A stretch of 64,000 nt of DNA, taken from IMG/VR virus record IMGVR_UViG_3300025117_000034, one strand, 5' to 3'. Numbering within the stretch: the first letter of the stretch is position 1; every line of letters begins with the position of its first letter. Made by a program: the position numbers and the translations under genes. The DNA is from a virus. Lineage: Duplodnaviria; Heunggongvirae; Uroviricota; Caudoviricetes. The notes under the pieces were generated by a model. That model was not told where the DNA came from. It did no database searches and saw only the letters and a list, made by a program, of their open reading frames with translations. Positions 1 to 64,000 of this stretch are shown piece after piece.

Positions 1-457
1 GCTGGATAAGCTGACAGTGCCACCCCTGCCACATGAATGTTTCATTACCTCTCACAGGATGAGGCTCAAAGAAGGTCTCAAGGTTGGCATCAAAGCCCTC
101 CATACTCTCGAGACCACCCCGTAAACTCTTGTCCCATAAGTCCGCAAGTACACGTTCGTTGGCAATGAGACACGGCGCAACACTGCTACTTGCACGATTC
201 CTCCAATTGGTTGGCCGCTTCATCCAGTCATAGCGGAGGAATGCCATCTGTTCCAACCCACCTATGTGATCACCATGCAGATGGGAGATATAGATGTCAT
301 TGATATCATTGACAGAGATACCAGCCCTGTGCAATGCAGCAGGAGCCTGATACCCATAGTCAATGAGCATAGTCCTGCCGCACTCCTCCAGCATGAAACA
401 TTGGTTGAAGTTGACATTACTAAATGCGTTGCCACAGCCCAACACTGTTACTTTCAT
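1..457 (-). CDS. MBL-fold metallo-hydrolase (partial; C-terminus beyond window start)
   Basis: Own minus-strand translation from ATG ~457 gives MKVTVLGCGNAFS...ISHLHGDHIGG, with the HxHxDH metallo-beta-lactamase motif. AGGAG RBS 8 nt upstream. No stop before the window edge. Starts 4 nt after the JAB gene stop. Confidence 0.55.
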   Translation of the reverse strand, partial: MKVTVLGCGNAFSNVNFNQCFMLEECGRTMLIDYGYQAPAALHRAGISVNDINDIYISHLHGDHIGGLEQMAFLRYDWMKRPTNWRNRASSSVAPCLIANERVLADLWDKSLRGGLESMEGFDANLETFFEPHPVRGNETFMWQGWHCQLIQ

Positions 458-460
458 AGA

Positions 461-1660
461 TTACACTCCTGTGTGCTCATTAGGTGATTCAATATTTATG
501 TCCTTGTACACTGACGTGAACAGATCAACTGCATCAATGACATTAACGCACGTCCCGCAGTAGTGGCCACCAAGGCATTCCTTGCCCTCACCGCACATAG
601 GCAATGAACCTTCAAGGTTGTAAGCCTTGTAACCCTTGCTGTCAAAGATACTCTTGACCCAATCTGCGAGCTTGTTATTGTGCTTGCAGTCAAAGCAGTC
701 ATTCACACAACCTACGTTACAATTTGCGCAGAAGTGGATATCTGTTTCGGGGGGTGCACTTTCAGCAACCGTCCCGTCCATCGGGTATTCGTCGTCAAAG
801 TTTTCGACAACCGTAACATGCGGGTTAGCATTATCTCGAAAGTTCCCCCGCGTGACGCGGCTCCCCGTGAAAACGTCGTTGTCATACCCGTCCCAGTCAC
901 GCTGCCCATGATACCCAGCAAGAAGACTGCCTTGTGAAGGCGGGGTATACGGTGGGTAGTTGTATGTAGGCTTGACAATGCGCTCAATGTAGTCCGTGAC
1001 CACATCCTTGACCTGTGCATACTCAATGTTGACCTTGATATTCTTGTAGAGGAACTTGCCACAAGGAGTCATGGCCTTGGCAGTGGCAACATAGTTGATC
1101 TCACTGCCCTTCTTGGACAGGACAATGCTATAGTTATAGAGGTTGCGGCACTGCAGATCATCCTGGCCACTATGGAACGACCCCATATCATTGTGGCTAT
1201 GCACCACACCATTGAAACCAGACCCGTCACCATCCACGATTTCCACCATGGTCTTGGTAACTTTCTGCTTCGGGAAGTCCCACTCGGTAATAACACCAGC
1301 ATCATTGACGTTATAGATCATCAACCATTCGTCAGTGGGCAAACGATTCATAAGGTCAGCCCAGATTGCCCACAGCTCAGGAGGAACCACAAGGTCTTTC
1401 GGTGTGGTTGCCTCACTGCAGGCGGTGATACAGGCACTCTTGATACCCAGCGCATCCTTGATACTCTGTTTAGCAGGGTCAGCAACGGTAGTGGCAGCAG
1501 GCGGCATAAGAGAACTCTCCCTTCCAGTAGTGTTAGCAGGCTGTCTGAATCCAACAACACGGGGTGCCGGAGCAGGCGCACCTGCAGCTTTAATGTATTT
1601 CATGTTAGTCTCCACTCTCCTTTTTTCTAAAGCCTTCTTCCAGGCTTTTTTCCTTCCCAT
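461..1660 (-). CDS. JAB/MPN (JAMM) metalloprotease with C-terminal Cys-rich zinc-finger region
   Basis: Has E...HSH-x7-S-x2-D (MVEIV...VVHSHNDMGSFHSGQDD), an exact JAMM motif. C-terminal CxxC/CxxxC clusters. AAGGGG RBS. Follows the E1 gene by 12 nt. Confidence 0.8.
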   Translation of the reverse strand: MGRKKAWKKALEKRRVETNMKYIKAAGAPAPAPRVVGFRQPANTTGRESSLMPPAATTVADPAKQSIKDALGIKSACITACSEATTPKDLVVPPELWAIWADLMNRLPTDEWLMIYNVNDAGVITEWDFPKQKVTKTMVEIVDGDGSGFNGVVHSHNDMGSFHSGQDDLQCRNLYNYSIVLSKKGSEINYVATAKAMTPCGKFLYKNIKVNIEYAQVKDVVTDYIERIVKPTYNYPPYTPPSQGSLLAGYHGQRDWDGYDNDVFTGSRVTRGNFRDNANPHVTVVENFDDEYPMDGTVAESAPPETDIHFCANCNVGCVNDCFDCKHNNKLADWVKSIFDSKGYKAYNLEGSLPMCGEGKECLGGHYCGTCVNVIDAVDLFTSVYKDINIESPNEHTGV

Positions 1661-1671
1661 AAGTGCACCCC

Positions 1672-2775
1672 TTATTGGACGTTAACACCTGCAGCTTGGA
1701 ATTTCGGCTTGAGCAGCTCCATTGCCTGCTTGAGAGCATCCCACTTTTGCTGCTGGAAAATAGTGGTGGGCAAAGTATTGACCATCTCCTGACAGTCAAA
1801 GGAGGCAAATGCATGGATGATGGTAGTATTGGTTACGGAGTGTTCCGGCTCAGCATCAAGAAGACGAGCTCGGATTTCTTCGTCATACCTGCCACGAGCT
1901 AAACAGTCATGTATGTCATCATCCCAATTGCCTTCACGTATCAGATCAGAAACACTATCAGGTGAGTAGTACTCGCAGTTATCACAGTCGCCACGGTTAC
2001 AGTTGTCACAATCACCACGATGGCAATCATCACAATGACCGAGCTTCTTGTTCGCCATTACTTTGGCTTCGGCTTGCACCATGCAAGTATCCGTGAGACA
2101 ATCCTTGACAGCCTCCATAACGAAGTCGGTCACCATGGAACTGTTGCCCATGGCGAGCATGCGCATATCCTCAGTGAAGTTGACCTCACCAGCCATAACA
2201 CTGAACACCGCAAGGGATGCAGCGGTGGCGGCAGGGATTGACCACGACGGAGTAATGGTGTAACCGTTGGTCTCCTCATCAGAGAACGTGAACGGGAATG
2301 CACGGCTGACATTCAGAGTAATACCGTCGTACCCGCACCGCTGATACTGGATGTTATTCTGGCGGCACCACTTGTTAAGCAGCTGCTGTGACTTGACATT
2401 ATCCGTGCAACAGAAGATAACGCTGGCCTCATCAAGGATTGCCACGTTCTCATCAGTGATCTTTTCCTGGTAGCAGGAAACGCTGCAGTCAGGGCGAATC
2501 TTACGGATGAAATTGCGCAGCACCTCGGTCTTGAAACTCCCCACCGCACCTGATTCAAAGGGGAGGCGGTTCAGATTACTGGTCTCCAGCTTATCCATGT
2601 CGTACAATTCAAGGCTCGGGCACCCACTCATAGCCAGGAAGATTGCCACCCAGCTGCCAGTGCCACCGCAACCAACCACCACAGCCCTTGTCGGGACATT
2701 CAGAGGACGACCCAGAGCCGATTCAAGAGCAGTTTGACGTTCGTACAAAGCTCCTTCAACACGAGTAGTTTCCAT
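1672..2775 (-). CDS. E1-like adenylyltransferase (ThiF/MoeB/E1 superfamily) with C-terminal CxxC zinc motif
   Basis: VVVGCGGTGSWVAIFLAMSG...LYDMDKLETSNLNRLPF matches the ThiF Rossmann and D-x-D...SNLNRQ signature. C-terminal CDDCHRGDCDNCNRGDCDNC. Start moved to METTRV (GGAGG RBS) just after the upstream stop. Confidence 0.85.
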   Translation of the reverse strand: METTRVEGALYERQTALESALGRPLNVPTRAVVVGCGGTGSWVAIFLAMSGCPSLELYDMDKLETSNLNRLPFESGAVGSFKTEVLRNFIRKIRPDCSVSCYQEKITDENVAILDEASVIFCCTDNVKSQQLLNKWCRQNNIQYQRCGYDGITLNVSRAFPFTFSDEETNGYTITPSWSIPAATAASLAVFSVMAGEVNFTEDMRMLAMGNSSMVTDFVMEAVKDCLTDTCMVQAEAKVMANKKLGHCDDCHRGDCDNCNRGDCDNCEYYSPDSVSDLIREGNWDDDIHDCLARGRYDEEIRARLLDAEPEHSVTNTTIIHAFASFDCQEMVNTLPTTIFQQQKWDALKQAMELLKPKFQAAGVNVQ

Positions 2776-2779
2776 TATA

Positions 2780-3535
2780 CTATGTAACCTCCCCTTCTTT
2801 CTTGGTTTCTTTCTTATCAACCTTACCGAAGAACTCCTCAACACCAGTGGTCAGCTTGATGATACCCTTCTCTGCCAGATCATTGATGTTGCGCATCCCA
2901 CCATGAGTTCCAGGGCCAATGATCTTCTCAAAGGAAGGGAGCTTAAGCAGGTTATAGCTGCCACCAAGAGAAGACATATTGATTGTCTTGAGCATGCTAC
3001 GAACTTTCTTGCTGCGCTCCACTATGTCAGCATAGCTCTTGGGAGCAGGACGAATATAGGAGCTGAGTTCACCCACGCACAGAAGCTTTTCTGAGGAGTC
3101 ACCATCCCTGTCACGGACACCAAAGTTGTTGTGGAAGTGCGAGCCGACATAAGGCCACTGGGTGAAGTAGACATACTCACCGTTCGGTTCATACACTGCA
3201 CCAATGTACCCATTGAATACTGCAGGCTCAACCATCTTCCAACGCTTGCCATAGCTGTCCAGGATATACTCAATGCGAAGTTCACCTGTGTAGCCAACAA
3301 CGCACATGTAGTTACCCTTGTAGAAACGCACAGGGATCTCAGGACTGTTAATAACTGAGGGCATATTAAACTTTGACTTGCGCAGCTCCCGCATAGCCGC
3401 ATTGATCTGCTCCAGCTTGCCTTTAAATAAACGAGCTAATGAGGGAATGGGTACAGGCTTGTCCATTTCCTTGAATACTTCGACTGTCATGGTCTGCGGA
3501 GAACCATCAGCGGTGTCTTCCTCTTCGTCAGCCAT
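2780..3535 (-). CDS. hypothetical protein; candidate E2/UBC-like fold (HxHNN...LLC)
   Basis: N-terminal helix, then a beta-rich core, then SHFHNNFG...EKLLCVGEL resembling UBC HPN...ICLDIL with a longer insert. Sits between the MIB/HERC2 and E1 genes. Start chosen at MADEEED (GGAGG RBS). Confidence 0.4.
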   Translation of the reverse strand: MADEEEDTADGSPQTMTVEVFKEMDKPVPIPSLARLFKGKLEQINAAMRELRKSKFNMPSVINSPEIPVRFYKGNYMCVVGYTGELRIEYILDSYGKRWKMVEPAVFNGYIGAVYEPNGEYVYFTQWPYVGSHFHNNFGVRDRDGDSSEKLLCVGELSSYIRPAPKSYADIVERSKKVRSMLKTINMSSLGGSYNLLKLPSFEKIIGPGTHGGMRNINDLAEKGIIKLTTGVEEFFGKVDKKETKKEGEVT

Positions 3536-4610
3536 TGCCCTGACCTCCAACTCCATTTATTTCCCACACATGCTCAAACCTGAACTGACCCTGCAGCTGA
3601 GAATCCTTGTTAACACCATGAATAGCGGCAGATCTCTTGTCACGGAGCATAACCATGAATGTGTTGCACAGACCTGCAGACTTTGCCCCATTCATAAGAC
3701 GAACTAGCACTTCCCTGACACGCTTGTTCCCAAGGTCATACAACGGGACACCAAACGCTATGAGCATGACAGACTTGCCCTCACGGTAACGCTTGAATCC
3801 CTTGAGAGCTTTCTCCACCAGCTTTTTATGCTCTTTCTCAGCAGCTTCATTGGTTGAAATCACCTTGGAGTTGATAGCATCAGCAGCTTCCTTGCGCTTG
3901 GCTGCTATCTTTGCTGCATCGTGCTTGGTAACACAGCAGATATGCTTCTTAGCATCATTGTAGGCGTAGTAATAGCTGGCAGTATTGCCCCACATCACCT
4001 CAATGTTATAGATCGTTCCATCCTGTGAGGTGAAATTACGACCTACACCAATCACCCTGCCCTTGCCAGGCTTGCCATTGGTGAAATCCTGATTGCCATA
4101 GCTCCAGTCCCTGCCACGGCGAACCATCATACCAACCTTAAGCTCGGCAGGGTAGTCATCATCGGGAAGCTCAGGAGTTTCCTCCTTCTTTTCGACAGGC
4201 TTCGGTTCCTCCACAACAACGGCAGGAGCTGGGTCGTCATCAGCAAACGGATCAGGATCTTCCACTACTGCAGGTGCCGGAGTGACCAGCACAAAGTCCT
4301 GACGTTCACCACCATACAAGTAACTGTCAGTTCTGTCATTACTATCCCAACGGATTCTGTACCAACGTGAACCAGGGTAGTCTCTGTTGTCTCTTCCTAA
4401 CTCGATAATCTCACCGGCCTGCTCAACACCATGGTAATGATCCTGTGTACCCCATTGCCAGGTAAAACCACGACGAACACGGTCACCAACAGCAGGTACC
4501 CACGGTGTTGCAGCCGGTTCCTGCTGTTGAGCAGGGGCACTGTCAGCCACCGGAGGAGCCACTACTGCTGCCGGTACAGGTGCAGCTGCTGTCAAATCAC
4601 TTAGGCGCAT
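3528..4610 (-). CDS. tandem MIB/HERC2-domain protein with Ala/Pro-rich linker and unknown C-terminal domain
   Basis: Two copies of G.RVRRG..W.WG.QD..G....G.V...........Y...W (VGDRVRRGFTWQWGTQDHYHG... and VGMMVRRGRDWSYGNQDFTNG...) match the MIB/HERC2 consensus. Start MRLSDL with GGGAGGTGG RBS. Confidence 0.8.
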   Translation of the reverse strand: MRLSDLTAAAPVPAAVVAPPVADSAPAQQQEPAATPWVPAVGDRVRRGFTWQWGTQDHYHGVEQAGEIIELGRDNRDYPGSRWYRIRWDSNDRTDSYLYGGERQDFVLVTPAPAVVEDPDPFADDDPAPAVVVEEPKPVEKKEETPELPDDDYPAELKVGMMVRRGRDWSYGNQDFTNGKPGKGRVIGVGRNFTSQDGTIYNIEVMWGNTASYYYAYNDAKKHICCVTKHDAAKIAAKRKEAADAINSKVISTNEAAEKEHKKLVEKALKGFKRYREGKSVMLIAFGVPLYDLGNKRVREVLVRLMNGAKSAGLCNTFMVMLRDKRSAAIHGVNKDSQLQGQFRFEHVWEINGVGGQGNG

Positions 4611-4830
4611 CTTCCACCTCCCCACCATAGATACTCATTATCAAGCTCATTGAAACCTCAGCCCATCGTACAAAGTCAGGGAGGTAAATGTAACCACCCT
4701 TTATATCCTTGACCATATCCATACCCTCTTCGATATGATCGGCTATCTCATCAATTTCGTCATCATCAGGTGGGGCAGACTCAGCCGACACCAGCGGACT
4801 GGGCTTCCCGTTCAGTTGTGCCATATTCAT
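4597..4830 (-). CDS. small acidic hypothetical protein
   Basis: ORF track, 77 aa, D/E-rich. First gene of the colinear run feeding into the MIB/HERC2 operon. Confidence 0.5.
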   Translation of the reverse strand: MNMAQLNGKPSPLVSAESAPPDDDEIDEIADHIEEGMDMVKDIKGGYIYLPDFVRWAEVSMSLIMSIYGGEVEDAPK

Positions 4831-4846
4831 GATGTTTGGTTACCTC

Positions 4847-5086
4847 CTAGAAACTACCGAGTGTACTTTTAGCCATCGTGATAAGCTTGATGCCGAGTTC
4901 CATAAAGTGTTTGGCATCCTGTGTGGGATCACCAGTGTCAATGCTTTCAGCGAGCTCAATGATCTCGTCAAAAATGGCACCAATATCCTGAGTATCGTTG
5001 TCCTCCTCGTTGTCCTCCTCGTTACCGTCCTCGTCAATGTTCTCGTTGTAATTGCTATGCAGATCACTCAAGCGCATAATAGTCAT
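4847..5086 (-). CDS. small highly acidic hypothetical protein (MRLSDL N-terminus)
   Basis: ORF track. Start moved to MTIMRLSDL after an AGGAGG RBS. Shares the MRLSDL N-terminus with the MIB/HERC2 protein. Confidence 0.45.
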   Translation of the reverse strand: MTIMRLSDLHSNYNENIDEDGNEEDNEEDNDTQDIGAIFDEIIELAESIDTGDPTQDAKHFMELGIKLITMAKSTLGSF

Positions 5087-5317
5087 TGTGTTTCCTCCTG
5101 GGCTATGCCCTATTCCTTTGTCCACCATCCAGCTCTGTTCTCTTCAACCAAACCCACGGTAACTGTCTGACCTGTAACATCACATTGACCTGTCTGTAGA
5201 TTCAATGTTGCACTCGGCTTGCCACATGGGCACATATCCAAACCAGAGTGATTATAAGACCACCTGCTGTACTTGTCAACAGCGCACTCCTTAGTTGAGT
5301 GACTACACACTAACAAC

Positions 5318-5560
5318 CTAGGCTTGCTGTCCACTTGAATTTCCCTCCGCATTATTAAACACATGCTCATTGCCGAAGAAAGGAACACACAGCAACTGCT
5401 TAATGCCGTGACAATCCATGGGAATCTTGTTGCAATGAATCTTGTCATCTTTGTGCGGCTTGGCATGGGGACAGGATGCCCCCTTGTCCAGTGATGCACA
5501 GCCCTGCGGACTTATCCTTCCCTGACAAATGTACAGTTGTTCTTCAGCACCACTCACCAT
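5318..5560 (-). CDS. Cys-rich mini-protein, NMV(I/L)P family member (divergent)
   Basis: 80 aa, 8 Cys. C-terminal LLCVPFFGNEHVFNN resembles the family motif. Confidence 0.45.
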   Translation of the reverse strand: MVSGAEEQLYICQGRISPQGCASLDKGASCPHAKPHKDDKIHCNKIPMDCHGIKQLLCVPFFGNEHVFNNAEGNSSGQQA

Positions 5561-5810
5561 TTTGGTCTCCTTTGTTTTCAGGATCGTGTAACAACTTTGG
5601 AATTACCATGTTATCAGCATAGGGCAGACACTTGAAGAAAGGTGTTTTTCCACCAAGCTTTATGCCCCATGTACACATACCTGGTGTGTCACAATATGCA
5701 GTGCATACATGTGGAACTCTATGCCCACACCTTGCATTATGCGTTGGAGAGTGGACACAATGGCCCTGAGCTCTCCCGACACATACCATAAGCTTCTGCT
5801 CAGCATTCAA
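5544..5810 (-). CDS. Cys-rich mini-protein, NMV(I/L)P family
   Basis: 88 aa. C-terminal CLPYADNMVIPKLL. Confidence 0.55.
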   Translation of the reverse strand: MNAEQKLMVCVGRAQGHCVHSPTHNARCGHRVPHVCTAYCDTPGMCTWGIKLGGKTPFFKCLPYADNMVIPKLLHDPENKGDQNGEWC

Positions 5811-6043
5811 GGTTTGCCCACCTCCTTAGGCAGCACCATGTTATCAGCGCATGGTACACACACAGTTTTTACTATTGGCTCACTTACCCAACCACATATC
5901 TCCACATATGTGCACTCAGCACCCTGAAGCTTGTGAGGACCTCTGTGTACACATCGTATAGTATCTCCAAGTGTGGCCACTCCTTCTCTGCAATGCCCAG
6001 ACAACCATCCCGTGCACACATACCATTTAGTATCATCGCTCAA
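5807..6043 (-). CDS. Cys-rich mini-protein, NMV(I/L)P family
   Basis: 78 aa. C-terminal CVPCADNMVLPKEVGKP. ATGA-type junction with neighbours. Confidence 0.55.
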   Translation of the reverse strand: MSDDTKWYVCTGWLSGHCREGVATLGDTIRCVHRGPHKLQGAECTYVEICGWVSEPIVKTVCVPCADNMVLPKEVGKP

Positions 6044-6270
6044 CTATGACCACCCCCGTCCTTTGGAACTATGAAGTTATGTGGTGCATCTACCAAGTAA
6101 CGATCTCGTATAACAGATCGGTCACATAAAAGACTGTACCTCTTCCTGCCGTCAGGCTCTGTTATAGCTTGGGAAATGAATCCAGGATCTATCATTACTC
6201 TCCCACCACACTCTAAACATTTCTGGTCTATACCAAGCTGACCACACACTAAGTACTTTCCAATGACCAT
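6040..6270 (-). CDS. Cys-rich mini-protein (divergent, APHNFIVPKDGG)
   Basis: 76 aa, CxxC pairs. AGGAG RBS. Confidence 0.5.
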   Translation of the reverse strand: MVIGKYLVCGQLGIDQKCLECGGRVMIDPGFISQAITEPDGRKRYSLLCDRSVIRDRYLVDAPHNFIVPKDGGGHS

Positions 6271-6275
6271 AATAC

Positions 6276-6425
6276 CTAGCTCCTGAGTTCAACTTCAATG
6301 TCATCAAGGAGTTTCTGGACACTCTTGCAATACTCTTTCTTGATCTTCTGCTGCTTGTATAGTACCATGAGATCTTCAAGGAATAACCTCAGACGAATAA
6401 GCAGATCACGTGTTTGTGGTGTCAT
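6276..6425 (-). CDS. small ORF (~49 aa) below the track cutoff, ATGA-coupled
   Basis: Own translation MTPQTRDLLIRLRLFLEDLMVLYKQQKIKKEYCKSVQKLLDDIEVELRS. Its ATG overlaps the TGA of 6422..6685. Confidence 0.4.
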   Translation of the reverse strand: MTPQTRDLLIRLRLFLEDLMVLYKQQKIKKEYCKSVQKLLDDIEVELRS

Positions 6426-6685
6426 TTTAGAACCCCTTTCTCCTTAAGCCACTCACCTCTCATACCACCTTTTGGTATAACCATGTTATCATAGAACTGT
6501 ATCATTGGAACATATATTGGTTTAATAGAGCTATTGGTAAACCTCCAACAGGTGCGTTTGTCTCCAGGCTTAATAGACTTCCCAGCAAACCATATTGCAG
6601 GACGGGGTTGTGCGTATGAGCAGTTAGCACTTCTACAGTACTCACTTACATAGGCACAGATGTACGTTTCAGTACCGTGATACAT
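6422..6685 (-). CDS. Cys-rich mini-protein, NMV(I/L)P family
   Basis: 87 aa. MIQFYDNMVIPKGG. Confidence 0.55.
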   Translation of the reverse strand: MYHGTETYICAYVSEYCRSANCSYAQPRPAIWFAGKSIKPGDKRTCWRFTNSSIKPIYVPMIQFYDNMVIPKGGMRGEWLKEKGVLK

Positions 6686-6941
6686 CTATGTCCACCCCCT
6701 TGCTCTTGACCCAGTTAAAATAATGGTCACCCTCAGGTATAGCCATGTTGTCATAGTACTGGATAAGTGGAACTCTGAAATTCTTAATGTCACAACCACG
6801 TGTTTCACCAGGTTTAACACTGGTGCCCATGAACCAGTCTTCAGGCTTCTCTCTTGCGTATACACATACACCAGTGCTTTTACAATATTCACTTACATAG
6901 GCACAGATGAACCATTTAGTTTCTGATTCAGGATTAGGCAT
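6669..6941 (-). CDS. Cys-rich mini-protein, NMV(I/L)P family
   Basis: 90 aa. LIQYYDNMAIPEGDHY. Paralog of 6422..6685 (ICAYVSEYC shared). Confidence 0.55.
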   Translation of the reverse strand: MPNPESETKWFICAYVSEYCKSTGVCVYAREKPEDWFMGTSVKPGETRGCDIKNFRVPLIQYYDNMAIPEGDHYFNWVKSKGVDIDVSRY

Positions 6942-6998
6942 AGGTACTCCTTGATGATGTTGGGTGATTGGTGTAAACTACTGGGGTGAAAAGAGTTA

Positions 6999-7081
6999 TG
7001 GAGCGCACGACTGGGATCGAACCAGCATTTTCAGCTCCTGTTACGATTAACTGCTTAGAAGGCAGACTCGGCTACGTGCGC
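6999..7081 (-). tRNA. tRNA-like element with aberrant cloverleaf (possible tRNA-Arg TCT or pseudo-tRNA)
   Basis: RC gives a 7-bp acceptor stem GCGCACG/CGTGCGC, T-arm GCTGG-TTCGATC-CCAGT and an encoded CCA. The only anticodon-like hairpin is CTGC-CTTCTAA-GCAG (TCT). No D-arm can be formed. Confidence 0.45.
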
Positions 7082-7086
7082 GTTAT

Positions 7087-7551
7087 TCAAGACTTTAACC
7101 AGTGACGTATGGCATTATCAGAGACACCATATTTTCTACCTGTACCACAATATCCTAGTAATTCTACATCATTAAGCAGCATGGCAACAGAAGGTCTTTC
7201 AGCCCTTCTTTGTGATAGTCCCCAGCATTTAACGCTGCAGTACTTTTTGCTATCAATACCACAAACTGAACCACATACAGGACAAATAATAGTTTCTCTT
7301 CTAACCGGATTATGAAGTGCGCAGTGTTGGGAACTGCTGAGAACTTCTAGGTTGGCTCTAGAGTTATTTAGCTTATCTCCATCCTTGTGGTGTACGTGCT
7401 CATCTTTTCTAAGCCATCTCCCCAAGTACATCGAGGCAGCATGCCTATGATAGTACACTTTACCGTTACTAGACAAAGGGTGACCACTGTCCATAAAGTA
7501 CATGTACCCAGTACCAGTATCTAACCTTTGTTTTATGTCTTTATAATACAT
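7087..7551 (-). CDS. HNH homing endonuclease
   Basis: HHKDGDKLNNSRANLEVLSSSQHCALH is an HNH motif. Zn-binding CPVCG...C.VKC. Sits between two tRNA genes. Confidence 0.75.
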   Translation of the reverse strand: MYYKDIKQRLDTGTGYMYFMDSGHPLSSNGKVYYHRHAASMYLGRWLRKDEHVHHKDGDKLNNSRANLEVLSSSQHCALHNPVRRETIICPVCGSVCGIDSKKYCSVKCWGLSQRRAERPSVAMLLNDVELLGYCGTGRKYGVSDNAIRHWLKS

Positions 7552-7587
7552 GCTTATATTATACCATCAACAATGAACTATTTAAAG

Positions 7588-7663
7588 TGGTGGGCAAAGA
7601 CAGAATTGAACTGTCATTGACGACTTATGAGGACGCTGTTCTAAACCATTGAACTATTTGCCC
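7588..7663 (-). tRNA. tRNA-Met (anticodon CAT)
   Basis: RC: GGGCAAA-TA-GTTC-AATGGTTTA-GAAC-A-GCGTC-CTCATAA-GTCGT-CAAT-GACAG-TTCAATT-CTGTC-TTTGCCC-A-CCA. Full cloverleaf with one T-T mismatch in the anticodon stem. Confidence 0.65.
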
Positions 7664-7722
7664 TTAGAGAGGGGGCTGACCCTCGCTGGAGCCAGCCCCC
7701 AACACGTTACTACCTTACAGAA

Positions 7723-8226
7723 CTAGCCCAGGCAGATACCAGCCTTGACCGACTTGCGCACTTCAATCTCATGACCATTGAACACCGCCGGAAGGTCACC
7801 AACCTCGTCCACTTCCTCGCCATTCAGAATGATCGAGAACGAATCAACACCCTGCGAGGCAATGTCAGCCTTCAAGCGCGGCAGCACTTCGTCCGTCGGA
7901 AGAACGGTGATCTCACGGCCAAACAGCGTGTACGAAGTGCGGCTCGCAGCACCCGACAGATCACCCATGCTCATCTCCGCACCAGCCTTGACCGACTTGC
8001 GCACTTCGATGCTGTGGCCATTGAAGATAGCGGGCATATCCCCAACCTCATCAACTTCCTCGCCGTTCAGAACGATGCTGAAGCTGTCAACACCCGCAGC
8101 GGCAATGTCAGCCTTCAGGCGCGGCAGGACCTCATCCGACGGCTGCACCGTAACGTTGCGACCAAACAGCACATAGGTCGTCGTGTTCGTCGTGCCAGCC
8201 AGGTCCTGCATGTTCATGTTCGCCAT
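7723..8226 (-). CDS. tandem beta-grasp (ThiS/MoaD/ubiquitin-like) domain protein, 2 repeats each ending ...VRKSVKAG
   Basis: Two ~80-aa repeats (Y.LFGR..TV...DEVLPRLKADIA..GVDSFSI.LNGEEVDEVGD.PA.FNGH.IEVRKSVKAG). The beta-hairpin, helix, then LNGEEV...IEV...V.AG layout is like ThiS/MoaD. GAGGAG RBS. Confidence 0.5.
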   Translation of the reverse strand: MANMNMQDLAGTTNTTTYVLFGRNVTVQPSDEVLPRLKADIAAAGVDSFSIVLNGEEVDEVGDMPAIFNGHSIEVRKSVKAGAEMSMGDLSGAASRTSYTLFGREITVLPTDEVLPRLKADIASQGVDSFSIILNGEEVDEVGDLPAVFNGHEIEVRKSVKAGICLG

Positions 8227-8356
8227 GTAAATCTCTCCTCGTTACAACTAAGTTCTGCCACCAAGGGTAGCAGGTTTGAATCCTACATCTATAGCTTGTA
8301 ATGAACAGTTATATGTTACGTGCCATCCTACCCTCCCCCAGGACAGATACTACATA

Positions 8357-8575
8357 CTAGGCTTTACCTGTGTGACTAGGTTTTACTTCAACTTTGTGTA
8401 TACCAAATTCTCTGTTTAAAACTGAAGTACACTCAACTTCTACATCATCAACAAAGATATTAAATCCACGTCTATAGTCAATGGATGCTAAGTCACTAAG
8501 AATTCTCTCCCGTATTATTTCAGTTCTACCAACTGGGATAGTTTTACCGAGTATATAATAACTTGTCTTATCCAT
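8357..8575 (-). CDS. single beta-grasp (ThiS/MoaD-like) domain protein, paralog of the 7723..8226 repeats
   Basis: SYYILGKTIPVGRTEIIRERILSDLASIDYRRGFNIFVDDVEVE...HKVEVKPSHTGKA aligns with the repeat unit. Confidence 0.45.
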   Translation of the reverse strand: MDKTSYYILGKTIPVGRTEIIRERILSDLASIDYRRGFNIFVDDVEVECTSVLNREFGIHKVEVKPSHTGKA

Positions 8576-8676
8576 ATAGCACTAACCAGGAAAATTGGGG
8601 CAGCACAGGCAGACAAGAACACTGCCTTGATTTGCCCCGCATTGAGTGCAATCAAACGTTTCCATGTGGTCTCTCC

Positions 8677-9039
8677 TTATCCAAGATCTTTAAGTTTAAA
8701 ACTATTTGACCAAGGGTTCCACCCAACATCCAAGCTACTCTCAATTTTCCTTGCGTCCTCAACCAGTTTATCAATACGTTTAACACCAACTCCAGCTAAT
8801 TCCGCTAGCCTTCTCCAGTCAATCTCAATTTCCCTGCAACCCTCAACATCCATTACAATATAAGGCACTCCATCAGCCCACACATGCGTACAGTAATCAG
8901 GATTTTCAATGTAGTAGTCAATGGTAGTACGTTTGAACCTACCATCTCCGTCACTTCTCAGAAAAATGATTCTGGGATCGGGCTTAGCTTTGTAAGCCTC
9001 CCGTACTTTTTTTCTAAGGACAATATCAGTAGTGGCCAT
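8677..9039 (-). CDS. hypothetical protein
   Basis: ORF track. Start moved to MATTDIV (AAGGAGAG RBS) just after the nadE stop. Confidence 0.5.
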   Translation of the reverse strand: MATTDIVLRKKVREAYKAKPDPRIIFLRSDGDGRFKRTTIDYYIENPDYCTHVWADGVPYIVMDVEGCREIEIDWRRLAELAGVGVKRIDKLVEDARKIESSLDVGWNPWSNSFKLKDLG

Positions 9040-9050
9040 GTGGTCTCTCC

Positions 9051-9836
9051 TTAGAACAGGCGCAGGTAACAGCAAGGGTTATTGCGCTTGAAGTGAGTTG
9101 CTCTCCATCTCTTGATAATAATGTGATCCTTGTACTTCTCCGATCCATTCCAGATATGACTCTTCAGGATCTTATCCACCTCAGCGTAGCTCGATGCACC
9201 AAGCTGGTCAAGGTCGGAGTTGGTGATACCTAGTCCATCAGTAGGCACAGCTTTGATACATGCTTGCAGGGCACGTTTCTGTGCACGTGTCCCCTCATTG
9301 TCCACGATCCATTGGGCGAGCTGGTACACCTCAGTCTTCCAATAGTGCTGAATAGGTGCTATGTCGCCAACGTCCCCATGCAGAGTCCAGAAGCCAAGGA
9401 GATACTCAGTCAGGTTATCCGTGGACAGCACCGCCCCCTGGCATGAAAAGGCAGTGTTGTACAAGTGAATCATACGCACACGAGCCTTAACGTTACCTTT
9501 ACGAATTTTCTCGTTGGGTATATTCAACAAGGAAAGTTGGTGACTGCTAATTAACTCTACCTCGGAGTCAATCTCTGCTTCGAACCACCTATGAGAGTAC
9601 GTCCTACAAATGTCCCTGGCCCTCTTAAGCTCATCAGGTTTGTTAGACTTGGAAGGGAGTGAAACAAGAACCAAAGGAATACCAAGTTCCTTGTTGCAGA
9701 CATGGTAAGCAAGGGCTGCAACGAGTGCACTGTCCACACCACCACTTACACCGAGAACCAGAGACTTAAGCTGTGCCCCCTCAGTGTATCTCTTGAGCCA
9801 TGTACGTATCTTCTTCACCTCAGATTTGCAGTTCAC
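9051..9836 (-). CDS. nadE: NH3-dependent NAD+ synthetase
   Basis: SLVLGVSGGVDSALVAALA PP-loop, GNVKARVRM, TDNLTEYLLGFWTLHGDVGDIAPI and KT.VY align motif by motif with E. coli NadE. Confidence 0.9.
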   Translation of the reverse strand: MNCKSEVKKIRTWLKRYTEGAQLKSLVLGVSGGVDSALVAALAYHVCNKELGIPLVLVSLPSKSNKPDELKRARDICRTYSHRWFEAEIDSEVELISSHQLSLLNIPNEKIRKGNVKARVRMIHLYNTAFSCQGAVLSTDNLTEYLLGFWTLHGDVGDIAPIQHYWKTEVYQLAQWIVDNEGTRAQKRALQACIKAVPTDGLGITNSDLDQLGASSYAEVDKILKSHIWNGSEKYKDHIIIKRWRATHFKRNNPCCYLRLF

Positions 9837-11005
9837 ACAATCCTCCCGAACACTTGATTGAGATAGGCTAAGTAGCCATCATCCTCACACATCTGCTTGC
9901 CCTCGCTGTCACTCAGTTTGGCCACAGGTTGATACTGGCATTCCGTCATTTTTATAACACATTGCAGTGCAGGAACTCCCACATCATTGGTAAGGTTTGT
10001 ACCTATACCGAACGATGTCTTGATGTCATTACCAAACTTATTGTACAGATCAATAGCCTTGGGGATTGTCAGGCAATCCGAGAACACTGCACTCTTGGTC
10101 TTCGGGTCAATACCCATGTCCTTGTACCAACGGATCAGCTGCTCACACCAAGCATATGGATCACCACTGTCATGTCTGCATCCATCGTACAACTTGGCGA
10201 AGTACAGATCAAAGTCCTTGAGGAACGCCTTGAACCCAACAACGTCTGACAGGGCAATACCAAGATCACCACGGTACTCATCAACCCATTTCTGTAGCAT
10301 GAACTTCTGGGAATCAATGAGCCGAGGACCAAGTGCCTGACCAGCTTGGAGCCATTCATGTGCCATGGTTCCAATGGGTTTCACCCTGTGCTTCATTGCA
10401 AGGTACACATTGGATGTGCCAATGAACTTCTCAGGACATGTGCTGGCAAGGTGACCAACCACATAGTCCTGCCAGTACTTGCTGAACCTGCGCCGTGTAC
10501 CAAAGTCAGCGAACCTGAACCCTGTGGGAGCAAGGCATATATCACTGACTTTCTTGAGCAGTCGTACCTGACCCTCACCCCAGAGGATTGACTCATTCTG
10601 GGTGTGGTTGTAGTACACCTCATTGACAATGGAGAGGATGAGGGTCTCAAAGTAAATGGTCAGAAACCAGGGTCCCTCAATGGTTATACCGAGGTCCCCG
10701 TTGTCCAATGCTTTAACTGTGATGTACTTGGCATTGGGCTTGTACATCTCGAGGAAGTCAATGTAATCAGGCTTGAGGAACCTTATGGTTCGGAGGTACT
10801 CAATCTCCTGCCAATTGAACTTGAGCTCACACATCTGAATGATCTCGCTCTTGATCTCCTCAGCGAATCTGCCAAGCTCTGCCCCTGCTGTTCGGCATTT
10901 AAACTTGTACTTGACATGTGCCCCTGGGAACTGGTGAAACACAGCTTGTCCCATGCTTAATTTGTAACTGTCTAAATCTAGCAGACTTGTGATTATTCCT
11001 CCCAT
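9833..11005 (-). CDS. pncB: nicotinate phosphoribosyltransferase
   Basis: LLDLDSYKLSMGQAVFHQFPGAHVKYKFKCR matches LLDTDAYKLHMQQAVFH...EFRCR. FGTRRRFS, GTSNV..A and GTMAHEW are all conserved versus E. coli PncB. Confidence 0.9.
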   Translation of the reverse strand: MGGIITSLLDLDSYKLSMGQAVFHQFPGAHVKYKFKCRTAGAELGRFAEEIKSEIIQMCELKFNWQEIEYLRTIRFLKPDYIDFLEMYKPNAKYITVKALDNGDLGITIEGPWFLTIYFETLILSIVNEVYYNHTQNESILWGEGQVRLLKKVSDICLAPTGFRFADFGTRRRFSKYWQDYVVGHLASTCPEKFIGTSNVYLAMKHRVKPIGTMAHEWLQAGQALGPRLIDSQKFMLQKWVDEYRGDLGIALSDVVGFKAFLKDFDLYFAKLYDGCRHDSGDPYAWCEQLIRWYKDMGIDPKTKSAVFSDCLTIPKAIDLYNKFGNDIKTSFGIGTNLTNDVGVPALQCVIKMTECQYQPVAKLSDSEGKQMCEDDGYLAYLNQVFGRIV

Positions 11006-11670
11006 AGAACACGTCCGTCAAGGATAGGAGCAAGCCCTGTGATCTTGTCAATGAATCTGACGTTCTTGCCAGCAAAGCGTTTCTTGGTGTCCTCCACTGC
11101 TGTGTCACCAATACCCCTGCAGGCAGCGAGGTTGATGACCACACGGAAGCCAGCGGACACAAGCTGCTCAGAGGTGGTAGCCACGCAGTAATTAGTGGCA
11201 AGGCCCCCAACGATCACCAGCTTAATCCCCTTGCTGAACAGGAACTCAATGACCCCTGTGCTCAGCTTGTTGAACAGATCATGGAAGCATGCGCCGTACG
11301 GGTGGAGATTAGGCTCACAGCCCTTCCATACAAAAAAGTCGTACTCCGTAACATCAGGAAGACCATCCAGCAACTCACAGCCAGTGCTGCCTGTTACACA
11401 ATGGGACGGCCAGTGAATGTCCACATTGGGAAGACCAACAGGGGAAAACGGGGGGTGATCACCATCAGCGTTCCACATAGCCCAAGCAGGGTGGGCATCC
11501 TTGGAGCCAACGCGATAAGCAGCGAACAATGCCTGCTTGTTAAGTTCATTGACGATCTCAAGAGCCCCAGGGACAGGGAGCTCAGCAGGGCAGAGTTCAC
11601 TGAACCCCTTCTGAGCATCCACATCAAAGCTGGCAATGTATTTCTTGTCAATAGCCATATCTTGTGCCAC
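10993..11670 (-). CDS. pncA: nicotinamidase / isochorismatase-family hydrolase (PncA-like)
   Basis: FDVDAQKGF Asp, Lys, and catalytic Cys in ATNYCVATT, plus the isochorismatase fold pattern. Overlaps the pncB start. Confidence 0.75.
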   Translation of the reverse strand: MAQDMAIDKKYIASFDVDAQKGFSELCPAELPVPGALEIVNELNKQALFAAYRVGSKDAHPAWAMWNADGDHPPFSPVGLPNVDIHWPSHCVTGSTGCELLDGLPDVTEYDFFVWKGCEPNLHPYGACFHDLFNKLSTGVIEFLFSKGIKLVIVGGLATNYCVATTSEQLVSAGFRVVINLAACRGIGDTAVEDTKKRFAGKNVRFIDKITGLAPILDGRVLWEE

Positions 11671-11675
11671 CTTTC

Positions 11676-11945
11676 TTAGAGAGAGCTAAAAAATTTGTGC
11701 ATCCTCCACAGCAAACCACCATCAAAGTCCTTGCAATGATTGTCGTAGTTACGCTCATTACAAGAGCTTTGAAATATGGATTTCTTTTCAATGCAGTGAT
11801 CTTCAATGATGATGTTACTCTCATGAATACAGAAATGAAATGGAGACCCGATGGTGTATCTATGGAAGATACACTTAGAACAGTACACCTTAACAGGCTC
11901 AACTTTTTTCTCGTTTTCATTTACACCAAGATCGGATAGCTTCAT
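11676..11945 (-). CDS. Cys-rich mini-protein (MKLSDL family)
   Basis: 89 aa. MKLSDLG...KVYCSKCIF. Paralog of the next gene. Confidence 0.55.
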   Translation of the reverse strand: MKLSDLGVNENEKKVEPVKVYCSKCIFHRYTIGSPFHFCIHESNIIIEDHCIEKKSIFQSSCNERNYDNHCKDFDGGLLWRMHKFFSSL

Positions 11946-12250
11946 TATTTCTCCTTCTCATCGAAGTACCCAAGGAACCGTTTGACACGGAACATAAACT
12001 TTCCCTTGAAGTTCTTGCACTTGTTGTCACCATTGAGGAACAGGCACATCTCATCGGAAATTTTATTGTAACTACGCCGCAACGGGCTTGAGTAGCCAAC
12101 CATGTTTGACGGGTGCACACAAGTGCTGAGTGTCAGTTGGTGGACTTTTTCCTCCATATAAATGCATTCTTCGCAGTACACCTTGGGAGTATTGTCAATA
12201 ACCTTAGGAGTATTGTCAATAACCTTAGGTTCAAAGTCGGTGAGTTTCAT
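11945..12250 (-). CDS. Cys-rich mini-protein (MKLTDF; contains 7-aa tandem PKVIDNT repeat)
   Basis: Start moved to MKLTDFEPKVIDNTPKVIDNTPKVYCEECIY. A 21-nt direct repeat at 12185..12230. Confidence 0.55.
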   Translation of the reverse strand: MKLTDFEPKVIDNTPKVIDNTPKVYCEECIYMEEKVHQLTLSTCVHPSNMVGYSSPLRRSYNKISDEMCLFLNGDNKCKNFKGKFMFRVKRFLGYFDEKEK

Positions 12251-12387
12251 TGGATATCCTTCTCCAGACATAAGAGATGAGTGTTCAAACTGATAGACAC
12301 AAGCATTACCCAGATTGCAGTGTTATAGTCTTTTTCAAGAGCACAGGTAGCGGACAAGACGATAAGAAACGTGGATATAAGTTTCAT
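12247..12387 (-). CDS. small ORF (~46 aa) with N-terminal signal-peptide-like segment, translationally coupled
   Basis: Own translation MKLISTFLIVLSATCALEKDYNTAIWVMLVSISLNTHLLCLEKDIQ. TGATG overlap upstream and ATGA overlap downstream. Confidence 0.35.
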   Translation of the reverse strand: MKLISTFLIVLSATCALEKDYNTAIWVMLVSISLNTHLLCLEKDIQ

Positions 12388-12692
12388 CAGAGCACCTGCC
12401 CACAGCTTCCACAATACTTGACATCCGTGCCATTCTCAGCAGCACACTTGGGGCACACCCGAACTTCAATGGCCGACCCCACAGCCCCTCCAACCACGTA
12501 CCCAGCAACCCCACCAATCACAGCGTTCCATTGGTTCTCTTTGGAGCTGTCGCCCACCTGATACCCAGCCACGGTACCAATGGCAGCTCCGGCCACCTGG
12601 CTCTGCTGCGTGGTACTGCAACCCTGGGCCATCAGGATAACCAGCAATGCACTCAAGGTGAAACAGCCACACATAAGCAATCGACGAATCAT
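12387..12692 (-). CDS. lipoprotein with glycine-zipper segment and C-terminal zinc ribbon
   Basis: Signal and lipobox ...LVILMAQGC. GAAIGTVAGYQVG...GGVAGYVVGGAVG glycine zipper. CPKC...CGSC. Confidence 0.6.
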   Translation of the reverse strand: MIRRLLMCGCFTLSALLVILMAQGCSTTQQSQVAGAAIGTVAGYQVGDSSKENQWNAVIGGVAGYVVGGAVGSAIEVRVCPKCAAENGTDVKYCGSCGQVL

Positions 12693-12703
12693 TGTACACC
12701 CCC

Positions 12704-12910
12704 TTAGTATTTTTTTATCACCATGTTCTCAGCTACTCTAACAACAGTAACGCCATGAATTACTCCACCATCTCGCTGGCATGCGTGTCGTCTATGGCTG
12801 TCAGCATAGATGTTCCAGTTATTTGGATGATCTATGTTACACCCATGTTGGTTCCACTTACATTTACCATTTACAAAGTCCCGACAGATCCAGTAGTCGA
12901 GCTCAGGCAT
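12704..12910 (-). CDS. Cys-rich mini-protein, NMV(I/L) family
   Basis: 68 aa. ...VVRVAENMVIKKY. Confidence 0.5.
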   Translation of the reverse strand: MPELDYWICRDFVNGKCKWNQHGCNIDHPNNWNIYADSHRRHACQRDGGVIHGVTVVRVAENMVIKKY

Positions 12911-13124
12911 AGGGTTTCCCCTTTACTATCACCATGTTCTCAGCGTATGCTACCAAAGGAACTTTTGCATATGAATTGCCCCTGGTGCAATGTACAGGAG
13001 TGCCTTTAATATAATACTCATACCACGTACTATCTGAGCCACGTGGCTTTCGAACCTCACACCCAAAGGGTGCCCAGGTACATATGCCCTTTGCGAAGTC
13101 TGAGCAGATAAATTGCTCATCCAT
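12903..13124 (-). CDS. Cys-rich mini-protein, NMV(I/L) family
   Basis: 73 aa. ...AYAENMVIVKGKPYA. AAGGAGG RBS. Confidence 0.55.
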   Translation of the reverse strand: MDEQFICSDFAKGICTWAPFGCEVRKPRGSDSTWYEYYIKGTPVHCTRGNSYAKVPLVAYAENMVIVKGKPYA

Positions 13125-13126
13125 TG

Positions 13127-13243
13127 TTAACCCTCCTTACTATTAATCCTTGTAATCACAAGCACCATATGCAGGAGACTTGCCACGCTCAGGCATAGGA
13201 TCATCATGCTTCCAAGCATTGCATAGATATTGATTGTTTCCAT
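13127..13243 (-). CDS. small hydrophobic ORF (~38 aa, one TM)
   Basis: Own translation METINIYAMLGSMMILCLSVASLLHMVLVITRINSKEG. GAGGGTGG RBS. Its stop sits inside the RBS of the next gene. Confidence 0.3.
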   Translation of the reverse strand: METINIYAMLGSMMILCLSVASLLHMVLVITRINSKEG

Positions 13244-13277
13244 ACACCACCCTCTCTTAGTATTGTACTACCTGGAG

Positions 13278-13490
13278 CTACAGTTTGTCAATCATGTCCT
13301 GAATCTTGTAGAGAATAGTGTTGTGAACACCTGTACTGGAGAGCTCTTTGTAGAGTAGCTTCAACTGATTTCTTACCTGAATGATCTCAATAGCTCTGAG
13401 TGATAGCGTAGTCCCAACCTCCTCAAGTGCGGTTGATATTGTTATCATTAGCTTGCCACCTGCACCACTCTCTTGTTGCATTGAGAGCAA
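13278..13490 (-). CDS. hypothetical protein
   Basis: ORF track, 70 aa. Confidence 0.4.
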   Translation of the reverse strand: MLSMQQESGAGGKLMITISTALEEVGTTLSLRAIEIIQVRNQLKLLYKELSSTGVHNTILYKIQDMIDKL

Positions 13491-13614
13491 TACCTTTCCT
13501 GTAGAAGAGTCTCTCGTTCCCTCACCACAACTTCATTTAGTACAATTCTTTGGATCCCCTCAAATGGCTCTGACCACCTACCCCAACTGTGAATCCCTAA
13601 CCAGCACAGTAGTT

Positions 13615-14547
13615 TCATTTCAGTCCCTCCTCCACTTCCTCATTGAACTTAACCAGTCGCCTGTTGCAACCATACAGACACTTATCGCATTTCTCAGGCT
13701 TGTCAGTGTACACTTGATCCCTGTACAGATGCGAACAGGTGTACTCGTTGCCAGCAGTGCTCAGCACCCTCTCACTCATTGATATGTAGCATGTCCCAGC
13801 AGTGTTCTGTGGGAACCGAACACCTTGAATGATCCTTTGCTTGGCATCCAAAGTCTCCTTGATCAGTTCAAGTGATTCCCTGTCAAGTTCATTGTAAAGC
13901 TTGGGCATCACCTCATCAAAGAAGCAATCCACGTCCTCATCAGTCATCATGTAGACAGGGTTGGTGCCCTTGTACACAGAGAAGAACACTGCGTATGCCT
14001 TGTGGAATTCCCTGGCCGCAAACTGGGCAAACTCAACGGACTGCTTGTAGTTTGCCTTGCTCAGCGTGAAGGTAACGCTGACACCATTGTTAACCTCAAC
14101 TGCCTTCTTGATGTTACCAAGCACCCTGGCATGTGCACCAGGAACCCCCACTGTTTTATCCCAGGACTCTGCATCACAGCTATCAAGGGATACCTTGAGC
14201 CGTCCAACGTGCTCAGCTGGCGGCTCAATGAAAGCATTGGTGTTCAGGTTGAACCTGTACCGCTTGCTGTTCTCACGGATCAATGGATACAGCCATGGAA
14301 CCAGTGACGGCTCCCCTCCCGTGATGTGGAACAGGGCTGTGCTGCCATACTTTTCAAGGGCTTCCCTGAAGCGTTCCTCAGCCAGTGTTGTACAGGAGAT
14401 AGGATGCTTACAGTATCCGCACTTGAAGTTACACTTGTTAGTGATGAACACTGCCACCCTGCGGACAGGTGGGTTTTGCCCAGACTTCAGTGCTGCCACT
14501 GTTTCCTTAACTCGTCGTTCAAAGTCATCCCAATACAAGGAAGACAT
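13615..14547 (-). CDS. radical SAM enzyme, MoaA/viperin-like (CNFKCGYC, ITGGEPSL, C-terminal CxxC..C)
   Basis: ITNKCNFKCGYC matches MoaA ITDVCNFRCTYC and viperin CNYKCGFC. HITGGEPSL matches LTGGEPSL. NLNTNAF. C-terminal CDKCLYGCNRRLV resembles MoaA CATCNRLRV. Confidence 0.75.
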   Translation of the reverse strand: MSSLYWDDFERRVKETVAALKSGQNPPVRRVAVFITNKCNFKCGYCKHPISCTTLAEERFREALEKYGSTALFHITGGEPSLVPWLYPLIRENSKRYRFNLNTNAFIEPPAEHVGRLKVSLDSCDAESWDKTVGVPGAHARVLGNIKKAVEVNNGVSVTFTLSKANYKQSVEFAQFAAREFHKAYAVFFSVYKGTNPVYMMTDEDVDCFFDEVMPKLYNELDRESLELIKETLDAKQRIIQGVRFPQNTAGTCYISMSERVLSTAGNEYTCSHLYRDQVYTDKPEKCDKCLYGCNRRLVKFNEEVEEGLK

Positions 14548-14556
14548 AGCTGCACC

Positions 14557-14781
14557 TCAATGTTCAAGGTTAAATGCTGCGTATATTCCTGCTGACACAC
14601 AACACATAAGTACCCCTATGGCAAAGGGGAGAAAGGCTCTGTCAATGAGAACAACGCTATCACCGAAGTACACCCAGCGATACCAGTTAGCACCCATAAG
14701 GAGGATGCCAGGGACAGCTGAGGCAAGTCCTGCCCCAGCGGTGATACAGAACAGATACTTCCTAGGATCACGCCGCATCAT
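14557..14781 (-). CDS. small membrane protein (2 TM)
   Basis: 74 aa with hydrophobic stretches. Immediately upstream of the radical SAM gene. Confidence 0.5.
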   Translation of the reverse strand: MMRRDPRKYLFCITAGAGLASAVPGILLMGANWYRWVYFGDSVVLIDRAFLPFAIGVLMCCVSAGIYAAFNLEH

Positions 14782-15014
14782 CGCACCCCCCAGAGCTTGG
14801 CGAGCTCACGCGTGATCTCGTCCTCGTCAGAGGGAGCAGGTCCGATCTCAGCCACCTCACTGATCGGACGGATCGAGGAGAGATCAGCCTTGCGGAGATG
14901 ATGGGTCTCGGTAATTCCAGAAGCCCTGAGAATCGAGATCTGCACCATGGGAACCTTCTTGCGTGTGTATTCATTGAGCACCTTGTATACCCCATCCAGA
15001 TTTGCCATCTTCAT
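14778..15014 (-). CDS. hypothetical protein
   Basis: ORF track, 78 aa, ATGA junction. Confidence 0.45.
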   Translation of the reverse strand: MKMANLDGVYKVLNEYTRKKVPMVQISILRASGITETHHLRKADLSSIRPISEVAEIGPAPSDEDEITRELAKLWGVR

Positions 15015-15016
15015 TG

Positions 15017-15202
15017 TTACATGCCCTCCTTGTCAAGCTGGCGAGCCTTGACTATTGCTTCCTCAATGTCATCAAAGACATAGTTAAGCTGGATCCCCAT
15101 ATCAACGTCACCAATGTCAACATCCTCCACGGTAAGAACATTGTGCCCCTTATCCGTGGTAACTATGATCTTAGCCATGATCCACATCCCCAAGGGTGCC
15201 AA
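15017..15202 (-). CDS. hypothetical protein
   Basis: ORF track, 61 aa. The true start may be the internal MAKIIV. Confidence 0.4.
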   Translation of the reverse strand: MAPLGMWIMAKIIVTTDKGHNVLTVEDVDIGDVDMGIQLNYVFDDIEEAIVKARQLDKEGM

Positions 15203-15389
15203 GGAGCACCTTCCGTGCCAGGGCCTGGTTCATATCTGTGACTGTCTCTGCAATAGCTTTGCTAAGTGGCTCATCCTTGACCACCATGAGCGTGGCAAAG
15301 GACTTGAGAGCCAGGGCCCAGTCGGGATCTGAATACTCCATTTGAATTGCCACACTGTTCACCTTGTCAATCAGACTCGCGTTAACCAT
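15171..15389 (-). CDS. hypothetical protein
   Basis: ORF track, 72 aa. Confidence 0.4.
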   Translation of the reverse strand: MVNASLIDKVNSVAIQMEYSDPDWALALKSFATLMVVKDEPLSKAIAETVTDMNQALARKVLLGTLGDVDHG

Positions 15390-15401
15390 TGTAGGTTCCT
15401 C

Positions 15402-15728
15402 CTAGTCGATCCATTTGCGTACCCCTTTCCACTTGGGCAGGTGCTTGATGTATAGTGACACAGATGTGTAGGCATCGAACAGATACTGTGGGACATGGTT
15501 CATCCATTTGTACCATGGGATAACCAGCCACCCTGTGTACCTGCTCTCTACCTGTTTGATATCAGGGCCTAATGTAATCCGTGCCTGTGTGAATCCCTTG
15601 TAGTACCTGTACACAAGGTACATCTTCTTCCTGTAGCGACGTGCTATTTGCTCCTGACTAAAGGTTGGTATTGCCACGCTGCACACCTCCTCGTACTTAG
15701 TATAGGTAAAGCTTAATGGGGCCAGCAA
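15402..15728 (-). CDS. hypothetical protein
   Basis: ORF track, 108 aa. Confidence 0.5.
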   Translation of the reverse strand: MLAPLSFTYTKYEEVCSVAIPTFSQEQIARRYRKKMYLVYRYYKGFTQARITLGPDIKQVESRYTGWLVIPWYKWMNHVPQYLFDAYTSVSLYIKHLPKWKGVRKWID

Positions 15729-15837
15729 AGGAGATATTTATCGGGAGGGTGTACAGATAGATACGTACCCTTGCCGACCCTTTAAGCTAATCCTATCTAT
15801 GTAATGTGCTTCCTCTATGGATGTATGTTACTCTTGC

Positions 15838-16056
15838 TTACTTGGTGTCAGCCGTGGTAGCCCATGTGGCAGCCTCACGGGTGGCAATATAAATGTCTTC
15901 AGGCGACCCAGACTTGTTGATCATCTCAGCGTTGGAAAGCAGGAGGGTCTGTGCAACACTGACTCCCGACTTGAGAGTGATAAAGTCATGCTTCAGAACT
16001 TCATTGGTCATCTTGTTGATGATGAAAAATTCCGTAGCCTTATATTCCTGTGCCAT
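15838..16056 (-). CDS. hypothetical protein
   Basis: ORF track 15838..16161. Start moved to MAQEYK (AAGGAG RBS) to clear the upstream stop. Confidence 0.4.
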   Translation of the reverse strand: MAQEYKATEFFIINKMTNEVLKHDFITLKSGVSVAQTLLLSNAEMINKSGSPEDIYIATREAATWATTADTK

Positions 16057-16112
16057 TTCAGTCTCCTTGACTTCAGTATTGGTTGACTCCACTTCGCTTT
16101 CACTGCTACTGA

Positions 16113-16658
16113 TTATCTCAACAGTGCTACCTGCTGTGTGATCACTGGGATTTCTATACACAGACCAGCTATAACTGTACTTCCCTGACGGCTGTAGCTT
16201 ATGGGGTGTTCCAATATGGTTGGGATCTTGTGGTGCACATAGGCTATGCCTTTGTCCACGTTAATCTCAGCCACCATACCCTCAAGTACACTCTTGTCCC
16301 TATGGGTAACCCGAACCATATCCCCAACCTGGAGAAGCCTGTTCCTATTAATAACCTTGTCAGGATTGTACTCCTCGACCAATGAGAATGTGGAACTAGA
16401 GCTACTCCCTATTTTCGTGTAATACTTGTACTTCACCCCGTTAACCACTGGACAAGTACCAATTGGGATTAGTGTTTGGGAAAAGCTGTTCAAGTTCTGG
16501 ACATTATGGAACAACCAGAAGGTGCCAATCACCACTTTTCCCACCACAGCAATGACATCCCACTTCCCTGTAGTACTGCGGAAGTCCAGCTTCATCCCGA
16601 CTCGTACTGAGTCAAACACTTCTGAAACTTTGTACCTCTTACCCATCTCAAAGTTCAT
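16113..16658 (-). CDS. hypothetical protein
   Basis: ORF track, 181 aa. Confidence 0.5.
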   Translation of the reverse strand: MNFEMGKRYKVSEVFDSVRVGMKLDFRSTTGKWDVIAVVGKVVIGTFWLFHNVQNLNSFSQTLIPIGTCPVVNGVKYKYYTKIGSSSSSTFSLVEEYNPDKVINRNRLLQVGDMVRVTHRDKSVLEGMVAEINVDKGIAYVHHKIPTILEHPISYSRQGSTVIAGLCIEIPVITQQVALLR

Positions 16659-16688
16659 GCTCTCACCTCCTCTCCATTCAAGTCATTG

Positions 16689-16988
16689 CTATTCCCGCCG
16701 CTTCCTGATAGCAGATGCAGCCATGTTACCAGCGACAGCAAGCCCACCCGCTTCACGGATGGCATTGAGATGCTTGGCCAGAGACATCGAGATATACAGG
16801 CCATCATCGCCATCGCTCTCACAGTTCATAAGCACTGTGTGCTCCGTTGCACCTGGGGTGTTACGCATAATCAAGTCGGCCTCAGCCAGCTCCTCAGTGG
16901 TGTAGTACCACTCCAGCTCGTCAGAATCAAAGATGCCCAGATAGAACTTGTTATACGGAGATTTGTTACCCTCGAGTATCATTACCAT
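16689..16988 (-). CDS. hypothetical protein
   Basis: ORF track, 99 aa. AAGGAGGG RBS. Confidence 0.5.
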   Translation of the reverse strand: MVMILEGNKSPYNKFYLGIFDSDELEWYYTTEELAEADLIMRNTPGATEHTVLMNCESDGDDGLYISMSLAKHLNAIREAGGLAVAGNMAASAIRKRRE

Positions 16989-17003
16989 TGCGATCCCTCC
17001 TTC

Positions 17004-17135
17004 TTAGTTTACCAGCTCTTCAACAATGTTGTTACCCACTTTCCAGTAATAAGTCCAGCCACCCCCTTTGCGTGACCGTGCATACATGAACCATCCGAAT
17101 ACCTCTCCGAACTTTTTATAGATAGGTGAGCTCAT
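17004..17135 (-). CDS. small ORF (~43 aa), ATGA-coupled to the repeat-protein gene
   Basis: Own translation MSSPIYKKFGEVFGWFMYARSRKGGGWTYYWKVGNNIVEELVN. Its ATG overlaps the TGA of 17132..18157. Confidence 0.3.
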   Translation of the reverse strand: MSSPIYKKFGEVFGWFMYARSRKGGGWTYYWKVGNNIVEELVN

Positions 17136-18157
17136 ACCTTTATCTCCTTGATCACTCTGCATTTACTGACCCGCACTTTTCCTTCCTGGATGGCAAGGAT
17201 ATCCTTCATATCAACTTCGCATGCCAAGTAACAATCAATGAACTCCCTGTCCCAGTAGTGCAGATGGGACAGGTGTATTCCTGAAGCACAGGATTTCTTT
17301 GGGTCCCTGTCAGGATTTTTAACCCTTACCACCTCTCCTACATGGTAAATGAAGTCAATGTTATACTGAGAGTAGAAACCCCTTAGACTCTTGTAAACTG
17401 ATTTAAACAGGATCACCTTCCCATTGACTGGGAAGTGTAGAGTCTGAGCATACAGGGAGTGTTGTTTATTATTACCCCCTGTGATATCCTGTGCTAAGTT
17501 ACCAACTATAAAGTGTGACTCTCCGGTACGAGAATTGCCATACACCCAAGCATTGCCTGACACCTGAGCATCGCCATACACCCGAGAATTGCCATACACC
17601 CAAGCATTGCCTGACACCTGAGCATTGCCTGACACCTGAGCATCGCCATACACCCGAGAATTGCCATACACCCAAGCATTGCCTGACACCCAAGCATTGC
17701 CTGACACCCGAGCATTGCCTGACACCTGAGCATTGCCATACACCCAAGCATTGCCTGACACCTGAGCATTGCCTGACACCTGAGCATTGCCTGACACCTG
17801 AGCATCACCATACACCCGAGCATTGCCATACACCCGAGCATCACCATACACCCGAGCATCACCATACACCCAAGCATTGCCTGACACCTGAGCATTGCCT
17901 GACACCTGAGCATCGCCTGACACCCGAGCATCGCCTGACACCCGAGCATCGCCTGACACCCGAGCATCACCATACACCCGAGCATCACCATACACCCAAG
18001 CATCACCATACACCCAAGCATTGCCCTCATGGCTAAGGTTGGACTCTTTCTCTACAAAGCCACCTTTGTCTCCAGCTTTGACATTGGAGAAGTCCTTAAG
18101 GGCTATTACCCTGTGCAGACCACTAACTTCCTTTTTACCTAGTTTGTACTTTTCCAT
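17132..18157 (-). CDS. hexapeptide-repeat (left-handed beta-helix-like) protein with ~30 tandem G(D/N)A(R/Q/W)V(S/Y) repeats
   Basis: 341 aa. The central 180 aa are perfect hexad repeats (VYGDARVSGNAQVSGNAWVYG...). Non-repetitive N- and C-terminal domains. Confidence 0.7.
   Translation of the reverse strand: MEKYKLGKKEVSGLHRVIALKDFSNVKAGDKGGFVEKESNLSHEGNAWVYGDAWVYGDARVYGDARVSGDARVSGDARVSGDAQVSGNAQVSGNAWVYGDARVYGDARVYGNARVYGDAQVSGNAQVSGNAQVSGNAWVYGNAQVSGNARVSGNAWVSGNAWVYGNSRVYGDAQVSGNAQVSGNAWVYGNSRVYGDAQVSGNAWVYGNSRTGESHFIVGNLAQDITGGNNKQHSLYAQTLHFPVNGKVILFKSVYKSLRGFYSQYNIDFIYHVGEVVRVKNPDRDPKKSCASGIHLSHLHYWDREFIDCYLACEVDMKDILAIQEGKVRVSKCRVIKEIKV
17500..18040. repeat. ~30 tandem copies of an 18-nt coding repeat (gcattgcctgacacc[tc][ga]a variants)
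   Basis: Seen directly in the sequence. It encodes the hexad repeats and generates the spurious alt-frame ORFs 17499..18036. Confidence 0.85.
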
Positions 18158-18166
18158 TATCTCCTC

Positions 18167-18598
18167 CTAGAATCCCATGAGTTTCATAGTGCTACGACGT
18201 TCCTCGGGGGTAGCGTCACCCCAGATCACCTGAGTCATCAGATACAGGGAACGATCTTCAGCAAAGTAATAGCTGGCGACTTGGAACTTATCAGCGACCA
18301 GCACGTAACTCCCTGGCTTCAGGTAAGTTACATTGTCGAACTGCTTCTTCTCTTCATTCCAGGGCCAGCTAATGCGACTCATATCCCGTCGCACTGCCGC
18401 CCGAAGAACGCTGCCGTCCTCGTCTTCCTTGAGGACACGGAGGGTTCCTGTGGGACTAACCTTGCCAGGGTTGGGCAGGTCTTCACGGCTGTCAGTGTCC
18501 ATGGTCATAATGTCAATGCCTGTGGGTACATAGCCACAGGGGTCAGCCAGTTCCGCAATGGGAACCTCTTGGATCGTGATCTCATTGTCGCCACTCAT
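18167..18598 (-). CDS. hypothetical protein
   Basis: ORF track, 143 aa. Confidence 0.5.
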   Translation of the reverse strand: MSGDNEITIQEVPIAELADPCGYVPTGIDIMTMDTDSREDLPNPGKVSPTGTLRVLKEDEDGSVLRAAVRRDMSRISWPWNEEKKQFDNVTYLKPGSYVLVADKFQVASYYFAEDRSLYLMTQVIWGDATPEERRSTMKLMGF

Positions 18599-18660
18599 GA
18601 TTGTCGCTCCTTGTTACTACTAGTGATTTGTTGTTCTACCTGGGATCCTGCAAGGCAGGA

Positions 18661-18894
18661 TCATAATGGATCAGCCTGTACTCCGTTCACCATTTCCTTG
18701 TCTACCAACTTGAAATGTTCTGCACCCTCACCTGTGGAATGGCATGAGATACAAGGCTGACCAAATAAATCTACATCCCTGTGAACACAGTTAATACATA
18801 GGTCAGTGTGCTCATGGTCCACCTCACCATCCTCCGTCAATATAAGCCTAGTCATCGTTGCCCACCTGAAGACCTCTCCAGCTCCACCACCCAC
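18661..18894 (-). CDS. zinc-ribbon mini-protein (DKE(E/M)V family)
   Basis: CINCVHRD...CISCHSTG...FKLVDKEMV. Confidence 0.5.
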   Translation of the reverse strand: MGGGAGEVFRWATMTRLILTEDGEVDHEHTDLCINCVHRDVDLFGQPCISCHSTGEGAEHFKLVDKEMVNGVQADPL

Positions 18895-19087
18895 CGTCCA
18901 CTTCTTCCTTGTCCTTCAGTTTAAACAGTAGCACATCGTTCTCACCACTACCATTGCTGCACAGACAGCATGGCTCATCCTCAGTGTCACATTCTGCATA
19001 GGCACAGTTGCCACAATGCTCCATGTCGATTGTGCCATTGGCATTCAGATAAAGCTTTGACATTACTGTGCTCACCTCCTCTCTCAT
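18848..19087 (-). CDS. zinc-ribbon mini-protein (DKEEV family)
   Basis: CGNCAYAEC...CCLCSNG...FKLKDKEEV. Confidence 0.5.
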   Translation of the reverse strand: MREEVSTVMSKLYLNANGTIDMEHCGNCAYAECDTEDEPCCLCSNGSGENDVLLFKLKDKEEVDGGWWSWRGLQVGNDD

Positions 19088-19090
19088 TAG

Positions 19091-19369
19091 TTAACCATTG
19101 AAGCCATGCATGCCTATCATGCCACAGACAGGGCATGCTGCCCATTTGAATCCCTTGCCTAGCACAGGCATCCTGGGTGCCCAATGCACATTGTCATCCT
19201 TGTCAAGTAACAGGTACTCCCAACTTCTTAACCACTCACTAGGCTTATCGTGCTTAGCAAGGTTAATATTGTCTGCCACCGGAATGGCAACGATGTCCCT
19301 TACCTTGCTGCGTTGCTTACAGTGACTGCAGCAATGTGTGTTGTCTGGATTTGAATCAAAGATACTCAT
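19091..19369 (-). CDS. Cys-rich mini-protein (CxHCK...ACPxC...HG family)
   Basis: 92 aa. Paralog of 19988..20260. Confidence 0.5.
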   Translation of the reverse strand: MSIFDSNPDNTHCCSHCKQRSKVRDIVAIPVADNINLAKHDKPSEWLRSWEYLLLDKDDNVHWAPRMPVLGKGFKWAACPVCGMIGMHGFNG

Positions 19370-19563
19370 GTCACCACCCCCTCATAGCTCTTCTCCTTAA
19401 GCACCATGTTCTCTGCGTACTCTATGCAGCCTACCACCTTGTCAGCCTGTGGACAATACGCTTCATCACAATGTCCTGGAGTTATTGTGACATGCGGGTT
19501 ATAGCATTGGCAGCATGGGTTTACACAGTCACCTCTGCCCTCACAGATATACTTGATGGTCAT
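19366..19563 (-). CDS. Cys-rich mini-protein, NMV(I/L) family
   Basis: ...CIEYAENMVLKEKSYEG. Confidence 0.5.
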   Translation of the reverse strand: MTIKYICEGRGDCVNPCCQCYNPHVTITPGHCDEAYCPQADKVVGCIEYAENMVLKEKSYEGVVT

Positions 19564-19787
19564 ACTGTGTAGTCTCCTCTCTCTACCCTCTCAATGTCCT
19601 CCTTGTTAGGCGGCTCAAAGCCAGGGTTATCCTCACCCATGTATACACGTGGCCAACAAGACGAGCAGGGTTCAACACCGATACTTACACAGTAGTGTTT
19701 GCATCTTGCGCACCTCTTGAGCACTATACCACTTTTATCAAGCATGAGCACATTTTGTGTCATCCTGCACCCACCTCCTCGCTCCAA
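19560..19787 (-). CDS. zinc-ribbon mini-protein (paralog pair with 19760..19984)
   Basis: KRCARCKHY...EPCSSCWPRVYMGEDNPGFEPPNKEDIE. Confidence 0.55.
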   Translation of the reverse strand: MERGGGCRMTQNVLMLDKSGIVLKRCARCKHYCVSIGVEPCSSCWPRVYMGEDNPGFEPPNKEDIERVERGDYTV

Positions 19788-19984
19788 TTACTTATGAACT
19801 CAATGTTCTCCTTGTTGGGGGCCTCAAAGCCTGGATTGCCCTCACCCATGTATACACGTGGCCAGCAAGACGAGCAGGGTTCAAGCGTTATACTATGTGA
19901 ATAGTACTTACAACTTGTGCACCTAGGTACAACTCTGCCTTTTCTTAACTCTATGTAGTTAGAGTTGAACTGATGGGTAGCCAT
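19760..19984 (-). CDS. zinc-ribbon mini-protein (paralog of 19560..19787)
   Basis: RCTSCKYY...EPCSSCWPRVYMGEGNPGFEAPNKENIE. Confidence 0.55.
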   Translation of the reverse strand: MATHQFNSNYIELRKGRVVPRCTSCKYYSHSITLEPCSSCWPRVYMGEGNPGFEAPNKENIEFISNWSEEVGAG

Positions 19985-19987
19985 GGC

Positions 19988-20260
19988 TCAGCTCCCCCAG
20001 CCATGATAGTTAATCTTACTACACCTAGGGCAAGCTGTCAGGTAATGATCCCCTTTGATGGCCAGCTCCAACATCCTACCAATCCCTGTAACCCAAGTGC
20101 AATCAAAGTTAGGCAGGACTACCAGGAAGTTCTTGTATGAGTGTGGCAGGATTGAGTTCTCAGCAAGTGGTACCAGGGATGTCTCTGATACTGGGATCTC
20201 AATATCACAATGCTTGCATCTGTGCAGACACAGATTCATCTTACGTATGTCATAGCTCAT
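19988..20260 (-). CDS. Cys-rich mini-protein (paralog of 19091..19369)
   Basis: CLHRCKHCD...ACPRCSKINYHGWGS. Confidence 0.5.
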   Translation of the reverse strand: MSYDIRKMNLCLHRCKHCDIEIPVSETSLVPLAENSILPHSYKNFLVVLPNFDCTWVTGIGRMLELAIKGDHYLTACPRCSKINYHGWGS

Positions 20261-20280
20261 TTAGGCTAACCTCCTTTCTC

Positions 20281-20466
20281 TTACCCGTGGTACACAATAC
20301 GAACTACCTTCTCCTTGTCCTGTACCTCGAACCTTACTGTGGATCCAGTACTGTGGCAAGTACGACAAGGCTCACTCGCTAAGGACACGTCAATGTGCTT
20401 ACAGCTACCACATCTCTTGAGCACATTGTTACCCCTTACATAAAGTGTGTACTTCATAGTCATCAT
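20281..20466 (-). CDS. zinc-ribbon mini-protein (DKEKV)
   Basis: KRCGSCKH...CRTCHSTG...FEVQDKEKV. GGAGGG RBS. Confidence 0.5.
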   Translation of the reverse strand: MMTMKYTLYVRGNNVLKRCGSCKHIDVSLASEPCRTCHSTGSTVRFEVQDKEKVVRIVYHG

Positions 20467-20486
20467 TAGCTTAGCCCTCCGTTAGC

Positions 20487-20666
20487 TTAGTATATGTAGA
20501 GTCCTACTATGTCCTCCTTGTCCACCATTTCAAATCCTGATGCATCGTCACCACTAACGCAGCAGGAAAGGCATGGCTCTATCTCGCCGTTGACTGCATA
20601 CCATTTGCAGTTAGCACATGACCTTTCTATAGCACCATTCCATATGGAGATTTTGTACTTCCTCAT
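20487..20666 (-). CDS. zinc-ribbon mini-protein (~59 aa) below the track cutoff, DKEDIV family
   Basis: Own translation MRKYKISIWNGAIERSCANCKWYAVNGEIEPCLSCCVSGDDASGFEMVDKEDIVGLYIY. Confidence 0.45.
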   Translation of the reverse strand: MRKYKISIWNGAIERSCANCKWYAVNGEIEPCLSCCVSGDDASGFEMVDKEDIVGLYIY

Positions 20667-20669
20667 AGC

Positions 20670-20894
20670 TTAGCCCTCCCTCTTCTCCACTGCCTTACCC
20701 TTGAGTACCATGTTGTCTTGGTACTCAATGCAGCGCACAGGCTTGCCATGATTAGCACAGTTACAAGTGTGCTCACATAAAGCACTGTACTCATGGGGCT
20801 TCTGTGATAGATAGCATATGCACTCTGAGGTACAGCCTACGCTAAGCATTGCCTCGCAGATCATAAGCTTGGGCTTATTAGAATTCATAGTCAC
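20670..20894 (-). CDS. Cys-rich mini-protein, NMV(I/L) family
   Basis: ...CIEYQDNMVLKGKAVEK. Confidence 0.5.
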   Translation of the reverse strand: MTMNSNKPKLMICEAMLSVGCTSECICYLSQKPHEYSALCEHTCNCANHGKPVRCIEYQDNMVLKGKAVEKREG

Positions 20895-21111
20895 CTCCCA
20901 TCTCGCTCACCTTACCAATCTCCTCTTTGTCCACCATCTCAAAGTAGGGCTTGTTAAAGTTAGTGCTTGTACATGGTGTATTGTAGAACGCTGCCAGGCA
21001 ATCCGCACATGGGAAATACTGTGATCTCACGTGTACATGCCTGCAGCTCTCACACATGTACAGCATTGTCCCTTTGTTCGTAAGGGTTAAGCTCCTTACA
21101 CCGAGATCCAT
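20878..21111 (-). CDS. zinc-ribbon mini-protein (DKEEI)
   Basis: CESCRHVH...CADC...FEMVDKEEIGKV. Confidence 0.5.
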   Translation of the reverse strand: MDLGVRSLTLTNKGTMLYMCESCRHVHVRSQYFPCADCLAAFYNTPCTSTNFNKPYFEMVDKEEIGKVSEMGGDYEF

Positions 21112-21114
21112 AGC

Positions 21115-21360
21115 TTAGCCTCCTCCATTGTAATTCCTCCCAGCTGTGCCTAGCACCTCCTCCTTATCAATGACCTCAAAGAAGGGCTTGGCAAGTAAGC
21201 CATTGTGATCCTGGGCCGGAGTACCAATGAGCCCTAGGCATTCCCTACATGGCCCTCCTGCATCTATAGGGAGATCCATGTTCTTACAGCTGACACAGAA
21301 CCTTTTGACTGTGCCAGCACTGGTGAACTCTAATACTTTGTGTTGTGGCACTGGCATCAT
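21115..21360 (-). CDS. zinc-ribbon mini-protein (DKEEV)
   Basis: CVSCKNMD...CRECLG...FEVIDKEEVLG. Confidence 0.5.
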   Translation of the reverse strand: MMPVPQHKVLEFTSAGTVKRFCVSCKNMDLPIDAGGPCRECLGLIGTPAQDHNGLLAKPFFEVIDKEEVLGTAGRNYNGGG

Positions 21361-21366
21361 CTTAGA

Positions 21367-21966
21367 TTACCTCCCCTCCTCATCATACCAATGATTCTGC
21401 TGTATGTAGAGCACAGCTTCCTCAATGGTGTTGAACTTTTCTACCCACATCTCCATGCTATAGCAAGTCTTGGTGAGCACTGACTTCTTCATATCCTTGT
21501 CAACCTTAAGCTTATAGACACCATGCTCTGACAAGGTTTCCTCAAAGATGTCAATAGGGATCTTGTTACCAATAGGCTTCAGATAGGGCAGGATAAACTT
21601 AAGTCCTTTCACTGTAGCATTGAAGGACTTCTTGGATCCCTTTGTCAGGGATATCCTGATGCACACCTGCTCTGTCTCATCGAAGTACCCAGTTGAACCC
21701 AGGCCAATCTTAGCCAGCTTCTTATCCCGTTCATTGTGCTTCACCGTGCTACCATTGCCATCCTCTTGGAGCAGCCATGACCAGCTATTACCAGTAGCTG
21801 CCCTGATAGTATCCAGTTGATCCCTTAGGCCACGGAGCTCATTGTAGAGCTCCCTAATCCTGGCATCAATGGGCTCCTTCTGAATGAACATGAGCTTCCT
21901 CTCGGCCTCCACTGATTTAATCTTGGCCTCAAGCTCTGCAGCCTTTGCCTCGCTAGATTTACTCAT
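21367..21966 (-). CDS. hypothetical protein with N-terminal coiled coil
   Basis: ORF track, 199 aa. Heptad-like AKAAELEAKIKSVEAERK. Confidence 0.5.
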   Translation of the reverse strand: MSKSSEAKAAELEAKIKSVEAERKLMFIQKEPIDARIRELYNELRGLRDQLDTIRAATGNSWSWLLQEDGNGSTVKHNERDKKLAKIGLGSTGYFDETEQVCIRISLTKGSKKSFNATVKGLKFILPYLKPIGNKIPIDIFEETLSEHGVYKLKVDKDMKKSVLTKTCYSMEMWVEKFNTIEEAVLYIQQNHWYDEEGR

Positions 21967-22148
21967 TGCTTAACCTCCGATGAAAGTATTACCTTGGTGA
22001 ACTTATGATTACCACTGCTGGGGTTAATCTCTATTACCCAGTTAGCCGTGACAGTACCAACAAAGTCAATGCTATGATTATCAACAAGGTTATCAACGAG
22101 GATCTTTGCTATCTCCTCTGTTGAAAGCTCCACTGATAATGTACCCAT
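21963..22148 (-). CDS. hypothetical mini-protein
   Basis: ORF track. Preceded by the conserved GGAGGTGACAAAGCAATG-type initiation region. Confidence 0.45.
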   Translation of the reverse strand: MGTLSVELSTEEIAKILVDNLVDNHSIDFVGTVTANWVIEINPSSGNHKFTKVILSSEVKQ

Positions 22149-22155
22149 TGCTTTG

Positions 22156-22335
22156 TCACCTCCCCTCTATTATCTTAATCTCAACCCTGACTGGCTGCAC
22201 AGAGTTGTTCATATTACCTGAACGCTTCTGTAACCCACAGTAATCCCTTGCCCTATCCCTTGTAGAGAATAGCATAGCAAGGTCACCCCAAGTGATAACC
22301 TCTCCATTGTAGGCCAAAGCCCAAGCAGTACTCAT
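22156..22335 (-). CDS. small ORF (~59 aa) below the track cutoff
   Basis: Own translation MSTAWALAYNGEVITWGDLAMLFSTRDRARDYCGLQKRSGNMNNSVQPVRVEIKIIEGR. AAGGAGGTGACAAAGCA-ATG initiation region. Its stop lies in the next gene's RBS. Confidence 0.45.
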   Translation of the reverse strand: MSTAWALAYNGEVITWGDLAMLFSTRDRARDYCGLQKRSGNMNNSVQPVRVEIKIIEGR

Positions 22336-22351
22336 TGCTTTGTCACCTCCT

Positions 22352-22549
22352 TTACCATTTCACTCTTTTTGTTTGGCTATACTCGTAGCCACAAAGGAAA
22401 CAGAACACCTCATCCACTGTCTCAAAGGATCCCAGCATTAAACTCTTGTCATCCTTGAGAGTTATCTTACTCTTTACTTCCCATGTTACACCGAAGGACA
22501 TCATTCTCTGCTTGCATAGTTCCCACTTTGATACATCATAGGCATTCAT
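22352..22549 (-). CDS. hypothetical mini-protein
   Basis: ORF track. Same conserved initiation region. Confidence 0.45.
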   Translation of the reverse strand: MNAYDVSKWELCKQRMMSFGVTWEVKSKITLKDDKSLMLGSFETVDEVFCFLCGYEYSQTKRVKW

Positions 22550-22758
22550 TGCTTTGTCACCTCCCTCTCCATTTCATTCAGTGCTTCCTGTATAGTACTG
22601 CTAACACCACGTGGTACATTCCTCCCAGTTAATCTATTGGTGAGCACCTCCTTGTCTGCAAGTGTAAAGTTGGAGGCCCTTATACAGTGTAGGCAGGGCT
22701 CATCAAGAACTGATACTATCCTGTGCCTGCATGCTGAGCATCTGAATAATATTCTCAT
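22546..22758 (-). CDS. zinc-ribbon mini-protein (DKEVL)
   Basis: FRCSACRHR...EPCLHC...TLADKEVL. Confidence 0.5.
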   Translation of the reverse strand: MRILFRCSACRHRIVSVLDEPCLHCIRASNFTLADKEVLTNRLTGRNVPRGVSSTIQEALNEMEREVTKQ

Positions 22759-22775
22759 TGCTCTGTGCCACCTCC

Positions 22776-23009
22776 CTACCCTTTCATTGGACTGGGGATA
22801 TACATGTTCTCCCCAACCATTCTGAATCTGATCATCTCAATTGGTGACTCAGAGAGTATAGCTCCCATGATGGGAGGGTAGCCACACATTGCTACCTTGA
22901 TAGCCAGCCCCTGCTTTGTCAAGGACTTAGCTGTGATGGACCCGTCCTCCTTGATTACCTCAAAGTGGATGAGAGGGCCTTGAATGCTTTTACCTATCCA
23001 TGTCTCCAT
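22776..23009 (-). CDS. hypothetical mini-protein
   Basis: ORF track. Conserved initiation region cattgttgctcacctcc. Confidence 0.45.
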   Translation of the reverse strand: METWIGKSIQGPLIHFEVIKEDGSITAKSLTKQGLAIKVAMCGYPPIMGAILSESPIEMIRFRMVGENMYIPSPMKG

Positions 23010-23218
23010 TGTTGCTCACCTCCTTTCGTTCCAGCTTCTCCTTCACTGCTGTCTCAATGAACCTAAGCACAGGCTCATCAAAGCAGAAGACATCAGAGGA
23101 GCATATCATCTGCCCACAGAAGCAATCATGGGCGTAGCTGTTCTTGAAGTGCTCATTCCCTACCTTTGTGGCAATGGCACATAACCTTTCAATGACTTCA
23201 TCCTTGACCATTTCTTGG
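22990..23218 (-). CDS. Cys-containing mini-protein
   Basis: Track ORF 22990..23382 trimmed to start at MVKDEV, which follows GGGGGTGACCAAGAA and the stop of 23219..23401. Confidence 0.4.
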
Positions 23219-23401
23219 TCACCCCCTTTCCCAGTAGATAGTATCCAGTACAATCTCATCAACCACTTTGTCAATACCTTTACGGGTAATTTCCTCACTG
23301 GATGCAGGAAGCTTATCCAAGCATATAGTATGAATACCCATACCTGCAAGTTTTTTCCCAGCAAGGTCAAGCACTTCACCACTGATGTTCATTGTTGTCA
23401 C
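23219..23401 (-). CDS. hypothetical mini-protein
   Basis: ORF track. Conserved initiation region cattgttgtcaccccc. Confidence 0.45.
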   Translation of the reverse strand: MTTMNISGEVLDLAGKKLAGMGIHTICLDKLPASSEEITRKGIDKVVDEIVLDTIYWERG

Positions 23402-23609
23402 CCCCTTTAAGGAAACTCATGCAGTTAAGCTTGTCCGCTGTCTCCTGCACAGACCTGTATGGACCCCGTGTAACAAGTCTCCTTTGCTCACAGGTATCGT
23501 ATACCCAGGAGTCCAAGGGTAGGCATGTCTTGCCTTCGTTTCCGTGGATCTCCTCAAGCCTGTAACTGTTTACACATATTACAGGCTTGTACTTCACTGG
23601 TATCTTCAT
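23376..23609 (-). CDS. hypothetical mini-protein
   Basis: ORF track. Conserved initiation region cattgcttagtcacctcc. Confidence 0.45.
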   Translation of the reverse strand: MKIPVKYKPVICVNSYRLEEIHGNEGKTCLPLDSWVYDTCEQRRLVTRGPYRSVQETADKLNCMSFLKGGDNNEHQW

Positions 23610-23794
23610 TGCTTAGTCACCTCCTTTCACTTTTCCTCCCACTTGACCTCTGGGTTAGTTGTTGTCCTTCCCACTTAGGCGGGAGGGGTACAGCACTGTT
23701 TCCCACTGGCTTACCATAAGGAGTATTACTGGTATAACAGTGCTTACATAAGTTCCACTACGTAGTTGAACTTATGACAGTGGGAGGGAATTGA

Positions 23795-23893
23795 TTACTT
23801 GTTGTAATACGTGCACGACCATTCACCAATAGTGCAGCCACTGTCTTCCCAGTACTCACAATACCTGCACTCACTGCAGTAATAGATAGTCAC
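23795..23893 (-). CDS. candidate 32-aa Cys-rich peptide (GTG start)
   Basis: AAGGAGG, 6 nt, then GTG ACT... gives VTIYYCSECRYCEYWEDSGCTIGEWSCTYYNK. Last minus-strand ORF before the strand switch. Confidence 0.25.
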   Translation of the reverse strand: MTIYYCSECRYCEYWEDSGCTIGEWSCTYYNK

Positions 23894-23957
23894 TGCGGGC
23901 CTCCTTGAAATCAAGTTTCACATTTTTAACAATACACCTCTAAGAGAGGTGAGCAAA

Positions 23958-24407
23958 ATGAGTGACATAAGTATCCACCTAAACTTCGTTCCCATAACAA
24001 CAGGTAAATCATATGGAAGAAATGGTAAGTACACATTCCTCAGCAAGGCTGGTCAGGAATGTTCTAAGGCTATCAAAGATGCTTGGTGTTCTGCTGGGTC
24101 ACCTATGATGCTTGGTGTACCTAGACTTAAGGTTTCAATAGAGTACGGAATAGTTAGCAATGCTAGAAGAGACCTAGACAATATGTGCAAGCTACTTATT
24201 GATACTCTGGTAAAGTGCGGGTGCATAAAGGATGATTCCTATATTGATGATCTCCACCTTGTGAAGAAGAACAGCTCTACCTCCTATACAGATATAGTTA
24301 TCTCTGAGTTACTAGATGAAGAGTTCAATGATATAGCAGATAACTTAGAAGCAGAGCTTAGTACACTTGAACCTATAAGTGTATCCTTTGAAGAGCTTAT
24401 AGACTAG
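23958..24407 (+). CDS. rusA: RusA-family Holliday-junction resolvase
   Basis: RRDLDNMCKLLIDTLVKCGCIKDDSYIDDLHLVK matches the RusA core RRDLDNLLKALLDAL...DDS. GAGAGGTGAG RBS. Only plus-strand gene in the window. Confidence 0.8.
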   Translation: MSDISIHLNFVPITTGKSYGRNGKYTFLSKAGQECSKAIKDAWCSAGSPMMLGVPRLKVSIEYGIVSNARRDLDNMCKLLIDTLVKCGCIKDDSYIDDLHLVKKNSSTSYTDIVISELLDEEFNDIADNLEAELSTLEPISVSFEELID

Positions 24408-24675
24408 TCAACCCCACCAACCATTCCCAACAGTACAACCACTACCACAAGGCCATACCCTACAACAATGGCCCATTGAATCCTACGAAGTACTCTGCTC
24501 TTTGCTGCCGTCCTTGGCGTGAGTATATACATTGTACCCTCCTTGTTAGGTTTCCCAGCTAACTCTATAAGGCACGGTCAACAGTGCCAGGCTATCACCC
24601 CTGCCTGCTACCGTGCCCTAAGAATTACTGAGCCAAATTATTTTTTGAGTGCTCTGTTTCCGTGACAGTGATACT

Positions 24676-24715
24676 AAACAGAAAGGGGCACAAGGTCAAC
24701 TGCCCCCTGTGCCCC
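24676..24715 (-). terminator. rho-independent terminator for the minus-strand moron gene
   Basis: GGGGCACA...TGTGCCCC 8-bp GC stem, followed on the minus strand by TTTCTGTTT. Confidence 0.55.
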
Positions 24716-24749
24716 TCTGCTTACTCCTTGCTGCTGTGCTACTTACTGA

Positions 24750-25271
24750 TTACTTCTTGGCGATGCGCTGCTCCTTGACAACCTCGACCTGACCCTTGGC
24801 CATCAGGGCATTGGCGATCTTCGCACCAAAGGCCTTCTTCAGGCCCGCTGCCGTGGCCGTGACGGCAACGATACCATTGTGCGCGTCCTCGACCTTGACT
24901 TCGCCCGTCGGCTTCACAGCGTCACTGTAGAGCCCTTCCACGCCCGTCAGCTCCTGCAGCTTCTGTGCCGTGGTGAAGGCCGCTTCCCGCAGCTGTGCCG
25001 TGTCCGTGAGCTTCACCTGCTCGACCTCTTCCACCGGCAGAAGCCCAGCGTCCACAATGGCCTGCAGCGTCTCGCTCTGCACAGCCATGGCATCCTTGAC
25101 CGCATCCCGCGCAGCCGTCACCGCCCGCCGCTGATCGGCCAGAAGGGCCCGCAGCTCCCGATGGGACTTCTGCTTCAACTGCGCCAGCAACGCCGAGTCC
25201 TTGACACTGGGCTCACCTGCGACAAGCTCAAAGCCTGCCGGTACAACACTGTTCAACAATGCATTAGCCAT
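24750..25271 (-). CDS. hypothetical Ala/Glu/Lys/Val-rich protein on a GC-rich island (moron)
   Basis: The ORF is clearly more GC-rich than its flanks. Start moved to MANALL (AAGGGG RBS). Terminator downstream and hairpins upstream. Confidence 0.5.
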   Translation of the reverse strand: MANALLNSVVPAGFELVAGEPSVKDSALLAQLKQKSHRELRALLADQRRAVTAARDAVKDAMAVQSETLQAIVDAGLLPVEEVEQVKLTDTAQLREAAFTTAQKLQELTGVEGLYSDAVKPTGEVKVEDAHNGIVAVTATAAGLKKAFGAKIANALMAKGQVEVVKEQRIAKK

Positions 25272-25351
25272 GATGCTAACCCCTTGTACTACATGGGTGC
25301 TACCCCGCCCCGCCAATGGCAGTTATATTGGGATAGGTCACCCATTGCTAC

Positions 25352-25389
25352 AGATACAACAATGCCGTCAATGGTTGCGGATACATTGA
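25352..25389. repeat. perfect 14-bp inverted repeat (caatgccgtcaatg/cattgacggcattg) plus adjacent GC hairpin 25419..25447
   Basis: Seen directly. Lies at the boundary between the GC-rich island and an AT-rich gene-poor stretch. Confidence 0.6.
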
Positions 25390-25872
25390 CGGCATTGTAT
25401 ACTTTGTTTTAATTGGTTGGGCAAAGTTGAACCCCGCCGGACATTGATTGGCGGGGTTACATGGTAAGCATAACTCTAACCTTGTGAGGGGTTTCTATTC
25501 CCTCTGACTTCCTCTGACACCATAAGTATACCATAGGGGGGGACCCGCCCGACCGAGCTCCTTCCCAATCACCGAACTCCACCAATATCCAGGCCACAAA
25601 GCCAAACTCAACTATCCTAGCGAACCCCAACCCACCCAATCACACTATACAAAATATGTACATAGCCCTACAAAAAATGCACAGTCCTACCCAGCAAACC
25701 CTCCCAGTTATAACATAACTCTATAAGAATATACCTGGTAAGTTTAGTTACCAGTGTACACCCTAGATGTTCAATTATTGAACGATGGATCTCTAAGTAC
25801 ATCAAGGTAGGAACTTGTATAGCAGTACTTATTAAATGTTCTTACTAGTCTTTACCCTACAAATTAGGTATC

Positions 25873-26028
25873 ACTATGAGAGATATATATGAGAGATATA
25901 CATGTCATCCACAGGTGTTCCGTATACTGCATCTGCATAGTCAGCTATACAATCCATATCCTCTTTATTTACACCCAAGTTTATAGCTGTCTTTAGTGCT
26001 AGATCTATTCTTTCCTGTCGTGTCATAG
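25873..26028 (-). CDS. small ORF (~49 aa) with KEDM motif, possibly decayed
   Basis: Own translation MTRQERIDLALKTAINLGVNKEDMDCIADYADAVYGTPVDDM... An adjacent frame-shifted paralogous segment (LGIDKENMDSVIETLRECGI) suggests decay. Confidence 0.25.
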
Positions 26029-26090
26029 TTACTAGATACCACATTCCCTCAAAGTTTCTATTACAGAATCCATATTCTCTTTATCTATAC

Positions 26091-26270
26091 CTAGGAATCT
26101 ATCCATTGTACATCCCTTGGATCAAATGAATACACATAATTAAGTTCTTTACATAGATCTATAGCTCTTCTTATTAGGATATGCATATCTTCCTTATGAG
26201 TTCCATAGTCTTGTTGTTCAATTCTAATAACTTTAGTTAGGTTAACAGTTCTTGTAGTCACTATACTCAT
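26091..26270 (-). CDS. small ORF (~59 aa) with KEDM motif, ATGA-coupled
   Basis: Own translation MSIVTTRTVNLTKVIRIEQQDYGTHKEDMHILIRRAIDLCKELNYVYSFDPRDVQWIDS. Its ATG overlaps the TGA of 26267..26545. Coordinates are approximate (+/-2). Confidence 0.35.
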   Translation of the reverse strand: MSIVTTRTVNLTKVIRIEQQDYGTHKEDMHILIRRAIDLCKELNYVYSFDPRDVQWIDS

Positions 26271-26545
26271 TGTTCTATCTCCCTATTAAACTCTTCGAGT
26301 GCCTTCTGTGCTACTCTGGCAGAGTACTCCCCATCTTCCGAGATAGATATATTTTCCAATGCCTTATGCATTATGTTGTTCTGTCGGTTTAAGTTATGGT
26401 TTACAGCAATTACTTCCCGGCACTTTTCTTCCCAAGACGTTATATTAGGCACACCCCTCACGAAATCAATTCCTCTTCTACTAGGTGGAGGAGGTGGTGT
26501 AGGTTTAACTGCGTCAACCGGACGTGGTATAGGTTGTTTCCTCAT
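26267..26545 (-). CDS. hypothetical protein (Pro-rich segment)
   Basis: ORF track, 92 aa. Confidence 0.45.
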   Translation of the reverse strand: MRKQPIPRPVDAVKPTPPPPPSRRGIDFVRGVPNITSWEEKCREVIAVNHNLNRQNNIMHKALENISISEDGEYSARVAQKALEEFNREIEQ

Positions 26546-26730
26546 TGTTCTTTCCTCTCTATACGTTCTCCTATCTCATAATCATTTGGGTCTTCGGTAC
26601 AACCTGCTAACCACAATACTGGTCTACTTAGGCGTTCGTACCTCGCTACTACCCACTCTGATTTCTTATCCTTACTCTTAACCCAATAGTAACCATCAGT
26701 TAGATCTTTCAATTCTAGCCCCCATTTCAT
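26542..26730 (-). CDS. mini-protein, GYYWVKSK family
   Basis: Tandem paralog pair: GYYWVKSKDKKSEWVVARYE...VLWLAG..EDPNDYEIGERIER. Confidence 0.5.
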   Translation of the reverse strand: MKWGLELKDLTDGYYWVKSKDKKSEWVVARYERLSRPVLWLAGCTEDPNDYEIGERIERKEQ

Positions 26731-26884
26731 AGTCCTTTGGATCTTCGTCTACATCCCAACCTGTTATCCACAAAACTCCTTTTCTTAAACAGTTCTTATC
26801 TGGTTCATACCTAGCTACTTCCCATTCAGAGTCCTTATTAATCTTAGACTTAACCCAATAGTAACCAGCTATGGCGTTCTTCAT
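26696..26884 (-). CDS. mini-protein, GYYWVKSK family
   Basis: GYYWVKSKINKDSEWEVARYE...VLWITG..EDPKDYEMGARIER. Confidence 0.5.
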   Translation of the reverse strand: MKNAIAGYYWVKSKINKDSEWEVARYEPDKNCLRKGVLWITGWDVDEDPKDYEMGARIERSN

Positions 26885-26905
26885 TCAATGCGCTCTCCTG
26901 TGTCT

Positions 26906-27190
26906 TCAAATGTATATGTACTTTACCTTCTGTCTATCTGCCCTGTATACAATGCTACGCATATACTTAGCAGTATCAAGTGGATAAGGATCTGTATACA
27001 TAATCCTTCTACATCTTAGCCTTTGCTCTTTGCATTCCTCAAGTACTTTGGCTATGACTTCCTTGATGTCTTCCTCTGTAAACTCCACAGGTATATCATA
27101 CTTGGATACATGTTTCTCTGTGTTTATAACGGACTCCCTCTCCTGCTCTTTACTATCCCAATCCTCATATACAACACAAGTGTGGTTCAT
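26906..27190 (-). CDS. hypothetical protein
   Basis: ORF track, 94 aa. Confidence 0.5.
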   Translation of the reverse strand: MNHTCVVYEDWDSKEQERESVINTEKHVSKYDIPVEFTEEDIKEVIAKVLEECKEQRLRCRRIMYTDPYPLDTAKYMRSIVYRADRQKVKYIYI

Positions 27191-27193
27191 TTA

Positions 27194-27334
27194 TTAACCC
27201 TTTCTAAACAGTACGCAGTACAACACCAAAATGGGTACCCAAACAGGAGACAGTATTATGACAGAGCAAATAACTCCAATAGTCAAGCTGATTAACCCAT
27301 CTATACTGCTGTTCCCTGTAATACGCATTGTCAT
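27194..27334 (-). CDS. small hydrophobic ORF (~46 aa, TM)
   Basis: Own translation MTMRITGNSSIDGLISLTIGVICSVIILSPVWVPILVLYCVLFRKG. Starts 1 nt after the upstream TAG. Its stop abuts the next ATG. Confidence 0.3.
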   Translation of the reverse strand: MTMRITGNSSIDGLISLTIGVICSVIILSPVWVPILVLYCVLFRKG

Positions 27335-27487
27335 CTATCTGTCCTCTCCCTCTCTGTTCCATCCAGTGTCTGGATAAGCTGGATAGAAGTTTATGAAGTT
27401 ATCTACATGTATTATCATGTTCTCTTTATGTACATTGAAGTCTCTGAATGCTACAATTAGATCCTCCATGAATTGCCTGTTTATCAT
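27335..27487 (-). CDS. small ORF (~50 aa), VHKENM family, ATGA-coupled
   Basis: Own translation MINRQFMEDLIVAFRDFNVHKENMIIHVDNFINFYPAYPDTGWNREGEDR. Confidence 0.35.
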   Translation of the reverse strand: MINRQFMEDLIVAFRDFNVHKENMIIHVDNFINFYPAYPDTGWNREGEDR

Positions 27488-27678
27488 ATAGCTACCTGGC
27501 CCTCTTCATCATCCCACACAATACGAACTCTACGTGGGTTAACAATAAAGGAGCTACGTGCCTGAGCTTGGGCTATGCTTATGTCTATATGTTCCTTGTT
27601 CACTCCCCATCTCTGACATTGCTCTATGAGTTCTTCCCCTTTAATTACATAATAGGTATCCATAAGACTAGCCATCAA
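27484..27678 (-). CDS. hypothetical protein
   Basis: ORF track, 64 aa. Confidence 0.45.
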   Translation of the reverse strand: MMASLMDTYYVIKGEELIEQCQRWGVNKEHIDISIAQAQARSSFIVNPRRVRIVWDDEEGQVAI

Positions 27679-27806
27679 TCAATGATCCTTCATATAAACT
27701 CTTTATTACATCTACATTAACATATATATGCATATCTTCTTTATCCCTAGGTATAATCGGACCAGGTACCTCATATCTATAGCCCTGCACATGCTCTATG
27801 TGGTAC

Positions 27807-27962
27807 CTAAGCAGTTGAGTGATTGTCCATTTCATTGGCTACCTCCTCATAGAAATGTGTAACCCAGTTGGGCAGTGAATCATGTGCACACATATTCTCT
27901 TTATGTACACCAAAGGATTGCAGCCCTCTTATGAATAACTCAATCCTTCCCAGGTTTATCAT
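27807..27962 (-). CDS. small ORF (~51 aa), VHKENM family, TGATG-coupled
   Basis: Own translation MINLGRIELFIRGLQSFGVHKENMCAHDSLPNWVTHFYEEVANEMDNHSTA. Paralog of 27335..27487. Confidence 0.35.
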   Translation of the reverse strand: MINLGRIELFIRGLQSFGVHKENMCAHDSLPNWVTHFYEEVANEMDNHSTA

Positions 27963-28270
27963 CACGGTACCAATGTATCTCCTCTATCCCTCGCTACCTT
28001 CTTTATCATATCTAAGTCTATATAACAGTGCATTCTCTCTTTGTGTATAACATAGGTATTACTAGCTGGCCTACTATAAATAGGTATCTGTACCCCATTG
28101 ACAAATGTCTTCATGATAAGCAATGCACTACATACTCCAGGAGGTAATGCAGCGGTCTCTGGAATACCCTCAAAGTCATCATCTACGTCATCCTCAAAGT
28201 CTTCTGAATCCCAATCATTATCAAGCAGTATCATTAGTATATCCTGTTCCAGATCCAGGGTGATGGCCAT
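27962..28270 (-). CDS. acidic hypothetical protein
   Basis: ORF track, 102 aa. Confidence 0.45.
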   Translation of the reverse strand: MAITLDLEQDILMILLDNDWDSEDFEDDVDDDFEGIPETAALPPGVCSALLIMKTFVNGVQIPIYSRPASNTYVIHKERMHCYIDLDMIKKVARDRGDTLVP

Positions 28271-28440
28271 ATGTACATACTGAACTCCTCTGCCGCATCA
28301 TCACAAGAATCCTTCAGCACAACCTTTAAGTAGTTACTCATATCCTCTTTGTGCACATTACGTAGATGACCATTAGGACCAAGTCTTATAGCAACAGCAT
28401 CAATAATCTTGTGCTCGTTCTTACCAGTTATGAGTATCAT
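28234..28440 (-). CDS. hypothetical protein (internal NVHKEDM motif)
   Basis: ORF track. ATGA overlap with the upstream stop. Confidence 0.45.
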   Translation of the reverse strand: MILITGKNEHKIIDAVAIRLGPNGHLRNVHKEDMSNYLKVVLKDSCDDAAEEFSMYIWPSPWIWNRIY

Positions 28441-28637
28441 TGAGGTGTACCATCAGGCCCCATAAAGATGAACTTCTCTATCATATTTTCCTTGTTTGTG
28501 CATGGGAAGTACGAAGTAATTATGTCACTTATGTCCTTAACAGACGGGACAGTGCCATACGAAACCTCCACAACTGTGGAGAAGCTAGCACTGAGGTAGT
28601 CATTACCAACGTAGGTCATATTAAAAGCTATCTCCAT
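28437..28637 (-). CDS. hypothetical protein
   Basis: ORF track, 66 aa. Confidence 0.45.
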   Translation of the reverse strand: MEIAFNMTYVGNDYLSASFSTVVEVSYGTVPSVKDISDIITSYFPCTNKENMIEKFIFMGPDGTPQ

Positions 28638-28668
28638 GTCTATATTATACCATAGATTAGATTAACAA

Positions 28669-29067
28669 TCAAGGGGTTGATGGAGGATCATCCACGAATT
28701 GTATCTGCCCTGTGTACATTGGAGTATATGTACCCCTGCTAACATTGTATCTATACATGGAATCCATTGCCTTAACGAATGCAGCATGTGCTTCCCCTGC
28801 ATCCCTTATGAGCACGTTCTTATAATGCATACCATCCTTGTCTATCTTAAGGATCTCCTCACCACCTATCGTAAACACTACATTATCATGTGGCTGGGGA
28901 TCCTGATAAACGTAACCAGTGCTAACTGTGCTACGTGCATGCCAAGGTTCATATATAACACGAGTGTCCAGAGCTCCCCAATCAATAGTATCAGCACTAT
29001 GTATGGTATACGCGTACCGCTGATGAATAGAAGTATCCCCAGTTGTGTCTCCACCTGTCCAGTCCAT
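28669..29067 (-). CDS. hypothetical protein
   Basis: ORF track, 132 aa. Confidence 0.5.
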   Translation of the reverse strand: MDWTGGDTTGDTSIHQRYAYTIHSADTIDWGALDTRVIYEPWHARSTVSTGYVYQDPQPHDNVVFTIGGEEILKIDKDGMHYKNVLIRDAGEAHAAFVKAMDSMYRYNVSRGTYTPMYTGQIQFVDDPPSTP

Positions 29068-29364
29068 TTAATCCACCCGCCCTTTCAATAATGCATCCGC
29101 GTACTTAAGTATATTCTCTTTATTTACATAGGAGTTAAGTCTCTCAATCTTCCTTCTCAATATTTCCCTTGGATAGAAGTACAGCCTAACACCAAGAGAC
29201 GTACCTATGTTATCCTCCTGATCTATACTCAGTATTGAGCATGGAATATGCTCTGGTGGTACTGTTATATCAGTAAAAATAAAAGGTGATATATATGGTT
29301 GTTCATTGTCTATAAAGGGTAACTCAAAGCTAATGGTAGTTTCTCCTGCTAGTATGCGCTCCAT
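29068..29364 (-). CDS. hypothetical protein (C-terminal RLNSYVNKENILKY)
   Basis: ORF track. C-terminus paralogous to that of 29370..29780. Confidence 0.5.
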   Translation of the reverse strand: MERILAGETTISFELPFIDNEQPYISPFIFTDITVPPEHIPCSILSIDQEDNIGTSLGVRLYFYPREILRRKIERLNSYVNKENILKYADALLKGRVD

Positions 29365-29369
29365 AGTTA

Positions 29370-29780
29370 TTACCTCAACTGCTTAGTGTACTTACTCATA
29401 TCCTCTTTGTTCACGTACTCATTAAGCCTTATAATCCTATACTTTATATCCTCACCAACAATCTTATTGATGAACACACGCTGCATTGTGTGACCATTCC
29501 ATATATTGAGAAAGCTACCCTGCTGACCAAGGTAAGTATCATCAGACCCATACCTATAGTCCATCCAGAAGACCTGACCAGTAGTACGATCCATAGGCTG
29601 GACAGATACAACATCTTCCAACCAACTATTCCAGAACTCCTGGCTGTATCTTCTGTTAGTATTTGGTCCTAGAGCTTGCGTAAGCATGGATACTCCGACA
29701 AAAGCGGCTTCTGTAACTCTCTCAACAGTATACTCTATATAGTTGTTTACTGTACTTATAACGTTAGATACAATGGACAT
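29370..29780 (-). CDS. hypothetical protein carrying a major-capsid-protein (gp23-like) N-terminal fragment
   Basis: EDVVSVQPMDRTTGQVFWMDYRYG is near-identical to DDIVSVQPMDRKTGQVFWLDYQYE in the MCP gene 48451..49932. C-terminal RLNEYVNKEDMSKY. Confidence 0.5.
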   Translation of the reverse strand: MSIVSNVISTVNNYIEYTVERVTEAAFVGVSMLTQALGPNTNRRYSQEFWNSWLEDVVSVQPMDRTTGQVFWMDYRYGSDDTYLGQQGSFLNIWNGHTMQRVFINKIVGEDIKYRIIRLNEYVNKEDMSKYTKQLR

Positions 29781-29782
29781 TA

Positions 29783-30073
29783 CTACTTAGCTCTCAGCTG
29801 ATCAATCTCAGCCTGGGCATAGCCAAGCTCCCTTGACACACGGGACAACTCCTTGAGTGCCAGGTTCAATTGATCCCTTGTACTGATCTCCCTGTCAACT
29901 GCCTCGCATACATAGCGATACGCAGGGGTGTAGTACTGGCTATGGAAAGGGATCCTCTGCTGCAGAGCTGACTTCCTGGTGTTGCACTCTGCAGCTGTAC
30001 TGATAGCAGCCATCTGCATCCTATATAATTCTATGGAGTTAAGGTGCTCGTTGCTCTCAAACTGGTTGTCCAT
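29783..30073 (-). CDS. hypothetical protein
   Basis: ORF track, 96 aa. Confidence 0.5.
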   Translation of the reverse strand: MDNQFESNEHLNSIELYRMQMAAISTAAECNTRKSALQQRIPFHSQYYTPAYRYVCEAVDREISTRDQLNLALKELSRVSRELGYAQAEIDQLRAK

Positions 30074-30335
30074 TATTGTTAACCTCCGTTGACCACGACT
30101 GGATCATATCAAACACTCTACTTCCTACAGGGAACACATTGGGTTGAATGTACCTAGGATTAAAGAGAGGAATATAATTGTGCATGTGTTCCTTGTCTAC
30201 ACATAAACGCCTACATGAAACCACTATACGGCACATACCCTCATAGGAGATCATGTGATCAGCATTAGTAACTGCACGAGGTACGCATCCAAGTATTGAG
30301 CCCATATGTACGTCTGCTATAGTTAATGATCTCAC
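30057..30335 (-). CDS. hypothetical protein
   Basis: ORF track, 92 aa. Confidence 0.45.
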   Translation of the reverse strand: MRSLTIADVHMGSILGCVPRAVTNADHMISYEGMCRIVVSCRRLCVDKEHMHNYIPLFNPRYIQPNVFPVGSRVFDMIQSWSTEVNNNGQPV

Positions 30336-30386
30336 TGGATCTCTCCTGTCCTATACTTACATTGTACTACATATCTCCTTTATATT

Positions 30387-30815
30387 CTAGTCTTCTGGAT
30401 AATAGTTCTTGTTACCATGCCTGTGCTCGTCATCCATATCATTAGCTTCTCTCTCAGCTATAGCCTTCTTCTTGCGCAGCTCTGCCTCAATGGAATCAAT
30501 GGGCCACACCATACACTGCTCCCGCTTGTATGTGTCGGAGAAGATGCACTGCTCATCAGGTAGCATGTTGCAGAACTTAACCTGTAATGTTTCCGGTACG
30601 TTATCATAGCTCTTACGCATTACATCCACAGCTTCCTCTGGGCTTGATGCCTTGATAGCCCCAACCATAATGTCATTCATGTCACAGTCCATACCAGTGA
30701 TCCACCAAGGACCATGGTACTCAAACTCCTTCTTGCTACAAGGAGAGATCCAGCTTAGGAAGTACGTGTGCTTAGGTAGTTCCTTCTTAGTCCTCTTCTT
30801 AACTCTACTAGCCAT
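30387..30815 (-). CDS. hypothetical protein
   Basis: ORF track, 142 aa. Confidence 0.5.
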   Translation of the reverse strand: MASRVKKRTKKELPKHTYFLSWISPCSKKEFEYHGPWWITGMDCDMNDIMVGAIKASSPEEAVDVMRKSYDNVPETLQVKFCNMLPDEQCIFSDTYKREQCMVWPIDSIEAELRKKKAIAEREANDMDDEHRHGNKNYYPED

Positions 30816-31369
30816 TAAACCTTACCCTCCCTAGCGAACCGTTCTAGTATGATCCATGCCTTTGCACTGATCATTGCACTGCTATCCTTAAGTAGATCTG
30901 AAACCTCTGCTCGAGTTGCTACATAAGTAGTTATGTCCTCTGAGTCCTGTAGGTCAGGTTCTCCTACACCACCACGTGCCTCACAGTATACAATGGCTAT
31001 AGCTTCATCTGTAAGGCCAGCTGAGTTATACACAAAAGGACTTACACGATTTATACCGAAGAGTGAAAACCCTGTCTCTTCCTTGATCTCCCTGTATGCT
31101 GCGTCCTCAACGCTCTCCCCATCATCTATGAGCCCTGCAGGGAACCCCCACTCGTAGCCGCCAAGAGGTGCCCTGTACTCCCTAGTGATAATAATGTTGT
31201 CACCTATGGTAGCCACAATCATTACAGCGTTGACACCAGTACGCCTTGTGACGAACTGCCAATGCTTTGTGTTACCCTTGATCTCATATGTCCTATCAAT
31301 GAAGGACAGGTGGTTGGTACCAGCTAGGAGCTCATCACCGTCCCCTAGCTTTATTGGATTACGTCTCAT
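30815..31369 (-). CDS. Nudix hydrolase, ADP-ribose pyrophosphatase-like
   Basis: Nudix box GGYEWGFPAGLIDDGESVEDAAYREIKEETG (G-x5-E-x7-REuxEExG). Overall layout as in ADPRase/NudF. Confidence 0.8.
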   Translation of the reverse strand: MRRNPIKLGDGDELLAGTNHLSFIDRTYEIKGNTKHWQFVTRRTGVNAVMIVATIGDNIIITREYRAPLGGYEWGFPAGLIDDGESVEDAAYREIKEETGFSLFGINRVSPFVYNSAGLTDEAIAIVYCEARGGVGEPDLQDSEDITTYVATRAEVSDLLKDSSAMISAKAWIILERFAREGKV

Positions 31370-31386
31370 GTGTAACTCCTTTAAAA

Positions 31387-31458
31387 TGGAGGGAGTGGCG
31401 AGACTTGAACTCGCAACCCCATGATCAGTGGTGCTCTATCCATTGAGCTACCTGCCCA
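31387..31458 (-). tRNA. tRNA-like element / degenerate tRNA (perfect D- and T-arms, 3-bp anticodon stem, mismatched acceptor)
   Basis: RC: GGGCAGG-TA-GCTC-AATGGATA-GAGC-A-CCA-CTGATCA-TGG-GGTT-GCGAG-TTCAAGT-CTCGC-CACTCCC-T-CCA. The acceptor pairs at only 4 of 7 positions. Anticodon would be GAT. Confidence 0.35.
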
Positions 31459-31580
31459 TAAATGCGCTGGCATCTATTATCAACCACTCACTCGCTCAGC
31501 TGTGGGCCTCATAGCTAGCGGCTGTTTATTACTGCGTGGTCTGAACACCACACCCCTACGGATCAGCGCATGTATAACTG

Positions 31581-32405
31581 TTAAGGAACCTGAATCATTG
31601 CTGTAGTGTTGTTTCCTAGAACCGTGGTAGGCATTGCACCATTCCATCTCTCAATCCAACGCAGCTGAAGAACCTGTGGGCTCTGAGCCAGGGCCTGGGC
31701 AGTAAGACGGATAGCCTCAGCCTTACCCTTGGCTTCAGCAATGGCCTGATCAGCTTCAAACCTAACCTGCGCTAGCTTGTTCTCTGCTGCTAGAGCATTC
31801 TGCTCTGCTGTAACCTTGGCCTCAACGGCAGCATTGAAGCTGGGAGAGAAGTCGAAGTTAACAATGTTAAGCTCGTCCACTACAATACCCATGGGGGCAA
31901 GCTTCTCACGCAGTAGAACCTTGATAGCCTCGCGCACCTCTTCACGCTTGGTAACCAGTTCCTCTGCTGTATAACGTGCTGTCACTGACTTCACTGATTC
32001 CTGCAGGGCAGGGTCAATCATACGATCCTTGAAGTCAACACCGAACTGCTGGTAGATAGTTGCCACTGCCTCAGGCTTAATGTTAAAGTTAAGAGCCACA
32101 ACACTATGCACTATCTGAAGATCCTTGGATGCTGCAGAGGCTTCAGTCTGCTTCTTCTGAACACGAACGTCAGCAATGATAACTTCCTGCACGAACGGGA
32201 TCTTAATGTATAGACCTTCACCCTTTACGTCTGAGGACACTGCACCGAACGTAGTAGTAACACCACGCTCACCAGCCCCTACAATACCGAACGTACCACT
32301 GATAGCACATAGAACTAGAACAACCAACACACCACCTACAACAACCTTCCAATTAACAAAGTCCATTGCCTCTCCTTTTATTACCCTCTTGCGGGGTGAT
32401 ATCAT
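31581..32405 (-). CDS. SPFH/band-7 (prohibitin/HflC/stomatin-like) domain protein
   Basis: N-terminal TM, then GLYIKIPFVQEV...TARYTAEELVTKREEV...LAPMGIVVDELNIVNFDFS...AEQNA...EA.GKAEA, a typical SPFH domain with a coiled coil. Confidence 0.85.
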   Translation of the reverse strand: MISPRKRVIKGEAMDFVNWKVVVGGVLVVLVLCAISGTFGIVGAGERGVTTTFGAVSSDVKGEGLYIKIPFVQEVIIADVRVQKKQTEASAASKDLQIVHSVVALNFNIKPEAVATIYQQFGVDFKDRMIDPALQESVKSVTARYTAEELVTKREEVREAIKVLLREKLAPMGIVVDELNIVNFDFSPSFNAAVEAKVTAEQNALAAENKLAQVRFEADQAIAEAKGKAEAIRLTAQALAQSPQVLQLRWIERWNGAMPTTVLGNNTTAMIQVP

Positions 32406-32911
32406 TTTGCTACCTTCTTAGTCACAACATGAGTACACTCAATGTTACTTGGATCACTGCTCATATCATATAGCTGTGCATAAAGAGATGGTGTAAGCCC
32501 TGACTGCCTTCTTCCAGAAGCCAGCTCTCTCCTTCTGATATCAGCTACACGTTCCTTGTATGATGGGTGGTGGTGAATTTGATTAAGATTTTTCTCAATT
32601 CTCACCACCCTACTTAAGAAGTCCAAGTGCTCACAGTTAACACCATTCTTTTTAAGCTCTTCTCTCTTCTGACGATACTTGTTAACACTATACTTATCAA
32701 TGATCTTCTGCAGGCTATCAGTCTTCTTAACCAAGCCAACCTTAGTGCCAACACTGATCAACCCAAGCACAGCCTTGTTGATTAGATCAGTACGCTCCTC
32801 ACCAGATAGAGTAGCGATGTGCTTATCATATGCCCAGTAACCTAGCAGCCCAGCGACGGGCGTTCCAAAACCGTAGACAAAGAACTTGATTACAAAACTC
32901 TCAAAGTCCAT
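32402..32911 (-). CDS. membrane protein, ATGA-coupled partner of the SPFH gene
   Basis: 169 aa. N-terminal hydrophobic helices. Overlaps the SPFH start. Confidence 0.5.
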   Translation of the reverse strand: MDFESFVIKFFVYGFGTPVAGLLGYWAYDKHIATLSGEERTDLINKAVLGLISVGTKVGLVKKTDSLQKIIDKYSVNKYRQKREELKKNGVNCEHLDFLSRVVRIEKNLNQIHHHPSYKERVADIRRRELASGRRQSGLTPSLYAQLYDMSSDPSNIECTHVVTKKVAK

Positions 32912-32968
32912 GTGAATTCTCCTCTAGCTCTTGTTAATATTGTACTACTAGCTGGAAGAGATTTAAAG

Positions 32969-33289
32969 CTAGAATCTATTATTAGGTGAGGTACCGAACA
33001 GGAACAACTCTCGGTACAATGGGTTGGTCGAGGAGGGATCTACACTTACTGTTACTGGTGCATTCTCTGTAGGCTGATCATCTGAGTTTAACTCTTGGAG
33101 CACCAATGTGGTGGGTACGTTTACATCAATGGCATCTACTCTGTACTCGGAACCTACCTTGCGATCAACTACAATGTCCCCTGGCTTAAGGTAGACACCG
33201 TTGTACATGTGGGTAGCAGGGTCATACTTGATAGCGTTGGAGTCCATGGACTCCTTCAAGTACTTGAGGATGAGAAGCTCTTTAGACAT
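32969..33289 (-). CDS. hypothetical protein
   Basis: ORF track, 106 aa. Confidence 0.5.
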   Translation of the reverse strand: MSKELLILKYLKESMDSNAIKYDPATHMYNGVYLKPGDIVVDRKVGSEYRVDAIDVNVPTTLVLQELNSDDQPTENAPVTVSVDPSSTNPLYRELFLFGTSPNNRF

Positions 33290-33674
33290 TGCCAGTCTCT
33301 GATGCTGTGTTGGCTACCTCTGTCTGATAGCTGGCTAGGAATGTATCGAGCTCTGTAAGTGAATCACGTAGTCCTTGGATGTGCTCGAAGGACTTCTCAA
33401 GTGACTTGCTATCTGACTTGCTTAGCTGTGACAAGGTGTGTGCTAGTACTGTCATGCTCTTCAGTACTTCTGATGCCCTTGAGCCAACCTCTGGCAGCTT
33501 ATGCAGGGCAAAGTTATCTGCCTTCACTGGCTGGTTGAGTGCGTCTACCTCATCTGACCCAAAGGTAACCTGTGTGTGACCATCGCCTGTCGGAGTTGTT
33601 ACTCTGTCCTTGGGACCAGTGAAGTCAACCACATCTTCTCGTAGCATCTTGAGCAACTGAATAGTAGCTTGCAT
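33282..33674 (-). CDS. hypothetical protein
   Basis: ORF track, 130 aa. Promoter-like ATGTATAAGTAA motif upstream. Confidence 0.5.
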   Translation of the reverse strand: MQATIQLLKMLREDVVDFTGPKDRVTTPTGDGHTQVTFGSDEVDALNQPVKADNFALHKLPEVGSRASEVLKSMTVLAHTLSQLSKSDSKSLEKSFEHIQGLRDSLTELDTFLASYQTEVANTASETGNV

Positions 33675-33722
33675 GTAGTATCCTCTTACTCGTTATGTGA
33701 TAATGTATAAGTAAAAGGTTGC

Positions 33723-33974
33723 CTATTTAAACCACCATTCTTTATCCTGGTAGCTCTGTCCTATACTCTTATCAGCGTGGCACTTAATGTGACATGTGCA
33801 CTCTGTAAGCTTAACCATCTCTAGCTGCTTGACCACCTGCTTATCCCTGTCAAACATATAGAATCCCCTGCCCTCTACCACGTCAACGAAGTTATCCTCT
33901 ATGTCCTTGCGACCTATAACCACAGTCTGTCCAGGACATATGGATAGGATGAGCTCCTTAATTACATCACTCAT
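33723..33974 (-). CDS. hypothetical protein
   Basis: ORF track, 83 aa. Confidence 0.45.
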   Translation of the reverse strand: MSDVIKELILSICPGQTVVIGRKDIEDNFVDVVEGRGFYMFDRDKQVVKQLEMVKLTECTCHIKCHADKSIGQSYQDKEWWFK

Positions 33975-34200
33975 CTAGATCTAACTCCTTGAATCCAATA
34001 CAGGTCTTAGCGTCAACCTCAGCAGCTTGTACCTCGAACTCACGGAACATACCTTCACGTGGGTTATCAGTCCAGTATGATACCTGATAGGTGATAACGT
34101 TGTTGCGTCCTATAGTTACTCCCACAACAAAGCCAGTGAGCTCAGGGCATAGGACAAAGCTAACCTGTGTTCCGATTGGATAGATCTCTAAGGTTTCCAT
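33967..34200 (-). CDS. hypothetical protein
   Basis: ORF track, 77 aa. Confidence 0.45.
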   Translation of the reverse strand: METLEIYPIGTQVSFVLCPELTGFVVGVTIGRNNVITYQVSYWTDNPREGMFREFEVQAAEVDAKTCIGFKELDLDE

Positions 34201-34243
34201 TTAGTTCTCCTATCTATATTGTACTACTGGCGAGCACAAACTT

Positions 34244-34675
34244 CTACTCTGGATTTGTAGCACCAGGAACAGGGACATTAGTTGGCTTCTGTACACTGAC
34301 ATCAACTGCTCCAGGTACTGGCTTGTTCCCTGCCTTCTTATCGTTAAGGGCCCGCTGTGCACGTTCAAACTGATCCTTGGTTACTGTGGTGGGTACTGGC
34401 ATACCCTGCTCCATCTCACCCATTGGATCCTTAAAGATAACCCCATCAGCAGTGGTCTCGTAAGGCACGTTACGCTCTAGCATATCCATGGTTTCATCAA
34501 GGCTTGCCTCACTGGTTGGATAGGAAGCATTGCTCTTGCTACCTTCCCCGCCAACGAAGTTACCGTGCTGGTCATAGCCACCAGCAGCTGGGTCATCCGC
34601 AGATGTATAGTGTGTGGTCACTGCTTCCTTGACTGACTTAAGTAGCCCACGAATGTCCTTGATCATTGTCCTCAC
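34244..34675 (-). CDS. hypothetical protein
   Basis: ORF track, 143 aa. Promoter-like motif upstream. Confidence 0.5.
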   Translation of the reverse strand: MRTMIKDIRGLLKSVKEAVTTHYTSADDPAAGGYDQHGNFVGGEGSKSNASYPTSEASLDETMDMLERNVPYETTADGVIFKDPMGEMEQGMPVPTTVTKDQFERAQRALNDKKAGNKPVPGAVDVSVQKPTNVPVPGATNPE

Positions 34676-34755
34676 CTCTGTACTTGTTATGATGTAAATG
34701 TATAAGTAAAAAGGGAGATGCCTTGATGGGCACCTCCCCTGTGTACTCAGTGTTG

Positions 34756-35040
34756 TTACGGACGGATGATGCGGCTCTGCTGCTTCTCATGTGCATCCTG
34801 TACTGCGCTCATGTGTAGGTCAAGCACAACCCAGTTAAGCATGCCAGCAATGTCCACAGGTGATAGATTGAACTCGCTCATGTACTTATTGATAGTGGTA
34901 ATGATCTCTACATATGCTTCCTTCTTAGCCATGTTGTACTGAACGAAACGATCAACAGCTGGCTTCTCACTTGCAGCAGCTTCCTCCATGGGTGTTGGCT
35001 GTGTATCTCCACCGATTACTTTGCTCTCATCTTCTGACAT
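34756..35040 (-). CDS. hypothetical protein
   Basis: ORF track, 94 aa. Confidence 0.5.
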   Translation of the reverse strand: MSEDESKVIGGDTQPTPMEEAAASEKPAVDRFVQYNMAKKEAYVEIITTINKYMSEFNLSPVDIAGMLNWVVLDLHMSAVQDAHEKQQSRIIRP

Positions 35041-35070
35041 AACTATCTCCTGTCCGTATTGTTAGTGACT

Positions 35071-35529
35071 CTAACGGTCACTTCTGTTTAGATAATCACG
35101 CTCAGTGTTAACATGGGTCTTGCCATCACCCTCTACAATGACGGTCTGCTCACCACGGATCACTGCTTGCCAGTCAATACTAAGTGCTTGATGCGGTGTG
35201 TTAAGCGGAGCCTCAGTGATTGTGGACGCTGGGTTGTCACCGACTATCTGATACTGTGACTGATAATCCCAACCATAATGATTACCATTGTTCTCGGTGT
35301 TACCATTAGCTTGCTCAGGTAGGCTAATACCAATTGCGTCCTCTACACGACCACGTACTTCCTGCTCAACCCTGTCACGTACCTCTCGACCAATAGCCCT
35401 GCCCATGTCACGCAGGACACCTTTGGTGTAGGTGGTGTCAGTCTTTGTAAGCTTGTGCATCTCATCAGCAAAGGTGGGTGTGTACAGAAGGAATACTGAT
35501 AACGCTGCAACGATAAGACGAGTCTTCAT
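35071..35529 (-). CDS. secreted/periplasmic hypothetical protein (signal peptide)
   Basis: MKTRLIVAALSVFLLYTPTFA signal peptide, then a repeat REVRDRVEQEVRGRVED. Confidence 0.55.
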   Translation of the reverse strand: MKTRLIVAALSVFLLYTPTFADEMHKLTKTDTTYTKGVLRDMGRAIGREVRDRVEQEVRGRVEDAIGISLPEQANGNTENNGNHYGWDYQSQYQIVGDNPASTITEAPLNTPHQALSIDWQAVIRGEQTVIVEGDGKTHVNTERDYLNRSDR

Positions 35530-35597
35530 GTCCGTCTCCTTTCCTCTATGATTATATTATACTACAGTTGTTTATAAATGTCAAGCTGAATTACTAA

Positions 35598-35957
35598 CTA
35601 GGCTCCCATACCAGCTGGTGTTACTGCTGCTGACCCTGGACTGTTAGCTCCAACCATACCGCCTGTTGGAGTCTCTGCCCCCACTGAAGGAGGATTACCT
35701 GGAGGTGACTGAGTGCCACCCTCTGGCCTCTGGGTCTGCTGCTGAGCTTGTGGGTTAGCCTGAACGAACTGCTGGATGGCTTCGCCAATCTCTGTCAAGG
35801 TCTTCACTGCCTGTTCACGAACCGGACCTTCTTTATATGTGGTGCACACTGTAAGCAGCTCTGTGATGTCACGTTTAATGTTGTTAAAGAACTCAAGGGG
35901 AACCCGATCCTTCTCAAGCATCTCTACCAGGTTCTTCATGTTAAACCGTGTTCCCAT
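35598..35957 (-). CDS. hypothetical protein
   Basis: ORF track, 119 aa. Confidence 0.5.
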   Translation of the reverse strand: MGTRFNMKNLVEMLEKDRVPLEFFNNIKRDITELLTVCTTYKEGPVREQAVKTLTEIGEAIQQFVQANPQAQQQTQRPEGGTQSPPGNPPSVGAETPTGGMVGANSPGSAAVTPAGMGA

Positions 35958-36151
35958 GCTTCAACTCCTGAAAATTTTTTAGGTGCTCTTATTCCGTCAC
36001 TGTGATACTAAACAGGATTTTGTATCACGTATTTAAAAGACTTATGACTTCAGTTTTCTAAATCTAAATTGTCTGTTTCCGTCACTGTGATATCTAAATT
36101 TAATAGGTACTAGCCTTAGATGTCACGCAGTAGTGTATAAGAAAATAGTTA

Positions 36152-36748
36152 CTAAGCTACTTTAACTTTACACACCCATGCAGCCTGGAGGAATGGATCA
36201 GCAAGCAGTGGTCGTAGTAGGTATCTCCGGCTACATTCCTCTATATGATTCTCTGTAATCTCGCAGCAAGGCCACACCTTACCACGCATCTCCTTATTAA
36301 AGAATGTCATATCAGGTGCATAGTCATGAGCCATAATAATATCCCCAACCTTAAGGAATTGGGAGAAGTGATTGAACTCACCAATCTTGTTACCATTGTC
36401 GCATAGTAGAACTGTGATGCCATCCTGCCTGATCATATCAGAGATCTCTTTTAGTGTATCACTTGCAAAGATATCCTTGAACCGCATATCAACACCGAGC
36501 TTATCCAGTACTGACTTGTCAAACAATGAGTTAGCAATGTCGTAGGAGATTACAGAGCAACCTGCTGTTAGGCTGTATAAACCAAGGAATGTAGTGAGCC
36601 CACCATTGAGAGCACCTAGCTCAATGACACGAGCTGGCTTCACAGTCTTGAAGAGCATATCAAAAGCCTCAAGAGCATACTCGTTCTGTGACATTGGGTA
36701 CCCAAGGAAGTCAAGCCTACCTGAATTACCAACAACACTATGCTTCAT
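36152..36748 (-). CDS. class I SAM-dependent methyltransferase (CmcI/Methyltransf_24-like)
   Basis: ARVIELGALNGGLTTF resembles motif I. Size and position fit the glycan cluster. Confidence 0.45.
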   Translation of the reverse strand: MKHSVVGNSGRLDFLGYPMSQNEYALEAFDMLFKTVKPARVIELGALNGGLTTFLGLYSLTAGCSVISYDIANSLFDKSVLDKLGVDMRFKDIFASDTLKEISDMIRQDGITVLLCDNGNKIGEFNHFSQFLKVGDIIMAHDYAPDMTFFNKEMRGKVWPCCEITENHIEECSRRYLLRPLLADPFLQAAWVCKVKVA

Positions 36749-37454
36749 ACGTGAACTCCTTTAGCTCAAACACTGGTTTAAACGTGGCATTAGTTGTGAA
36801 TGACTTTGCATTACTGTGTATACCATTGATACCTATATGGTTACTACGTGAGTGACCAGGAACAACATTGAACATATTGTTCCTCTCAATGATCCTTCGT
36901 ATGTTCCAGTCCCAACCACCTGGAGTTCCTGTAGCCTTACCACTTGAGTAATCAAAGTCCCATGTGTTACGCAGATACGTATTCCATCTGTCCTTCCATG
37001 TCATCCATACCCAGCAGGTTAGCAATCCTAATTTTCTAAATGCATATGGGTTATCCTCTTGCACCGTTTCATTCCTACCACTGACAACCATCACATCCTT
37101 CTGATCCTTGAACAACTTATCAGCTGCAGTGAACATATCAATGATATCATTAGATACAATGAAGTCTTCCTCTGCCAGTACTACACTATCTGAATGTTCA
37201 AACCCACGCTCCAAAGCATTCCAGCTGTTCTTTGCACAACCAATGACTCCCTCATTAACATTGATTGTTACATCACCCACTGAAGAGTTATGACAGAACG
37301 AATCAAGGACAGCAATCATCTCCTTGAGCTTGTCAGTCTTCTCTATATTGAATATCATCTTTACCTTATCAAGATTGTTAACTGCTGCCCAGGAATTCAT
37401 AGTCTCAACAAAGTAATCAACTCTGTTGAATGCAGTGAATGTTATGCAAAGCAT
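36738..37454 (-). CDS. glycosyltransferase, GT2-like (GT-A fold)
   Basis: N-terminal CITFTAFNRVDYFVETMNS resembles GT2 IPTYNR. Acidic EED motif. Confidence 0.45.
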   Translation of the reverse strand: MLCITFTAFNRVDYFVETMNSWAAVNNLDKVKMIFNIEKTDKLKEMIAVLDSFCHNSSVGDVTINVNEGVIGCAKNSWNALERGFEHSDSVVLAEEDFIVSNDIIDMFTAADKLFKDQKDVMVVSGRNETVQEDNPYAFRKLGLLTCWVWMTWKDRWNTYLRNTWDFDYSSGKATGTPGGWDWNIRRIIERNNMFNVVPGHSRSNHIGINGIHSNAKSFTTNATFKPVFELKEFTYEA

Positions 37455-38065
37455 GTGGCTCTGTACCCCTCCATGATTACCTCTAGTATGTTCTCATCCT
37501 TTGTAGCCATGAACAGACCACGATCTGTTCTCTCGTTGTCCCGCTGTTCACAATCATGTACCCAGTAATAACTTGGGTCATTAACTATAACGTTGTACAA
37601 CGTTATAGTTAATGCGCAACCACCGAGCTTTAGGTTAACCGAGTTGGTGTCATGAGCTACCAATAGCCTAGGTAGTTCTGGCTTAGCTATGATAGCTTTC
37701 CACTCCTCCTGGGTTGGAGCAAGGCGATGGTCGCTGTCCAGGAACACAACATCAAAGGGTGGGTTGATACGTATGGCATCAGCACCCTTACCATGGAAGA
37801 TCTCATGCCCACCAATAACCTTTATTGCCTGTGGCTGAAAGTTAATGTCAGCGAACATAGCTCTAAGGATATGCCCCTTGTTGGCTGCATCAACGAACAC
37901 AGAGCTCGACACACCCTTCCACGAGCCAGACTCCAATGATGATAGCCATGGCCCACCAACAGGGTTGCTCAACACGTAGTGCATCCACTCTAAATGCCTC
38001 GTGTCAATTGACATACCAATGTCGAAGTCTGTCACACCTAGCTCAGCAAAGTTAATGTTACTCAT
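37442..38065 (-). CDS. methyltransferase-like protein (DVVFLDSDH motif)
   Basis: FDVVFLDSDH resembles class I O-MTase DFVFIDADH. Confidence 0.4.
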   Translation of the reverse strand: MSNINFAELGVTDFDIGMSIDTRHLEWMHYVLSNPVGGPWLSSLESGSWKGVSSSVFVDAANKGHILRAMFADINFQPQAIKVIGGHEIFHGKGADAIRINPPFDVVFLDSDHRLAPTQEEWKAIIAKPELPRLLVAHDTNSVNLKLGGCALTITLYNVIVNDPSYYWVHDCEQRDNERTDRGLFMATKDENILEVIMEGYRATCFA

Positions 38066-38723
38066 TGTGCACGTTCAGTCTGCTCAGTGCCGCAACCCTT
38101 AAGTCCTTGTCCACTGAAGTAAGGTGTGCAAGGAAGTCACCCTCAGCCCATGGATCCAAAGCCAATGGTTGAACAAAAGCTGGCACAGCATTTAGGATAC
38201 GACGATTTAGAATATTAATATAGTACCTTGTGTGTGGCACAGTCTTGAGCACTTCCCTTACTGCACCTTGATCCTGCTCATAGACTGCACGTGAGTACTT
38301 AAGCAAAGAGCTAGCAAGGTCCAGCAGTTCATTACCTCTAGTGGTATTCATCCACACAAAGTTACCCATAGAGAAGTTACTGTAGGGCTGGTCAATAGGA
38401 TGGTTACCCCAGTCAGTAGATGCATACAAGCATTTCTGACCGTCAATGTTATGCAGGGTCTTAATCAGAGTCATGATGTCAATGAACTGATTAGTTATAA
38501 CTGCATCAGCATCAAGCCATAGTACAGCATCATACCCTTGCTGAAACAGTTCCTTGATTAAACGTAGCTTCTGCCAAGATGGCAGACCAAACTCTTCTGG
38601 GTAGTCAACGTTACACTTAAATGATAGCCCGTACTTCTCAGCGTACCATTCTTTACCCTGCTTGGTACGTGCACCCATCCATGCAAAGTCTTCCCTGTAA
38701 CCTGTAAGCAATACGGTATTCAT
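38058..38723 (-). CDS. nucleotide-sugar glycosyltransferase (GT-A, DxD)
   Basis: YDAVLWLDADAV carries a DxD motif. Confidence 0.5.
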   Translation of the reverse strand: MNTVLLTGYREDFAWMGARTKQGKEWYAEKYGLSFKCNVDYPEEFGLPSWQKLRLIKELFQQGYDAVLWLDADAVITNQFIDIMTLIKTLHNIDGQKCLYASTDWGNHPIDQPYSNFSMGNFVWMNTTRGNELLDLASSLLKYSRAVYEQDQGAVREVLKTVPHTRYYINILNRRILNAVPAFVQPLALDPWAEGDFLAHLTSVDKDLRVAALSRLNVHNE

Positions 38724-38731
38724 GTAATCTC

Positions 38732-39463
38732 CTAGTTAAATGTGTAGCGGCCTGAGATACCATCAAAGATGCAGTTGGGACACTTGATATACGATTCCTG
38801 CGCAAAGGGAAGCCCTAGGCCGATGCGAACTGACATAGGCATACTTTGGTTACCAATGAAATATCGTGCGTCCTTGAGCCTCTGAGCTAGCACCAATGCG
38901 TTCTCACAGGGGTAATAGGGGATGTCAATCTCAAAGGTCTTACTGAACACCTCGTGCTCAAACGGTGTGCCTACGAACTCTGCCTTGTCCCTACACATAC
39001 CAGCAAGGGTTACCCACATGATATAGGCTGTGTGATATCTAAGACTTCTGTTAACAACTATCTCTCTGACAGGAGCTCTACCACTATCAGGAACCTCAAT
39101 CCAAGGTATAATCTCTTTATCAGATAGATCTAGATTGAAGTACTTAAGATGGGACTGAGCTAGGTTCTCTTGATTATCTGCCCTAAGCCTTGTTCTAAAG
39201 CCATTTAGATTTACATTGATCTTCTGTGATACATACTTCTCTACGCCATGTATGTAAGGCTGAGCTTCAATCAGCGGCTTAAGGAAGTTATAACAAGTGT
39301 CATTGAACTTAAGGTGCCACCCAGATCCAAGCTGCCGGTTAACAAACGGATCGTTTCCACCCCCGCTAGTATCCAGATACAGTACTCCACCACCCATTGC
39401 GCGTATCGTTGGAAGCGCATATACAATGTCCCCCATGTCTCCTGAATGTAAAAAGGTCTTCAC
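38732..39463 (-). CDS. GT9-like (heptosyltransferase-fold) glycosyltransferase, tentative
   Basis: SGDMGDIVYALPTIRAM resembles GT9 LGDV...P..RAL. C-terminal FIGNQSMPMSV resembles VGNDSGPMHLA. Confidence 0.4.
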   Translation of the reverse strand: MKTFLHSGDMGDIVYALPTIRAMGGGVLYLDTSGGGNDPFVNRQLGSGWHLKFNDTCYNFLKPLIEAQPYIHGVEKYVSQKINVNLNGFRTRLRADNQENLAQSHLKYFNLDLSDKEIIPWIEVPDSGRAPVREIVVNRSLRYHTAYIMWVTLAGMCRDKAEFVGTPFEHEVFSKTFEIDIPYYPCENALVLAQRLKDARYFIGNQSMPMSVRIGLGLPFAQESYIKCPNCIFDGISGRYTFN

Positions 39464-39672
39464 TTTTTGTGCTCCTTCTTAATCTGCAACATATTCTTGG
39501 ATCTGGTCTTTAGCCAATGCTTGGACACTTTATCACCACACTGAAGGCACACTATGAACTTCTCTTCATTTAGTTTCTGGTGGAATGTTGTACGCTGTAC
39601 TGCTACTTCTACACTACCCCTGTCAGGGTTTTCTATTAGTTTACCACAGTCATCACAGAACGTAGCTTGCAT
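39460..39672 (-). CDS. zinc-ribbon mini-protein
   Basis: CDDCGK...CLQCGDK. Confidence 0.45.
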   Translation of the reverse strand: MQATFCDDCGKLIENPDRGSVEVAVQRTTFHQKLNEEKFIVCLQCGDKVSKHWLKTRSKNMLQIKKEHKK

Positions 39673-39711
39673 ACCATCTCCTCTGTCCTCTTACATTATA
39701 CTACTAGGAGA

Positions 39712-41091
39712 TTACTTTTTTAAGGTGGTGTACACAAGAACAGCTGCAGTGTAAGCTGACTTAGCCTTTACTCTATCCTCATCTGTTAGATCTGGTGACT
39801 TAACTATCTTGGGATCAGACAGTGATCCAACAAGCATGATAGCCCTGTAGAGCTTATTCATTGCCATGTCATCTTTACTTAAGTCAATGACATCCTTGAA
39901 CTCAGACAGGTCAATGGCACTAAAGTTATTCTTAAGCAGGAATATCTCACCGCTTCCCAGTGGTGTACTGGTGCTTGTCTTGGTGTTAACCAGTGCTGAC
40001 TTGCCATTAGGTTGTATCCTATCTAGAAGTTCCACACCAAAGTCTATCTGTTCCTGAAGCAGTACTAGCTTATCCTCTGGTGTGACATCAGCTTCAATAG
40101 GTTCTTTGTCGGCTTCAGCTGGCTCCTCAACTGGAGCACTAGGTTCTTCAACGTCTACCTCGGACTCTGGCTCAGCTTCCTCGCCATCCTCATCAGGTAC
40201 GTTGACATCTTCCTCACCCTGGTCTTCAGCTGCAGCCTCAAGTAGATCATTGATGGTGTACTTAGTACCAGATGCTGTGTTGATAATGTACACAGCTGTC
40301 TCCACATCCTCAAAGGTTTCAATGCTATTCATAACTTCTCTGAGCACTGACTCCTCATTACCTTCAATGTCTTCTTCCTTCTCACCAGTAAAGGCGGCAA
40401 GGAATGCCCTAAGCTTTGACTCAGAGATGCCTGACTCAAGATAGTTAAGCAGAGCTTCCTTCTGCATGTTAAGGGTATGCACGTCACCCTTGGCAGTAGG
40501 CTTCTCTACAGGCTTCTCATATGAACTTGTGTCCTCTGGGGGTGCGACAGGTTCCTCAGCTGGTGCTTCATCTGGTACATCCTCAGCAGGCTTGTCAGCA
40601 GTTGTCTCGGTAATACCAACCAGTCTCCTGGTTATGGGTAGGGTATTGAATCCAGCTTTAGATAATGAACCAGATAGAGCCAGCGTACTATCAATGAGAT
40701 CATCAAAGAGTGGCTCTTCAATACCCTCTGAACGAATGGTGGCTAGTATTGATTCCACAATGCTGGCCAGTTTATCAATGCCAGTCTTAACTCCCTTTAC
40801 GTACTCAGCTTCCACAGTCTTATTGTGCTCATCATCCTCTGCGTCTACATCGTCAGCCCAGTCTTCGTTACCGATCCAATCAAAGATACTGCCAACAACA
40901 TTAGTCAATGCTTCGAAGTCATCTTCAATGTCGGGTATTGATTCCTCAGGGATCTTATCTAATATCTTGGTAGACGCAGCTTGAGCTGAGGACAGAAGAT
41001 CCTCAGCAGATTTCTCAAGGGAATCCTGCGCAGCTTTCACTTCTTTATTATTAGTATCTGGGAACTCTATTGCTAACTCCAAAGGCCGCAT
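39712..41091 (-). CDS. highly acidic protein (candidate scaffold/internal virion protein)
   Basis: 459 aa with very high D/E content. First gene of the structural block. Confidence 0.55.
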   Translation of the reverse strand: MRPLELAIEFPDTNNKEVKAAQDSLEKSAEDLLSSAQAASTKILDKIPEESIPDIEDDFEALTNVVGSIFDWIGNEDWADDVDAEDDEHNKTVEAEYVKGVKTGIDKLASIVESILATIRSEGIEEPLFDDLIDSTLALSGSLSKAGFNTLPITRRLVGITETTADKPAEDVPDEAPAEEPVAPPEDTSSYEKPVEKPTAKGDVHTLNMQKEALLNYLESGISESKLRAFLAAFTGEKEEDIEGNEESVLREVMNSIETFEDVETAVYIINTASGTKYTINDLLEAAAEDQGEEDVNVPDEDGEEAEPESEVDVEEPSAPVEEPAEADKEPIEADVTPEDKLVLLQEQIDFGVELLDRIQPNGKSALVNTKTSTSTPLGSGEIFLLKNNFSAIDLSEFKDVIDLSKDDMAMNKLYRAIMLVGSLSDPKIVKSPDLTDEDRVKAKSAYTAAVLVYTTLKK

Positions 41092-41099
41092 CTATCTAC

Positions 41100-42089
41100 C
41101 TAACCTTTAGCAGTTGGTGTGCTGTTAGCTGGACCCTGCTGTTTAATAAACTTCTTGGATACTCTGTTGAGCTCAATCATCTTGCTGTTGATGAAGCTCT
41201 TGTCCTCATCAGCAGCATTCTTTTGAATGGCATCAGCCAGTCTTAGGATGAAGTCCACAGCGTTATCATCGCCGTTCTCAAGCTTCTGGATGTAGCCGAA
41301 CATCTCTTTGTTTAACTCATCTATTCTTTCGTTGTCAGAGTACTTCCTGGCTATACTAATGCACAGCTCCTTAGCTGCCTTGAGTGCACCCTTTAGCCTG
41401 TCAGTAGCCACTGGCTCATCTACGCTCTTGACATCCTTGTTGCTTACTGGTTCCTGGCCAAGAGCTGTTAGACTTGCCTGGATGTCTGCCAGTGCTGACT
41501 TGAGAACGCCTGAAAACTCTGGCTTGGATGACATCAAGGCTGCTACATTCTCAGGTAGGGTAACCTTAGAGAACGTGGTGTACAACTCATTGAGCTTGGT
41601 TAGGGCTTCAGCATCCGTAGCGGCTGACTTGATAGCTGTGTTAGTATCAAGCAGTGCGGAGTCCAGCTGTGCTACCATGGTATCAATGGCATTGATAAGC
41701 TCAGGGTCTTCAACCCCGTCCTTCAATGATTCATAGGACACAACAATGTTACGCAGCTTGCCAAGGACTTCAGCAAACCGCTGTCTCTTATAGTCAGCTT
41801 CCATCAGCACTGCATCATTGATACTCTCAAGCACAGAGATAACATCCATGATACCTGGGCATGACAACTTGGAAACCCTGTCCCGTGCATCTGATGCGCA
41901 CTCTAGAATTGCACGGATACCCTCTGAGCGAATTGACTCAGAGGCGTACCCACAAAGAAGCACACCTTCTACGTGCCCACTGATCTTGTCAGCATCAGCA
42001 CGTAGAAGTTCTTTGGTACCTGAATCCTCAAGTGCATCACAAGCTACCTTGAAGTCCTGCACTAAGCTTTGCATAGCACTGTGTCCCAT
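41100..42089 (-). CDS. alpha-helical hypothetical protein
   Basis: ORF track, 329 aa. Confidence 0.55.
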   Translation of the reverse strand: MGHSAMQSLVQDFKVACDALEDSGTKELLRADADKISGHVEGVLLCGYASESIRSEGIRAILECASDARDRVSKLSCPGIMDVISVLESINDAVLMEADYKRQRFAEVLGKLRNIVVSYESLKDGVEDPELINAIDTMVAQLDSALLDTNTAIKSAATDAEALTKLNELYTTFSKVTLPENVAALMSSKPEFSGVLKSALADIQASLTALGQEPVSNKDVKSVDEPVATDRLKGALKAAKELCISIARKYSDNERIDELNKEMFGYIQKLENGDDNAVDFILRLADAIQKNAADEDKSFINSKMIELNRVSKKFIKQQGPANSTPTAKG

Positions 42090-42101
42090 TTGTACACCTA
42101 T

Positions 42102-45100
42102 CTACCGACGTGTATTGTACTGTAGTGCACGGAAGATAACTGACTCATTACAAACCTGGCAGCTCTCTTCCTTCTTTGGCTCATCCTTAGCTGGCTCTTC
42201 CACTTCTAGTTCATCAGTGTCTGCATCAGCAACGTCAGTGTCAACATCCTCTTCATTGTCTGACTCTGCATCTGCAGTGGCTTCCTCTGCGTCACTGATC
42301 AGTGCATCAAGATCTTCAGCAAGACCATCACGCTTCTCTTTCATCTTGGCAATGTCAGCTGCATCTGCACCAGCTGCCTCTGCCTCAGAGATCTTGGTGT
42401 CAACTTCGGCAAGCTTGTCGGCTGCTGAGCCAGCTTCATCCCAAGCATCCTCACCAATGTCCATGCTGTCAAACTCATCTGATGGTGCGCTCTCTGGAAC
42501 TGCAGGCACATCCATAGCCAAGCTTGACTCTACCTCACCTGCTGGAGAATCCATACTCTGTGAACCGCCAATGCCGCTGAACTCTTCTGTTGCTTTCTTC
42601 ATCTTGCTCTCTCCTCGTAATGTCGCCTGTGATCTGCTTGGTCCGAACATAGCAGATAAGTGCCCAGCCTGAACTGGGTTACCTTGTGCATCTGTGGTTA
42701 GTACGTTGCCTTTGTTGTCAACTTCTTTGCCCTTTACATCACCAACATAACTGAATGGTTCCTCTGTATCATCACCAGTCTTCTTGTAGTTTACGTTGGT
42801 CTGCCACAAGAAGCTGTTAACTACACGACCTAGATCCTTCAGGCTCTTCTCAAGCAACCCTCTCGAGGTAAGGTCAAAGCTAGGTAGCTTACTAACATCT
42901 ATAATAAACTCCTTCTTTAGTTCCTCTGTAAGAGTGGGGGTTGTGCCTGACGGTACTTCCTCAGTTGCTCCCCAATTGTACGCAAGAAGTTCATCGGCCT
43001 CAACACCACTTGACAATGCACTCTTTAGATACTCATAGTCAAAGGTCTTCTCGGTCTCTACCTGCTTGTCTGATACCATCTTGTTAATGTTTTCTACTTC
43101 CTTGTAGAGTACTTCAAATGATCTTAACAGGCGATTGGTTACACGGTACAGTCTCTCGTAGGTTGAAGAGGATAGCTCAAGGAAGAACTTGATTGCGTTG
43201 TCCATCTTCTTTGGGCCAGTCAAGCCAGCGAGCTGCTGGTTGAGTAGATCAAGCAGACGGGCTTCTTCCTTGGAAGTAGCAACCCTGGCCTTCTTACCTA
43301 CACGTTTTAGATAATCACTAATCACTGCATCAATCTGTTCCGCAGCCTGTACAACTGTCTGAGTCTGTAGCTCACCAGTTTCCTTCTTACCATCAGTTGT
43401 GAACTGGAAGTTCTTCAATGAGCTTCTGAAATCTCTATATGGCTGACCATACTCAAGAAGGTTAACTGTGCCCTCTGGTGTGTCAAAGACAAAGAAATCT
43501 TTCTTCATAGACTTGCCAAGCACAGGGAAGATATCGCTGATGTACACGTCACCTGCAGGTGTTTCAGATACACCTAGGTATTTTGTTCCTGTGCCTGCTG
43601 CTGTCTTAAATGCATCCTTGAAAGCATCATTGATATCAGCACCCTTTGATGATTCCTTCTCAGCTGCAAGTGTTGCATTGGCTACACGCTCGTAGTCAAG
43701 GGTGCTCTCGAACCTTCTGTATGCATCACGGATCTCATTGGCATCCTGTACGAACTGATCCTTAGCTGTGCGTAGGTTGTTAAGAGCAGTGTTAAAGTCT
43801 GCGCCCATGTCTAGCACATCATCAGCTACATCCTTCTTTACTTTGGCACGGGCTTCAGCAAAGATGCTGACACTCTCGTACTTAAGTGGCTTGCCCTGCA
43901 TGTACGCTTCCATACAGGTGAACCATGTGTACACTGCGCTGATGCTATATGTGGCATCATGCACACCAACAACAGTGTTGTTATCAGTCAGATATACAAC
44001 TGACCAAGCTCCAGGCTTACGGATGAAGCGCAGCTTAGTAACAAGGACATCAGCTGCTTTGCCCTTGATCCTCAGGCTGTCAACGATCATCTTCCTTGCC
44101 TGTGCAGCATCTGAAGAACCAGACTTGGATGACTGCACTGCACTGGCAATGTTACGCTGAGCCAAGCTTACACTGAATGGTGTATAGTCGGAGTACTTGC
44201 GTACAATATCATTGTAGTACCCAACTAGATACAAAGACATATTGCGTAGAATAACATTATGGGTCTCAACAGGAACTGCATCTCTAACCTGCTTACCCTC
44301 TTTCTGCACGAACTCTTTCATCACATTTGCTTTGGCTGGGTTCTTGGTATCTGGAACCTTGTCACCAATGCTGAACTCAATACTGAGGATCTTACCAGAG
44401 TTCTTTGAGATGACTGCATTGCTGAAGTCAGTGGCAATCTTCTTGCCGATTGACGAGACAAAGTGTTTAGCTACGCCCTTCTTGGTGGCTAGTAGTTCTT
44501 CGCTCTCACCAAAGGATTCATTGGGAATCTCAAATGCTTTCTGTGCATTCTTGTCACCCTCAACAAATGCCTTGGTGGCAACCTGCATATCACTCAAGCA
44601 CAAGCTCTGGTCATAGTTAAGGAAGCTTGAAGCCACAGACTTATCCTTGAAGAAGTCAAATACTTCCTTTGGTGATGCTGTGTTCTTACGCTTCTGGTAC
44701 TCATCTTCCTTCTCGCCAGCCTGCTTTGGAACTGACAACTCAAGGTTCTTACCATCAGCTGACCAGCGAATAGGAAAGGTTCCAGGGGCAGCAACAGCCA
44801 TACGCATGGAGATCTGTCTGACAATCTCAAACACTTTCATGCTTGACTCTAACAAAGCATTGTTGGCTGCAGCAAGCTTCCGGATAGAAACCTTTAGTGC
44901 GGCTATGAACTTCTGATCAACTTCTTTATGGCTAATGATAATATCTTTGTATGTATGTAACAGGTCTACCTGTTCTTTAACCACACCACGATTGGTGGTC
45001 TGCTCAGTGTTAGCCTGCTCGTAAGCATCCCACAGCTTCTGTGCGTCCATTCCCTCGTAGGTATCAAACAGCTTATCGCCAGCTCGTGAGCTGACAGCAT

Positions 45101-46118
45101 CATCCTTTGAGTACTTGTACACAAAGTGGAGGGTTGTTACTGGACTCTGGCGACCAACCTTCTTACTATATGATCTCCAGTTAAGAGTATAGAAGTCACC
45201 ACTTGATGCAGAGATCTTCTGTGCCCCAGTCTTGTCAGCATTGGGATCAAGGTTCTCACCTGTCTCAATAGCTGCCTGCTGAGCAACATAAAGATCCTCA
45301 AGGGTTCTGGTGTCATCAATCTGCTTCTGTGATGTACCTTTCTCCTTGACCTTTGTCTTGGCTGCTTTCTTATCTTCCTTACCCTTCTTATAGATATCAA
45401 TGTATTTGTAGTAGTCGTTGTTCTTTGTATCAATAGCATCAAGCAAACGCTTGGTGAAGTACTCGTTGCGCTCAATATCATTTAGATATACATTAGCTGT
45501 TGTAATACTGGACTCTGATGGTTCAGGTCTTAGTGCACCAAAGTCCTGACCATACCGTGATTTCAGAATTGACTTGAAAGCATTGAGCTTACCTGCAACT
45601 GTCTTGCCCTCTCCAACCCTCTCAATGCCGATCTCATCACGAATATAATCAAGCAGTGCTTCCCTGCCCTTCAACGCAATCTTATCAGCTACTGATGCAT
45701 TGCCAACAATGCCAGCCAGCTCAGCTAGCTGGTTGTCGTCACTGATCAAACTGGCTGCATCTCTTACCTGCTTCTTAAGTATGGCCAGCTTCTTAACCAG
45801 GTCAGGGATCTCCTGGGCTTTGGCTGTTGAGATATTAATGAAGTCAAAGTACTCCTTTGGAACCCCAGCTTCAACAAGGGCATTGGATACTTCGCTGTAG
45901 GACTGATCATCAATGACTGAAGCTGCAATGTCTGCTGTTAGCTTGTTCTTGTCTTTGCCATAGCGAGCAACACGGTCTGCACCTAGGATCTTATCACTTA
46001 CTTTGGCTAGGGCACTTGAGTCTAAATCCTTTAGTAGATTGGAGATGACAGACTTCTTGTACTCAAAAAGTCCAGGAGCTGCCTCAAGCGCAATTGTAGT
46101 ATCTTTTGTTTCAGACAT
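42102..46118 (-). CDS. large (1338 aa) hypothetical protein with acidic C-terminal tail, probable virion protein
   Basis: Single uninterrupted ORF. Promoter-like GTATATAACTAAAC motif upstream. Acidic DEEDVDTDVADADTDE tail with CQVCNES. Confidence 0.6.
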   Translation of the reverse strand: MSETKDTTIALEAAPGLFEYKKSVISNLLKDLDSSALAKVSDKILGADRVARYGKDKNKLTADIAASVIDDQSYSEVSNALVEAGVPKEYFDFINISTAKAQEIPDLVKKLAILKKQVRDAASLISDDNQLAELAGIVGNASVADKIALKGREALLDYIRDEIGIERVGEGKTVAGKLNAFKSILKSRYGQDFGALRPEPSESSITTANVYLNDIERNEYFTKRLLDAIDTKNNDYYKYIDIYKKGKEDKKAAKTKVKEKGTSQKQIDDTRTLEDLYVAQQAAIETGENLDPNADKTGAQKISASSGDFYTLNWRSYSKKVGRQSPVTTLHFVYKYSKDDAVSSRAGDKLFDTYEGMDAQKLWDAYEQANTEQTTNRGVVKEQVDLLHTYKDIIISHKEVDQKFIAALKVSIRKLAAANNALLESSMKVFEIVRQISMRMAVAAPGTFPIRWSADGKNLELSVPKQAGEKEDEYQKRKNTASPKEVFDFFKDKSVASSFLNYDQSLCLSDMQVATKAFVEGDKNAQKAFEIPNESFGESEELLATKKGVAKHFVSSIGKKIATDFSNAVISKNSGKILSIEFSIGDKVPDTKNPAKANVMKEFVQKEGKQVRDAVPVETHNVILRNMSLYLVGYYNDIVRKYSDYTPFSVSLAQRNIASAVQSSKSGSSDAAQARKMIVDSLRIKGKAADVLVTKLRFIRKPGAWSVVYLTDNNTVVGVHDATYSISAVYTWFTCMEAYMQGKPLKYESVSIFAEARAKVKKDVADDVLDMGADFNTALNNLRTAKDQFVQDANEIRDAYRRFESTLDYERVANATLAAEKESSKGADINDAFKDAFKTAAGTGTKYLGVSETPAGDVYISDIFPVLGKSMKKDFFVFDTPEGTVNLLEYGQPYRDFRSSLKNFQFTTDGKKETGELQTQTVVQAAEQIDAVISDYLKRVGKKARVATSKEEARLLDLLNQQLAGLTGPKKMDNAIKFFLELSSSTYERLYRVTNRLLRSFEVLYKEVENINKMVSDKQVETEKTFDYEYLKSALSSGVEADELLAYNWGATEEVPSGTTPTLTEELKKEFIIDVSKLPSFDLTSRGLLEKSLKDLGRVVNSFLWQTNVNYKKTGDDTEEPFSYVGDVKGKEVDNKGNVLTTDAQGNPVQAGHLSAMFGPSRSQATLRGESKMKKATEEFSGIGGSQSMDSPAGEVESSLAMDVPAVPESAPSDEFDSMDIGEDAWDEAGSAADKLAEVDTKISEAEAAGADAADIAKMKEKRDGLAEDLDALISDAEEATADAESDNEEDVDTDVADADTDELEVEEPAKDEPKKEESCQVCNESVIFRALQYNTRR

Positions 46119-46158
46119 TTAAGTACCTCTTAGTATACTTACTTACAGAAGTATATAA

Positions 46159-46503
46159 CTAAACCGTCTTTAGACCTAGATCACTTGGAACAGTTACCAT
46201 GACCCCACCGATGTTAACTGGGATACCTTGATCCTCACCACAGCTCTCATCATCAACCACATCTACAGCAGCTGGCATAGCATCCATTCCCATAGCCTGA
46301 GCCATCTGCAGCATGGCTGGATCCTTGATTGATGCTGTGCTGTTGGATACATTGACAACAATGATGATAGGCTGCACACCATCTGCACCACCCATCATTG
46401 CCATATCCTGATCCATTATATCCTGAGGGAACTGCTGCTGACCATGCCCCAGAAGACTCTGGAGCTGGTCAATGGGAACTACTTGAACCTGTGGCTGAGC
46501 CAT
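46159..46503 (-). CDS. hypothetical protein
   Basis: ORF track, 114 aa. Confidence 0.5.
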   Translation of the reverse strand: MAQPQVQVVPIDQLQSLLGHGQQQFPQDIMDQDMAMMGGADGVQPIIIVVNVSNSTASIKDPAMLQMAQAMGMDAMPAAVDVVDDESCGEDQGIPVNIGGVMVTVPSDLGLKTV

Positions 46504-46508
46504 ATATA

Positions 46509-47363
46509 CTACTGACCCTTCTTGATACGGGAGATAATGTCATCAAGGTTATCTTCATCAGGGGTATGAATGGCTTCATCCTGGGTTACATCGTTGTTGT
46601 TACCCAGCTCATCAAGCTCTTCCTTCTCGTCTTCAGTACCCTCTTCTTCAGCGTCCTTCTCTGCAGCCCTAACTTCCTTGTTAAGATCGGTTTCGAGATC
46701 CTCAATGATAGGAGGTAGGTCGCTAACATCAATTGCCTTAATGCGAGCAAGGATCTCCTCAATGATATCCTCGCCTTCCTTCTCTGACTCCTGCATGATC
46801 TGGCGCATCTCTTCAGCCTTCGAGCGCAGGTTAACTGCGAGCTCATCAGCCTTCTCTTCGATAAGATCTAGGATTTCTTCCCATCTTTCTTCAAGGACTT
46901 TCTTTTTGTCCGAAGCTTCATCAGGTTCAGAATCTCCATGGCGGTCATCTTTATCTTCGTCATCAGCGTCTTCTGAGTCTTCTTTGGTTTCTTTGTTGAA
47001 ATCTTCTGAGTCACTACCTTCTTTTTCTTTGTCATCATTATCATCCTTATCTTCAAACATAGCAGTATAAAACTCGTCATCGAGTTCCTCTTCAAAGTTC
47101 TCCACAGTTGATACCTTGATACCGTCTGGCATACCCTTGATGGTATCTGGTGGAATATTTACTAGTGACGTAGCATAGCCATCGCACCCGTCAACGGAGC
47201 ACTTGTCAATGCGTTCATCATCTTCCTTGAAAGCTAGGAGCACACTGTTGCTGATGCCTGAGATTAGACGACAGGTATTACAGATAGGGGCATAGATAGT
47301 CCCGTCACTGTTCTTGATAACCTTGGCATCAACGAACTCTAAACCCTTGAATTCAATAGACAT
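46509..47363 (-). CDS. Zn-binding N-terminus plus acidic C-terminal region protein
   Basis: CNTCRL...CSVDGCDG, then a D/E/K-rich tail. Confidence 0.55.
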   Translation of the reverse strand: MSIEFKGLEFVDAKVIKNSDGTIYAPICNTCRLISGISNSVLLAFKEDDERIDKCSVDGCDGYATSLVNIPPDTIKGMPDGIKVSTVENFEEELDDEFYTAMFEDKDDNDDKEKEGSDSEDFNKETKEDSEDADDEDKDDRHGDSEPDEASDKKKVLEERWEEILDLIEEKADELAVNLRSKAEEMRQIMQESEKEGEDIIEEILARIKAIDVSDLPPIIEDLETDLNKEVRAAEKDAEEEGTEDEKEELDELGNNNDVTQDEAIHTPDEDNLDDIISRIKKGQ

Positions 47364-47375
47364 TGTGTTCCTCCA

Positions 47376-47636
47376 CTACTTTTTCTTTTTGGTTTTCTTA
47401 GCAGCCTTAGTGGGCTGTGCTTCAGTCTCTTCTAGTTTATTAATAACTTCTTCAGCTGTCTCATTTGTGAAGGACATAATCTTTGATCCGTCACGGAATA
47501 TATCACAGACACCAAGAAGGTACTGGATGTTACCTACATAGGTTGTAGTCATCTGACAGTTTGGCTGAAGCACAATGCTGCTGACTCCTGTGTTAACTGC
47601 TACTGCCTCGTCACTCTTATTGTGTACTTGGTACAT
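47376..47636 (-). CDS. hypothetical protein
   Basis: ORF track, 86 aa, KKTKKKK tail. Confidence 0.45.
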   Translation of the reverse strand: MYQVHNKSDEAVAVNTGVSSIVLQPNCQMTTTYVGNIQYLLGVCDIFRDGSKIMSFTNETAEEVINKLEETEAQPTKAAKKTKKKK

Positions 47637-47646
47637 TAGTTTAATC

Positions 47647-48372
47647 CTACCTAATAGAAGGCATTGGAATGGCCTTAGCCAACTGCTGCTCCAAGCGTTC
47701 CTTACTTGCTAGACCTTCTTGCTTAATGCTTGCACCCTGTACATCAAGACCTACCGCTGTTGCCTTGGATAGTATTTCGCCCTGCCTCAACTGGAACAAA
47801 GCTAGTGAGTACTCTTTGATCCAACGGAATGCAAACCTATCCTGCAAACGATAATTAGGTGAGAATGGATGAGCAGGGATCTCTCTCTTGTATGTAACAA
47901 ACAATGACACTGCGCCATAAGGCATCTGGTTTACTGTTAGTCTGCCAATCTCCTGGAAGAATCTCCAGTCAAACCTGAGCCCAAAGTACTGACGATACTG
48001 GGCCAGAAACTGTCTTGTAAGGATTAGCTGCTGCATATCACGGTACTGACCGCCACCACCAGTCAGCATCTTATCTGTCCAGTTTAAAAGAATAAGGTCA
48101 GTGATACTGTCAACGCTGCCAACTTCACTGACCATGTTAGGTACACGAGGAATAACATCTACAACTGAGATAGCATTAAGATCTGTCATATCAATAACAG
48201 CAGATCTGTTCTGCCCTATTGTTGGGCTGATCTCATCACAGCGTGTCTCGCCACACTCACAGTTAAAATAATCTAAAGCATGGGCTACACAACTCTCTGG
48301 TGTCCCAGGTTCAATTGTAGGAATCGGTTGAAAGTAATTATCTAAATAGTCTACTATATAGCTTAGTAGCAT
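47647..48372 (-). CDS. hypothetical protein
   Basis: ORF track, 241 aa. Confidence 0.55.
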   Translation of the reverse strand: MLLSYIVDYLDNYFQPIPTIEPGTPESCVAHALDYFNCECGETRCDEISPTIGQNRSAVIDMTDLNAISVVDVIPRVPNMVSEVGSVDSITDLILLNWTDKMLTGGGGQYRDMQQLILTRQFLAQYRQYFGLRFDWRFFQEIGRLTVNQMPYGAVSLFVTYKREIPAHPFSPNYRLQDRFAFRWIKEYSLALFQLRQGEILSKATAVGLDVQGASIKQEGLASKERLEQQLAKAIPMPSIR

Positions 48373-48450
48373 GAGGGCTCCTACCTATGAAAAAAGGAGC
48401 TGAGCTTTTACGCCCAGCTCCTTTATTTGAATCAAGTTACTTACTAACTA

Positions 48451-49932
48451 CTACACCCACCGGATGCTGCTCTTCACGAAGAAGCCGTCGTTCAGCATTG
48501 TCTGGGCATTCTTTGTGATCACGCCACGTTCATATTCCATGTTCCCTACTGGATATGGATCAGTGACCATGATTGGAATGAATGGAAGCCATGCATAACC
48601 GGCTTCGATCCAGCTGTTACCCTTTGCGCCCATGACATACTCATTGTCACCATACGCTAGGTTACGGTAGATGTCCCAACGATCCATCAACCGACCAACC
48701 TTGTGTGGACCTGTAGGTGGCTGCATGCCGTTGTTCTCAACCTTGAACATTGTGTTAGGCATTGACATGATCAGGTTGCAAACTTCGTTACCTGCACCCA
48801 GCCATGTGCCCTGGATACGCCGTGTGGTCTTGTAGATCTGTGAACTTTCGCGCTGTAGATGCTTCACGAAGTCCTGGGCGCGTTCCATTTCGCTGATGAA
48901 CACTGGGTTAGCTGCTAGGAAGCGGTCTGCACCGGCTAGAGTTGATGCAGGAGCCTGTGCCATAATGTCGTCCAGAACTAGCTGGTCGATTTCGGCGCGG
49001 AGCTCACCGGCGAGAATTGCGATTGCTTCGTCGTCAATGCTCTTGCCATAGTGCTGCTCTAGTTCGAATGCTGAGTCAAGCAACCAATTCATTGCTAGCT
49101 GACGCTTCTGTGCTACCACGACTGCCTCACGGATTGCGAGCTTCACGCGGCCAGTGTTGGCTGGGCGACTTTCGAAGTCGAACTCATAGCTTGCAACTGT
49201 TAGTGCATTGGTCTGAGGAACGAACGCAACACCAACGTTGAAGGTACCAATTGCCTGGGTGTTGTCATGAACGATTGTTACTGTGTCAACGCCATCAGTG
49301 ATGGTGAATGAACTAGCTGCTGCAGTGCCAGTGAAGGTACGAACAGCTGCACCATCCCAGTAACCAACAGTAACAGTAGCCCCAGTCTTGAATGGGAAAT
49401 GCTCGAAGCTGTGTTCATAGTTGGTACCAATTGCACCAAAGGCTGCAATAGGCTCGCCCTGAACGATGTCTGAGCTGAAGTACTTATAGGCATTACCATT
49501 GTTACGGAGACCAGTAACCTTCTGTGCATGGAACATTGTGTCGCCTGGGCGAATGATACCCTGGCCTGTTTCATACTGGTAGTCTAGCCAGAAGACCTGA
49601 CCAGTCTTACGATCCATAGGCTGAACGCTAACAATGTCGTCTAGGATTGAGCTTGGGATCAGTGCGCTGATCAGCTCGAAACCATGACGAATGTAGGTGC
49701 CTAGGTCTGAAGTGGTTAGCCCTTCAGTCTTTAGGTAACCGCGTTTCTTTGCAATCCCTTCGAAGTAAGCCTGGGTATTGGTGAGGCACTGCCCTAGAAC
49801 TGCTTCAACGTTCTCAGGTAGGTTGCGGCCATGAGCTGTCTTGTAGAAGCTCTGGACTGCTTCCAGGTGTTTCTTGAATTTGCTGTTGGCAGCTTTGCAA
49901 CCCTGCTCAACTAGCTGTGTGTGATTTGCCAT
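48451..49932 (-). CDS. major capsid protein, T4 gp23-like (HK97 fold)
   Basis: LDDIVSVQPMDRKTGQVFWLDYQY matches T4 gp23 FDICGVQPMNSPTGQVFALRAVYG. VAQKRQLAMNWLLDSAFELE matches IEAKSRQLKAAYSIELAQDL. Promoter-like motif about 110 nt upstream. Confidence 0.85.
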   Translation of the reverse strand: MANHTQLVEQGCKAANSKFKKHLEAVQSFYKTAHGRNLPENVEAVLGQCLTNTQAYFEGIAKKRGYLKTEGLTTSDLGTYIRHGFELISALIPSSILDDIVSVQPMDRKTGQVFWLDYQYETGQGIIRPGDTMFHAQKVTGLRNNGNAYKYFSSDIVQGEPIAAFGAIGTNYEHSFEHFPFKTGATVTVGYWDGAAVRTFTGTAAASSFTITDGVDTVTIVHDNTQAIGTFNVGVAFVPQTNALTVASYEFDFESRPANTGRVKLAIREAVVVAQKRQLAMNWLLDSAFELEQHYGKSIDDEAIAILAGELRAEIDQLVLDDIMAQAPASTLAGADRFLAANPVFISEMERAQDFVKHLQRESSQIYKTTRRIQGTWLGAGNEVCNLIMSMPNTMFKVENNGMQPPTGPHKVGRLMDRWDIYRNLAYGDNEYVMGAKGNSWIEAGYAWLPFIPIMVTDPYPVGNMEYERGVITKNAQTMLNDGFFVKSSIRWV

Positions 49933-50041
49933 CTGTGTTCTCCCTTTTGGGTTTTAGTTTTCACTGCTTTTTATAACTAGGTGGTTTCGCTCTTGCCTCA
50001 AGTAGAAAGTCTCACACTTAAGAACTTTGCTAACCAAATAG

Positions 50042-50056
50042 GTATATAAGTAATTC
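50042..50056 (-). promoter_or_regulatory. conserved promoter-like motif GTATATAAGTAATTC (plus-strand reading) ~110 nt upstream of the MCP gene
   Basis: The same 15-mer occurs at 59217..59231. Related ATGTATAAGTAA occurs at 33703, 34698, 54632, 46151 and 36133, always just upstream of minus-strand gene starts. Confidence 0.45.
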
Positions 50057-50064
50057 AGAGAATG

Positions 50065-51537
50065 TTAACGCCGAGCTGACTTCTTTATAACATTTGTCAG
50101 GCGATTAACTTCAGGATCAACCTGCTTGCCTAGCTCGTCCTCGATCTCACGCTGAATATTCTCAACCTTAATCATCTCTGTAGGTAGTGCTTCCTTCATT
50201 GTTTCGTGTAGCTCAGTGTAACGCTGCTCAACCATCTTGACTTCCTTAACTGACTTGCACGATTCAACAAGGCTGCGGAACTCATCATTGTTAGTCTGGC
50301 CTAGATTCTTTAGTACTGCCTCACCAGCCAGCTTAACCTCTACCTCTTCATTGGTACCCTGTAGTTCCTTAACCTTAGCTGTAAGACGAGTAATAGCTGA
50401 CTCGTAGCGGGCCTTCATCTCATCTGCTGCAGCAAGCTTTGCCTTCTGGTCATTGATCATATCACGCATCTTCTCAATAGCCACAACTGACTTCTCCGTA
50501 AGGACTTCGCCAGTTGACTCAGTGCTGTTGAGCTTCTCACGCATACGACCAACAAGGCCATCTGCTAGCTGGACCTGACGATCAGCCTCTGCCTTAACCT
50601 CTTCCATCTTAACTGAGCTCTCTGCAATCTTAGAGCGTAGGTCCTTGGCTGTGTTAATGAAGCTTTCACGCATCTTTAGATAATTGCTCTTCACTGTGTC
50701 AATCTTAGCAGTGAAGGATGCAACCTCTTCATTAGCCTTAGCTAGCTGCTCCTGGAGATCAACCTTTTCTTTTGCTGCCTTCTCAAGTAGTTCCTGGACT
50801 TCTGTGCTTTCCATTGGGTTGATCTCCTTCTCAGTGGTGGTCTCTTCTTTAGGTGCCTCAACTACTGGCTCTGCTACTACTTCCTTAACTGCTTCCTCTG
50901 TAACTTTCTTGTAGCCAAGTGCTTCCATAATAACCTTGGAATCATCAGAGTTAGACTTAGCGATACTTTCCATAAGTGACTTAGCACCCTTTCTAATATC
51001 CAATGATTCGCCAATAGGCTTTAGTACTGCACACTTAACTGAGGGATCAATGACATAATCCCAACCGAAGATCTCACCTTCATTGATGTCTTCGAACTCA
51101 CCGTTGTACTCTGATACAGCAAGAGCACGTGAGCTAACACCTAGGCGAACACCTGCATCTAGAAGAACTTTAACGTCACGACCAGCTGAGGTATTGAATA
51201 CTTCAACTTTACCCATGACGTTGTTGCCTTCAACACGAAGGCTTGTGATTGCATGTGAGGTTAGGTTCTCAAAGAATGAACCATCATCAAGGTTACGTGG
51301 GTGTGAGTACTGACCAAGTAGTAGCTTGCCTTCAAGCTTCTCTTTGGTTGATTCCTGATTGAGCCATGTGTCCCAGAACTTCTTAGTGTACCGACGCTTG
51401 TTCTGGTTGGCAGTATCAATCTGCTGAACGATACCTTCATAAGTGCCTATGATAGCTGGGTTACTGGTAATGCCAGCAACAGCTGTGAAGCCACCAGTAC
51501 TCTCACAAGCTACTGTAAGCATTTTCTTATCGCTCAT
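50065..51537 (-). CDS. candidate prohead protease/scaffold protein (gp21/gp22-position)
   Basis: Sits between the candidate portal and the MCP as in T4. Long E/K-rich coiled-coil C-terminal half. Confidence 0.4.
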   Translation of the reverse strand: MSDKKMLTVACESTGGFTAVAGITSNPAIIGTYEGIVQQIDTANQNKRRYTKKFWDTWLNQESTKEKLEGKLLLGQYSHPRNLDDGSFFENLTSHAITSLRVEGNNVMGKVEVFNTSAGRDVKVLLDAGVRLGVSSRALAVSEYNGEFEDINEGEIFGWDYVIDPSVKCAVLKPIGESLDIRKGAKSLMESIAKSNSDDSKVIMEALGYKKVTEEAVKEVVAEPVVEAPKEETTTEKEINPMESTEVQELLEKAAKEKVDLQEQLAKANEEVASFTAKIDTVKSNYLKMRESFINTAKDLRSKIAESSVKMEEVKAEADRQVQLADGLVGRMREKLNSTESTGEVLTEKSVVAIEKMRDMINDQKAKLAAADEMKARYESAITRLTAKVKELQGTNEEVEVKLAGEAVLKNLGQTNNDEFRSLVESCKSVKEVKMVEQRYTELHETMKEALPTEMIKVENIQREIEDELGKQVDPEVNRLTNVIKKSARR

Positions 51538-52021
51538 TATTGGTTACCTCTAGTCCTAAAATGTATTTCATTCCTTCGATTGCAAATGCATAATCTGATT
51601 GCTCACATACTTTTCTGAGTATATTATTAAACCGTTGGAAGATAGACTTAACATTTCCCAGCTTCTCAAATTCAATAAACAGATGTGTCATTGCGCTAGA
51701 CACTATCTTGTTCATGCTCTCTTCCTGCAGGCTTCCAGACAACACTCTCTGGAAGTTACGGAAGAATGGTTTGTCCTTGGAGTACTCCCTAAAGTGGGAT
51801 AGGAATAGTGCCTCCTGAAGGACACACAAATCCTCTGTCTTGAATAAGTTAAGATTATCTAGGACGAAGGATTCATTTGTTTGAATAAGGTTCTTCAGAT
51901 AGGAAAGGTCTTCGCTACTACTCTTTGCTTTGTACCTCTTTACTCTTTCCTTTACTATCTGAAACTCGTACAAACTTTCTAACTTCCTTGAAGTCATACT
52001 TGCCCTTACCTTTGTCTTCAT
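51527..52021 (-). CDS. hypothetical protein
   Basis: ORF track, 164 aa. Overlaps the end of the upstream gene. Confidence 0.4.
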   Translation of the reverse strand: MKTKVRASMTSRKLESLYEFQIVKERVKRYKAKSSSEDLSYLKNLIQTNESFVLDNLNLFKTEDLCVLQEALFLSHFREYSKDKPFFRNFQRVLSGSLQEESMNKIVSSAMTHLFIEFEKLGNVKSIFQRFNNILRKVCEQSDYAFAIEGMKYILGLEVTNNER

Positions 52022-53780
52022 ATTTATCTGGCGTAGCCGCCGTTACATCCTTGTTATCAGTTGGGGTTAGCTCACCAAACAACTTGGTTAGCTTGGTCTT
52101 CTTCTCCATCTTGATCTCACCTAGTGTCTTTTCCTTCTGTGCTAGGAACTGATCAAGCGGGATACCCTCTGGAGGCATAGCACCAGGGGTCATAGGTGAC
52201 GCTCCTGGAGCAGCTGGGCCTGCCTCTGGTCCTGGGACAGGTGCTGGTGCACCTAGGTCAATACCGCCACCTACGCCTCCTAGAGCACCACCCATTGGTG
52301 TACCCTGTGGTGCTGCACCAAGCTCAGTCTCAACCTTCTTAAGGATATCATTTACATCAAAGTCATTTAGGTTAAGATGCTTGATTGCCCACTTAGCAAA
52401 CTTGTAACGATCATACTCAACCCCAACGCCTTCAAGCAACCGAGCAAACTCAGAGAGGAACCCAATGATTGTCTTGGTTGTCTCTGCCCGTGACAGATCT
52501 TCCGCTGTGGTAACTGATGCAGTGTTTAGGTCAAAGTCATGACGAAGTAGTAGTGGATCACGATAAGCTAAATGGATACGGCATATACGTTTAATACCCC
52601 ACAGTACCTGCATCTTAATACGCCGTACTGTACGTGCATAACGCATAGACATCATGTACAAATTATCAGAGTTAAGTCCACCCATATCAGCAGTGATGCC
52701 AATGAACGGAGGTGGTACTTTGAAACTCCCATAGAGCTTGTTGCGCATATATTCAATGTCAATAATGCCTGAAACTGAGGGATCTTCGCTCCAGTCTTCA
52801 TGAGTTATATCCCCACCATCCTTAGACATAGGAATATAAATGGGCTCAGAAGCTGACAATGCTTTAGCCTGCTGCTGATAGATACTCTCATTAGGAGAGA
52901 AGCTGGATGTGTACTCAAAGCGATTAATAACTCTGTCAAAGTACTCGCGCTGCTGAGCCTTTGGAACTGCATCCATGTTGATCTTTACAATCATTGGACG
53001 ACTGATCTTGGCATTGCGGTACAGCACCATTGAGTCTTCCATCATGTTAAGCTTGCGCCATGTGAGGATTGACTGGCTTAGCAGAGGATCACCATAGGTT
53101 CCTTCTTTGATGCTTCCGTAGAACAGACGCTCACGAAGTCTCTGAGTACCATTACGGAAATGTGCAAACTGCCATGGAGTAAAATAAGTTACCTCATTAT
53201 GATCCTGGCTGAATGCAGCTGACGAGAATGCGAATAGGCTACCATTCTTTTCATATCTCTTAATAAGTTTTGGATGGATGTCGTAATCTAAATTTGTAAC
53301 ACCATGACCACGTTCGCCATCAACCTTAACGAAGTGGTCACCATACTTAATATGTTGGAACGTGATAGACCATACACGCTCAAGAATACCTGAGGACTCA
53401 AGGAACTCATCAACGATATCACGAACCTTACTGTTAAGGCATGAGCACCAAATATGATTATCCTTACCCTCTAGAACATCACCAAAGGCATCCTCAGCAT
53501 ACAGCTCAAGGACTGAGTTAACGATTGAGTCATAGGACATATCTTCAATCTGCACGTATACTTGGTCACGTGAAGCTGCTGGCTTTACGTAGTCCTGATA
53601 GAACTGGAACATCTTGTTGGATGTCTGTACCTGTAAGTACTCACCATCCTGTACGTCAGCAGCTTTGGCTAGAGCCTCATTACCACCAGTTCCAAAGTAT
53701 TCGTTCTTAGGAACTAGTGCTGGAAGTGCCTCGACTTTAACTTTCTTTTTACGGCGAACTACTGGACTCTTAGGTTCCAT
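51918..53780 (-). CDS. candidate portal protein (by size/position)
   Basis: 620 aa. Upstream of the protease/scaffold and MCP. No motif verified. Confidence 0.4.
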   Translation of the reverse strand: MEPKSPVVRRKKKVKVEALPALVPKNEYFGTGGNEALAKAADVQDGEYLQVQTSNKMFQFYQDYVKPAASRDQVYVQIEDMSYDSIVNSVLELYAEDAFGDVLEGKDNHIWCSCLNSKVRDIVDEFLESSGILERVWSITFQHIKYGDHFVKVDGERGHGVTNLDYDIHPKLIKRYEKNGSLFAFSSAAFSQDHNEVTYFTPWQFAHFRNGTQRLRERLFYGSIKEGTYGDPLLSQSILTWRKLNMMEDSMVLYRNAKISRPMIVKINMDAVPKAQQREYFDRVINRFEYTSSFSPNESIYQQQAKALSASEPIYIPMSKDGGDITHEDWSEDPSVSGIIDIEYMRNKLYGSFKVPPPFIGITADMGGLNSDNLYMMSMRYARTVRRIKMQVLWGIKRICRIHLAYRDPLLLRHDFDLNTASVTTAEDLSRAETTKTIIGFLSEFARLLEGVGVEYDRYKFAKWAIKHLNLNDFDVNDILKKVETELGAAPQGTPMGGALGGVGGGIDLGAPAPVPGPEAGPAAPGASPMTPGAMPPEGIPLDQFLAQKEKTLGEIKMEKKTKLTKLFGELTPTDNKDVTAATPDKYEDKGKGKYDFKEVRKFVRVSDSKGKSKEVQSKE

Positions 53781-53783
53781 ATC

Positions 53784-54602
53784 TTATAGATCCCATTCTT
53801 TAGCTGAGGTATCTTCTATTATCCCTGACTTAACAAGCTTGCTCTCCTGGCCTATAACAGAAATGCCAGCTTCACTTATGTCCTTCATATCAATAGAGTT
53901 ACTACCTGTTGCATTTAGATTACCACCAATGCGCATAGGCAAACCAATAGCACTGGTAAGACCACAGTTATTCAATGTTAGGTCACCCTCGATAATTCCA
54001 ACTGGACGTTCAGCAACGCCGCCTGACACACTACCCTTCTTGAACTTCATGTTGGTTAGTGTCAAGCTGCTGTCAAGTCTCTGCGGCATACCAGCTAGAG
54101 TGAACTCCCGCTGCATGTTTGGTGTTACAATAATCTCAATTAGGCCCTTACCAGTTGGCTGTGCAAAACCAGTGAAGTCCTTAGCCATAATGTATACACT
54201 GTTCAGTTTGATATCACCAGACACCTTTGTTGGGAATCCAGCAAAGGACTTAATGACACAGTTGTTCAGTGTGAAGTTACCGTTGATCTCTTGAGGAAAG
54301 TTCTGGAATGAGGCTAGAACAGCATTAGATATTACTAATGAAACATCACATGCGTCAATCTTAACTGGAAGAATACCATTGGTTAAGGTTGGATTTGTTA
54401 GTCTTAGTTCCTTCTTGCCAACCTGCCTCTGACCTGAAGGAAGATCCTCCACAGGAGCAAAGTTACCATCCTGCAGGGTTAGTACATCTGTCTCTTGATT
54501 GTAATCAGCGAAGGCTAAATTCTTGATATCATTACCTTTGTCTGAGTCAGCTGCACCAATAGCAATAAGACCAAGTATCATATCTTTAGGGGATCGTGCC
54601 AT
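53784..54602 (-). CDS. leucine-rich-repeat-like protein
   Basis: Repeated ~22-aa units of the form L.LNNC.I.SFAGFP..V.GD..L. Confidence 0.4.
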   Translation of the reverse strand: MARSPKDMILGLIAIGAADSDKGNDIKNLAFADYNQETDVLTLQDGNFAPVEDLPSGQRQVGKKELRLTNPTLTNGILPVKIDACDVSLVISNAVLASFQNFPQEINGNFTLNNCVIKSFAGFPTKVSGDIKLNSVYIMAKDFTGFAQPTGKGLIEIIVTPNMQREFTLAGMPQRLDSSLTLTNMKFKKGSVSGGVAERPVGIIEGDLTLNNCGLTSAIGLPMRIGGNLNATGSNSIDMKDISEAGISVIGQESKLVKSGIIEDTSAKEWDL

Positions 54603-54840
54603 TTATGTCTCCTGATGTAACTACACAACATATGTATAAGTAAGGGAAAAAAAGAAGCTAGGGGGTTACCCTAGCTTCACGCTGACGGATTGGTTTGACT
54701 CTGTACTATATAGCTTGCCACACTCAGTACAACGCTTTACTCCAGGTGTTCTTGTGTCTTCGAACAATGCACATACATGTTTGTCACAAGCGCACGTATC
54801 CTTCCTGCACCAACCTTCGTTGTTACCACAACAGTTCATA

Positions 54841-55029
54841 CTATTTGCCCTCCTGTTCCTTTAGGGCATCCTCTGCTGTACGTGTAATCTTTAGCTTTGC
54901 ATCGTACTGGTCTAAAGGAAGAACAAACTTTGTTTCCCCACGGTTAATTGCGTCAAGGATATTGGGGATAACATCACTTGCTAACTGAAGAATCAACTTA
55001 ACTAGTTCAGGATCAATCTTAGTAGACAT
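54841..55029 (-). CDS. hypothetical mini-protein
   Basis: ORF track, 62 aa. Confidence 0.35.
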   Translation of the reverse strand: MSTKIDPELVKLILQLASDVIPNILDAINRGETKFVLPLDQYDAKLKITRTAEDALKEQEGK

Positions 55030-55042
55030 GTTCTATCTCCTT

Positions 55043-55498
55043 TTACTGTTGGACGGCAGTAAGAAGATTCTGCCCTTCAACAAGAATACCTGTGATGTTT
55101 GCAAGTGCTGAATTAATAAGAGCTTCCTTAGCTGACATCTTACTTTCAATCTGTGATACTGATGCTGCATCTCCAGCCTGATCTGCCGTAGCAAGCTGCT
55201 GTAACATCCCAGCGTAAACCTTTAATACCTCTGTTAATGCATTCTGAGATGCTCTGAACTTAGCATCAACTGAACTCCAACTGTTCCACTGTGCATCTGT
55301 CATCATACCAGCAATCTTTGCTTTAGCAAATGCATCTTGGGTATTATACCATGTAGCACGTGTGGTCATCATGGTATTAGTGCTAACCTGCAGAAACTTG
55401 TTTGTTACCTGACCATCCTGAATATAGTACTTTGTACCAACACATCCTGGAGCAGCTAGAATAGCACAGAGTAGAACCAAACCCAACAGTTTCTTCAT
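55043..55498 (-). CDS. lipoprotein (candidate o-spanin-position gene)
   Basis: MKKLLGLVLLCAILAAPGC signal plus lipobox. Confidence 0.5.
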   Translation of the reverse strand: MKKLLGLVLLCAILAAPGCVGTKYYIQDGQVTNKFLQVSTNTMMTTRATWYNTQDAFAKAKIAGMMTDAQWNSWSSVDAKFRASQNALTEVLKVYAGMLQQLATADQAGDAASVSQIESKMSAKEALINSALANITGILVEGQNLLTAVQQ

Positions 55499-55507
55499 AC
55501 GTTCCTC

Positions 55508-55918
55508 CTAGCCCTTTGATGGCTTAGCATAAGTTACAATCTTTGCAATGATAACAGGCATGTACTCTTTACCAAGAATAGCTAGAATATCCATACCCTT
55601 TGTCTTGCCCAGATTGATTGCAATCTTAGTTGCCTCGTCACGTGCTTCAAGGATATCCTTCTTTTTAAGCTTGCCCTTCTTTGCCTTCAACGCACGAACA
55701 GTTTCAACGTACACCTGCTCAACTGCAACCTCTACTAGCTTGTAGGCTTCCTCATACAGATCGTTCTTCTTACGGAGTGCCTCTGTCTTCTTTGCTGCCC
55801 ACATCTTAAAAGCTGCCCAAACTGGGGCACCAACTACTGCAAGAACGCCAAACACATACTGCCAAAGATCTGCTTGGGTCAATGCATTTACTAATGCTGC
55901 CTTAATTTCTGGTGTCAT
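55508..55918 (-). CDS. type II membrane coiled-coil protein (i-spanin-like)
   Basis: N-terminal TM LWQYVFGVLAVVGAPVWAAF, then a K/E-rich helical periplasmic domain. Confidence 0.4.
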   Translation of the reverse strand: MTPEIKAALVNALTQADLWQYVFGVLAVVGAPVWAAFKMWAAKKTEALRKKNDLYEEAYKLVEVAVEQVYVETVRALKAKKGKLKKKDILEARDEATKIAINLGKTKGMDILAILGKEYMPVIIAKIVTYAKPSKG

Positions 55919-56178
55919 TTAACACCTCCTAGAATAGTATACAAATAAATTGATACCAAGAATAACATAATGCCAGCAAGATCTGCAAATAAATCCCATA
56001 AATCACAGCAGTGTGGTGGGTTATAGTGATCCCACATTTCCTTTGCTGCGCCAATACCCAGAGCTACAGCGCACACAAACAACACTGAACTGAGTGATTG
56101 TCCATACAGCAGGACCCAGCAGATTATGAAGCTTACCAAGGCGTGAAGAATTTTGTCCTTAAATTTCATGTCTACCAT
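55915..56178 (-). CDS. small multi-TM protein (holin-like)
   Basis: 87 aa with 3 hydrophobic segments. ATGA-coupled upstream of the i-spanin-like gene. Confidence 0.4.
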   Translation of the reverse strand: MVDMKFKDKILHALVSFIICWVLLYGQSLSSVLFVCAVALGIGAAKEMWDHYNPPHCCDLWDLFADLAGIMLFLVSIYLYTILGGVK

Positions 56179-56453
56179 GTGAACCAGGATTTAATTATGC
56201 TCCATGCAGATGGCTTCTTGTCCTCATCTGACATGAAATCTCTAACTGCGTTATCCATGGCTCTCTTTCTATTAAATGAAAACGAGCTATACAGCATCTT
56301 TATGATGGAGTGCAGCTCTTTACTGCACTCTGAACAAAGTTCCAGATCACCTAAGTATACCAGCTTATTATCTAAATCGTTCTTAGTCAAAAGCTTAAAA
56401 CACTTATCACAGATTGTCTTTTTCATTGAGCACACCTCTAACCCTTTGCTCAA
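56172..56453 (-). CDS. zinc-ribbon protein
   Basis: CDKC...CSEC. Confidence 0.45.
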   Translation of the reverse strand: MSKGLEVCSMKKTICDKCFKLLTKNDLDNKLVYLGDLELCSECSKELHSIIKMLYSSFSFNRKRAMDNAVRDFMSDEDKKPSAWSIIKSWFTW

Positions 56454-56468
56454 TGTATAACTAAAAAG

Positions 56469-58781
56469 TTATGCAGCACCAACCATAAGTTCGAAGGCTC
56501 TGACTGCAGCACCCCATGTAAACATCTGAGCCTTCTTAATACCAGCCTCTGACTTCTTCTTCAGTGTCTCACGATCATCATACGAGTTACGCATATGAGC
56601 TACAAGTGAGTCCATACTTGGCTGAAGATTGAACCAGCCATTGTCTGTATCCTTTGCATCAATGTATGCTGGAGCTCCACAAGCAACTGTGCTGCAGGTT
56701 ACCAAGTAACTTGTATCCTTTGAAGTGAAATCCATACTACCACCACCGGCTGTGATAATAGCTGGTGTACCTACAGCCATAGCCTCAAGAGCGCATAGGT
56801 TGAACCCTTCTCCACGGTTGGGACTAACTACTACATTGGCCCTCTTGTACAACCCAGCGATAGCTTCCTGTGGCATGAATGAATCCATCACAGTAATGCG
56901 CGGATAATTCTCCTTGCCCTGCATGTGCTGCCGAACCTGCTGCACAAAGTTAGGCATGTTAGGAGCCTGCAGTGTCTTGATAACAAGGGCAACATTGTCT
57001 GACTTGCTAAATGCTTTTGTATATGCATCCAGAACATAGCTAACACCCTTGCGGCTATCAACTGACATTAGACTACCAAGCATAAGGATTACAAATGTAT
57101 CTTTCTTGATGTCAGAGAAATCATGTGGCGTGGCATCAGTGTTGAACACTGACTGGTTGTACCCCAGACCCATGCCTTTAACCTTTTCTTTTGGAACACC
57201 TGAGCCAGTGAATACAAACTCCTCATGCTTGGACAAAGGCATAACATAGTGCAAACCTGGGTTCCATGATTCCTGGACCCACGACTTAGGAAGGTTCTGC
57301 CATTCATAAGGAACAAGATTTACATTTGTCCGACCAACCATAAGCTTACTGTCTAGTGGATAGGATACTCTCAGGTGGTAATCAAAGTTACGGTGTGCAT
57401 AGCTATTGTAGCATGCTGTACGTGCTAGCTCCTTGTTCTGGTTCCAGTGATCCACTGTGAAGTTAGTGTGCTCTACAACATACCCACGTTTGCTGAACTC
57501 CTCAGCTAGTGCCCTGCACACTACTCCGTAAGAGAATGTTGGGCTATCATTACCCTGGATAAGAATGCTACGAGCCGTACTACCAATAAAACACCCTCTT
57601 GGCTCATTTTCTACACAAACTATATTCTCAACCAAATCAACCCACTGCTTCTGAATTACTGGTGCACTATACTTTGCAATGATGTACTCACGCATCGCAG
57701 TCTTTTCTTCTTCAATGGAAACATTGTTCTTCCATGTCTGGTACATCACCTCGAGTGCTTCAGCTGCTTTGTCCGTGTCCATCAATGGACGATCAACACC
57801 AAGGTCTGGCTGGATGTCAAAGGCAATTGGATCAATAAGAACTCCATGGTTGTCAATGATCTCAGGCATAGTTGAGCTCTTGGTAGTGATATTGACAACA
57901 CCACATGCCATTGTCTCAATCAGTGTTACTCCGAATCCTTCTGACGCTGATGGCAAACAATGTACATCTGCCATGTTCATTAGGCTGACCAGTTCTTCTG
58001 TGGAGCACTGCAGCTTACTTGATAGACCACATGAGTCCTTCACACCAAAACGTTCAATCAGGTAAGGAAGGTTGTACCCTGTCTGAAGATTAGTTGACAC
58101 AGTACTCACGTCAGTGTGCATAATAAGAACTGCATCCTTCTTGTCTTTTACGAACTTAGCCCACGCACGAATAAGAAGATCAGGACGCTTTCTCCACTGG
58201 TTACGCGAAACAAATAGTGCTACAAACTTGTCCTCGAAGCCACCCTTCTTCTTAAGCTCCTTCTTGTCTGCTACAGGCTTGAACACTTCAGTATCAACAC
58301 CCAGATAAATAGTTGAAACAGTGTGCTCATTAGGATGTTTATCTAAATACGTGCTATATATTCTCTTGCCATAATCAGCCATGAATACAAGATGCTTACG
58401 GAACCAGATCTGGCTATGAACTGCAGGCTCATTGATTGGCTCGCAGTCAACCGCCACCCAGTGAATACAACGGTTACGCCACTTCTCAGGCAGCTTTGCA
58501 ATATCCATTGTCCAGCTAAACTCAGCAACTGAAATAATTACATCTGGCTGCTCAACAAGAATGATGTGATAGATCTCGTGGTACTCACTTGTACCCTTCA
58601 CACCATATAGCTTCCAATGTGGCTGGAACATTGAGATACCTTGGTCCTTTGCATTGAACCCAATGGACACAACCTCGCTACCATTGTTAATGAACCCGTT
58701 TGCAATTAGTCTGATCTGGTTTGAGAACCCTGTGTGTTGAGCCGGAGAATCGCCAATGATTAGAATCTTACGCACATGCAT
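56469..58781 (-). CDS. dual-domain GT4 (GT-B) glycosyltransferase
   Basis: Two E-x7-E GT4 signatures: EGFGVTLIETMACGV and EGFNLCALEAMAVGTPAI. Confidence 0.75.
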   Translation of the reverse strand: MHVRKILIIGDSPAQHTGFSNQIRLIANGFINNGSEVVSIGFNAKDQGISMFQPHWKLYGVKGTSEYHEIYHIILVEQPDVIISVAEFSWTMDIAKLPEKWRNRCIHWVAVDCEPINEPAVHSQIWFRKHLVFMADYGKRIYSTYLDKHPNEHTVSTIYLGVDTEVFKPVADKKELKKKGGFEDKFVALFVSRNQWRKRPDLLIRAWAKFVKDKKDAVLIMHTDVSTVSTNLQTGYNLPYLIERFGVKDSCGLSSKLQCSTEELVSLMNMADVHCLPSASEGFGVTLIETMACGVVNITTKSSTMPEIIDNHGVLIDPIAFDIQPDLGVDRPLMDTDKAAEALEVMYQTWKNNVSIEEEKTAMREYIIAKYSAPVIQKQWVDLVENIVCVENEPRGCFIGSTARSILIQGNDSPTFSYGVVCRALAEEFSKRGYVVEHTNFTVDHWNQNKELARTACYNSYAHRNFDYHLRVSYPLDSKLMVGRTNVNLVPYEWQNLPKSWVQESWNPGLHYVMPLSKHEEFVFTGSGVPKEKVKGMGLGYNQSVFNTDATPHDFSDIKKDTFVILMLGSLMSVDSRKGVSYVLDAYTKAFSKSDNVALVIKTLQAPNMPNFVQQVRQHMQGKENYPRITVMDSFMPQEAIAGLYKRANVVVSPNRGEGFNLCALEAMAVGTPAIITAGGGSMDFTSKDTSYLVTCSTVACGAPAYIDAKDTDNGWFNLQPSMDSLVAHMRNSYDDRETLKKKSEAGIKKAQMFTWGAAVRAFELMVGAA

Positions 58782-58841
58782 CTCCTATGTGGTTTTTACT
58801 TACACTTATATTATACTAGGTAGGAGGTATTTTTTAAAGTG

Positions 58842-59183
58842 TTACTTTAAGATTAGTTTGTATAATGCAGCAGCAATGGCACCTATTGTGGTTGTGCCTA
58901 AAATCATAAGGAGTTTGTTATGCCAGGATACCTGCTGCTGTACTGCAATGAACTCTGGGTTGTACTTCTCGCAATGTGCATCTCTTTTATTTACTCTCTC
59001 AGTTAGGTTCTTAATCTCTGTCTGCATACCAACTAGAGTTGAGATAGCTTCTCTTACTTCCTTGGCAAAGGAGTGCGCCATCTCACGTATCTCCCTGATA
59101 TCCTGCGAGATATTACCTACAGTGTTCTCGATGTTGTTAACCTGGGACTTCACCGCGTTCATCTCTTGATCATCAGGTGCCAT
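58842..59183 (-). CDS. coiled-coil protein with C-terminal TM
   Basis: ORF track, 113 aa. Promoter-like GTATATAAGTAATTC motif upstream. Confidence 0.5.
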   Translation of the reverse strand: MAPDDQEMNAVKSQVNNIENTVGNISQDIREIREMAHSFAKEVREAISTLVGMQTEIKNLTERVNKRDAHCEKYNPEFIAVQQQVSWHNKLLMILGTTTIGAIAAALYKLILK

Positions 59184-59418
59184 TGTTGTTCCCTCGTGCT
59201 GTAGTTATTGCCTGAGTATATAAGTAATTCTAAAACAAGGTGTCAATTTGTAACCATTGCTCTGCGGTAAAGTCCCCATCAACAAGGGAATAGCCAAGCT
59301 CACAGGTAACAGCGAGTAATGACACTCCTGTTAGTTCCTTTATAGCGGTGTGAAGTTCCTCGGATATAACCCACGAGCTATTGTTGAATTTTCGTTCTTC
59401 TCTCATATGTCTGCTCCA

Positions 59419-61035
59419 CTAAATGTATTTAATGTTTATACAAACCTTGCCAGGAATGATTGACGCTGTGTTTCCGGTAGTACCAATACATACCTCAGTT
59501 GAAGCTGTGACATTACCGTTCACAATGTCGTTAACACTTATGTTCACTGTAGGTGTTAGGTCAACGTAATCCGTAGCATTAGTTGATATATCCCCACTGT
59601 AGTAAGAAACTCCATTAACAATAATCTTAATTCTACCATATGCAGGTACTCCTGCGTTATCTGTCTTCAAGCCAAAACAAGAGTTTCCCATAGCAGCAAC
59701 TACTGTCTCTGAACCCCAAACGTTAATTAATGGGACTCTTATTTGAGTTGTTGTTCCTGTCTTGTACGCAGGGTAACCGTCAACAGATGTAGTAACAGTT
59801 GTATTTACGTCTCTAAGTACGAACGCTCTTGTCATTGGTGAATCATCTAGCGTGTCTAATGCTGCTTGTACAGTGGTGTCTGCTGTTGACAAACGCTTAC
59901 TGAAATTAGTAGTGTCTGGCGCAATCGCTGTCGCAGGGTGTGAGTTAGCATCTGTACGGTTAGATAGCGCAGAGTGTGACGTGGCTGAAACAATACCACT
60001 AAGCACTGACCTTGTACCAATCAGACGATTAACAGACTCAATTACAGTGTAGAACGAAGTACCTGCCACTGTTCCACGCTTGCAGACAATCTGATATAGT
60101 GGGGCAAGTTCTCTAAATGGTACATGTGCCCCCCATGAGATAGCTGTGGCAAATGAAGCTGCTGACGCAGTTGCGCTTGATGTGTGGAGAACCTGTCCTT
60201 GGATAAATACCATCTTGTGTTTATTGTCTATTGTAGGTACTGCACATACCCACACGTTGAACCAACTATTGATTGTGCTGATTTCTGTGTTTGTCCAATT
60301 ACCACCCGACAACTGATTATAGAACGGGTTGGTTGTGTTGTTGATAAATGGAGTGTTACTGTCTTGCCAATCCCACTCGCCAGTCACATCTGCCCCACTG
60401 CGATACCAACAGTTATAGGAAGTATTAGCTGACACAGCGGGGATAGTAGTGTACAGGTCTTCGTCTGCAATAACCCCTGTGCCCACTGTTGGTTGAACAT
60501 CAACAAGGACATTTGAGTTGACGGTGTAGCTTGAAATAGCAAACCCGCTTGTAACCCGTGTACCCTCGTGAGTGTGCTCGTACAGGTGAGTTGCATTGCT
60601 CATACCACTTGAAGCAGGGTGTCTCTCATCCATTAGGATTCCCTTGCCTGTAGTGGCATTATAGTACACTGCTGCTATCGGGGCATCGTCTACTAAATTC
60701 CAAGATGCTGTGTTAAATGTAACTGCTCCACTGCTAAGTACCTGCAAGAAGTATGAGTCGGTGACATCAACATGGTTAAAGGTCTGAGTAGGCAGTGGAT
60801 ACTTTACCCCTGCCACATACGCCGATGCACCGTTAGCAGACATGGTAACAACCATATTAGCCGAGTCATACGCAAGGGATACCGCTGTGTTGTTGTCTAT
60901 GCCGTTGTAGTTTGTCAATGACGATTGAGTGTCAGTTATCTTAGACCCATTAACGCCAATAAGAGTACTCGACAGGTTCTCGTAGGTATTGGCTGACACC
61001 TTATCATCGAATTTATGCTGACCAAAATATTCCAT
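59419..61035 (-). CDS. tail fibre / receptor-binding protein candidate
   Basis: 538 aa, S/T/N/G-rich, beta-rich composition. Adjacent to the fibre genes. Confidence 0.5.
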   Translation of the reverse strand: MEYFGQHKFDDKVSANTYENLSSTLIGVNGSKITDTQSSLTNYNGIDNNTAVSLAYDSANMVVTMSANGASAYVAGVKYPLPTQTFNHVDVTDSYFLQVLSSGAVTFNTASWNLVDDAPIAAVYYNATTGKGILMDERHPASSGMSNATHLYEHTHEGTRVTSGFAISSYTVNSNVLVDVQPTVGTGVIADEDLYTTIPAVSANTSYNCWYRSGADVTGEWDWQDSNTPFINNTTNPFYNQLSGGNWTNTEISTINSWFNVWVCAVPTIDNKHKMVFIQGQVLHTSSATASAASFATAISWGAHVPFRELAPLYQIVCKRGTVAGTSFYTVIESVNRLIGTRSVLSGIVSATSHSALSNRTDANSHPATAIAPDTTNFSKRLSTADTTVQAALDTLDDSPMTRAFVLRDVNTTVTTSVDGYPAYKTGTTTQIRVPLINVWGSETVVAAMGNSCFGLKTDNAGVPAYGRIKIIVNGVSYYSGDISTNATDYVDLTPTVNISVNDIVNGNVTASTEVCIGTTGNTASIIPGKVCINIKYI

Positions 61036-61175
61036 TATTGTTTTACCTCCGCTATCACTTCTATTACTGTGCTCACCATCTCACCAACTATATAAGGTGG
61101 TGTGTTCTCCACTATAACAGACCATCAACACTCTTAGTGTCTGACAGAGTTATATCACCTATGGAGCGCATATAA

Positions 61176-63572
61176 CTACCCTACCACTGTCACATAGCAA
61201 TTAACAGTGTTACCACTGAAATCAACCACTACATTGTTTGTATCGTTGTAACTAACCTTCCAAGGAATTACAACTTCATTGTTTGAGATAACTGTTACCT
61301 GGGGATACGCTACAGCAAGAGCATGGTTAACAGTGTAGAATGTATTGGCTGTGAGGTTAGGTGATTCATAGGTGCGTGAAACTCTTGCCCCCTCAATCAT
61401 TACCCCAGTGTTAAACGTAGTTCCACCGTTGTGTGACACGGTAGCTACATCCAGTGCACCACCAATAATAGAGGTGGTTGTAGCTGCATTGGACGAGAAT
61501 ATAATACCCTCATCTGTGAACCTCACATTTGCATTATCAGCCGTGATTTGCAGGTTAGCGGAAATCTGCATCTCTCCCGATAAGTGACTGATAGTAGCTA
61601 CATCTAAAGCACCACCAATAATAGAAGTTGAAGTAGCAGAGTTGGACGATAGAATAATACCTTCATCGGTGATGCGTACATTGCCATTGTCACCTGTAAT
61701 CTGAATGTTGGCTGAAATCTGCATCTCACTTGTTAGGTGGCTAATTGTGGCTACATCAAGTGCGCCACCTATAATCGAAGTACTCGTAGCGGAGTTAGAA
61801 GAAAGAACAATCCCCTCATCAGTGAAGCGAACATTTGCGTTATCGGCAGTGATTTGCAAGTTAGCTGAAATCTGCATCTCGCTTGATAGGTGGGAGATGG
61901 TAGCTACGTCCAAGGACTTGTTAGCAGATATTAGAACATCACTAAACAACTCAATACTATCCTCTGCCCTTAGCGTTATGATTCCTGGGTCTGTAAATAG
62001 AATGGCATTGTCATTTGCGCCAAACTGAAATCCATAGCCATTGCCTGTACCCTCTATCTGCATACCCTGATTTAGTGTTATACCTGTTACTACATTGGTA
62101 CCACCACTATGTGATATTGTGGTTACATCCAGGGTACCATTTGCGGTTAGTGTCACAGTATTTGTACCAAGATCAAACAGAAGTGCTGTGTTACCCTCGC
62201 CTACTTGTAGGGTATCTCCACCACCACCCATTAGAATCTTGTAAACTCTCCACTCGTCTGTGTTGTTCTGTGCCCCTACGTTACCCCATATTTGAACCTC
62301 TGTGGCTGTTATCCCTATCTGCCCATTGTGTGATACAGTGGTTACATCAAGAGTGCCAGCAATAGCAGTGTTACCACTGAGTTCAATTAGGTCTTCAGTA
62401 ATATTAACCTCAATAGAACCTGAGGCAACGTCAAAGTTGATACCGTTCTTAGCTGAAATATTAGCCCAGCCATCATCACCAAGAGCTAGTGATGTTGGCT
62501 CTGCTGACACTGCATTTAGATTGAAGTTTGCCGCTGTCAGATTAATGGTACTGTTATGGCTAACAGTAGCTACGTCAAGTGCACCACCAATAATAGAGGT
62601 AGTTGTAGCTACATTTGATGATAGGATAATGCCTTCATCAGTGATACGAACATTACCATTATCTCCTGTAATCTGAAGGTTAGCTGAAATTTGCATCTCG
62701 CTTGTCAGATGGCTAATAGTGGCTACATCGAGAACACCATTTGTGGTGACAGTAACAATCTCTGCATTAAGGTTAATGTAGGGGTAAGAAACTGCGAAGC
62801 TATCTGAGTCATAGTTCATGTCAATGGTGTAGCCGTCGCCGCTGCCGATAAGGATGTTACCTGTATGAGCAATGGTGGCTACGTCTAGTGTACCATTTGC
62901 TGTAATGTTTACGAAAGGTGAGTTTAGGTCAATATAACTAGCAGCATTTAACTCAATACCACTGTCATCCCACAACTTAATAACAGAACCAGCGTTGTTT
63001 GACAGAGTAATAATTGACACGGTTGATGTACCACCAATGTCAATATTACCGCTATGACTAATAGTAGCAACGTCAAGCGTTGAGTTTATACTTACCAGAG
63101 GTGATACAAGGTTAATTAGGTCATCCCCACCAACAATCTCAATCTTTACTCCGTTTGAACCCTGAAGAGTAAGATTGTCAACTGCACTTGCATCAATGTT
63201 ACCGGCTTCAATTACCATATCAACAGCATTGATAGGAGTGTTAAATGTTACACCACCATTGTGGCTAATGGTATGGACATCAAGTAAACCAATAATGTTA
63301 ACTGTATCAGCAAAGTAGGAGTTTCCATTAACTGTTAGTGTATCAAAAGGCTCATCACCGAGAACAGTGTTACCGCTTGCATGTAGATTACCACTAATCT
63401 CAATACTGTTTACTGTTACAACGTCACCTGCAACATATAAATCAGCAGCAACAAGTCTTCCATTAACCGACACATCTTGCATAATAACTGTAGCAAGGTT
63501 AACAGTGTTGGTAGCTGTTAAGTTATTGAATACAGAATCATTAGCAGTAATATTACCAAGTATACGTGACAT
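61176..63572 (-). CDS. tail fibre / tailspike-like protein with internal ~50-aa repeats
   Basis: Four copies of ALDVATISHL.SEMQISANLQITADNANVRFTDEGIILSSN.ATSTSIIGG. C-terminal ...TVVG shared with the next fibre gene. Confidence 0.6.
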   Translation of the reverse strand: MSRILGNITANDSVFNNLTATNTVNLATVIMQDVSVNGRLVAADLYVAGDVVTVNSIEISGNLHASGNTVLGDEPFDTLTVNGNSYFADTVNIIGLLDVHTISHNGGVTFNTPINAVDMVIEAGNIDASAVDNLTLQGSNGVKIEIVGGDDLINLVSPLVSINSTLDVATISHSGNIDIGGTSTVSIITLSNNAGSVIKLWDDSGIELNAASYIDLNSPFVNITANGTLDVATIAHTGNILIGSGDGYTIDMNYDSDSFAVSYPYINLNAEIVTVTTNGVLDVATISHLTSEMQISANLQITGDNGNVRITDEGIILSSNVATTTSIIGGALDVATVSHNSTINLTAANFNLNAVSAEPTSLALGDDGWANISAKNGINFDVASGSIEVNITEDLIELSGNTAIAGTLDVTTVSHNGQIGITATEVQIWGNVGAQNNTDEWRVYKILMGGGGDTLQVGEGNTALLFDLGTNTVTLTANGTLDVTTISHSGGTNVVTGITLNQGMQIEGTGNGYGFQFGANDNAILFTDPGIITLRAEDSIELFSDVLISANKSLDVATISHLSSEMQISANLQITADNANVRFTDEGIVLSSNSATSTSIIGGALDVATISHLTSEMQISANIQITGDNGNVRITDEGIILSSNSATSTSIIGGALDVATISHLSGEMQISANLQITADNANVRFTDEGIIFSSNAATTTSIIGGALDVATVSHNGGTTFNTGVMIEGARVSRTYESPNLTANTFYTVNHALAVAYPQVTVISNNEVVIPWKVSYNDTNNVVVDFSGNTVNCYVTVVG
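61436..61900. repeat. 3 tandem ~150-nt coding repeats (4th copy at ~62555..62705)
   Basis: Seen directly (e.g. gctacatc...caccaataatagaggt...gaaatctgcatctc). Confidence 0.8.
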
Positions 63573-63582
63573 TTATATTCTC

Positions 63583-64000
63583 CTACCCTACCACTGAAAT
63601 CGTTACATCATAAGAAGCATTGAAGCTAACAGTTACTGAATTAGCATCTACAACATCAATGCTGTCAGCACCATACTGTTTGTTGGCTGAGTATATCTGA
63701 ACGATTGGTACCATGTTATTAACTGAATGAACAACTAGGTAGGAGCTTGCACTATTATATGTCTGGCTGAAAAAGTGTGGTACTCCTGGTGCACTAAATG
63801 AACCCGAAACTGTAAGGTCATTATCAACTAAAGCATTGTTAAAAGTAACGTCACCCAGATCAAGACCATTAGTAAACAGAACATCACCATTAAAGGTGAT
63901 TGTATTACCACTCATCTCAATTGCTGTGGTACCTGTAATGCCATCTGTAGCAGCTACAACAAGCTTTAGTTTCTTTGTTGAGCTAATACGTGAGTCAACG
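63583..64000 (-). CDS. tail fibre-like protein (partial; N-terminus beyond window end)
   Basis: The frame stays open to the window edge upstream of the listed Met. C-terminal ...TISVVG. Confidence 0.5.
   Translation of the reverse strand, partial: VDSRISSTKKLKLVVAATDGITGTTAIEMSGNTITFNGDVLFTNGLDLGDVTFNNALVDNDLTVSGSFSAPGVPHFFSQTYNSASSYLVVHSVNNMVPIVQIYSANKQYGADSIDVVDANSVTVSFNASYDVTISVVG

Follow-up and report, generated by a model that had tools for sequence, protein, structure and literature searches.

A conserved element of 11-13 bases, with the consensus TTA(C/G)TTATA(C/T)A(C/T)T on the coding (minus) strand, recurs between the genes of an uncultivated, 140-kb, T4-like phage from groundwater. 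Judged from its sequence and setting, it is most likely the phage's own late promoter, and would be a new example of a familiar viral gene switch. The reading we favour, to which we assign a probability of about 0.6, is that the motif serves as a promoter element for the phage morphogenesis (late) genes and is read by a gp55-like factor together with host RNA polymerase. Initiation of transcription at the motif, the identity of the factor that reads it and the timing of its use are what we infer here.

Sequence and frequency of the motif

The minus strand carries every gene of the window (the whole 64,000-nucleotide stretch of DNA analysed here), 7.2% of which is intergenic. Allowing at most one mismatch, TTACTTATAYAY occurs eight times in the window against 1.34 expected, always on the minus strand, a number that none of 100 shuffles reaches. 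All eight copies are intergenic (Table 1). On the + strand the core reads TATAAGTAA; its five copies (33706, 34701, 50045, 54635 and 59219, against 0.60 expected) all lie on that strand, and again no shuffle in 100 matches the count, and GTATAAGTAA is present three times where 0.12 would be expected. The genome-wide search that the earlier note had called for was run over 98 kb of the ~140-kb phage genome, and returned eight exact occurrences of TTAsTTATAyA, against 0.11 expected on the coding strand; the opposite strand had none. If one mismatch is tolerated, the 9-mer by itself shows no enrichment (20 copies, 16 expected); what carries the signal is the exact core together with the extended consensus. 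Every copy listed in the earlier note exists; the list had missed the copy at 56453, and the one given as 59217 starts at 59216.

Table 1. Motif copies, weak variants and adjacent terminators, in window coordinates
Feature	Sequence	Position	Strand	Upstream context	Downstream context
Possible weak variant, 2 mismatches	GTAGTTATATGC	61168..61179	-	overlaps stop of 798-aa gene	head of 140-nt spacer preceding 538-aa gene
Motif copy	TTACTTATATAC	59216..59227	-	2 nt past stop of 58-aa ORF	32 nt from motif end to ATG of 113-aa gene (58842-59183)
Motif copy	TTAGTTATACAT	56453..56464	-	5 nt past stop of 770-aa glycosyltransferase gene	26 nt to ATG of 84-aa gene, first in run of six small genes
Intrinsic terminator, 10-bp stem, T7 tail (-17.4 kcal/mol, z -4.4)		54647..54678	-		directly upstream of 54632 motif
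Motif copy	TTACTTATACAT	54632..54643	-	3 nt past U-tract of intrinsic terminator	29 nt to ATG of 272-aa gene
Motif copy	TTACTTATATAC	50042..50053	-	12 nt past protease stop	109 nt to ATG of major capsid gene (Gp23 family, 48451-49932)
Weak variant, 3 mismatches	CTAGTTATAAAA	49969..49980	-	in capsid-gene leader	~35 nt before ATG
Motif copy	TTAGTTATATAC	46151..46162	-	overlaps TAG stop of 114-aa gene	32 nt to ATG of 1338-aa gene (42102-46118)
Motif copy, 1 mismatch	TTTCTTATACAC	36133..36144	-	8 nt past a stop codon	175 nt to 119-aa gene
Intrinsic terminator, 12-pair stem, T5 tail (-25.3 kcal/mol, z -6.2)		34708..34740	-		directly upstream of 34698 motif
Motif copy	TTACTTATACAT	34698..34709	-	abuts U-tract of intrinsic terminator	31 nt to ATG of 140-aa gene
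Motif copy	TTACTTATACAT	33703..33714	-	10 nt past a stop codon	28 nt to ATG of 130-aa gene (33282-33674)
Possible weak variant, 2 mismatches	ACAGTTATACAT	31570..31581	-	directly after stop codon	upstream of tRNA (31390-31457) and NUDIX gene

The longer context that had been described as common to the 33703 and 34698 copies is real, and these extra flanking bases speak for a chance repeat, or for a functionless remnant of duplicated or mobile DNA. The proteins encoded downstream of the two sites are unrelated, however, so the shared context does not reflect gene duplication, and genes flanking the motif are unrelated as well. At most sites the similarity extends no more than a few bases beyond the core, and no longer repeated element containing the motif copies was found. 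Set against eight exact copies on a single strand and an exclusively intergenic placement in the window, a chance or relic origin is scarcely credible.

The phage is remote from known relatives. Its capsid protein shares at most 28% identity with any entry in the phage collections searched, and all contigs of the phage itself are at least 99.93% identical to one another. The nearest relative is a 1.9-kb contig with 50% capsid identity and just 41 nt upstream of its capsid gene, and no copy of the motif occurs in distantly related loci totalling 1.25 Mb.

Placement before virion genes, spacing and terminators

All copies of the motif fall within 33.7 kb to 65.7 kb of the phage in window coordinates, a region with T4-type morphogenesis genes (Gp23, Portal_T4, Peptidase_S77 and gp13). 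Sites precede the portal/protease operon (a block of the 272-aa gene, the Portal_T4 portal, a 148-aa gene and the Peptidase_S77 prohead protease), the Gp23 capsid gene, the 1338-aa gene and a gene whose product weakly matches a minor head protein. No copy occurs in the replication, small-ORF and metabolic blocks of the 98 kb, and gene junctions that carry no promoter overlap or are less than 15 nt apart. A phage-specific promoter before structural genes, as first proposed, is the best-supported reading: the motif is intergenic, co-oriented and in the morphogenesis module, has a mostly regular spacing to start codons, twice follows a terminator, differs from the sigma-70-like family of this genome and belongs to a phage that encodes sigma factors of its own. 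Its phage-specific character is deduced from the putative gp55-like sigma described below. From 30 to 36 kb, units that carry the motif alternate with promoters of the sigma-70-like family; a strict late class would be expected to be tidier, and this counts against our reading.

For six of the eight copies, 26-32 nt separate the motif end from a start codon equipped with a Shine-Dalgarno sequence (GAGG/AGGAG). The distance of 30-110 nt originally proposed broadly describes seven sites (28, 31, 32, 109, 29, 26 and 32 nt) and fails at 36133, with 175 nt. In the two long spacers (109 and 175 nt) the motif is placed close behind the preceding stop codon and far from the start, which counts against a promoter. 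A separate repeat, TATCACAGTGACGGAA, is present twice in the leader that follows the 36133 copy.

The motif begins 0-12 nt past the upstream stop at most sites, long spacers included, and this proximity would suit a signal acting in RNA as UUACUUAUAYAY, whether a processing or endonuclease site, a translational repressor site or a 3'-end signal of the upstream gene. The motif is also AU-rich and predicted to be mostly unpaired, and sequence-specific regulators of RNA, RegA and RegB among them, operate in T4-type phages. Two sites, at 54632 and 34698, nevertheless follow a strong terminator, so that the motif would be absent from most upstream transcripts there. The gap of 26-32 nt to the AUG is too long for a site at which a bound repressor occludes the ribosome, RNase E-type sites are not usually conserved over 11-13 nt in the absence of structure, and the portal/protease operon and capsid gene would be left promoterless after terminators. 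We consider an RNA-level role improbable. The motif is not itself an intrinsic terminator: it is unstructured, and the hairpins are separate from it and upstream of two of the eight sites. At these two sites the terminator tail and the ATG are ~44 nt apart, with the motif as the sole conserved element between them. If the motif is a late promoter, the terminators would shield the late units behind them from read-through.

Probable strand of action and comparison with known promoters

The motif divides into a -10-like hexamer, TAYAYT, in which A2 and T6 are conserved, and a conserved upstream extension of 7 bases, TTAsTTA. Across nine sites the information content over the 25 positions upstream is at background; with no upstream position conserved, there is no -35 element, nor did the sites share any other upstream hexamer. 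The genome contains a second intergenic family, tAGTAyAATrTAAG, which is distinct from the motif, includes a perfect TTGACA-17-TATAAT and follows the pattern TTGACA-N17-TAGTATAAT; it looks like the shape taken by host-type promoters in this genome. In common with host sigma-70 promoters, the motif has a TA...T hexamer with A2 and T6 and occupies spacers upstream of genes. In contrast to them, it lacks both the -35 and the TG extension, has the invariant TTAsTTA extension and is restricted to the structural module, and a sigma-70 consensus scanner makes no call in the motif register at any of the sites.

A close parallel is provided by the late promoters of T4, which carry TATAAATA at -10 and are served by gp55, gp33 and the gp45 sliding clamp. 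Both are single A/T-rich elements of the -10 type, and both precede head or structural genes in phages with T4-type morphogenesis genes. The sites studied here thereby show two marks of the T4 late system, namely a single recognition element without a -35 and a position upstream of late (virion) genes. The consensus TTAsTTATAyAyT (11-13 nt) is longer than the T4 box, however, and the 8-bp box itself is not found on the coding strand of the sites, which read TATACATT or TATATACT there and agree at 5-6 of 8 positions. The resemblance to T4 late promoters noted earlier holds on the non-coding strand, where TATAAGTA agrees with TATAAATA at 7 of 8. Since a promoter for minus-strand genes must be read on the minus strand, that comparison was made on the wrong strand. 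Canonical TATAAATA occurs once on the coding strand in 98 kb, in an oppositely oriented tail-fibre block and away from late-gene starts, and so is not used.

Because the TATA core is nearly palindromic, orientation is not fixed by sequence alone. Read as TnTATAAsTAA, the + strand could carry a T4-like late box producing antisense transcripts that extend into the 3' ends of the genes upstream; the better fit of TATAAGTA in a phage with a gp55-like protein, and an A-rich tract that follows the motif on this strand, would agree with such an arrangement. So would ATATAAGTA, which we take to be the yeast mitochondrial promoter consensus nonamer, and whose identity with the motif falls on the non-coding strand. 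This sequence also lies within the promoter duplex of yeast mitochondrial 14S rRNA (PMC4558008). Downstream of the sites, though, the + strand has no genes or consistent ORFs, and the regular 26-32 nt gap to minus-strand starts, with its extra spacer, would be purposeless. The order of terminator then motif makes sense for sense transcription only, and every late gene would be left without a promoter. We regard + strand activity as very unlikely, and prefer a late promoter that would act on the minus, coding strand as a single, -10-only element.

Such elements have precedents beyond T4. Middle and late promoters of phiEco32 carry AATGTA centred at -11.5 and are read by the phage sigma factor gp36 (PMC12276001). 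As in our proposal, a divergent phage protein of the sigma-70 family redirects the host core to one short element in the -10 region, and host-type promoters for early genes are a further common feature. phiEco32 is a podovirus of an unrelated lineage, however, and AATGTA occurs solely on the + (non-coding) strand of our sites, at 33703, 34698 and 56453, so that they are not promoters of the gp36 type. In the large myovirus rV5, a late-promoter motif, TggTAaAAtA, was likewise inferred (PMC3606486) from aligned upstream sequences of late genes and read as a promoter from sequence alone; rV5 differs in having no gp55, gp33 or gp45 homologues, and in a motif that looks like an extended -10 of the kind used by the host sigma.

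Candidate factors and proposed model of initiation

A candidate reader, P0006 (150 aa), is encoded ~4.5 kb past the high-coordinate end of the window, after the clamp-loader gene, and its own gene has a sigma-70-like TGGTATAAT promoter. P0006 weakly matches Sigma70_r2, 37 of the 55 members of its family also match this domain, and its AlphaFold model has a mean pLDDT of 84. These features make P0006 a candidate gp55-like sigma with region 2 only, and the proximity of the putative sigma gene to replication and clamp-loader genes is shared with T4. The similarity of P0006 to gp55 itself is marginal (hhalign probability 19%), and no homologue of gp33 or of the gp45 clamp was recognised among the neighbouring ORFs, which do include a clamp-loader homologue. 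A promoter of the single-subunit (T7 or mitochondrial) type, which would run through +1, would call for a phage-encoded polymerase; the 98 kb examined yielded no RNA polymerase gene. In our model the host RNA polymerase core would carry P0006, and the resulting enzyme would bind and melt the single element and start ~7 nt downstream of it, giving leaders of ~20-25 nt that contain the Shine-Dalgarno sequence.

A sense-strand promoter with another reader is less probable, yet deserves consideration. The phage encodes a second sigma factor, P0068 (169 aa, regions 2 and 4, ECF-like), ~9 kb past the low end of the window, which matches phage sigma-factor families and exceeds the Pfam cutoff for Sigma70_r4; possession of two domains is no obstacle, since gp36 of phiEco32 has N- and C-terminal domains, and requires gp79, yet its promoters have a -10-type consensus only (PMC12276001). 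Alternatively, the host sigma-70 holoenzyme could be assisted by an activator from the phage, for example the Mor-like protein of 145 aa whose gene adjoins that of P0006 (weak Mor-family match, E 7e-4), given that TAYAYT retains A2 and T6 of the sigma-70 -10 hexamer and that the 59216 site has TTGACA 17 nt upstream of TTATAT. Against these options, the sequence upstream of the motif has neither a conserved -35-like position nor a conserved dyad, the sigma-70-like family of this genome is well conserved and of a different shape, and the scanner is silent in the motif register. A single-element promoter is most simply fitted by a region-2-only factor such as P0006, which, unlike gp36, has no region 4.

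We tentatively suggest that a deeply divergent gp55 relative without close homologues may have evolved to read a longer and different single-element box, TTAsTTATAyAyT, in this ~140-kb groundwater phage lineage. If so, the gp55 class would have a second, independent specificity. Should the promoter reading be correct, the motif would show where late transcription units lie in a phage lineage without cultured relatives, and its pairing with a new gp55-like sigma would help to annotate such phages and widen the known specificity range of region-2-only sigma factors. The T4 box and the present one would form a natural pair for asking how a region-2-only sigma selects DNA, and promoter and sigma together would be a testable unit and a possible orthogonal expression part. 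The motif reveals no new principle of gene control.

At three sites a common CA(A)TAAC occupies the expected start position. In the capsid-gene leader, the weak variant at 49969 may act as a second, proximal capsid promoter.

Distribution of the motif across the genome

The earlier note proposed a phage-specific promoter upstream of structural and other genes, and all the copies it quoted were recovered by a sequence search of the window; the list was one short, a copy at 56453 having been missed. The form TATAAGTAA occurs five times in the window, always on the plus strand, against 0.6 occurrences expected. Allowing at most one mismatch, the coding-strand form TTACTTATAYAY has eight copies, all on the minus strand, compared with 1.34 expected and a count that no shuffle attains. 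The minus strand carries every sizeable open reading frame (ORF) in the window, and intergenic sequence makes up 7.2% of its length.

By look-ups of window proteins, the window was joined to its flanks in a composite of 98,191 nt in coding orientation, and the counts that follow rest on these 98 kb of the ~139.6-kb genome. The exact 11-mer TTA[CG]TTATA[CT]A occurs eight times on its coding strand and never on the other, where a first-order Markov model predicts 0.11 and 0.14 occurrences respectively. Seven of these eight 11-mers are intergenic. The eighth lies outside the window and inside a 653-aa gene, within its final 300 nt, and 306 nt separate it from the following gene. Alignment of nine sites defines 13 conserved positions, TTAsTTATAyAyT, with no conservation either upstream or downstream of them; T1, T2, T5, T6, A7, T8, A9 and A11 are invariant. 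The context shared by the copies at 33703 and 34698 does not stem from a gene duplication, since the proteins encoded downstream of the two copies are unrelated. Literature searches with the motif sequence strings returned coincidental matches only.

Copies in the composite are confined to the structural module, from 33.7 kb to 65.7 kb in window coordinates, and none occurs in the upstream replication block or in the downstream 45 kb of small ORFs, metabolic and other genes. The predicted position upstream of structural genes is borne out by sites preceding the major capsid gene and the operon encoding a 272-aa protein, the portal, a 148-aa protein and the protease. The remaining sites lie in front of the 1338-aa gene, six small genes in a row, three small genes near 34-36 kb, and a 113-aa gene whose product weakly matches a minor head protein.

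In six of the eight window copies, 26-32 nt separate the end of the motif from a start codon with a Shine-Dalgarno sequence (GAGG or AGGAG); leaders are longer, 109 and 175 nt, at the remaining two. Gene pairs with no intervening signal overlap or lie less than 15 nt apart, and the 40-63 nt spacers therefore amount to the motif, about 15-20 nt and a ribosome site. Judged from the sequence, this is the layout expected of a -10 element from which transcription would start ~7 nt downstream, giving a short leader. At the expected start position, the leaders of the 33703, 34698 and 59216 sites have CA(A)TAAC in common. Strong intrinsic terminators directly precede the motif at 54632 (z -4.4) and 34698 (z -6.2), leaving only ~44 nt between terminator and ATG, in which the motif is the sole conserved element. 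Apart from these two upstream terminators, no RNA structure was found at the motif sites.

Direction of reading and resemblance to known promoters

The TATA core of the motif is nearly palindromic, and several resemblances appear on the non-coding strand. The likeness to T4 late promoters pointed out previously holds there, with TATAAGTA matching T4's TATAAATA at 7 of 8 positions; it does not extend to the coding strand, on which canonical TATAAATA boxes are absent and not used. Similarly, ATATAAGTA, present on the non-coding strand at two sites, is also found in the yeast mitochondrial 14S rRNA promoter duplex of PMC4558008, and the phiEco32 gp36 consensus AATGTA (PMC12276001) is contained in the non-coding-strand motif at three sites. 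We treat all three resemblances as consequences of the A/T-rich core and set them aside because there are no plus-strand genes, because a regular gap to minus-strand start codons would be purposeless, because the order of terminator then motif makes sense only for sense transcription, and because the late genes would otherwise be promoterless. The observation of a recurrent motif is confirmed and slightly extended. As its best explanation we propose a lineage-specific late promoter that consists of a -10 element only, acts on the coding strand and is probably read by a gp55-like phage sigma factor. That the motif is a sense promoter is likely; for the full proposal, reader included, we put the probability at about 60%. 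Such a promoter is a further example of an already known kind of system.

A second family, tAGTAyAATrTAAG, emerged from k-mer enrichment in the spacers; its members are spread throughout the window and also occur in front of the gene for P0006, a sigma factor candidate. Often a TTGACA-like or TTTAAA-like -35 element lies ~17 nt upstream, and the member at 35556-35584 matches TTGACA-17-TATAAT perfectly. The family probably represents host promoters of the sigma-70 type (early). Some members end just 8-10 nt before an ATG, which suggests nearly leaderless mRNAs. In contrast to this host-type family, the motif lacks a -35 element and a TG or TAG extension, and has an invariant TTAsTTA extension. 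Between 30 and 36 kb, units led by the motif alternate with sigma-70-like promoters, for which reason 'middle/late' may describe the class better than a strictly late label.

Candidate sigma factors

P0006 (150 aa) is encoded outside the window, ~4.5 kb past position 64000 and directly after a clamp-loader homologue. It has a weak Sigma70_r2 match and no close homologue was found; an exhaustive HMMER search brought up 61 relatives, all distant, and of the 55 that were aligned, 37 match Sigma70_r2. Its AlphaFold model (mean pLDDT 84) comprises a sigma region-2 domain and one C-terminal helix. The top Foldseek matches of the model are to sigma region 2, with T4 gp55 the closest structural match and sequence similarity to gp55 marginal. 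We favour P0006 as the putative reader because a region-2-only factor would fit a one-element promoter without a -35, as in T4. The adjoining 145-aa protein has a weak match to the Mor-activator family, and neither a clamp nor a gp33 homologue was matched among the neighbouring ORFs. A second candidate, P0068 (169 aa), has regions 2 and 4 and is ECF-sigma-like. Relatives of P0006 did not tie the motif to the sigma family: the five IMG/VR loci are uninformative because they belong to low-GC phages without a shared motif.

Phage lineage and further elements

The source is an uncultivated phage of ~139.6 kb, assembled repeatedly from groundwater metagenomes. It encodes T4-type morphogenesis proteins (Gp23 capsid, Portal_T4, Peptidase_S77 prohead protease and gp13). 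Megablast of 8 kb against a phage collection gave no match, and the best capsid matches among isolated phages are ~27% identical. Only five capsid homologues fall below an E value of 1e-30 among 5.8 billion proteins, the nearest (50% identical) being encoded on a contig of 1.9 kb that extends only 41 nt upstream of it. No close relative was found in IMG/VR. To judge from these comparisons, the lineage is remote despite its T4-type morphogenesis genes. The motif is absent from eighty loci (1.25 Mb) of distant relatives, which are at most 28% identical; the relatives recovered in these searches are too distant or too short for a conservation comparison, and the phage's own contigs are nearly identical, every one at least 99.93%.

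Coordinates of the features discussed (L003, L004, L018 and L020 are flanking-sequence loci of the same phage, in their own coordinates; all others are window positions)
Feature	Position	Strand	Remark
Motif copies (lower coordinate)	33703, 34698, 36133, 46151, 50042, 54632, 56453, 59216	minus	
tAGTAyAATrTAAG family	58803-58818, 39690-39703, 35556-35584, 34214-34227, 32935-32948, 30356-30370, 28638-28652, 13258-13271, 7552-7566	minus	
P0006 and Mor-like genes	L004 4844-5296 and 5298-5735		~4.3-4.7 kb beyond position 64000
P0068 gene	L003 11212-11721		~9 kb beyond position 1
Orientation switch	L018 18787-20510		
21-42 nt element	24640-24681, 35974-36015, 36072-36092	plus coordinates	intergenic
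TGTACATAAAGAGAATATG-like start context	25955-25982, 26071-26098, 27417-27441, 27891-27918, 28330-28356, 29101-29135, 29388-29414	plus coordinates	
tRNA genes	7588-7663, 7002-7081, 31390-31457	minus	
Non-coding region	L020 144-836		outside window
341-aa ORF	17132-18157	minus	
Accessory genes	1-18000, L003/L018		

Gene orientation switches in one flank: from ~17.9 kb outside the window's low end, a tail-fibre block runs on the opposite strand. It encodes a tail-collar-domain protein of 517 aa and another protein of 1429 aa, converging on a DnaB-like helicase gene. A scan of one metagenome did not find this phage. An element of 21-42 nt recurs at three intergenic positions; it reads GTTTAGTATCAC(A/T)GT(G/C)ACGGAA..GAGCAC..AAAAAAT on the coding strand, contains the palindrome TCACnGTGA and may represent an operator or else a small RNA element. 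Two of the copies fall within the 175-nt leader that follows the 36133 motif. In the cluster at 26-29.5 kb, a conserved start-site context, roughly TGTACATAAAGAGAATATG on the coding strand, recurs before many small ORFs; it could be a ribosome or regulatory site that they share, or could indicate that the small genes are paralogues. Of three phage tRNA genes, ARAGORN called a tRNA-Met and two more exceed the Rfam tRNA threshold; the one at 31390-31457 lies downstream of a weak motif variant. A non-coding region of 693 nt that precedes the replication genes is partly very A/T-rich and has two ~45-nt repeats (ACTATAATAGTAATAATAA...ATAGATAATAACAAG), which makes it a candidate for an origin of replication or for a regulatory role. 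The 341-aa ORF contains internal tandem DNA repeats, with self-matches of 82-89% identity at offsets that are multiples of ~18 nt. Accessory genes encode NAPRTase, NAD synthase and an isochorismatase-like protein (NAD salvage), ThiF-like, radical SAM, NUDIX and Band_7 proteins, an RNA ligase, and an Anti-Pycsar Apyc1-like metallo-beta-lactamase that is a counter-defence candidate.

Follow-up and report, generated by a model that had tools for sequence, protein, structure and literature searches.

Genes for putative glycosyltransferases and methyltransferases lie close together in an uncultured, T4-like phage known from metagenome contigs only. This locus raises the question of whether its products would work in a single pathway and on which molecule they would act. 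To address this, about 75 kb of the ~139.5-kb genome was inspected, namely the 64,000-nt window (the whole stretch of DNA analysed) and ~11 kb of flanking sequence.

Organization and genomic context of the cluster

The cluster (36152-39463) lies on the minus strand, as do nearly all genes in the window, and contains five ORFs: g1 (36152-36748, 198 aa), g2 (36738-37454, 238 aa), g3 (37442-38065, 207 aa), g4 (38058-38723, 221 aa), and g5 (38732-39463, 243 aa, GTG start). A 770-aa protein is encoded on the same strand at 56469-58781, 17 kb from the cluster. All six ORFs were present where the earlier note had placed them. Its description of a five-gene overlapping operon was correct with respect to coupling, as there are overlaps of 8 nt for g4/g3, 13 nt for g3/g2, and 11 nt for g2/g1, but g5 and g4 are separated by an 8-nt gap. 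Moreover, a 70-aa CxxC...CxxC zinc-ribbon ORF (39460-39672, minus strand) shares 4 nt with the beginning of g5; thus, the coupled string comprises six genes, not five. The zinc-ribbon matches of this ORF were weak in a Pfam-type domain search, and the ORF was also called as a gene in an identical contig. A Shine-Dalgarno-like GGAG was found upstream of g1, g2, g4, g5, and the 770-aa gene. The operon is closed by a 194-nt gap (35958-36151, minus strand) with two exact copies of TATCACAGTGACGGAA, and one further copy with two mismatches was found at 24658 (0.72 expected by chance).

The operon forms the 3' end of an uninterrupted co-directional block, in which it is preceded, in order, by Portal_T4, a Peptidase_S77 protease, a Gp23-type capsid protein, a gp13-like protein, and three large acidic proteins. 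The 770-aa gene is placed between tail-fibre-like ORFs and the portal gene. The position of the cluster in this late block is suggestive of a virion function. No transmembrane segment or signal peptide was found in any of the enzymes (maximum 19-residue hydropathy ≤1.41), which indicates that they would act in the cytoplasm. The pI values of the enzymes range from acidic to neutral (5.2-7.1). A search for divergent relatives of the phage, in which co-conservation of the cluster with structural genes could be followed, returned none.

Glycosyltransferases

The protein g2 had been described as GT2-like. Its assignment as a glycosyltransferase was upheld, but GT13-like is the more fitting label. 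Two Pfam models matched g2, namely GNT-I (PF03071) at 4.6e-5 (22.8 bits, just below the cutoff of 25.4) and MGAT2 at 1.9e-4, and precomputed PF03071 matches were on record for five g2 homologues. The 24 homologues share a conserved A-E-(D/E)-D motif with invariant A94, E95, and D97; it reads AEED in the g2 of the window and AEDD in its relatives, and was aligned with EEDL in POMGnT1 and EDDL in GnT-I. The g2 family profile matched POMGnT1 over 215 positions of its catalytic domain (E=1.3e-11) and GnT-I at 2e-6, and the W-D-W and S-R-S motifs further downstream were likewise aligned. GnT-I and POMGnT1 are beta-1,2-GlcNAc transferases that use protein-linked mannose as a substrate. The phage protein likewise has the E-D-D, W-D-W, and S-R-S motifs, but it corresponds to a catalytic core of ~235 aa only, without stem or transmembrane segment, and its family occurs in phages and metagenomes. 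In Microbacterium phage Magritte, the homologue gp8 (30.5% identity, E=9e-35) is encoded near a UDP-glucose dehydrogenase and another glycosyltransferase, upstream of terminase and portal. In all, relatives of g2 were found just upstream of terminase and portal in three large phages besides the present one.

For g4, the proposed DxD GT-A glycosyltransferase was confirmed, and the protein is predicted to belong to GT34 or GT77. Two Pfam models scored above their cutoffs, namely Glyco_transf_34 (PF05637; 3.8e-9, 37.1 bits, cutoff 23) and Nucleotid_trans (PF03407; 8.1e-6, 26.4 bits, cutoff 22), and the DxD motif was located at D70-A-D72 within LWLDADAV. The same Pfam matches are on record for an identical protein in an identical contig. 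No relatives of g4 were found among 50,697 phage records.

The GT9-likeness of g5 holds at the fold level only, as its GT-B fold is nearest to solved GT9 enzymes. The best structural matches were WaaC and WaaF, and the nearest solved relatives include TibC, a cytoplasmic protein O-heptosyltransferase. At the sequence level, g5 had no Pfam, NCBIfam, or PHROG match at E<=1, including Glyco_transf_9 (PF01075), and the profile of its 34-sequence family reached only E=1.2 with WaaF (1psw). D12 in HSGDMGD is invariant across these 34 members and may correspond to the N-terminal catalytic Asp13 of WaaC. Compared with WaaC, WaaF, and TibC (320-381 aa, ~200 residues aligned), g5 is shorter; it keeps both Rossmann-like halves, each trimmed. 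Family members occur in phages, in giant viruses (Klosneuvirus and Pithovirus), and in Planctomycetota. In another phage, a g5-type domain is fused to an FkbM methyltransferase, and on IMG/VR contigs such domains are flanked by methyltransferase-like ORFs beside terminase. In bacteria, they occur in glycan operons with GT4, GT2, methyltransferase, GNAT, epimerase, and DegT genes. The g5 family is GT9-like and unannotated in Pfam, PHROGs, and NCBIfam, and naming it would help annotate phage, giant-virus, and PVC-bacterial genomes.

The two GT4 domains claimed for the 770-aa protein were borne out, as Glycos_transf_1 (PF00534; 1.7e-38) and Glyco_trans_1_4 (PF13692; 4e-32) each matched two stretches; GT4-conflict (1e-17) and phrog_2170 (5e-57) were also matched. 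Its two halves are 24% identical (E=9e-6), and each contains an E-x7-E motif, at 281-289 (EGFGVTLIE) and 658-666 (EGFNLCALE). Relatives in the PDB are BshA, MshA, and chlorovirus B736L. The protein was therefore confirmed, by its motifs and domain matches, as carrying two predicted complete GT4 units of GT-B fold and retaining type. At most 45% of it was covered by any phage record; the dual-GT4 fusion is thus unseen in cultured phages.

Methyltransferases

Two class I methyltransferase-like proteins had been proposed, and the assignment stood for g1, which scored above the cutoff of FtsJ (24.2 bits, cutoff 24.1; 3.5e-5) and also matched RMNT_CmcI at 1.5e-3. Homologues of g1 amount to 1276 representative sequences, some of which score above the cutoff for RMNT_CmcI (PF04989). 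With the family profile, E-values of 9e-6 against methyltransferases in the PDB and of 1e-4 against CmcI were obtained. Motif I reads IELGALNGG, and G45, G49, and D117 are invariant across the family. Accordingly, g1 was confirmed as a predicted class I SAM methyltransferase of the CmcI/rhamnosyl O-methyltransferase clade. Domains of the g1 type are found fused to HtrL_YibB, the GlcNAc-transferase PF11397, Glycos_transf_2, or Methyltransf_24. The last of these fusions was found in one case, and it mirrors the pairing of g1 with g3 in the operon.

For g3, only a sub-threshold match was obtained, to Methyltransf_24 (PF13578; E=5e-4, 21.3 bits, curated cutoff 26.3). On direct reading, the motifs LESGSWKGVSS and VVFLDSDH resemble motif I and D-x-D-H of this family. 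The sole PDB match was a weak one to an isoaspartate O-methyltransferase (E=0.33), no homologues were found outside the near-identical cluster of g3 itself, and hhalign returned no relation to the g1 profile. The single-sequence AlphaFold model had a pLDDT of 35.6, too low to show the fold. A class I SAM methyltransferase of the Methyltransf_24 type is thus probable for this sequence orphan, though weakly supported. The phage would carry one or two SAM-dependent methyltransferases, one certain and one probable.

Possible targets of the enzymes

As the enzyme classes proposed in the earlier note were essentially right, it is fair to infer that the phage builds or remodels a methylated glycan, with the reservations that the g3 match is weak and that the distant dual GT4 may act apart from the operon. 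This reading is strengthened by g1- and g5-type domains being recurrently fused to, or found beside, glycosyltransferase, methyltransferase, or glycan genes.

With regard to the target, for which the earlier note had listed virion proteins, host LPS, and possibly DNA, late cytoplasmic glycosylation and O-methylation of virion proteins is the best reading, although we hold it tentatively. We infer a single pathway, its donor sugars, a sugar hydroxyl as the methyl acceptor, and a virion target. The operon (zinc-ribbon ORF, g5, g4, g3, g2, and g1) and the dual GT4 would make up a set of soluble enzymes for glycan building, expressed late and active in the cytoplasm. The three operon glycosyltransferases would differ in fold and chemistry, g5 being GT9-like (GT-B, inverting type), g4 GT34/77-like (GT-A with DxD, retaining type), and g2 GT13-like (GT-A with E-D-D, inverting type). 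Host nucleotide sugars and SAM would be used as donors, and a short oligosaccharide on a cytoplasmic acceptor may be extended and then methyl-capped by g1 and, probably, g3, both presumed to be of the O-methyl type (CmcI/Methyltransf_24 kind). The likeliest acceptors would be the phage's own virion proteins, which are produced from the same late gene block. The dual GT4 probably contributes two more sugars, either to this virion glycan or to a different one. The genomic context favours virion proteins as the target and disfavours DNA. The proximity of g5 to TibC and that of g2 to GlcNAc-transferases extending protein-linked mannose also support a virion target, while it is weakened by the capsid protein having no Ser/Thr-rich C-terminal extension like that of mycobacteriophages, by the lack of sequence orthology to the proven mycobacteriophage enzymes, and by the insecure assignment of g3.

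It is also conceivable, but in our view unlikely, that the enzymes remodel the host envelope. In that case, they would act at the inner membrane face on lipid-linked precursors of LPS core/O-antigen, capsule, S-layer, or other surface glycans, and the altered cell surface might block superinfection or keep progeny from sticking to debris. A mix of GT9-like, GT4, and GT8/34-like enzymes is the usual set for LPS core assembly, which also speaks against a virion target, and g5 is structurally nearest to WaaC and WaaF. The HtrL_YibB domain fused to g1 homologues represents an LPS-core-region family, and g5 relatives occur within bacterial polysaccharide operons. Cyanomyoviruses carry up to 13 glycosyltransferases, which were read as cell-wall modifiers (PMC12801897). 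However, no initiating phosphoglycosyltransferase, flippase, polymerase, ligase, or membrane protein was found in or beside the cluster, and the genes are part of the late virion block, not of a region of early or moron genes. Moreover, g5 is 80-100 aa shorter than the heptosyltransferases of the lipid-A core and matches no GT9 sequence model, and late surface remodelling would bring little obvious gain to a lytic T4-like phage.

We consider it improbable that the genes share no pathway at all and are a mosaic of accessory genes, each acquired independently and directed at a target of its own (small molecules, host proteins, or different glycans), the dual GT4 being unrelated to the operon. 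The relatives of each gene occur in differing contexts, none of the loci compared has more than one cluster gene, g3 is an orphan, and the dual GT4 is distant from the operon. On the other hand, the association of glycosyltransferases with methyltransferases recurs independently for the g1 and g5 families, and the overlap of start and stop codons along the six-gene string points to co-expression with stoichiometric coupling.

Hypermodification of DNA, by which a (methylated) glycan on a hydroxymethylated base would give protection from restriction and CRISPR, in the manner of T4 and of 5mYOX/ThyS-linked clusters, is very improbable. In its favour, the lineage is T4-like, the nearest cultured relative of the capsid is Bacillus phage SP-15, the DNA of which is sugar-hypermodified, and the phage also encodes other counter-defence genes (NAD salvage and Apyc1). 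Phage GT-A/GT-B enzymes are able to add di- and trisaccharides to 5hmC, but such pathways are normally clustered (10.1101/2023.12.21.572611), and the 27 larger ORFs scanned in the window and the precomputed Pfam matches for ~11 kb of flank included neither a C5-cytosine methyltransferase nor a dioxygenase of the TET/JBP type nor a hydroxymethylase resembling thymidylate synthase. The predicted methyltransferases belong to the type that O-methylates small molecules or sugars and are not DNA methylases, T4 beta-GT was absent from the structural neighbours of g5, and the acidic to neutral pI of the enzymes also speaks against DNA.

Comparison with known systems

To our knowledge, mycobacteriophages are essentially the only phages for which glycosylation of the virion by enzymes of the phage itself has been demonstrated, and there it alters antibody recognition; other known uses of phage glycosyltransferases are DNA glycosylation and seroconversion. 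Cassettes of the present kind have been described before, in mycobacteriophages and in giant viruses of algae. For the former, virion glycosylation was reported by Freeman et al. 2023, as cited in PMC12619734, and in cluster O phages the genes for an O-methyltransferase, two glycosyltransferases, and a GlcNAc-transferase are located between those for the portal and the protease (PMC4351075). In Corndog, gp35 was checked to be a TylF/Methyltransf_24 protein, gp36 and gp37 are glycosyltransferases, and gp38 is GlcNAc-transferase-like. Both cassettes are short runs of overlapping genes for a TylF/Methyltransf_24-type methyltransferase (probable in the case of g3) and several GT-A enzymes within a virion structural operon. 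The Corndog enzymes are soluble, expressed late, and not virion components, as is predicted for the present ones. When g1-g5 and the dual GT4 were compared with Corndog gp35-38 by BLASTP, only g2/gp38 gave a match (E=6.8e-4, 52 aa around the E-D-D motif), with all others at E>0.2. Compared with Corndog, an actinobacterial siphovirus, the present T4-like myovirus adds the GT9-like GT-B, the second (probable) methyltransferase, and the two-domain GT4, and its capsid protein has no Ser/Thr-rich C-terminal tail.

In the case of chlorovirus PBCV-1, the soluble A064R protein combines a GT34-like rhamnosyltransferase, a novel rhamnosyltransferase, and a 2-O-methyltransferase, and with the 3-O-methyltransferase A061L it finishes a methylated capsid glycan without a need for host machinery (PMC9614988). 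The two systems are alike in a GT34-like DxD GT-A, a glycosyltransferase from a formerly unannotated family, and two class I SAM methyltransferases of ~200 aa (g3 being probable), all soluble and cytoplasmic; relatives of A064R-D2 and of the g5 family both occur in Planctomycetota and Pithovirus. This likeness is one of gene inventory, and A064R was absent from the structural matches of g5 in BFVD/PDB. The present genes are separate, whereas A064R is one three-domain protein, and the host is bacterial instead of algal. An autonomous line of the chlorovirus style, with five glycosyl transfers and two O-methylations in the cytoplasm on the phage's own capsid or fibre proteins, a non-actinobacterial host, and g5 founding a new miniaturised GT9-derived family, is a doubtful extension of the virion reading. 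If true, it would take virion glycan shielding beyond mycobacteriophages and link the glycosylation toolkits of phages and giant viruses.

The DNA glycan clusters of Pyle et al. (10.1101/2023.12.21.572611) are similar in having several clustered, oligosaccharide-capable phage GT-A/GT-B enzymes. Unlike in those clusters, no C5-MT, 5mYOX, or ThyS neighbours the present genes, the methyltransferases are of the sugar/small-molecule type, and the neighbours are virion rather than replication genes. The GT13-like core, the 243-aa GT9-like protein, and the predicted sugar O-methyltransferase are small soluble enzymes suited to testing, with possible use in glyco-engineering. The presence of five glycosyltransferase domains and methyltransferases in the structural module of a T4-like phage suggests that decoration with glycans is more widespread and more complex than assumed so far.

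Gene organization of the cluster

The five ORFs that the earlier note had placed in an operon were consecutive and all located on the minus strand, which carries 104 of the 120 non-overlapping ORFs in the window. In the order of transcription, the cluster (36152–39463) consists of g5 (38732–39463, 243 aa, GTG start), g4 (38058–38723, 221 aa), g3 (37442–38065, 207 aa), g2 (36738–37454, 238 aa), and g1 (36152–36748, 198 aa). An 8-nt gap separates g5 from g4, and the remaining three junctions overlap by 8, 13, and 11 nt (g4/g3, g3/g2, and g2/g1, respectively). Moreover, a 70-aa ORF with a CxxC...CxxC pattern (39460–39672) shares 4 nt with the start of g5, and thus the coupled string comprises six genes. 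This ORF is one of two small, basic zinc-ribbon ORFs adjoining the glycosyltransferase loci; the second (93 aa, 56172–56453) lies directly downstream of the gene for the 770-aa dual GT4 protein (56469–58781). Homology between the two was rejected because their common stretch was a single 17-aa CxxC match. In the neighborhood of one g2 homologue, a Zn_ribbon_8 ORF likewise immediately precedes a methyltransferase gene.

The 194-nt gap 3' of g1 contains two exact copies of the 16-mer TATCACAGTGACGGAA at 35992–36007 and 36077–36092, 85 nt apart. A third copy with two mismatches was found at 24658–24673; the number of matches expected by chance was 0.72. One possible role of this 16-mer is that of a promoter or operator specific to the phage, positioned where the late and early regions meet. 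Scans for sigma-70 promoters and terminators showed no enrichment over shuffled sequences.

Genome context

The window is part of a phage genome of approximately 139.5 kb that was assembled repeatedly from metagenomes. Three contigs obtained from exact-protein look-ups of window proteins (L003, L009, and L010) were the same phage at approximately 100% identity. Among 50,697 phage records, no close cultured relative was found by megablast, and tblastn with g4 and g5 gave no match. Similarly, IMG/VR scans with g2, g4, and the 329-aa and 1338-aa proteins encoded near the cluster returned no divergent phage relatives in which co-conservation of the cluster could be followed.

A T4-like late module spans from approximately 64 kb down to 36 kb and includes Portal_T4, a Peptidase_S77 prohead protease, a Gp23-type capsid protein (48451–49932), and a gp13-like protein. 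The last is followed by three large acidic proteins (1338, 329, and 459 aa) with no family match and then by the cluster. The dual GT4 gene is flanked by two Ser/Thr-rich fibre-like ORFs (798 aa, 61176–63572; 538 aa, 59419–61035) and by small membrane/lipoprotein ORFs directly before the portal gene. Between the dual GT4 and portal genes, three small ORFs (55043–56178), one of 151 aa whose N-terminus resembles a lipobox (LAAPGC) and two hydrophobic ones of 136 and 87 aa, look by sequence like a spanin/holin-type lysis set.

A ubiquitin-like conjugation set is also encoded on the minus strand (461–4628). It consists of a JAB-like protein (461–1660; Prok-JAB, 1.9e-4), a ThiF/E1-like protein (1672–2844; ThiF, 1.9e-30; PADLOC CBASS-type E1-E2, 1e-18), an unassigned 258-aa ORF (2780–3556), and a protein that carries MIB_HERC2 twice (3528–4628; 6.8e-14), a domain that is elsewhere characteristic of eukaryotic E3 ligases. 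An Anti-Pycsar Apyc1/metallo-beta-lactamase gene adjoins the JAB gene. The counter-defence inventory covers 9051–11670 and 30815–31369 of the window and 11204–12082 of L010, directly past the window start, and an NAD+ salvage/reconstitution set of isochorismatase-like, NAMPT/NAPRTase-like, NAD synthetase, and NUDIX proteins was noted. The other genes include those for a radical SAM protein (13615–14547; 1.2e-8), a YdcK beta-solenoid/bactofilin-repeat protein (17132–18157; 6.7e-39), an SPFH/Band-7 protein (31581–32405; 1.9e-34), and an HNH endonuclease beside a single tRNA-Met (7087–7663).

Glycosyltransferases and methyltransferases

The assignment of g4 as a DxD GT-A enzyme was confirmed by Glyco_transf_34 and Nucleotid_trans matches, both above the curated cutoffs, and by the presence of D70-A-D72. 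The claim that the 770-aa protein carries two complete GT4 domains also held, as its two units were mutually alignable and each contained E-x7-E; every match to it in the phage collection covered one half only. In the case of g2, described in the earlier note as GT2-like, the glycosyltransferase part stood, and the family was refined to a more specific GT13-like one. The profile of the g2 family matched POMGnT1 at 1.3e-11 and GnT-I at 2e-6 with the E-D-D motif aligned, and its 24 relatives conserve A-E-(D/E)-D, with no variation at A, E, or the last D. Relatives of g2 in other large phages are located a few kb upstream of the terminase and portal genes, and the one in Microbacterium phage Magritte has a UDP-glucose dehydrogenase and another glycosyltransferase nearby.

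Two class-I methyltransferases had been proposed, and the proposal was upheld for g1. Its large family (1276 representatives) gave a profile matching class I methyltransferases, including CmcI. Fusion partners in the family were HtrL_YibB, a GlcNAc-transferase domain, Glycos_transf_2, and a Methyltransf_24 domain, and such fusions tie the g1-type methyltransferase to glycan synthesis. For g3, a single sub-threshold Methyltransf_24 match (E=5e-4) was obtained, and the motifs LESGSWKGVSS and FLDSDH are compatible with that family. The g3 homologue search returned its own cluster only, and the single-sequence AlphaFold model failed. As hhalign against the g1 profile showed no relation and BLAST against the Methyltransf_24 domain of P0081 gave no match, g3 was not called a g1 paralogue. 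PDB sequence searches with single proteins were uninformative.

The window differed from the L003 assembly by 9 nt in 13.5 kb, all within a 13-nt patch of g3 (37602–37614) that turns EGPAW into ALTIT; the change also generates a perfect palindrome of 36 nt (37579–37614; 18+18, without a loop). The ALTIT variant of the window was present on 1 contig and EGPAW on 21. The window variant most likely arose as an assembly artefact or through a rare foldback or gene-conversion event. Diversifying selection on g3 was rejected, since the apparent all-non-synonymous variation was this one patch.

The compact GT9-like family of g5

The main new element is g5, which represents an unannotated family of GT9-like mini-glycosyltransferases with members in phages, PVC bacteria, and giant viruses. 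The predicted viral structure that best matched g5 was that of a phage protein with the same domain fused to an FkbM methyltransferase (TM 0.84), and Klosneuvirus and Pithovirus proteins came next; A064R, a chlorovirus PBCV-1 glycan enzyme, was absent from these matches. Family members in reference genomes come mainly from Planctomycetota and other PVC bacteria, and the bacterial members on 19 genome contigs (L011–L029) were concentrated in MAGs of Planctomycetota (Tepidisphaerales, Phycisphaerae), Verrucomicrobiota, and Victivallales. Such a distribution may hint at the host range of the phage or the source of the gene.

The contexts of g5 relatives were diverse, with no constant neighbor across the 19 bacterial loci. 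One metagenomic contig has them beside an Anp1-like glycosyltransferase, a PglD-type acetyltransferase, a DegT aminotransferase, and a GT4, and on a 1.26-Mb bacterial contig one lies beside a GT2 with DegT nearby. An Altibacter MAG encloses another in an operon of GT4, GT2, methyltransferase, GT2, GT-D, GNAT, epimerase, and DegT. On IMG/VR contigs, two methyltransferase-like ORFs flank g5 relatives immediately upstream of the terminase gene. No second cluster gene was found at the loci of g5 or g2 relatives, and thus the combination as such is peculiar to this phage.

Proposed function and acceptor

All six enzymes were free of hydrophobic segments, and no initiating phosphoglycosyltransferase, flippase, or polymerase was found near the cluster, which places the chemistry in the cytoplasm. 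The acceptor would be cytoplasmic or on the inner leaflet, with host NDP-sugars and SAM as donors, and a short hetero-oligosaccharide would be assembled stepwise and then methyl-capped. The mix of inverting- and retaining-type GT-A and GT-B enzymes with one or two sugar-type O-methyltransferases fits such a sequence. The earlier view that the phage builds or remodels a methylated glycan, for example on virion proteins, host LPS, or possibly DNA, was partly supported: the enzyme classes agreed with it, and the g3 methyltransferase was its weak part. None of the six enzymes had a PADLOC match that would indicate membership in a defence system.

We tentatively favor virion proteins as the acceptors because the cluster closes the late structural block on its 3' side, the dual GT4 gene is placed among fibre and portal genes, and the nearest characterized relatives are TibC, POMGnT1, and GnT-I. 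The capsid protein is without a Ser/Thr-rich tail of the mycobacteriophage type. In the 119-aa protein encoded immediately downstream of the cluster (35598–35957), 23 of the last 30 residues are Ser, Thr, Pro, Gly, or Ala, and, judged by composition, this tail is the only mycobacteriophage-style candidate for O-glycosylation near the cluster.

Remodelling of a host envelope glycan would agree with the LPS-core-like enzyme mix, the g5 relatives in bacterial operons, and the HtrL fusions of the g1 family; however, it is rather unlikely, as no membrane machinery accompanies the genes and they are placed in the late structural block. That the genes are independent accessory functions is less probable still, given their tight translational coupling. 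Glycan hypermodification of DNA, although plausible from the phage lineage, is very improbable, since the genes of these pathways usually lie together with those for a C5-methyltransferase/dioxygenase or for a ThyS-like hydroxymethylase (10.1101/2023.12.21.572611), neither of which was found in the approximately 75 kb inspected of the 139.5-kb genome, and the methyltransferases are of the wrong type.

Comparison with known systems

Two systems that have been studied experimentally operate in a comparable manner. [quoted passage not shown] In the Corndog cassette of this cluster (gp35–38), gp35 was confirmed here as TylF/Methyltransf_24, and BLAST revealed no orthology to gp35–38. In PBCV-1, soluble enzymes complete the capsid N-glycan: A064R, which combines a GT34-like GT-A, a novel glycosyltransferase, and a methyltransferase, and A061L, a further methyltransferase (PMC9614988). 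The likeness of both cassettes to that of the present phage is one of functional analogy and not of family membership. The cluster and the dual GT4 can be read as a new version of a known kind, the autonomous glycosylation cassette of phages and giant viruses.
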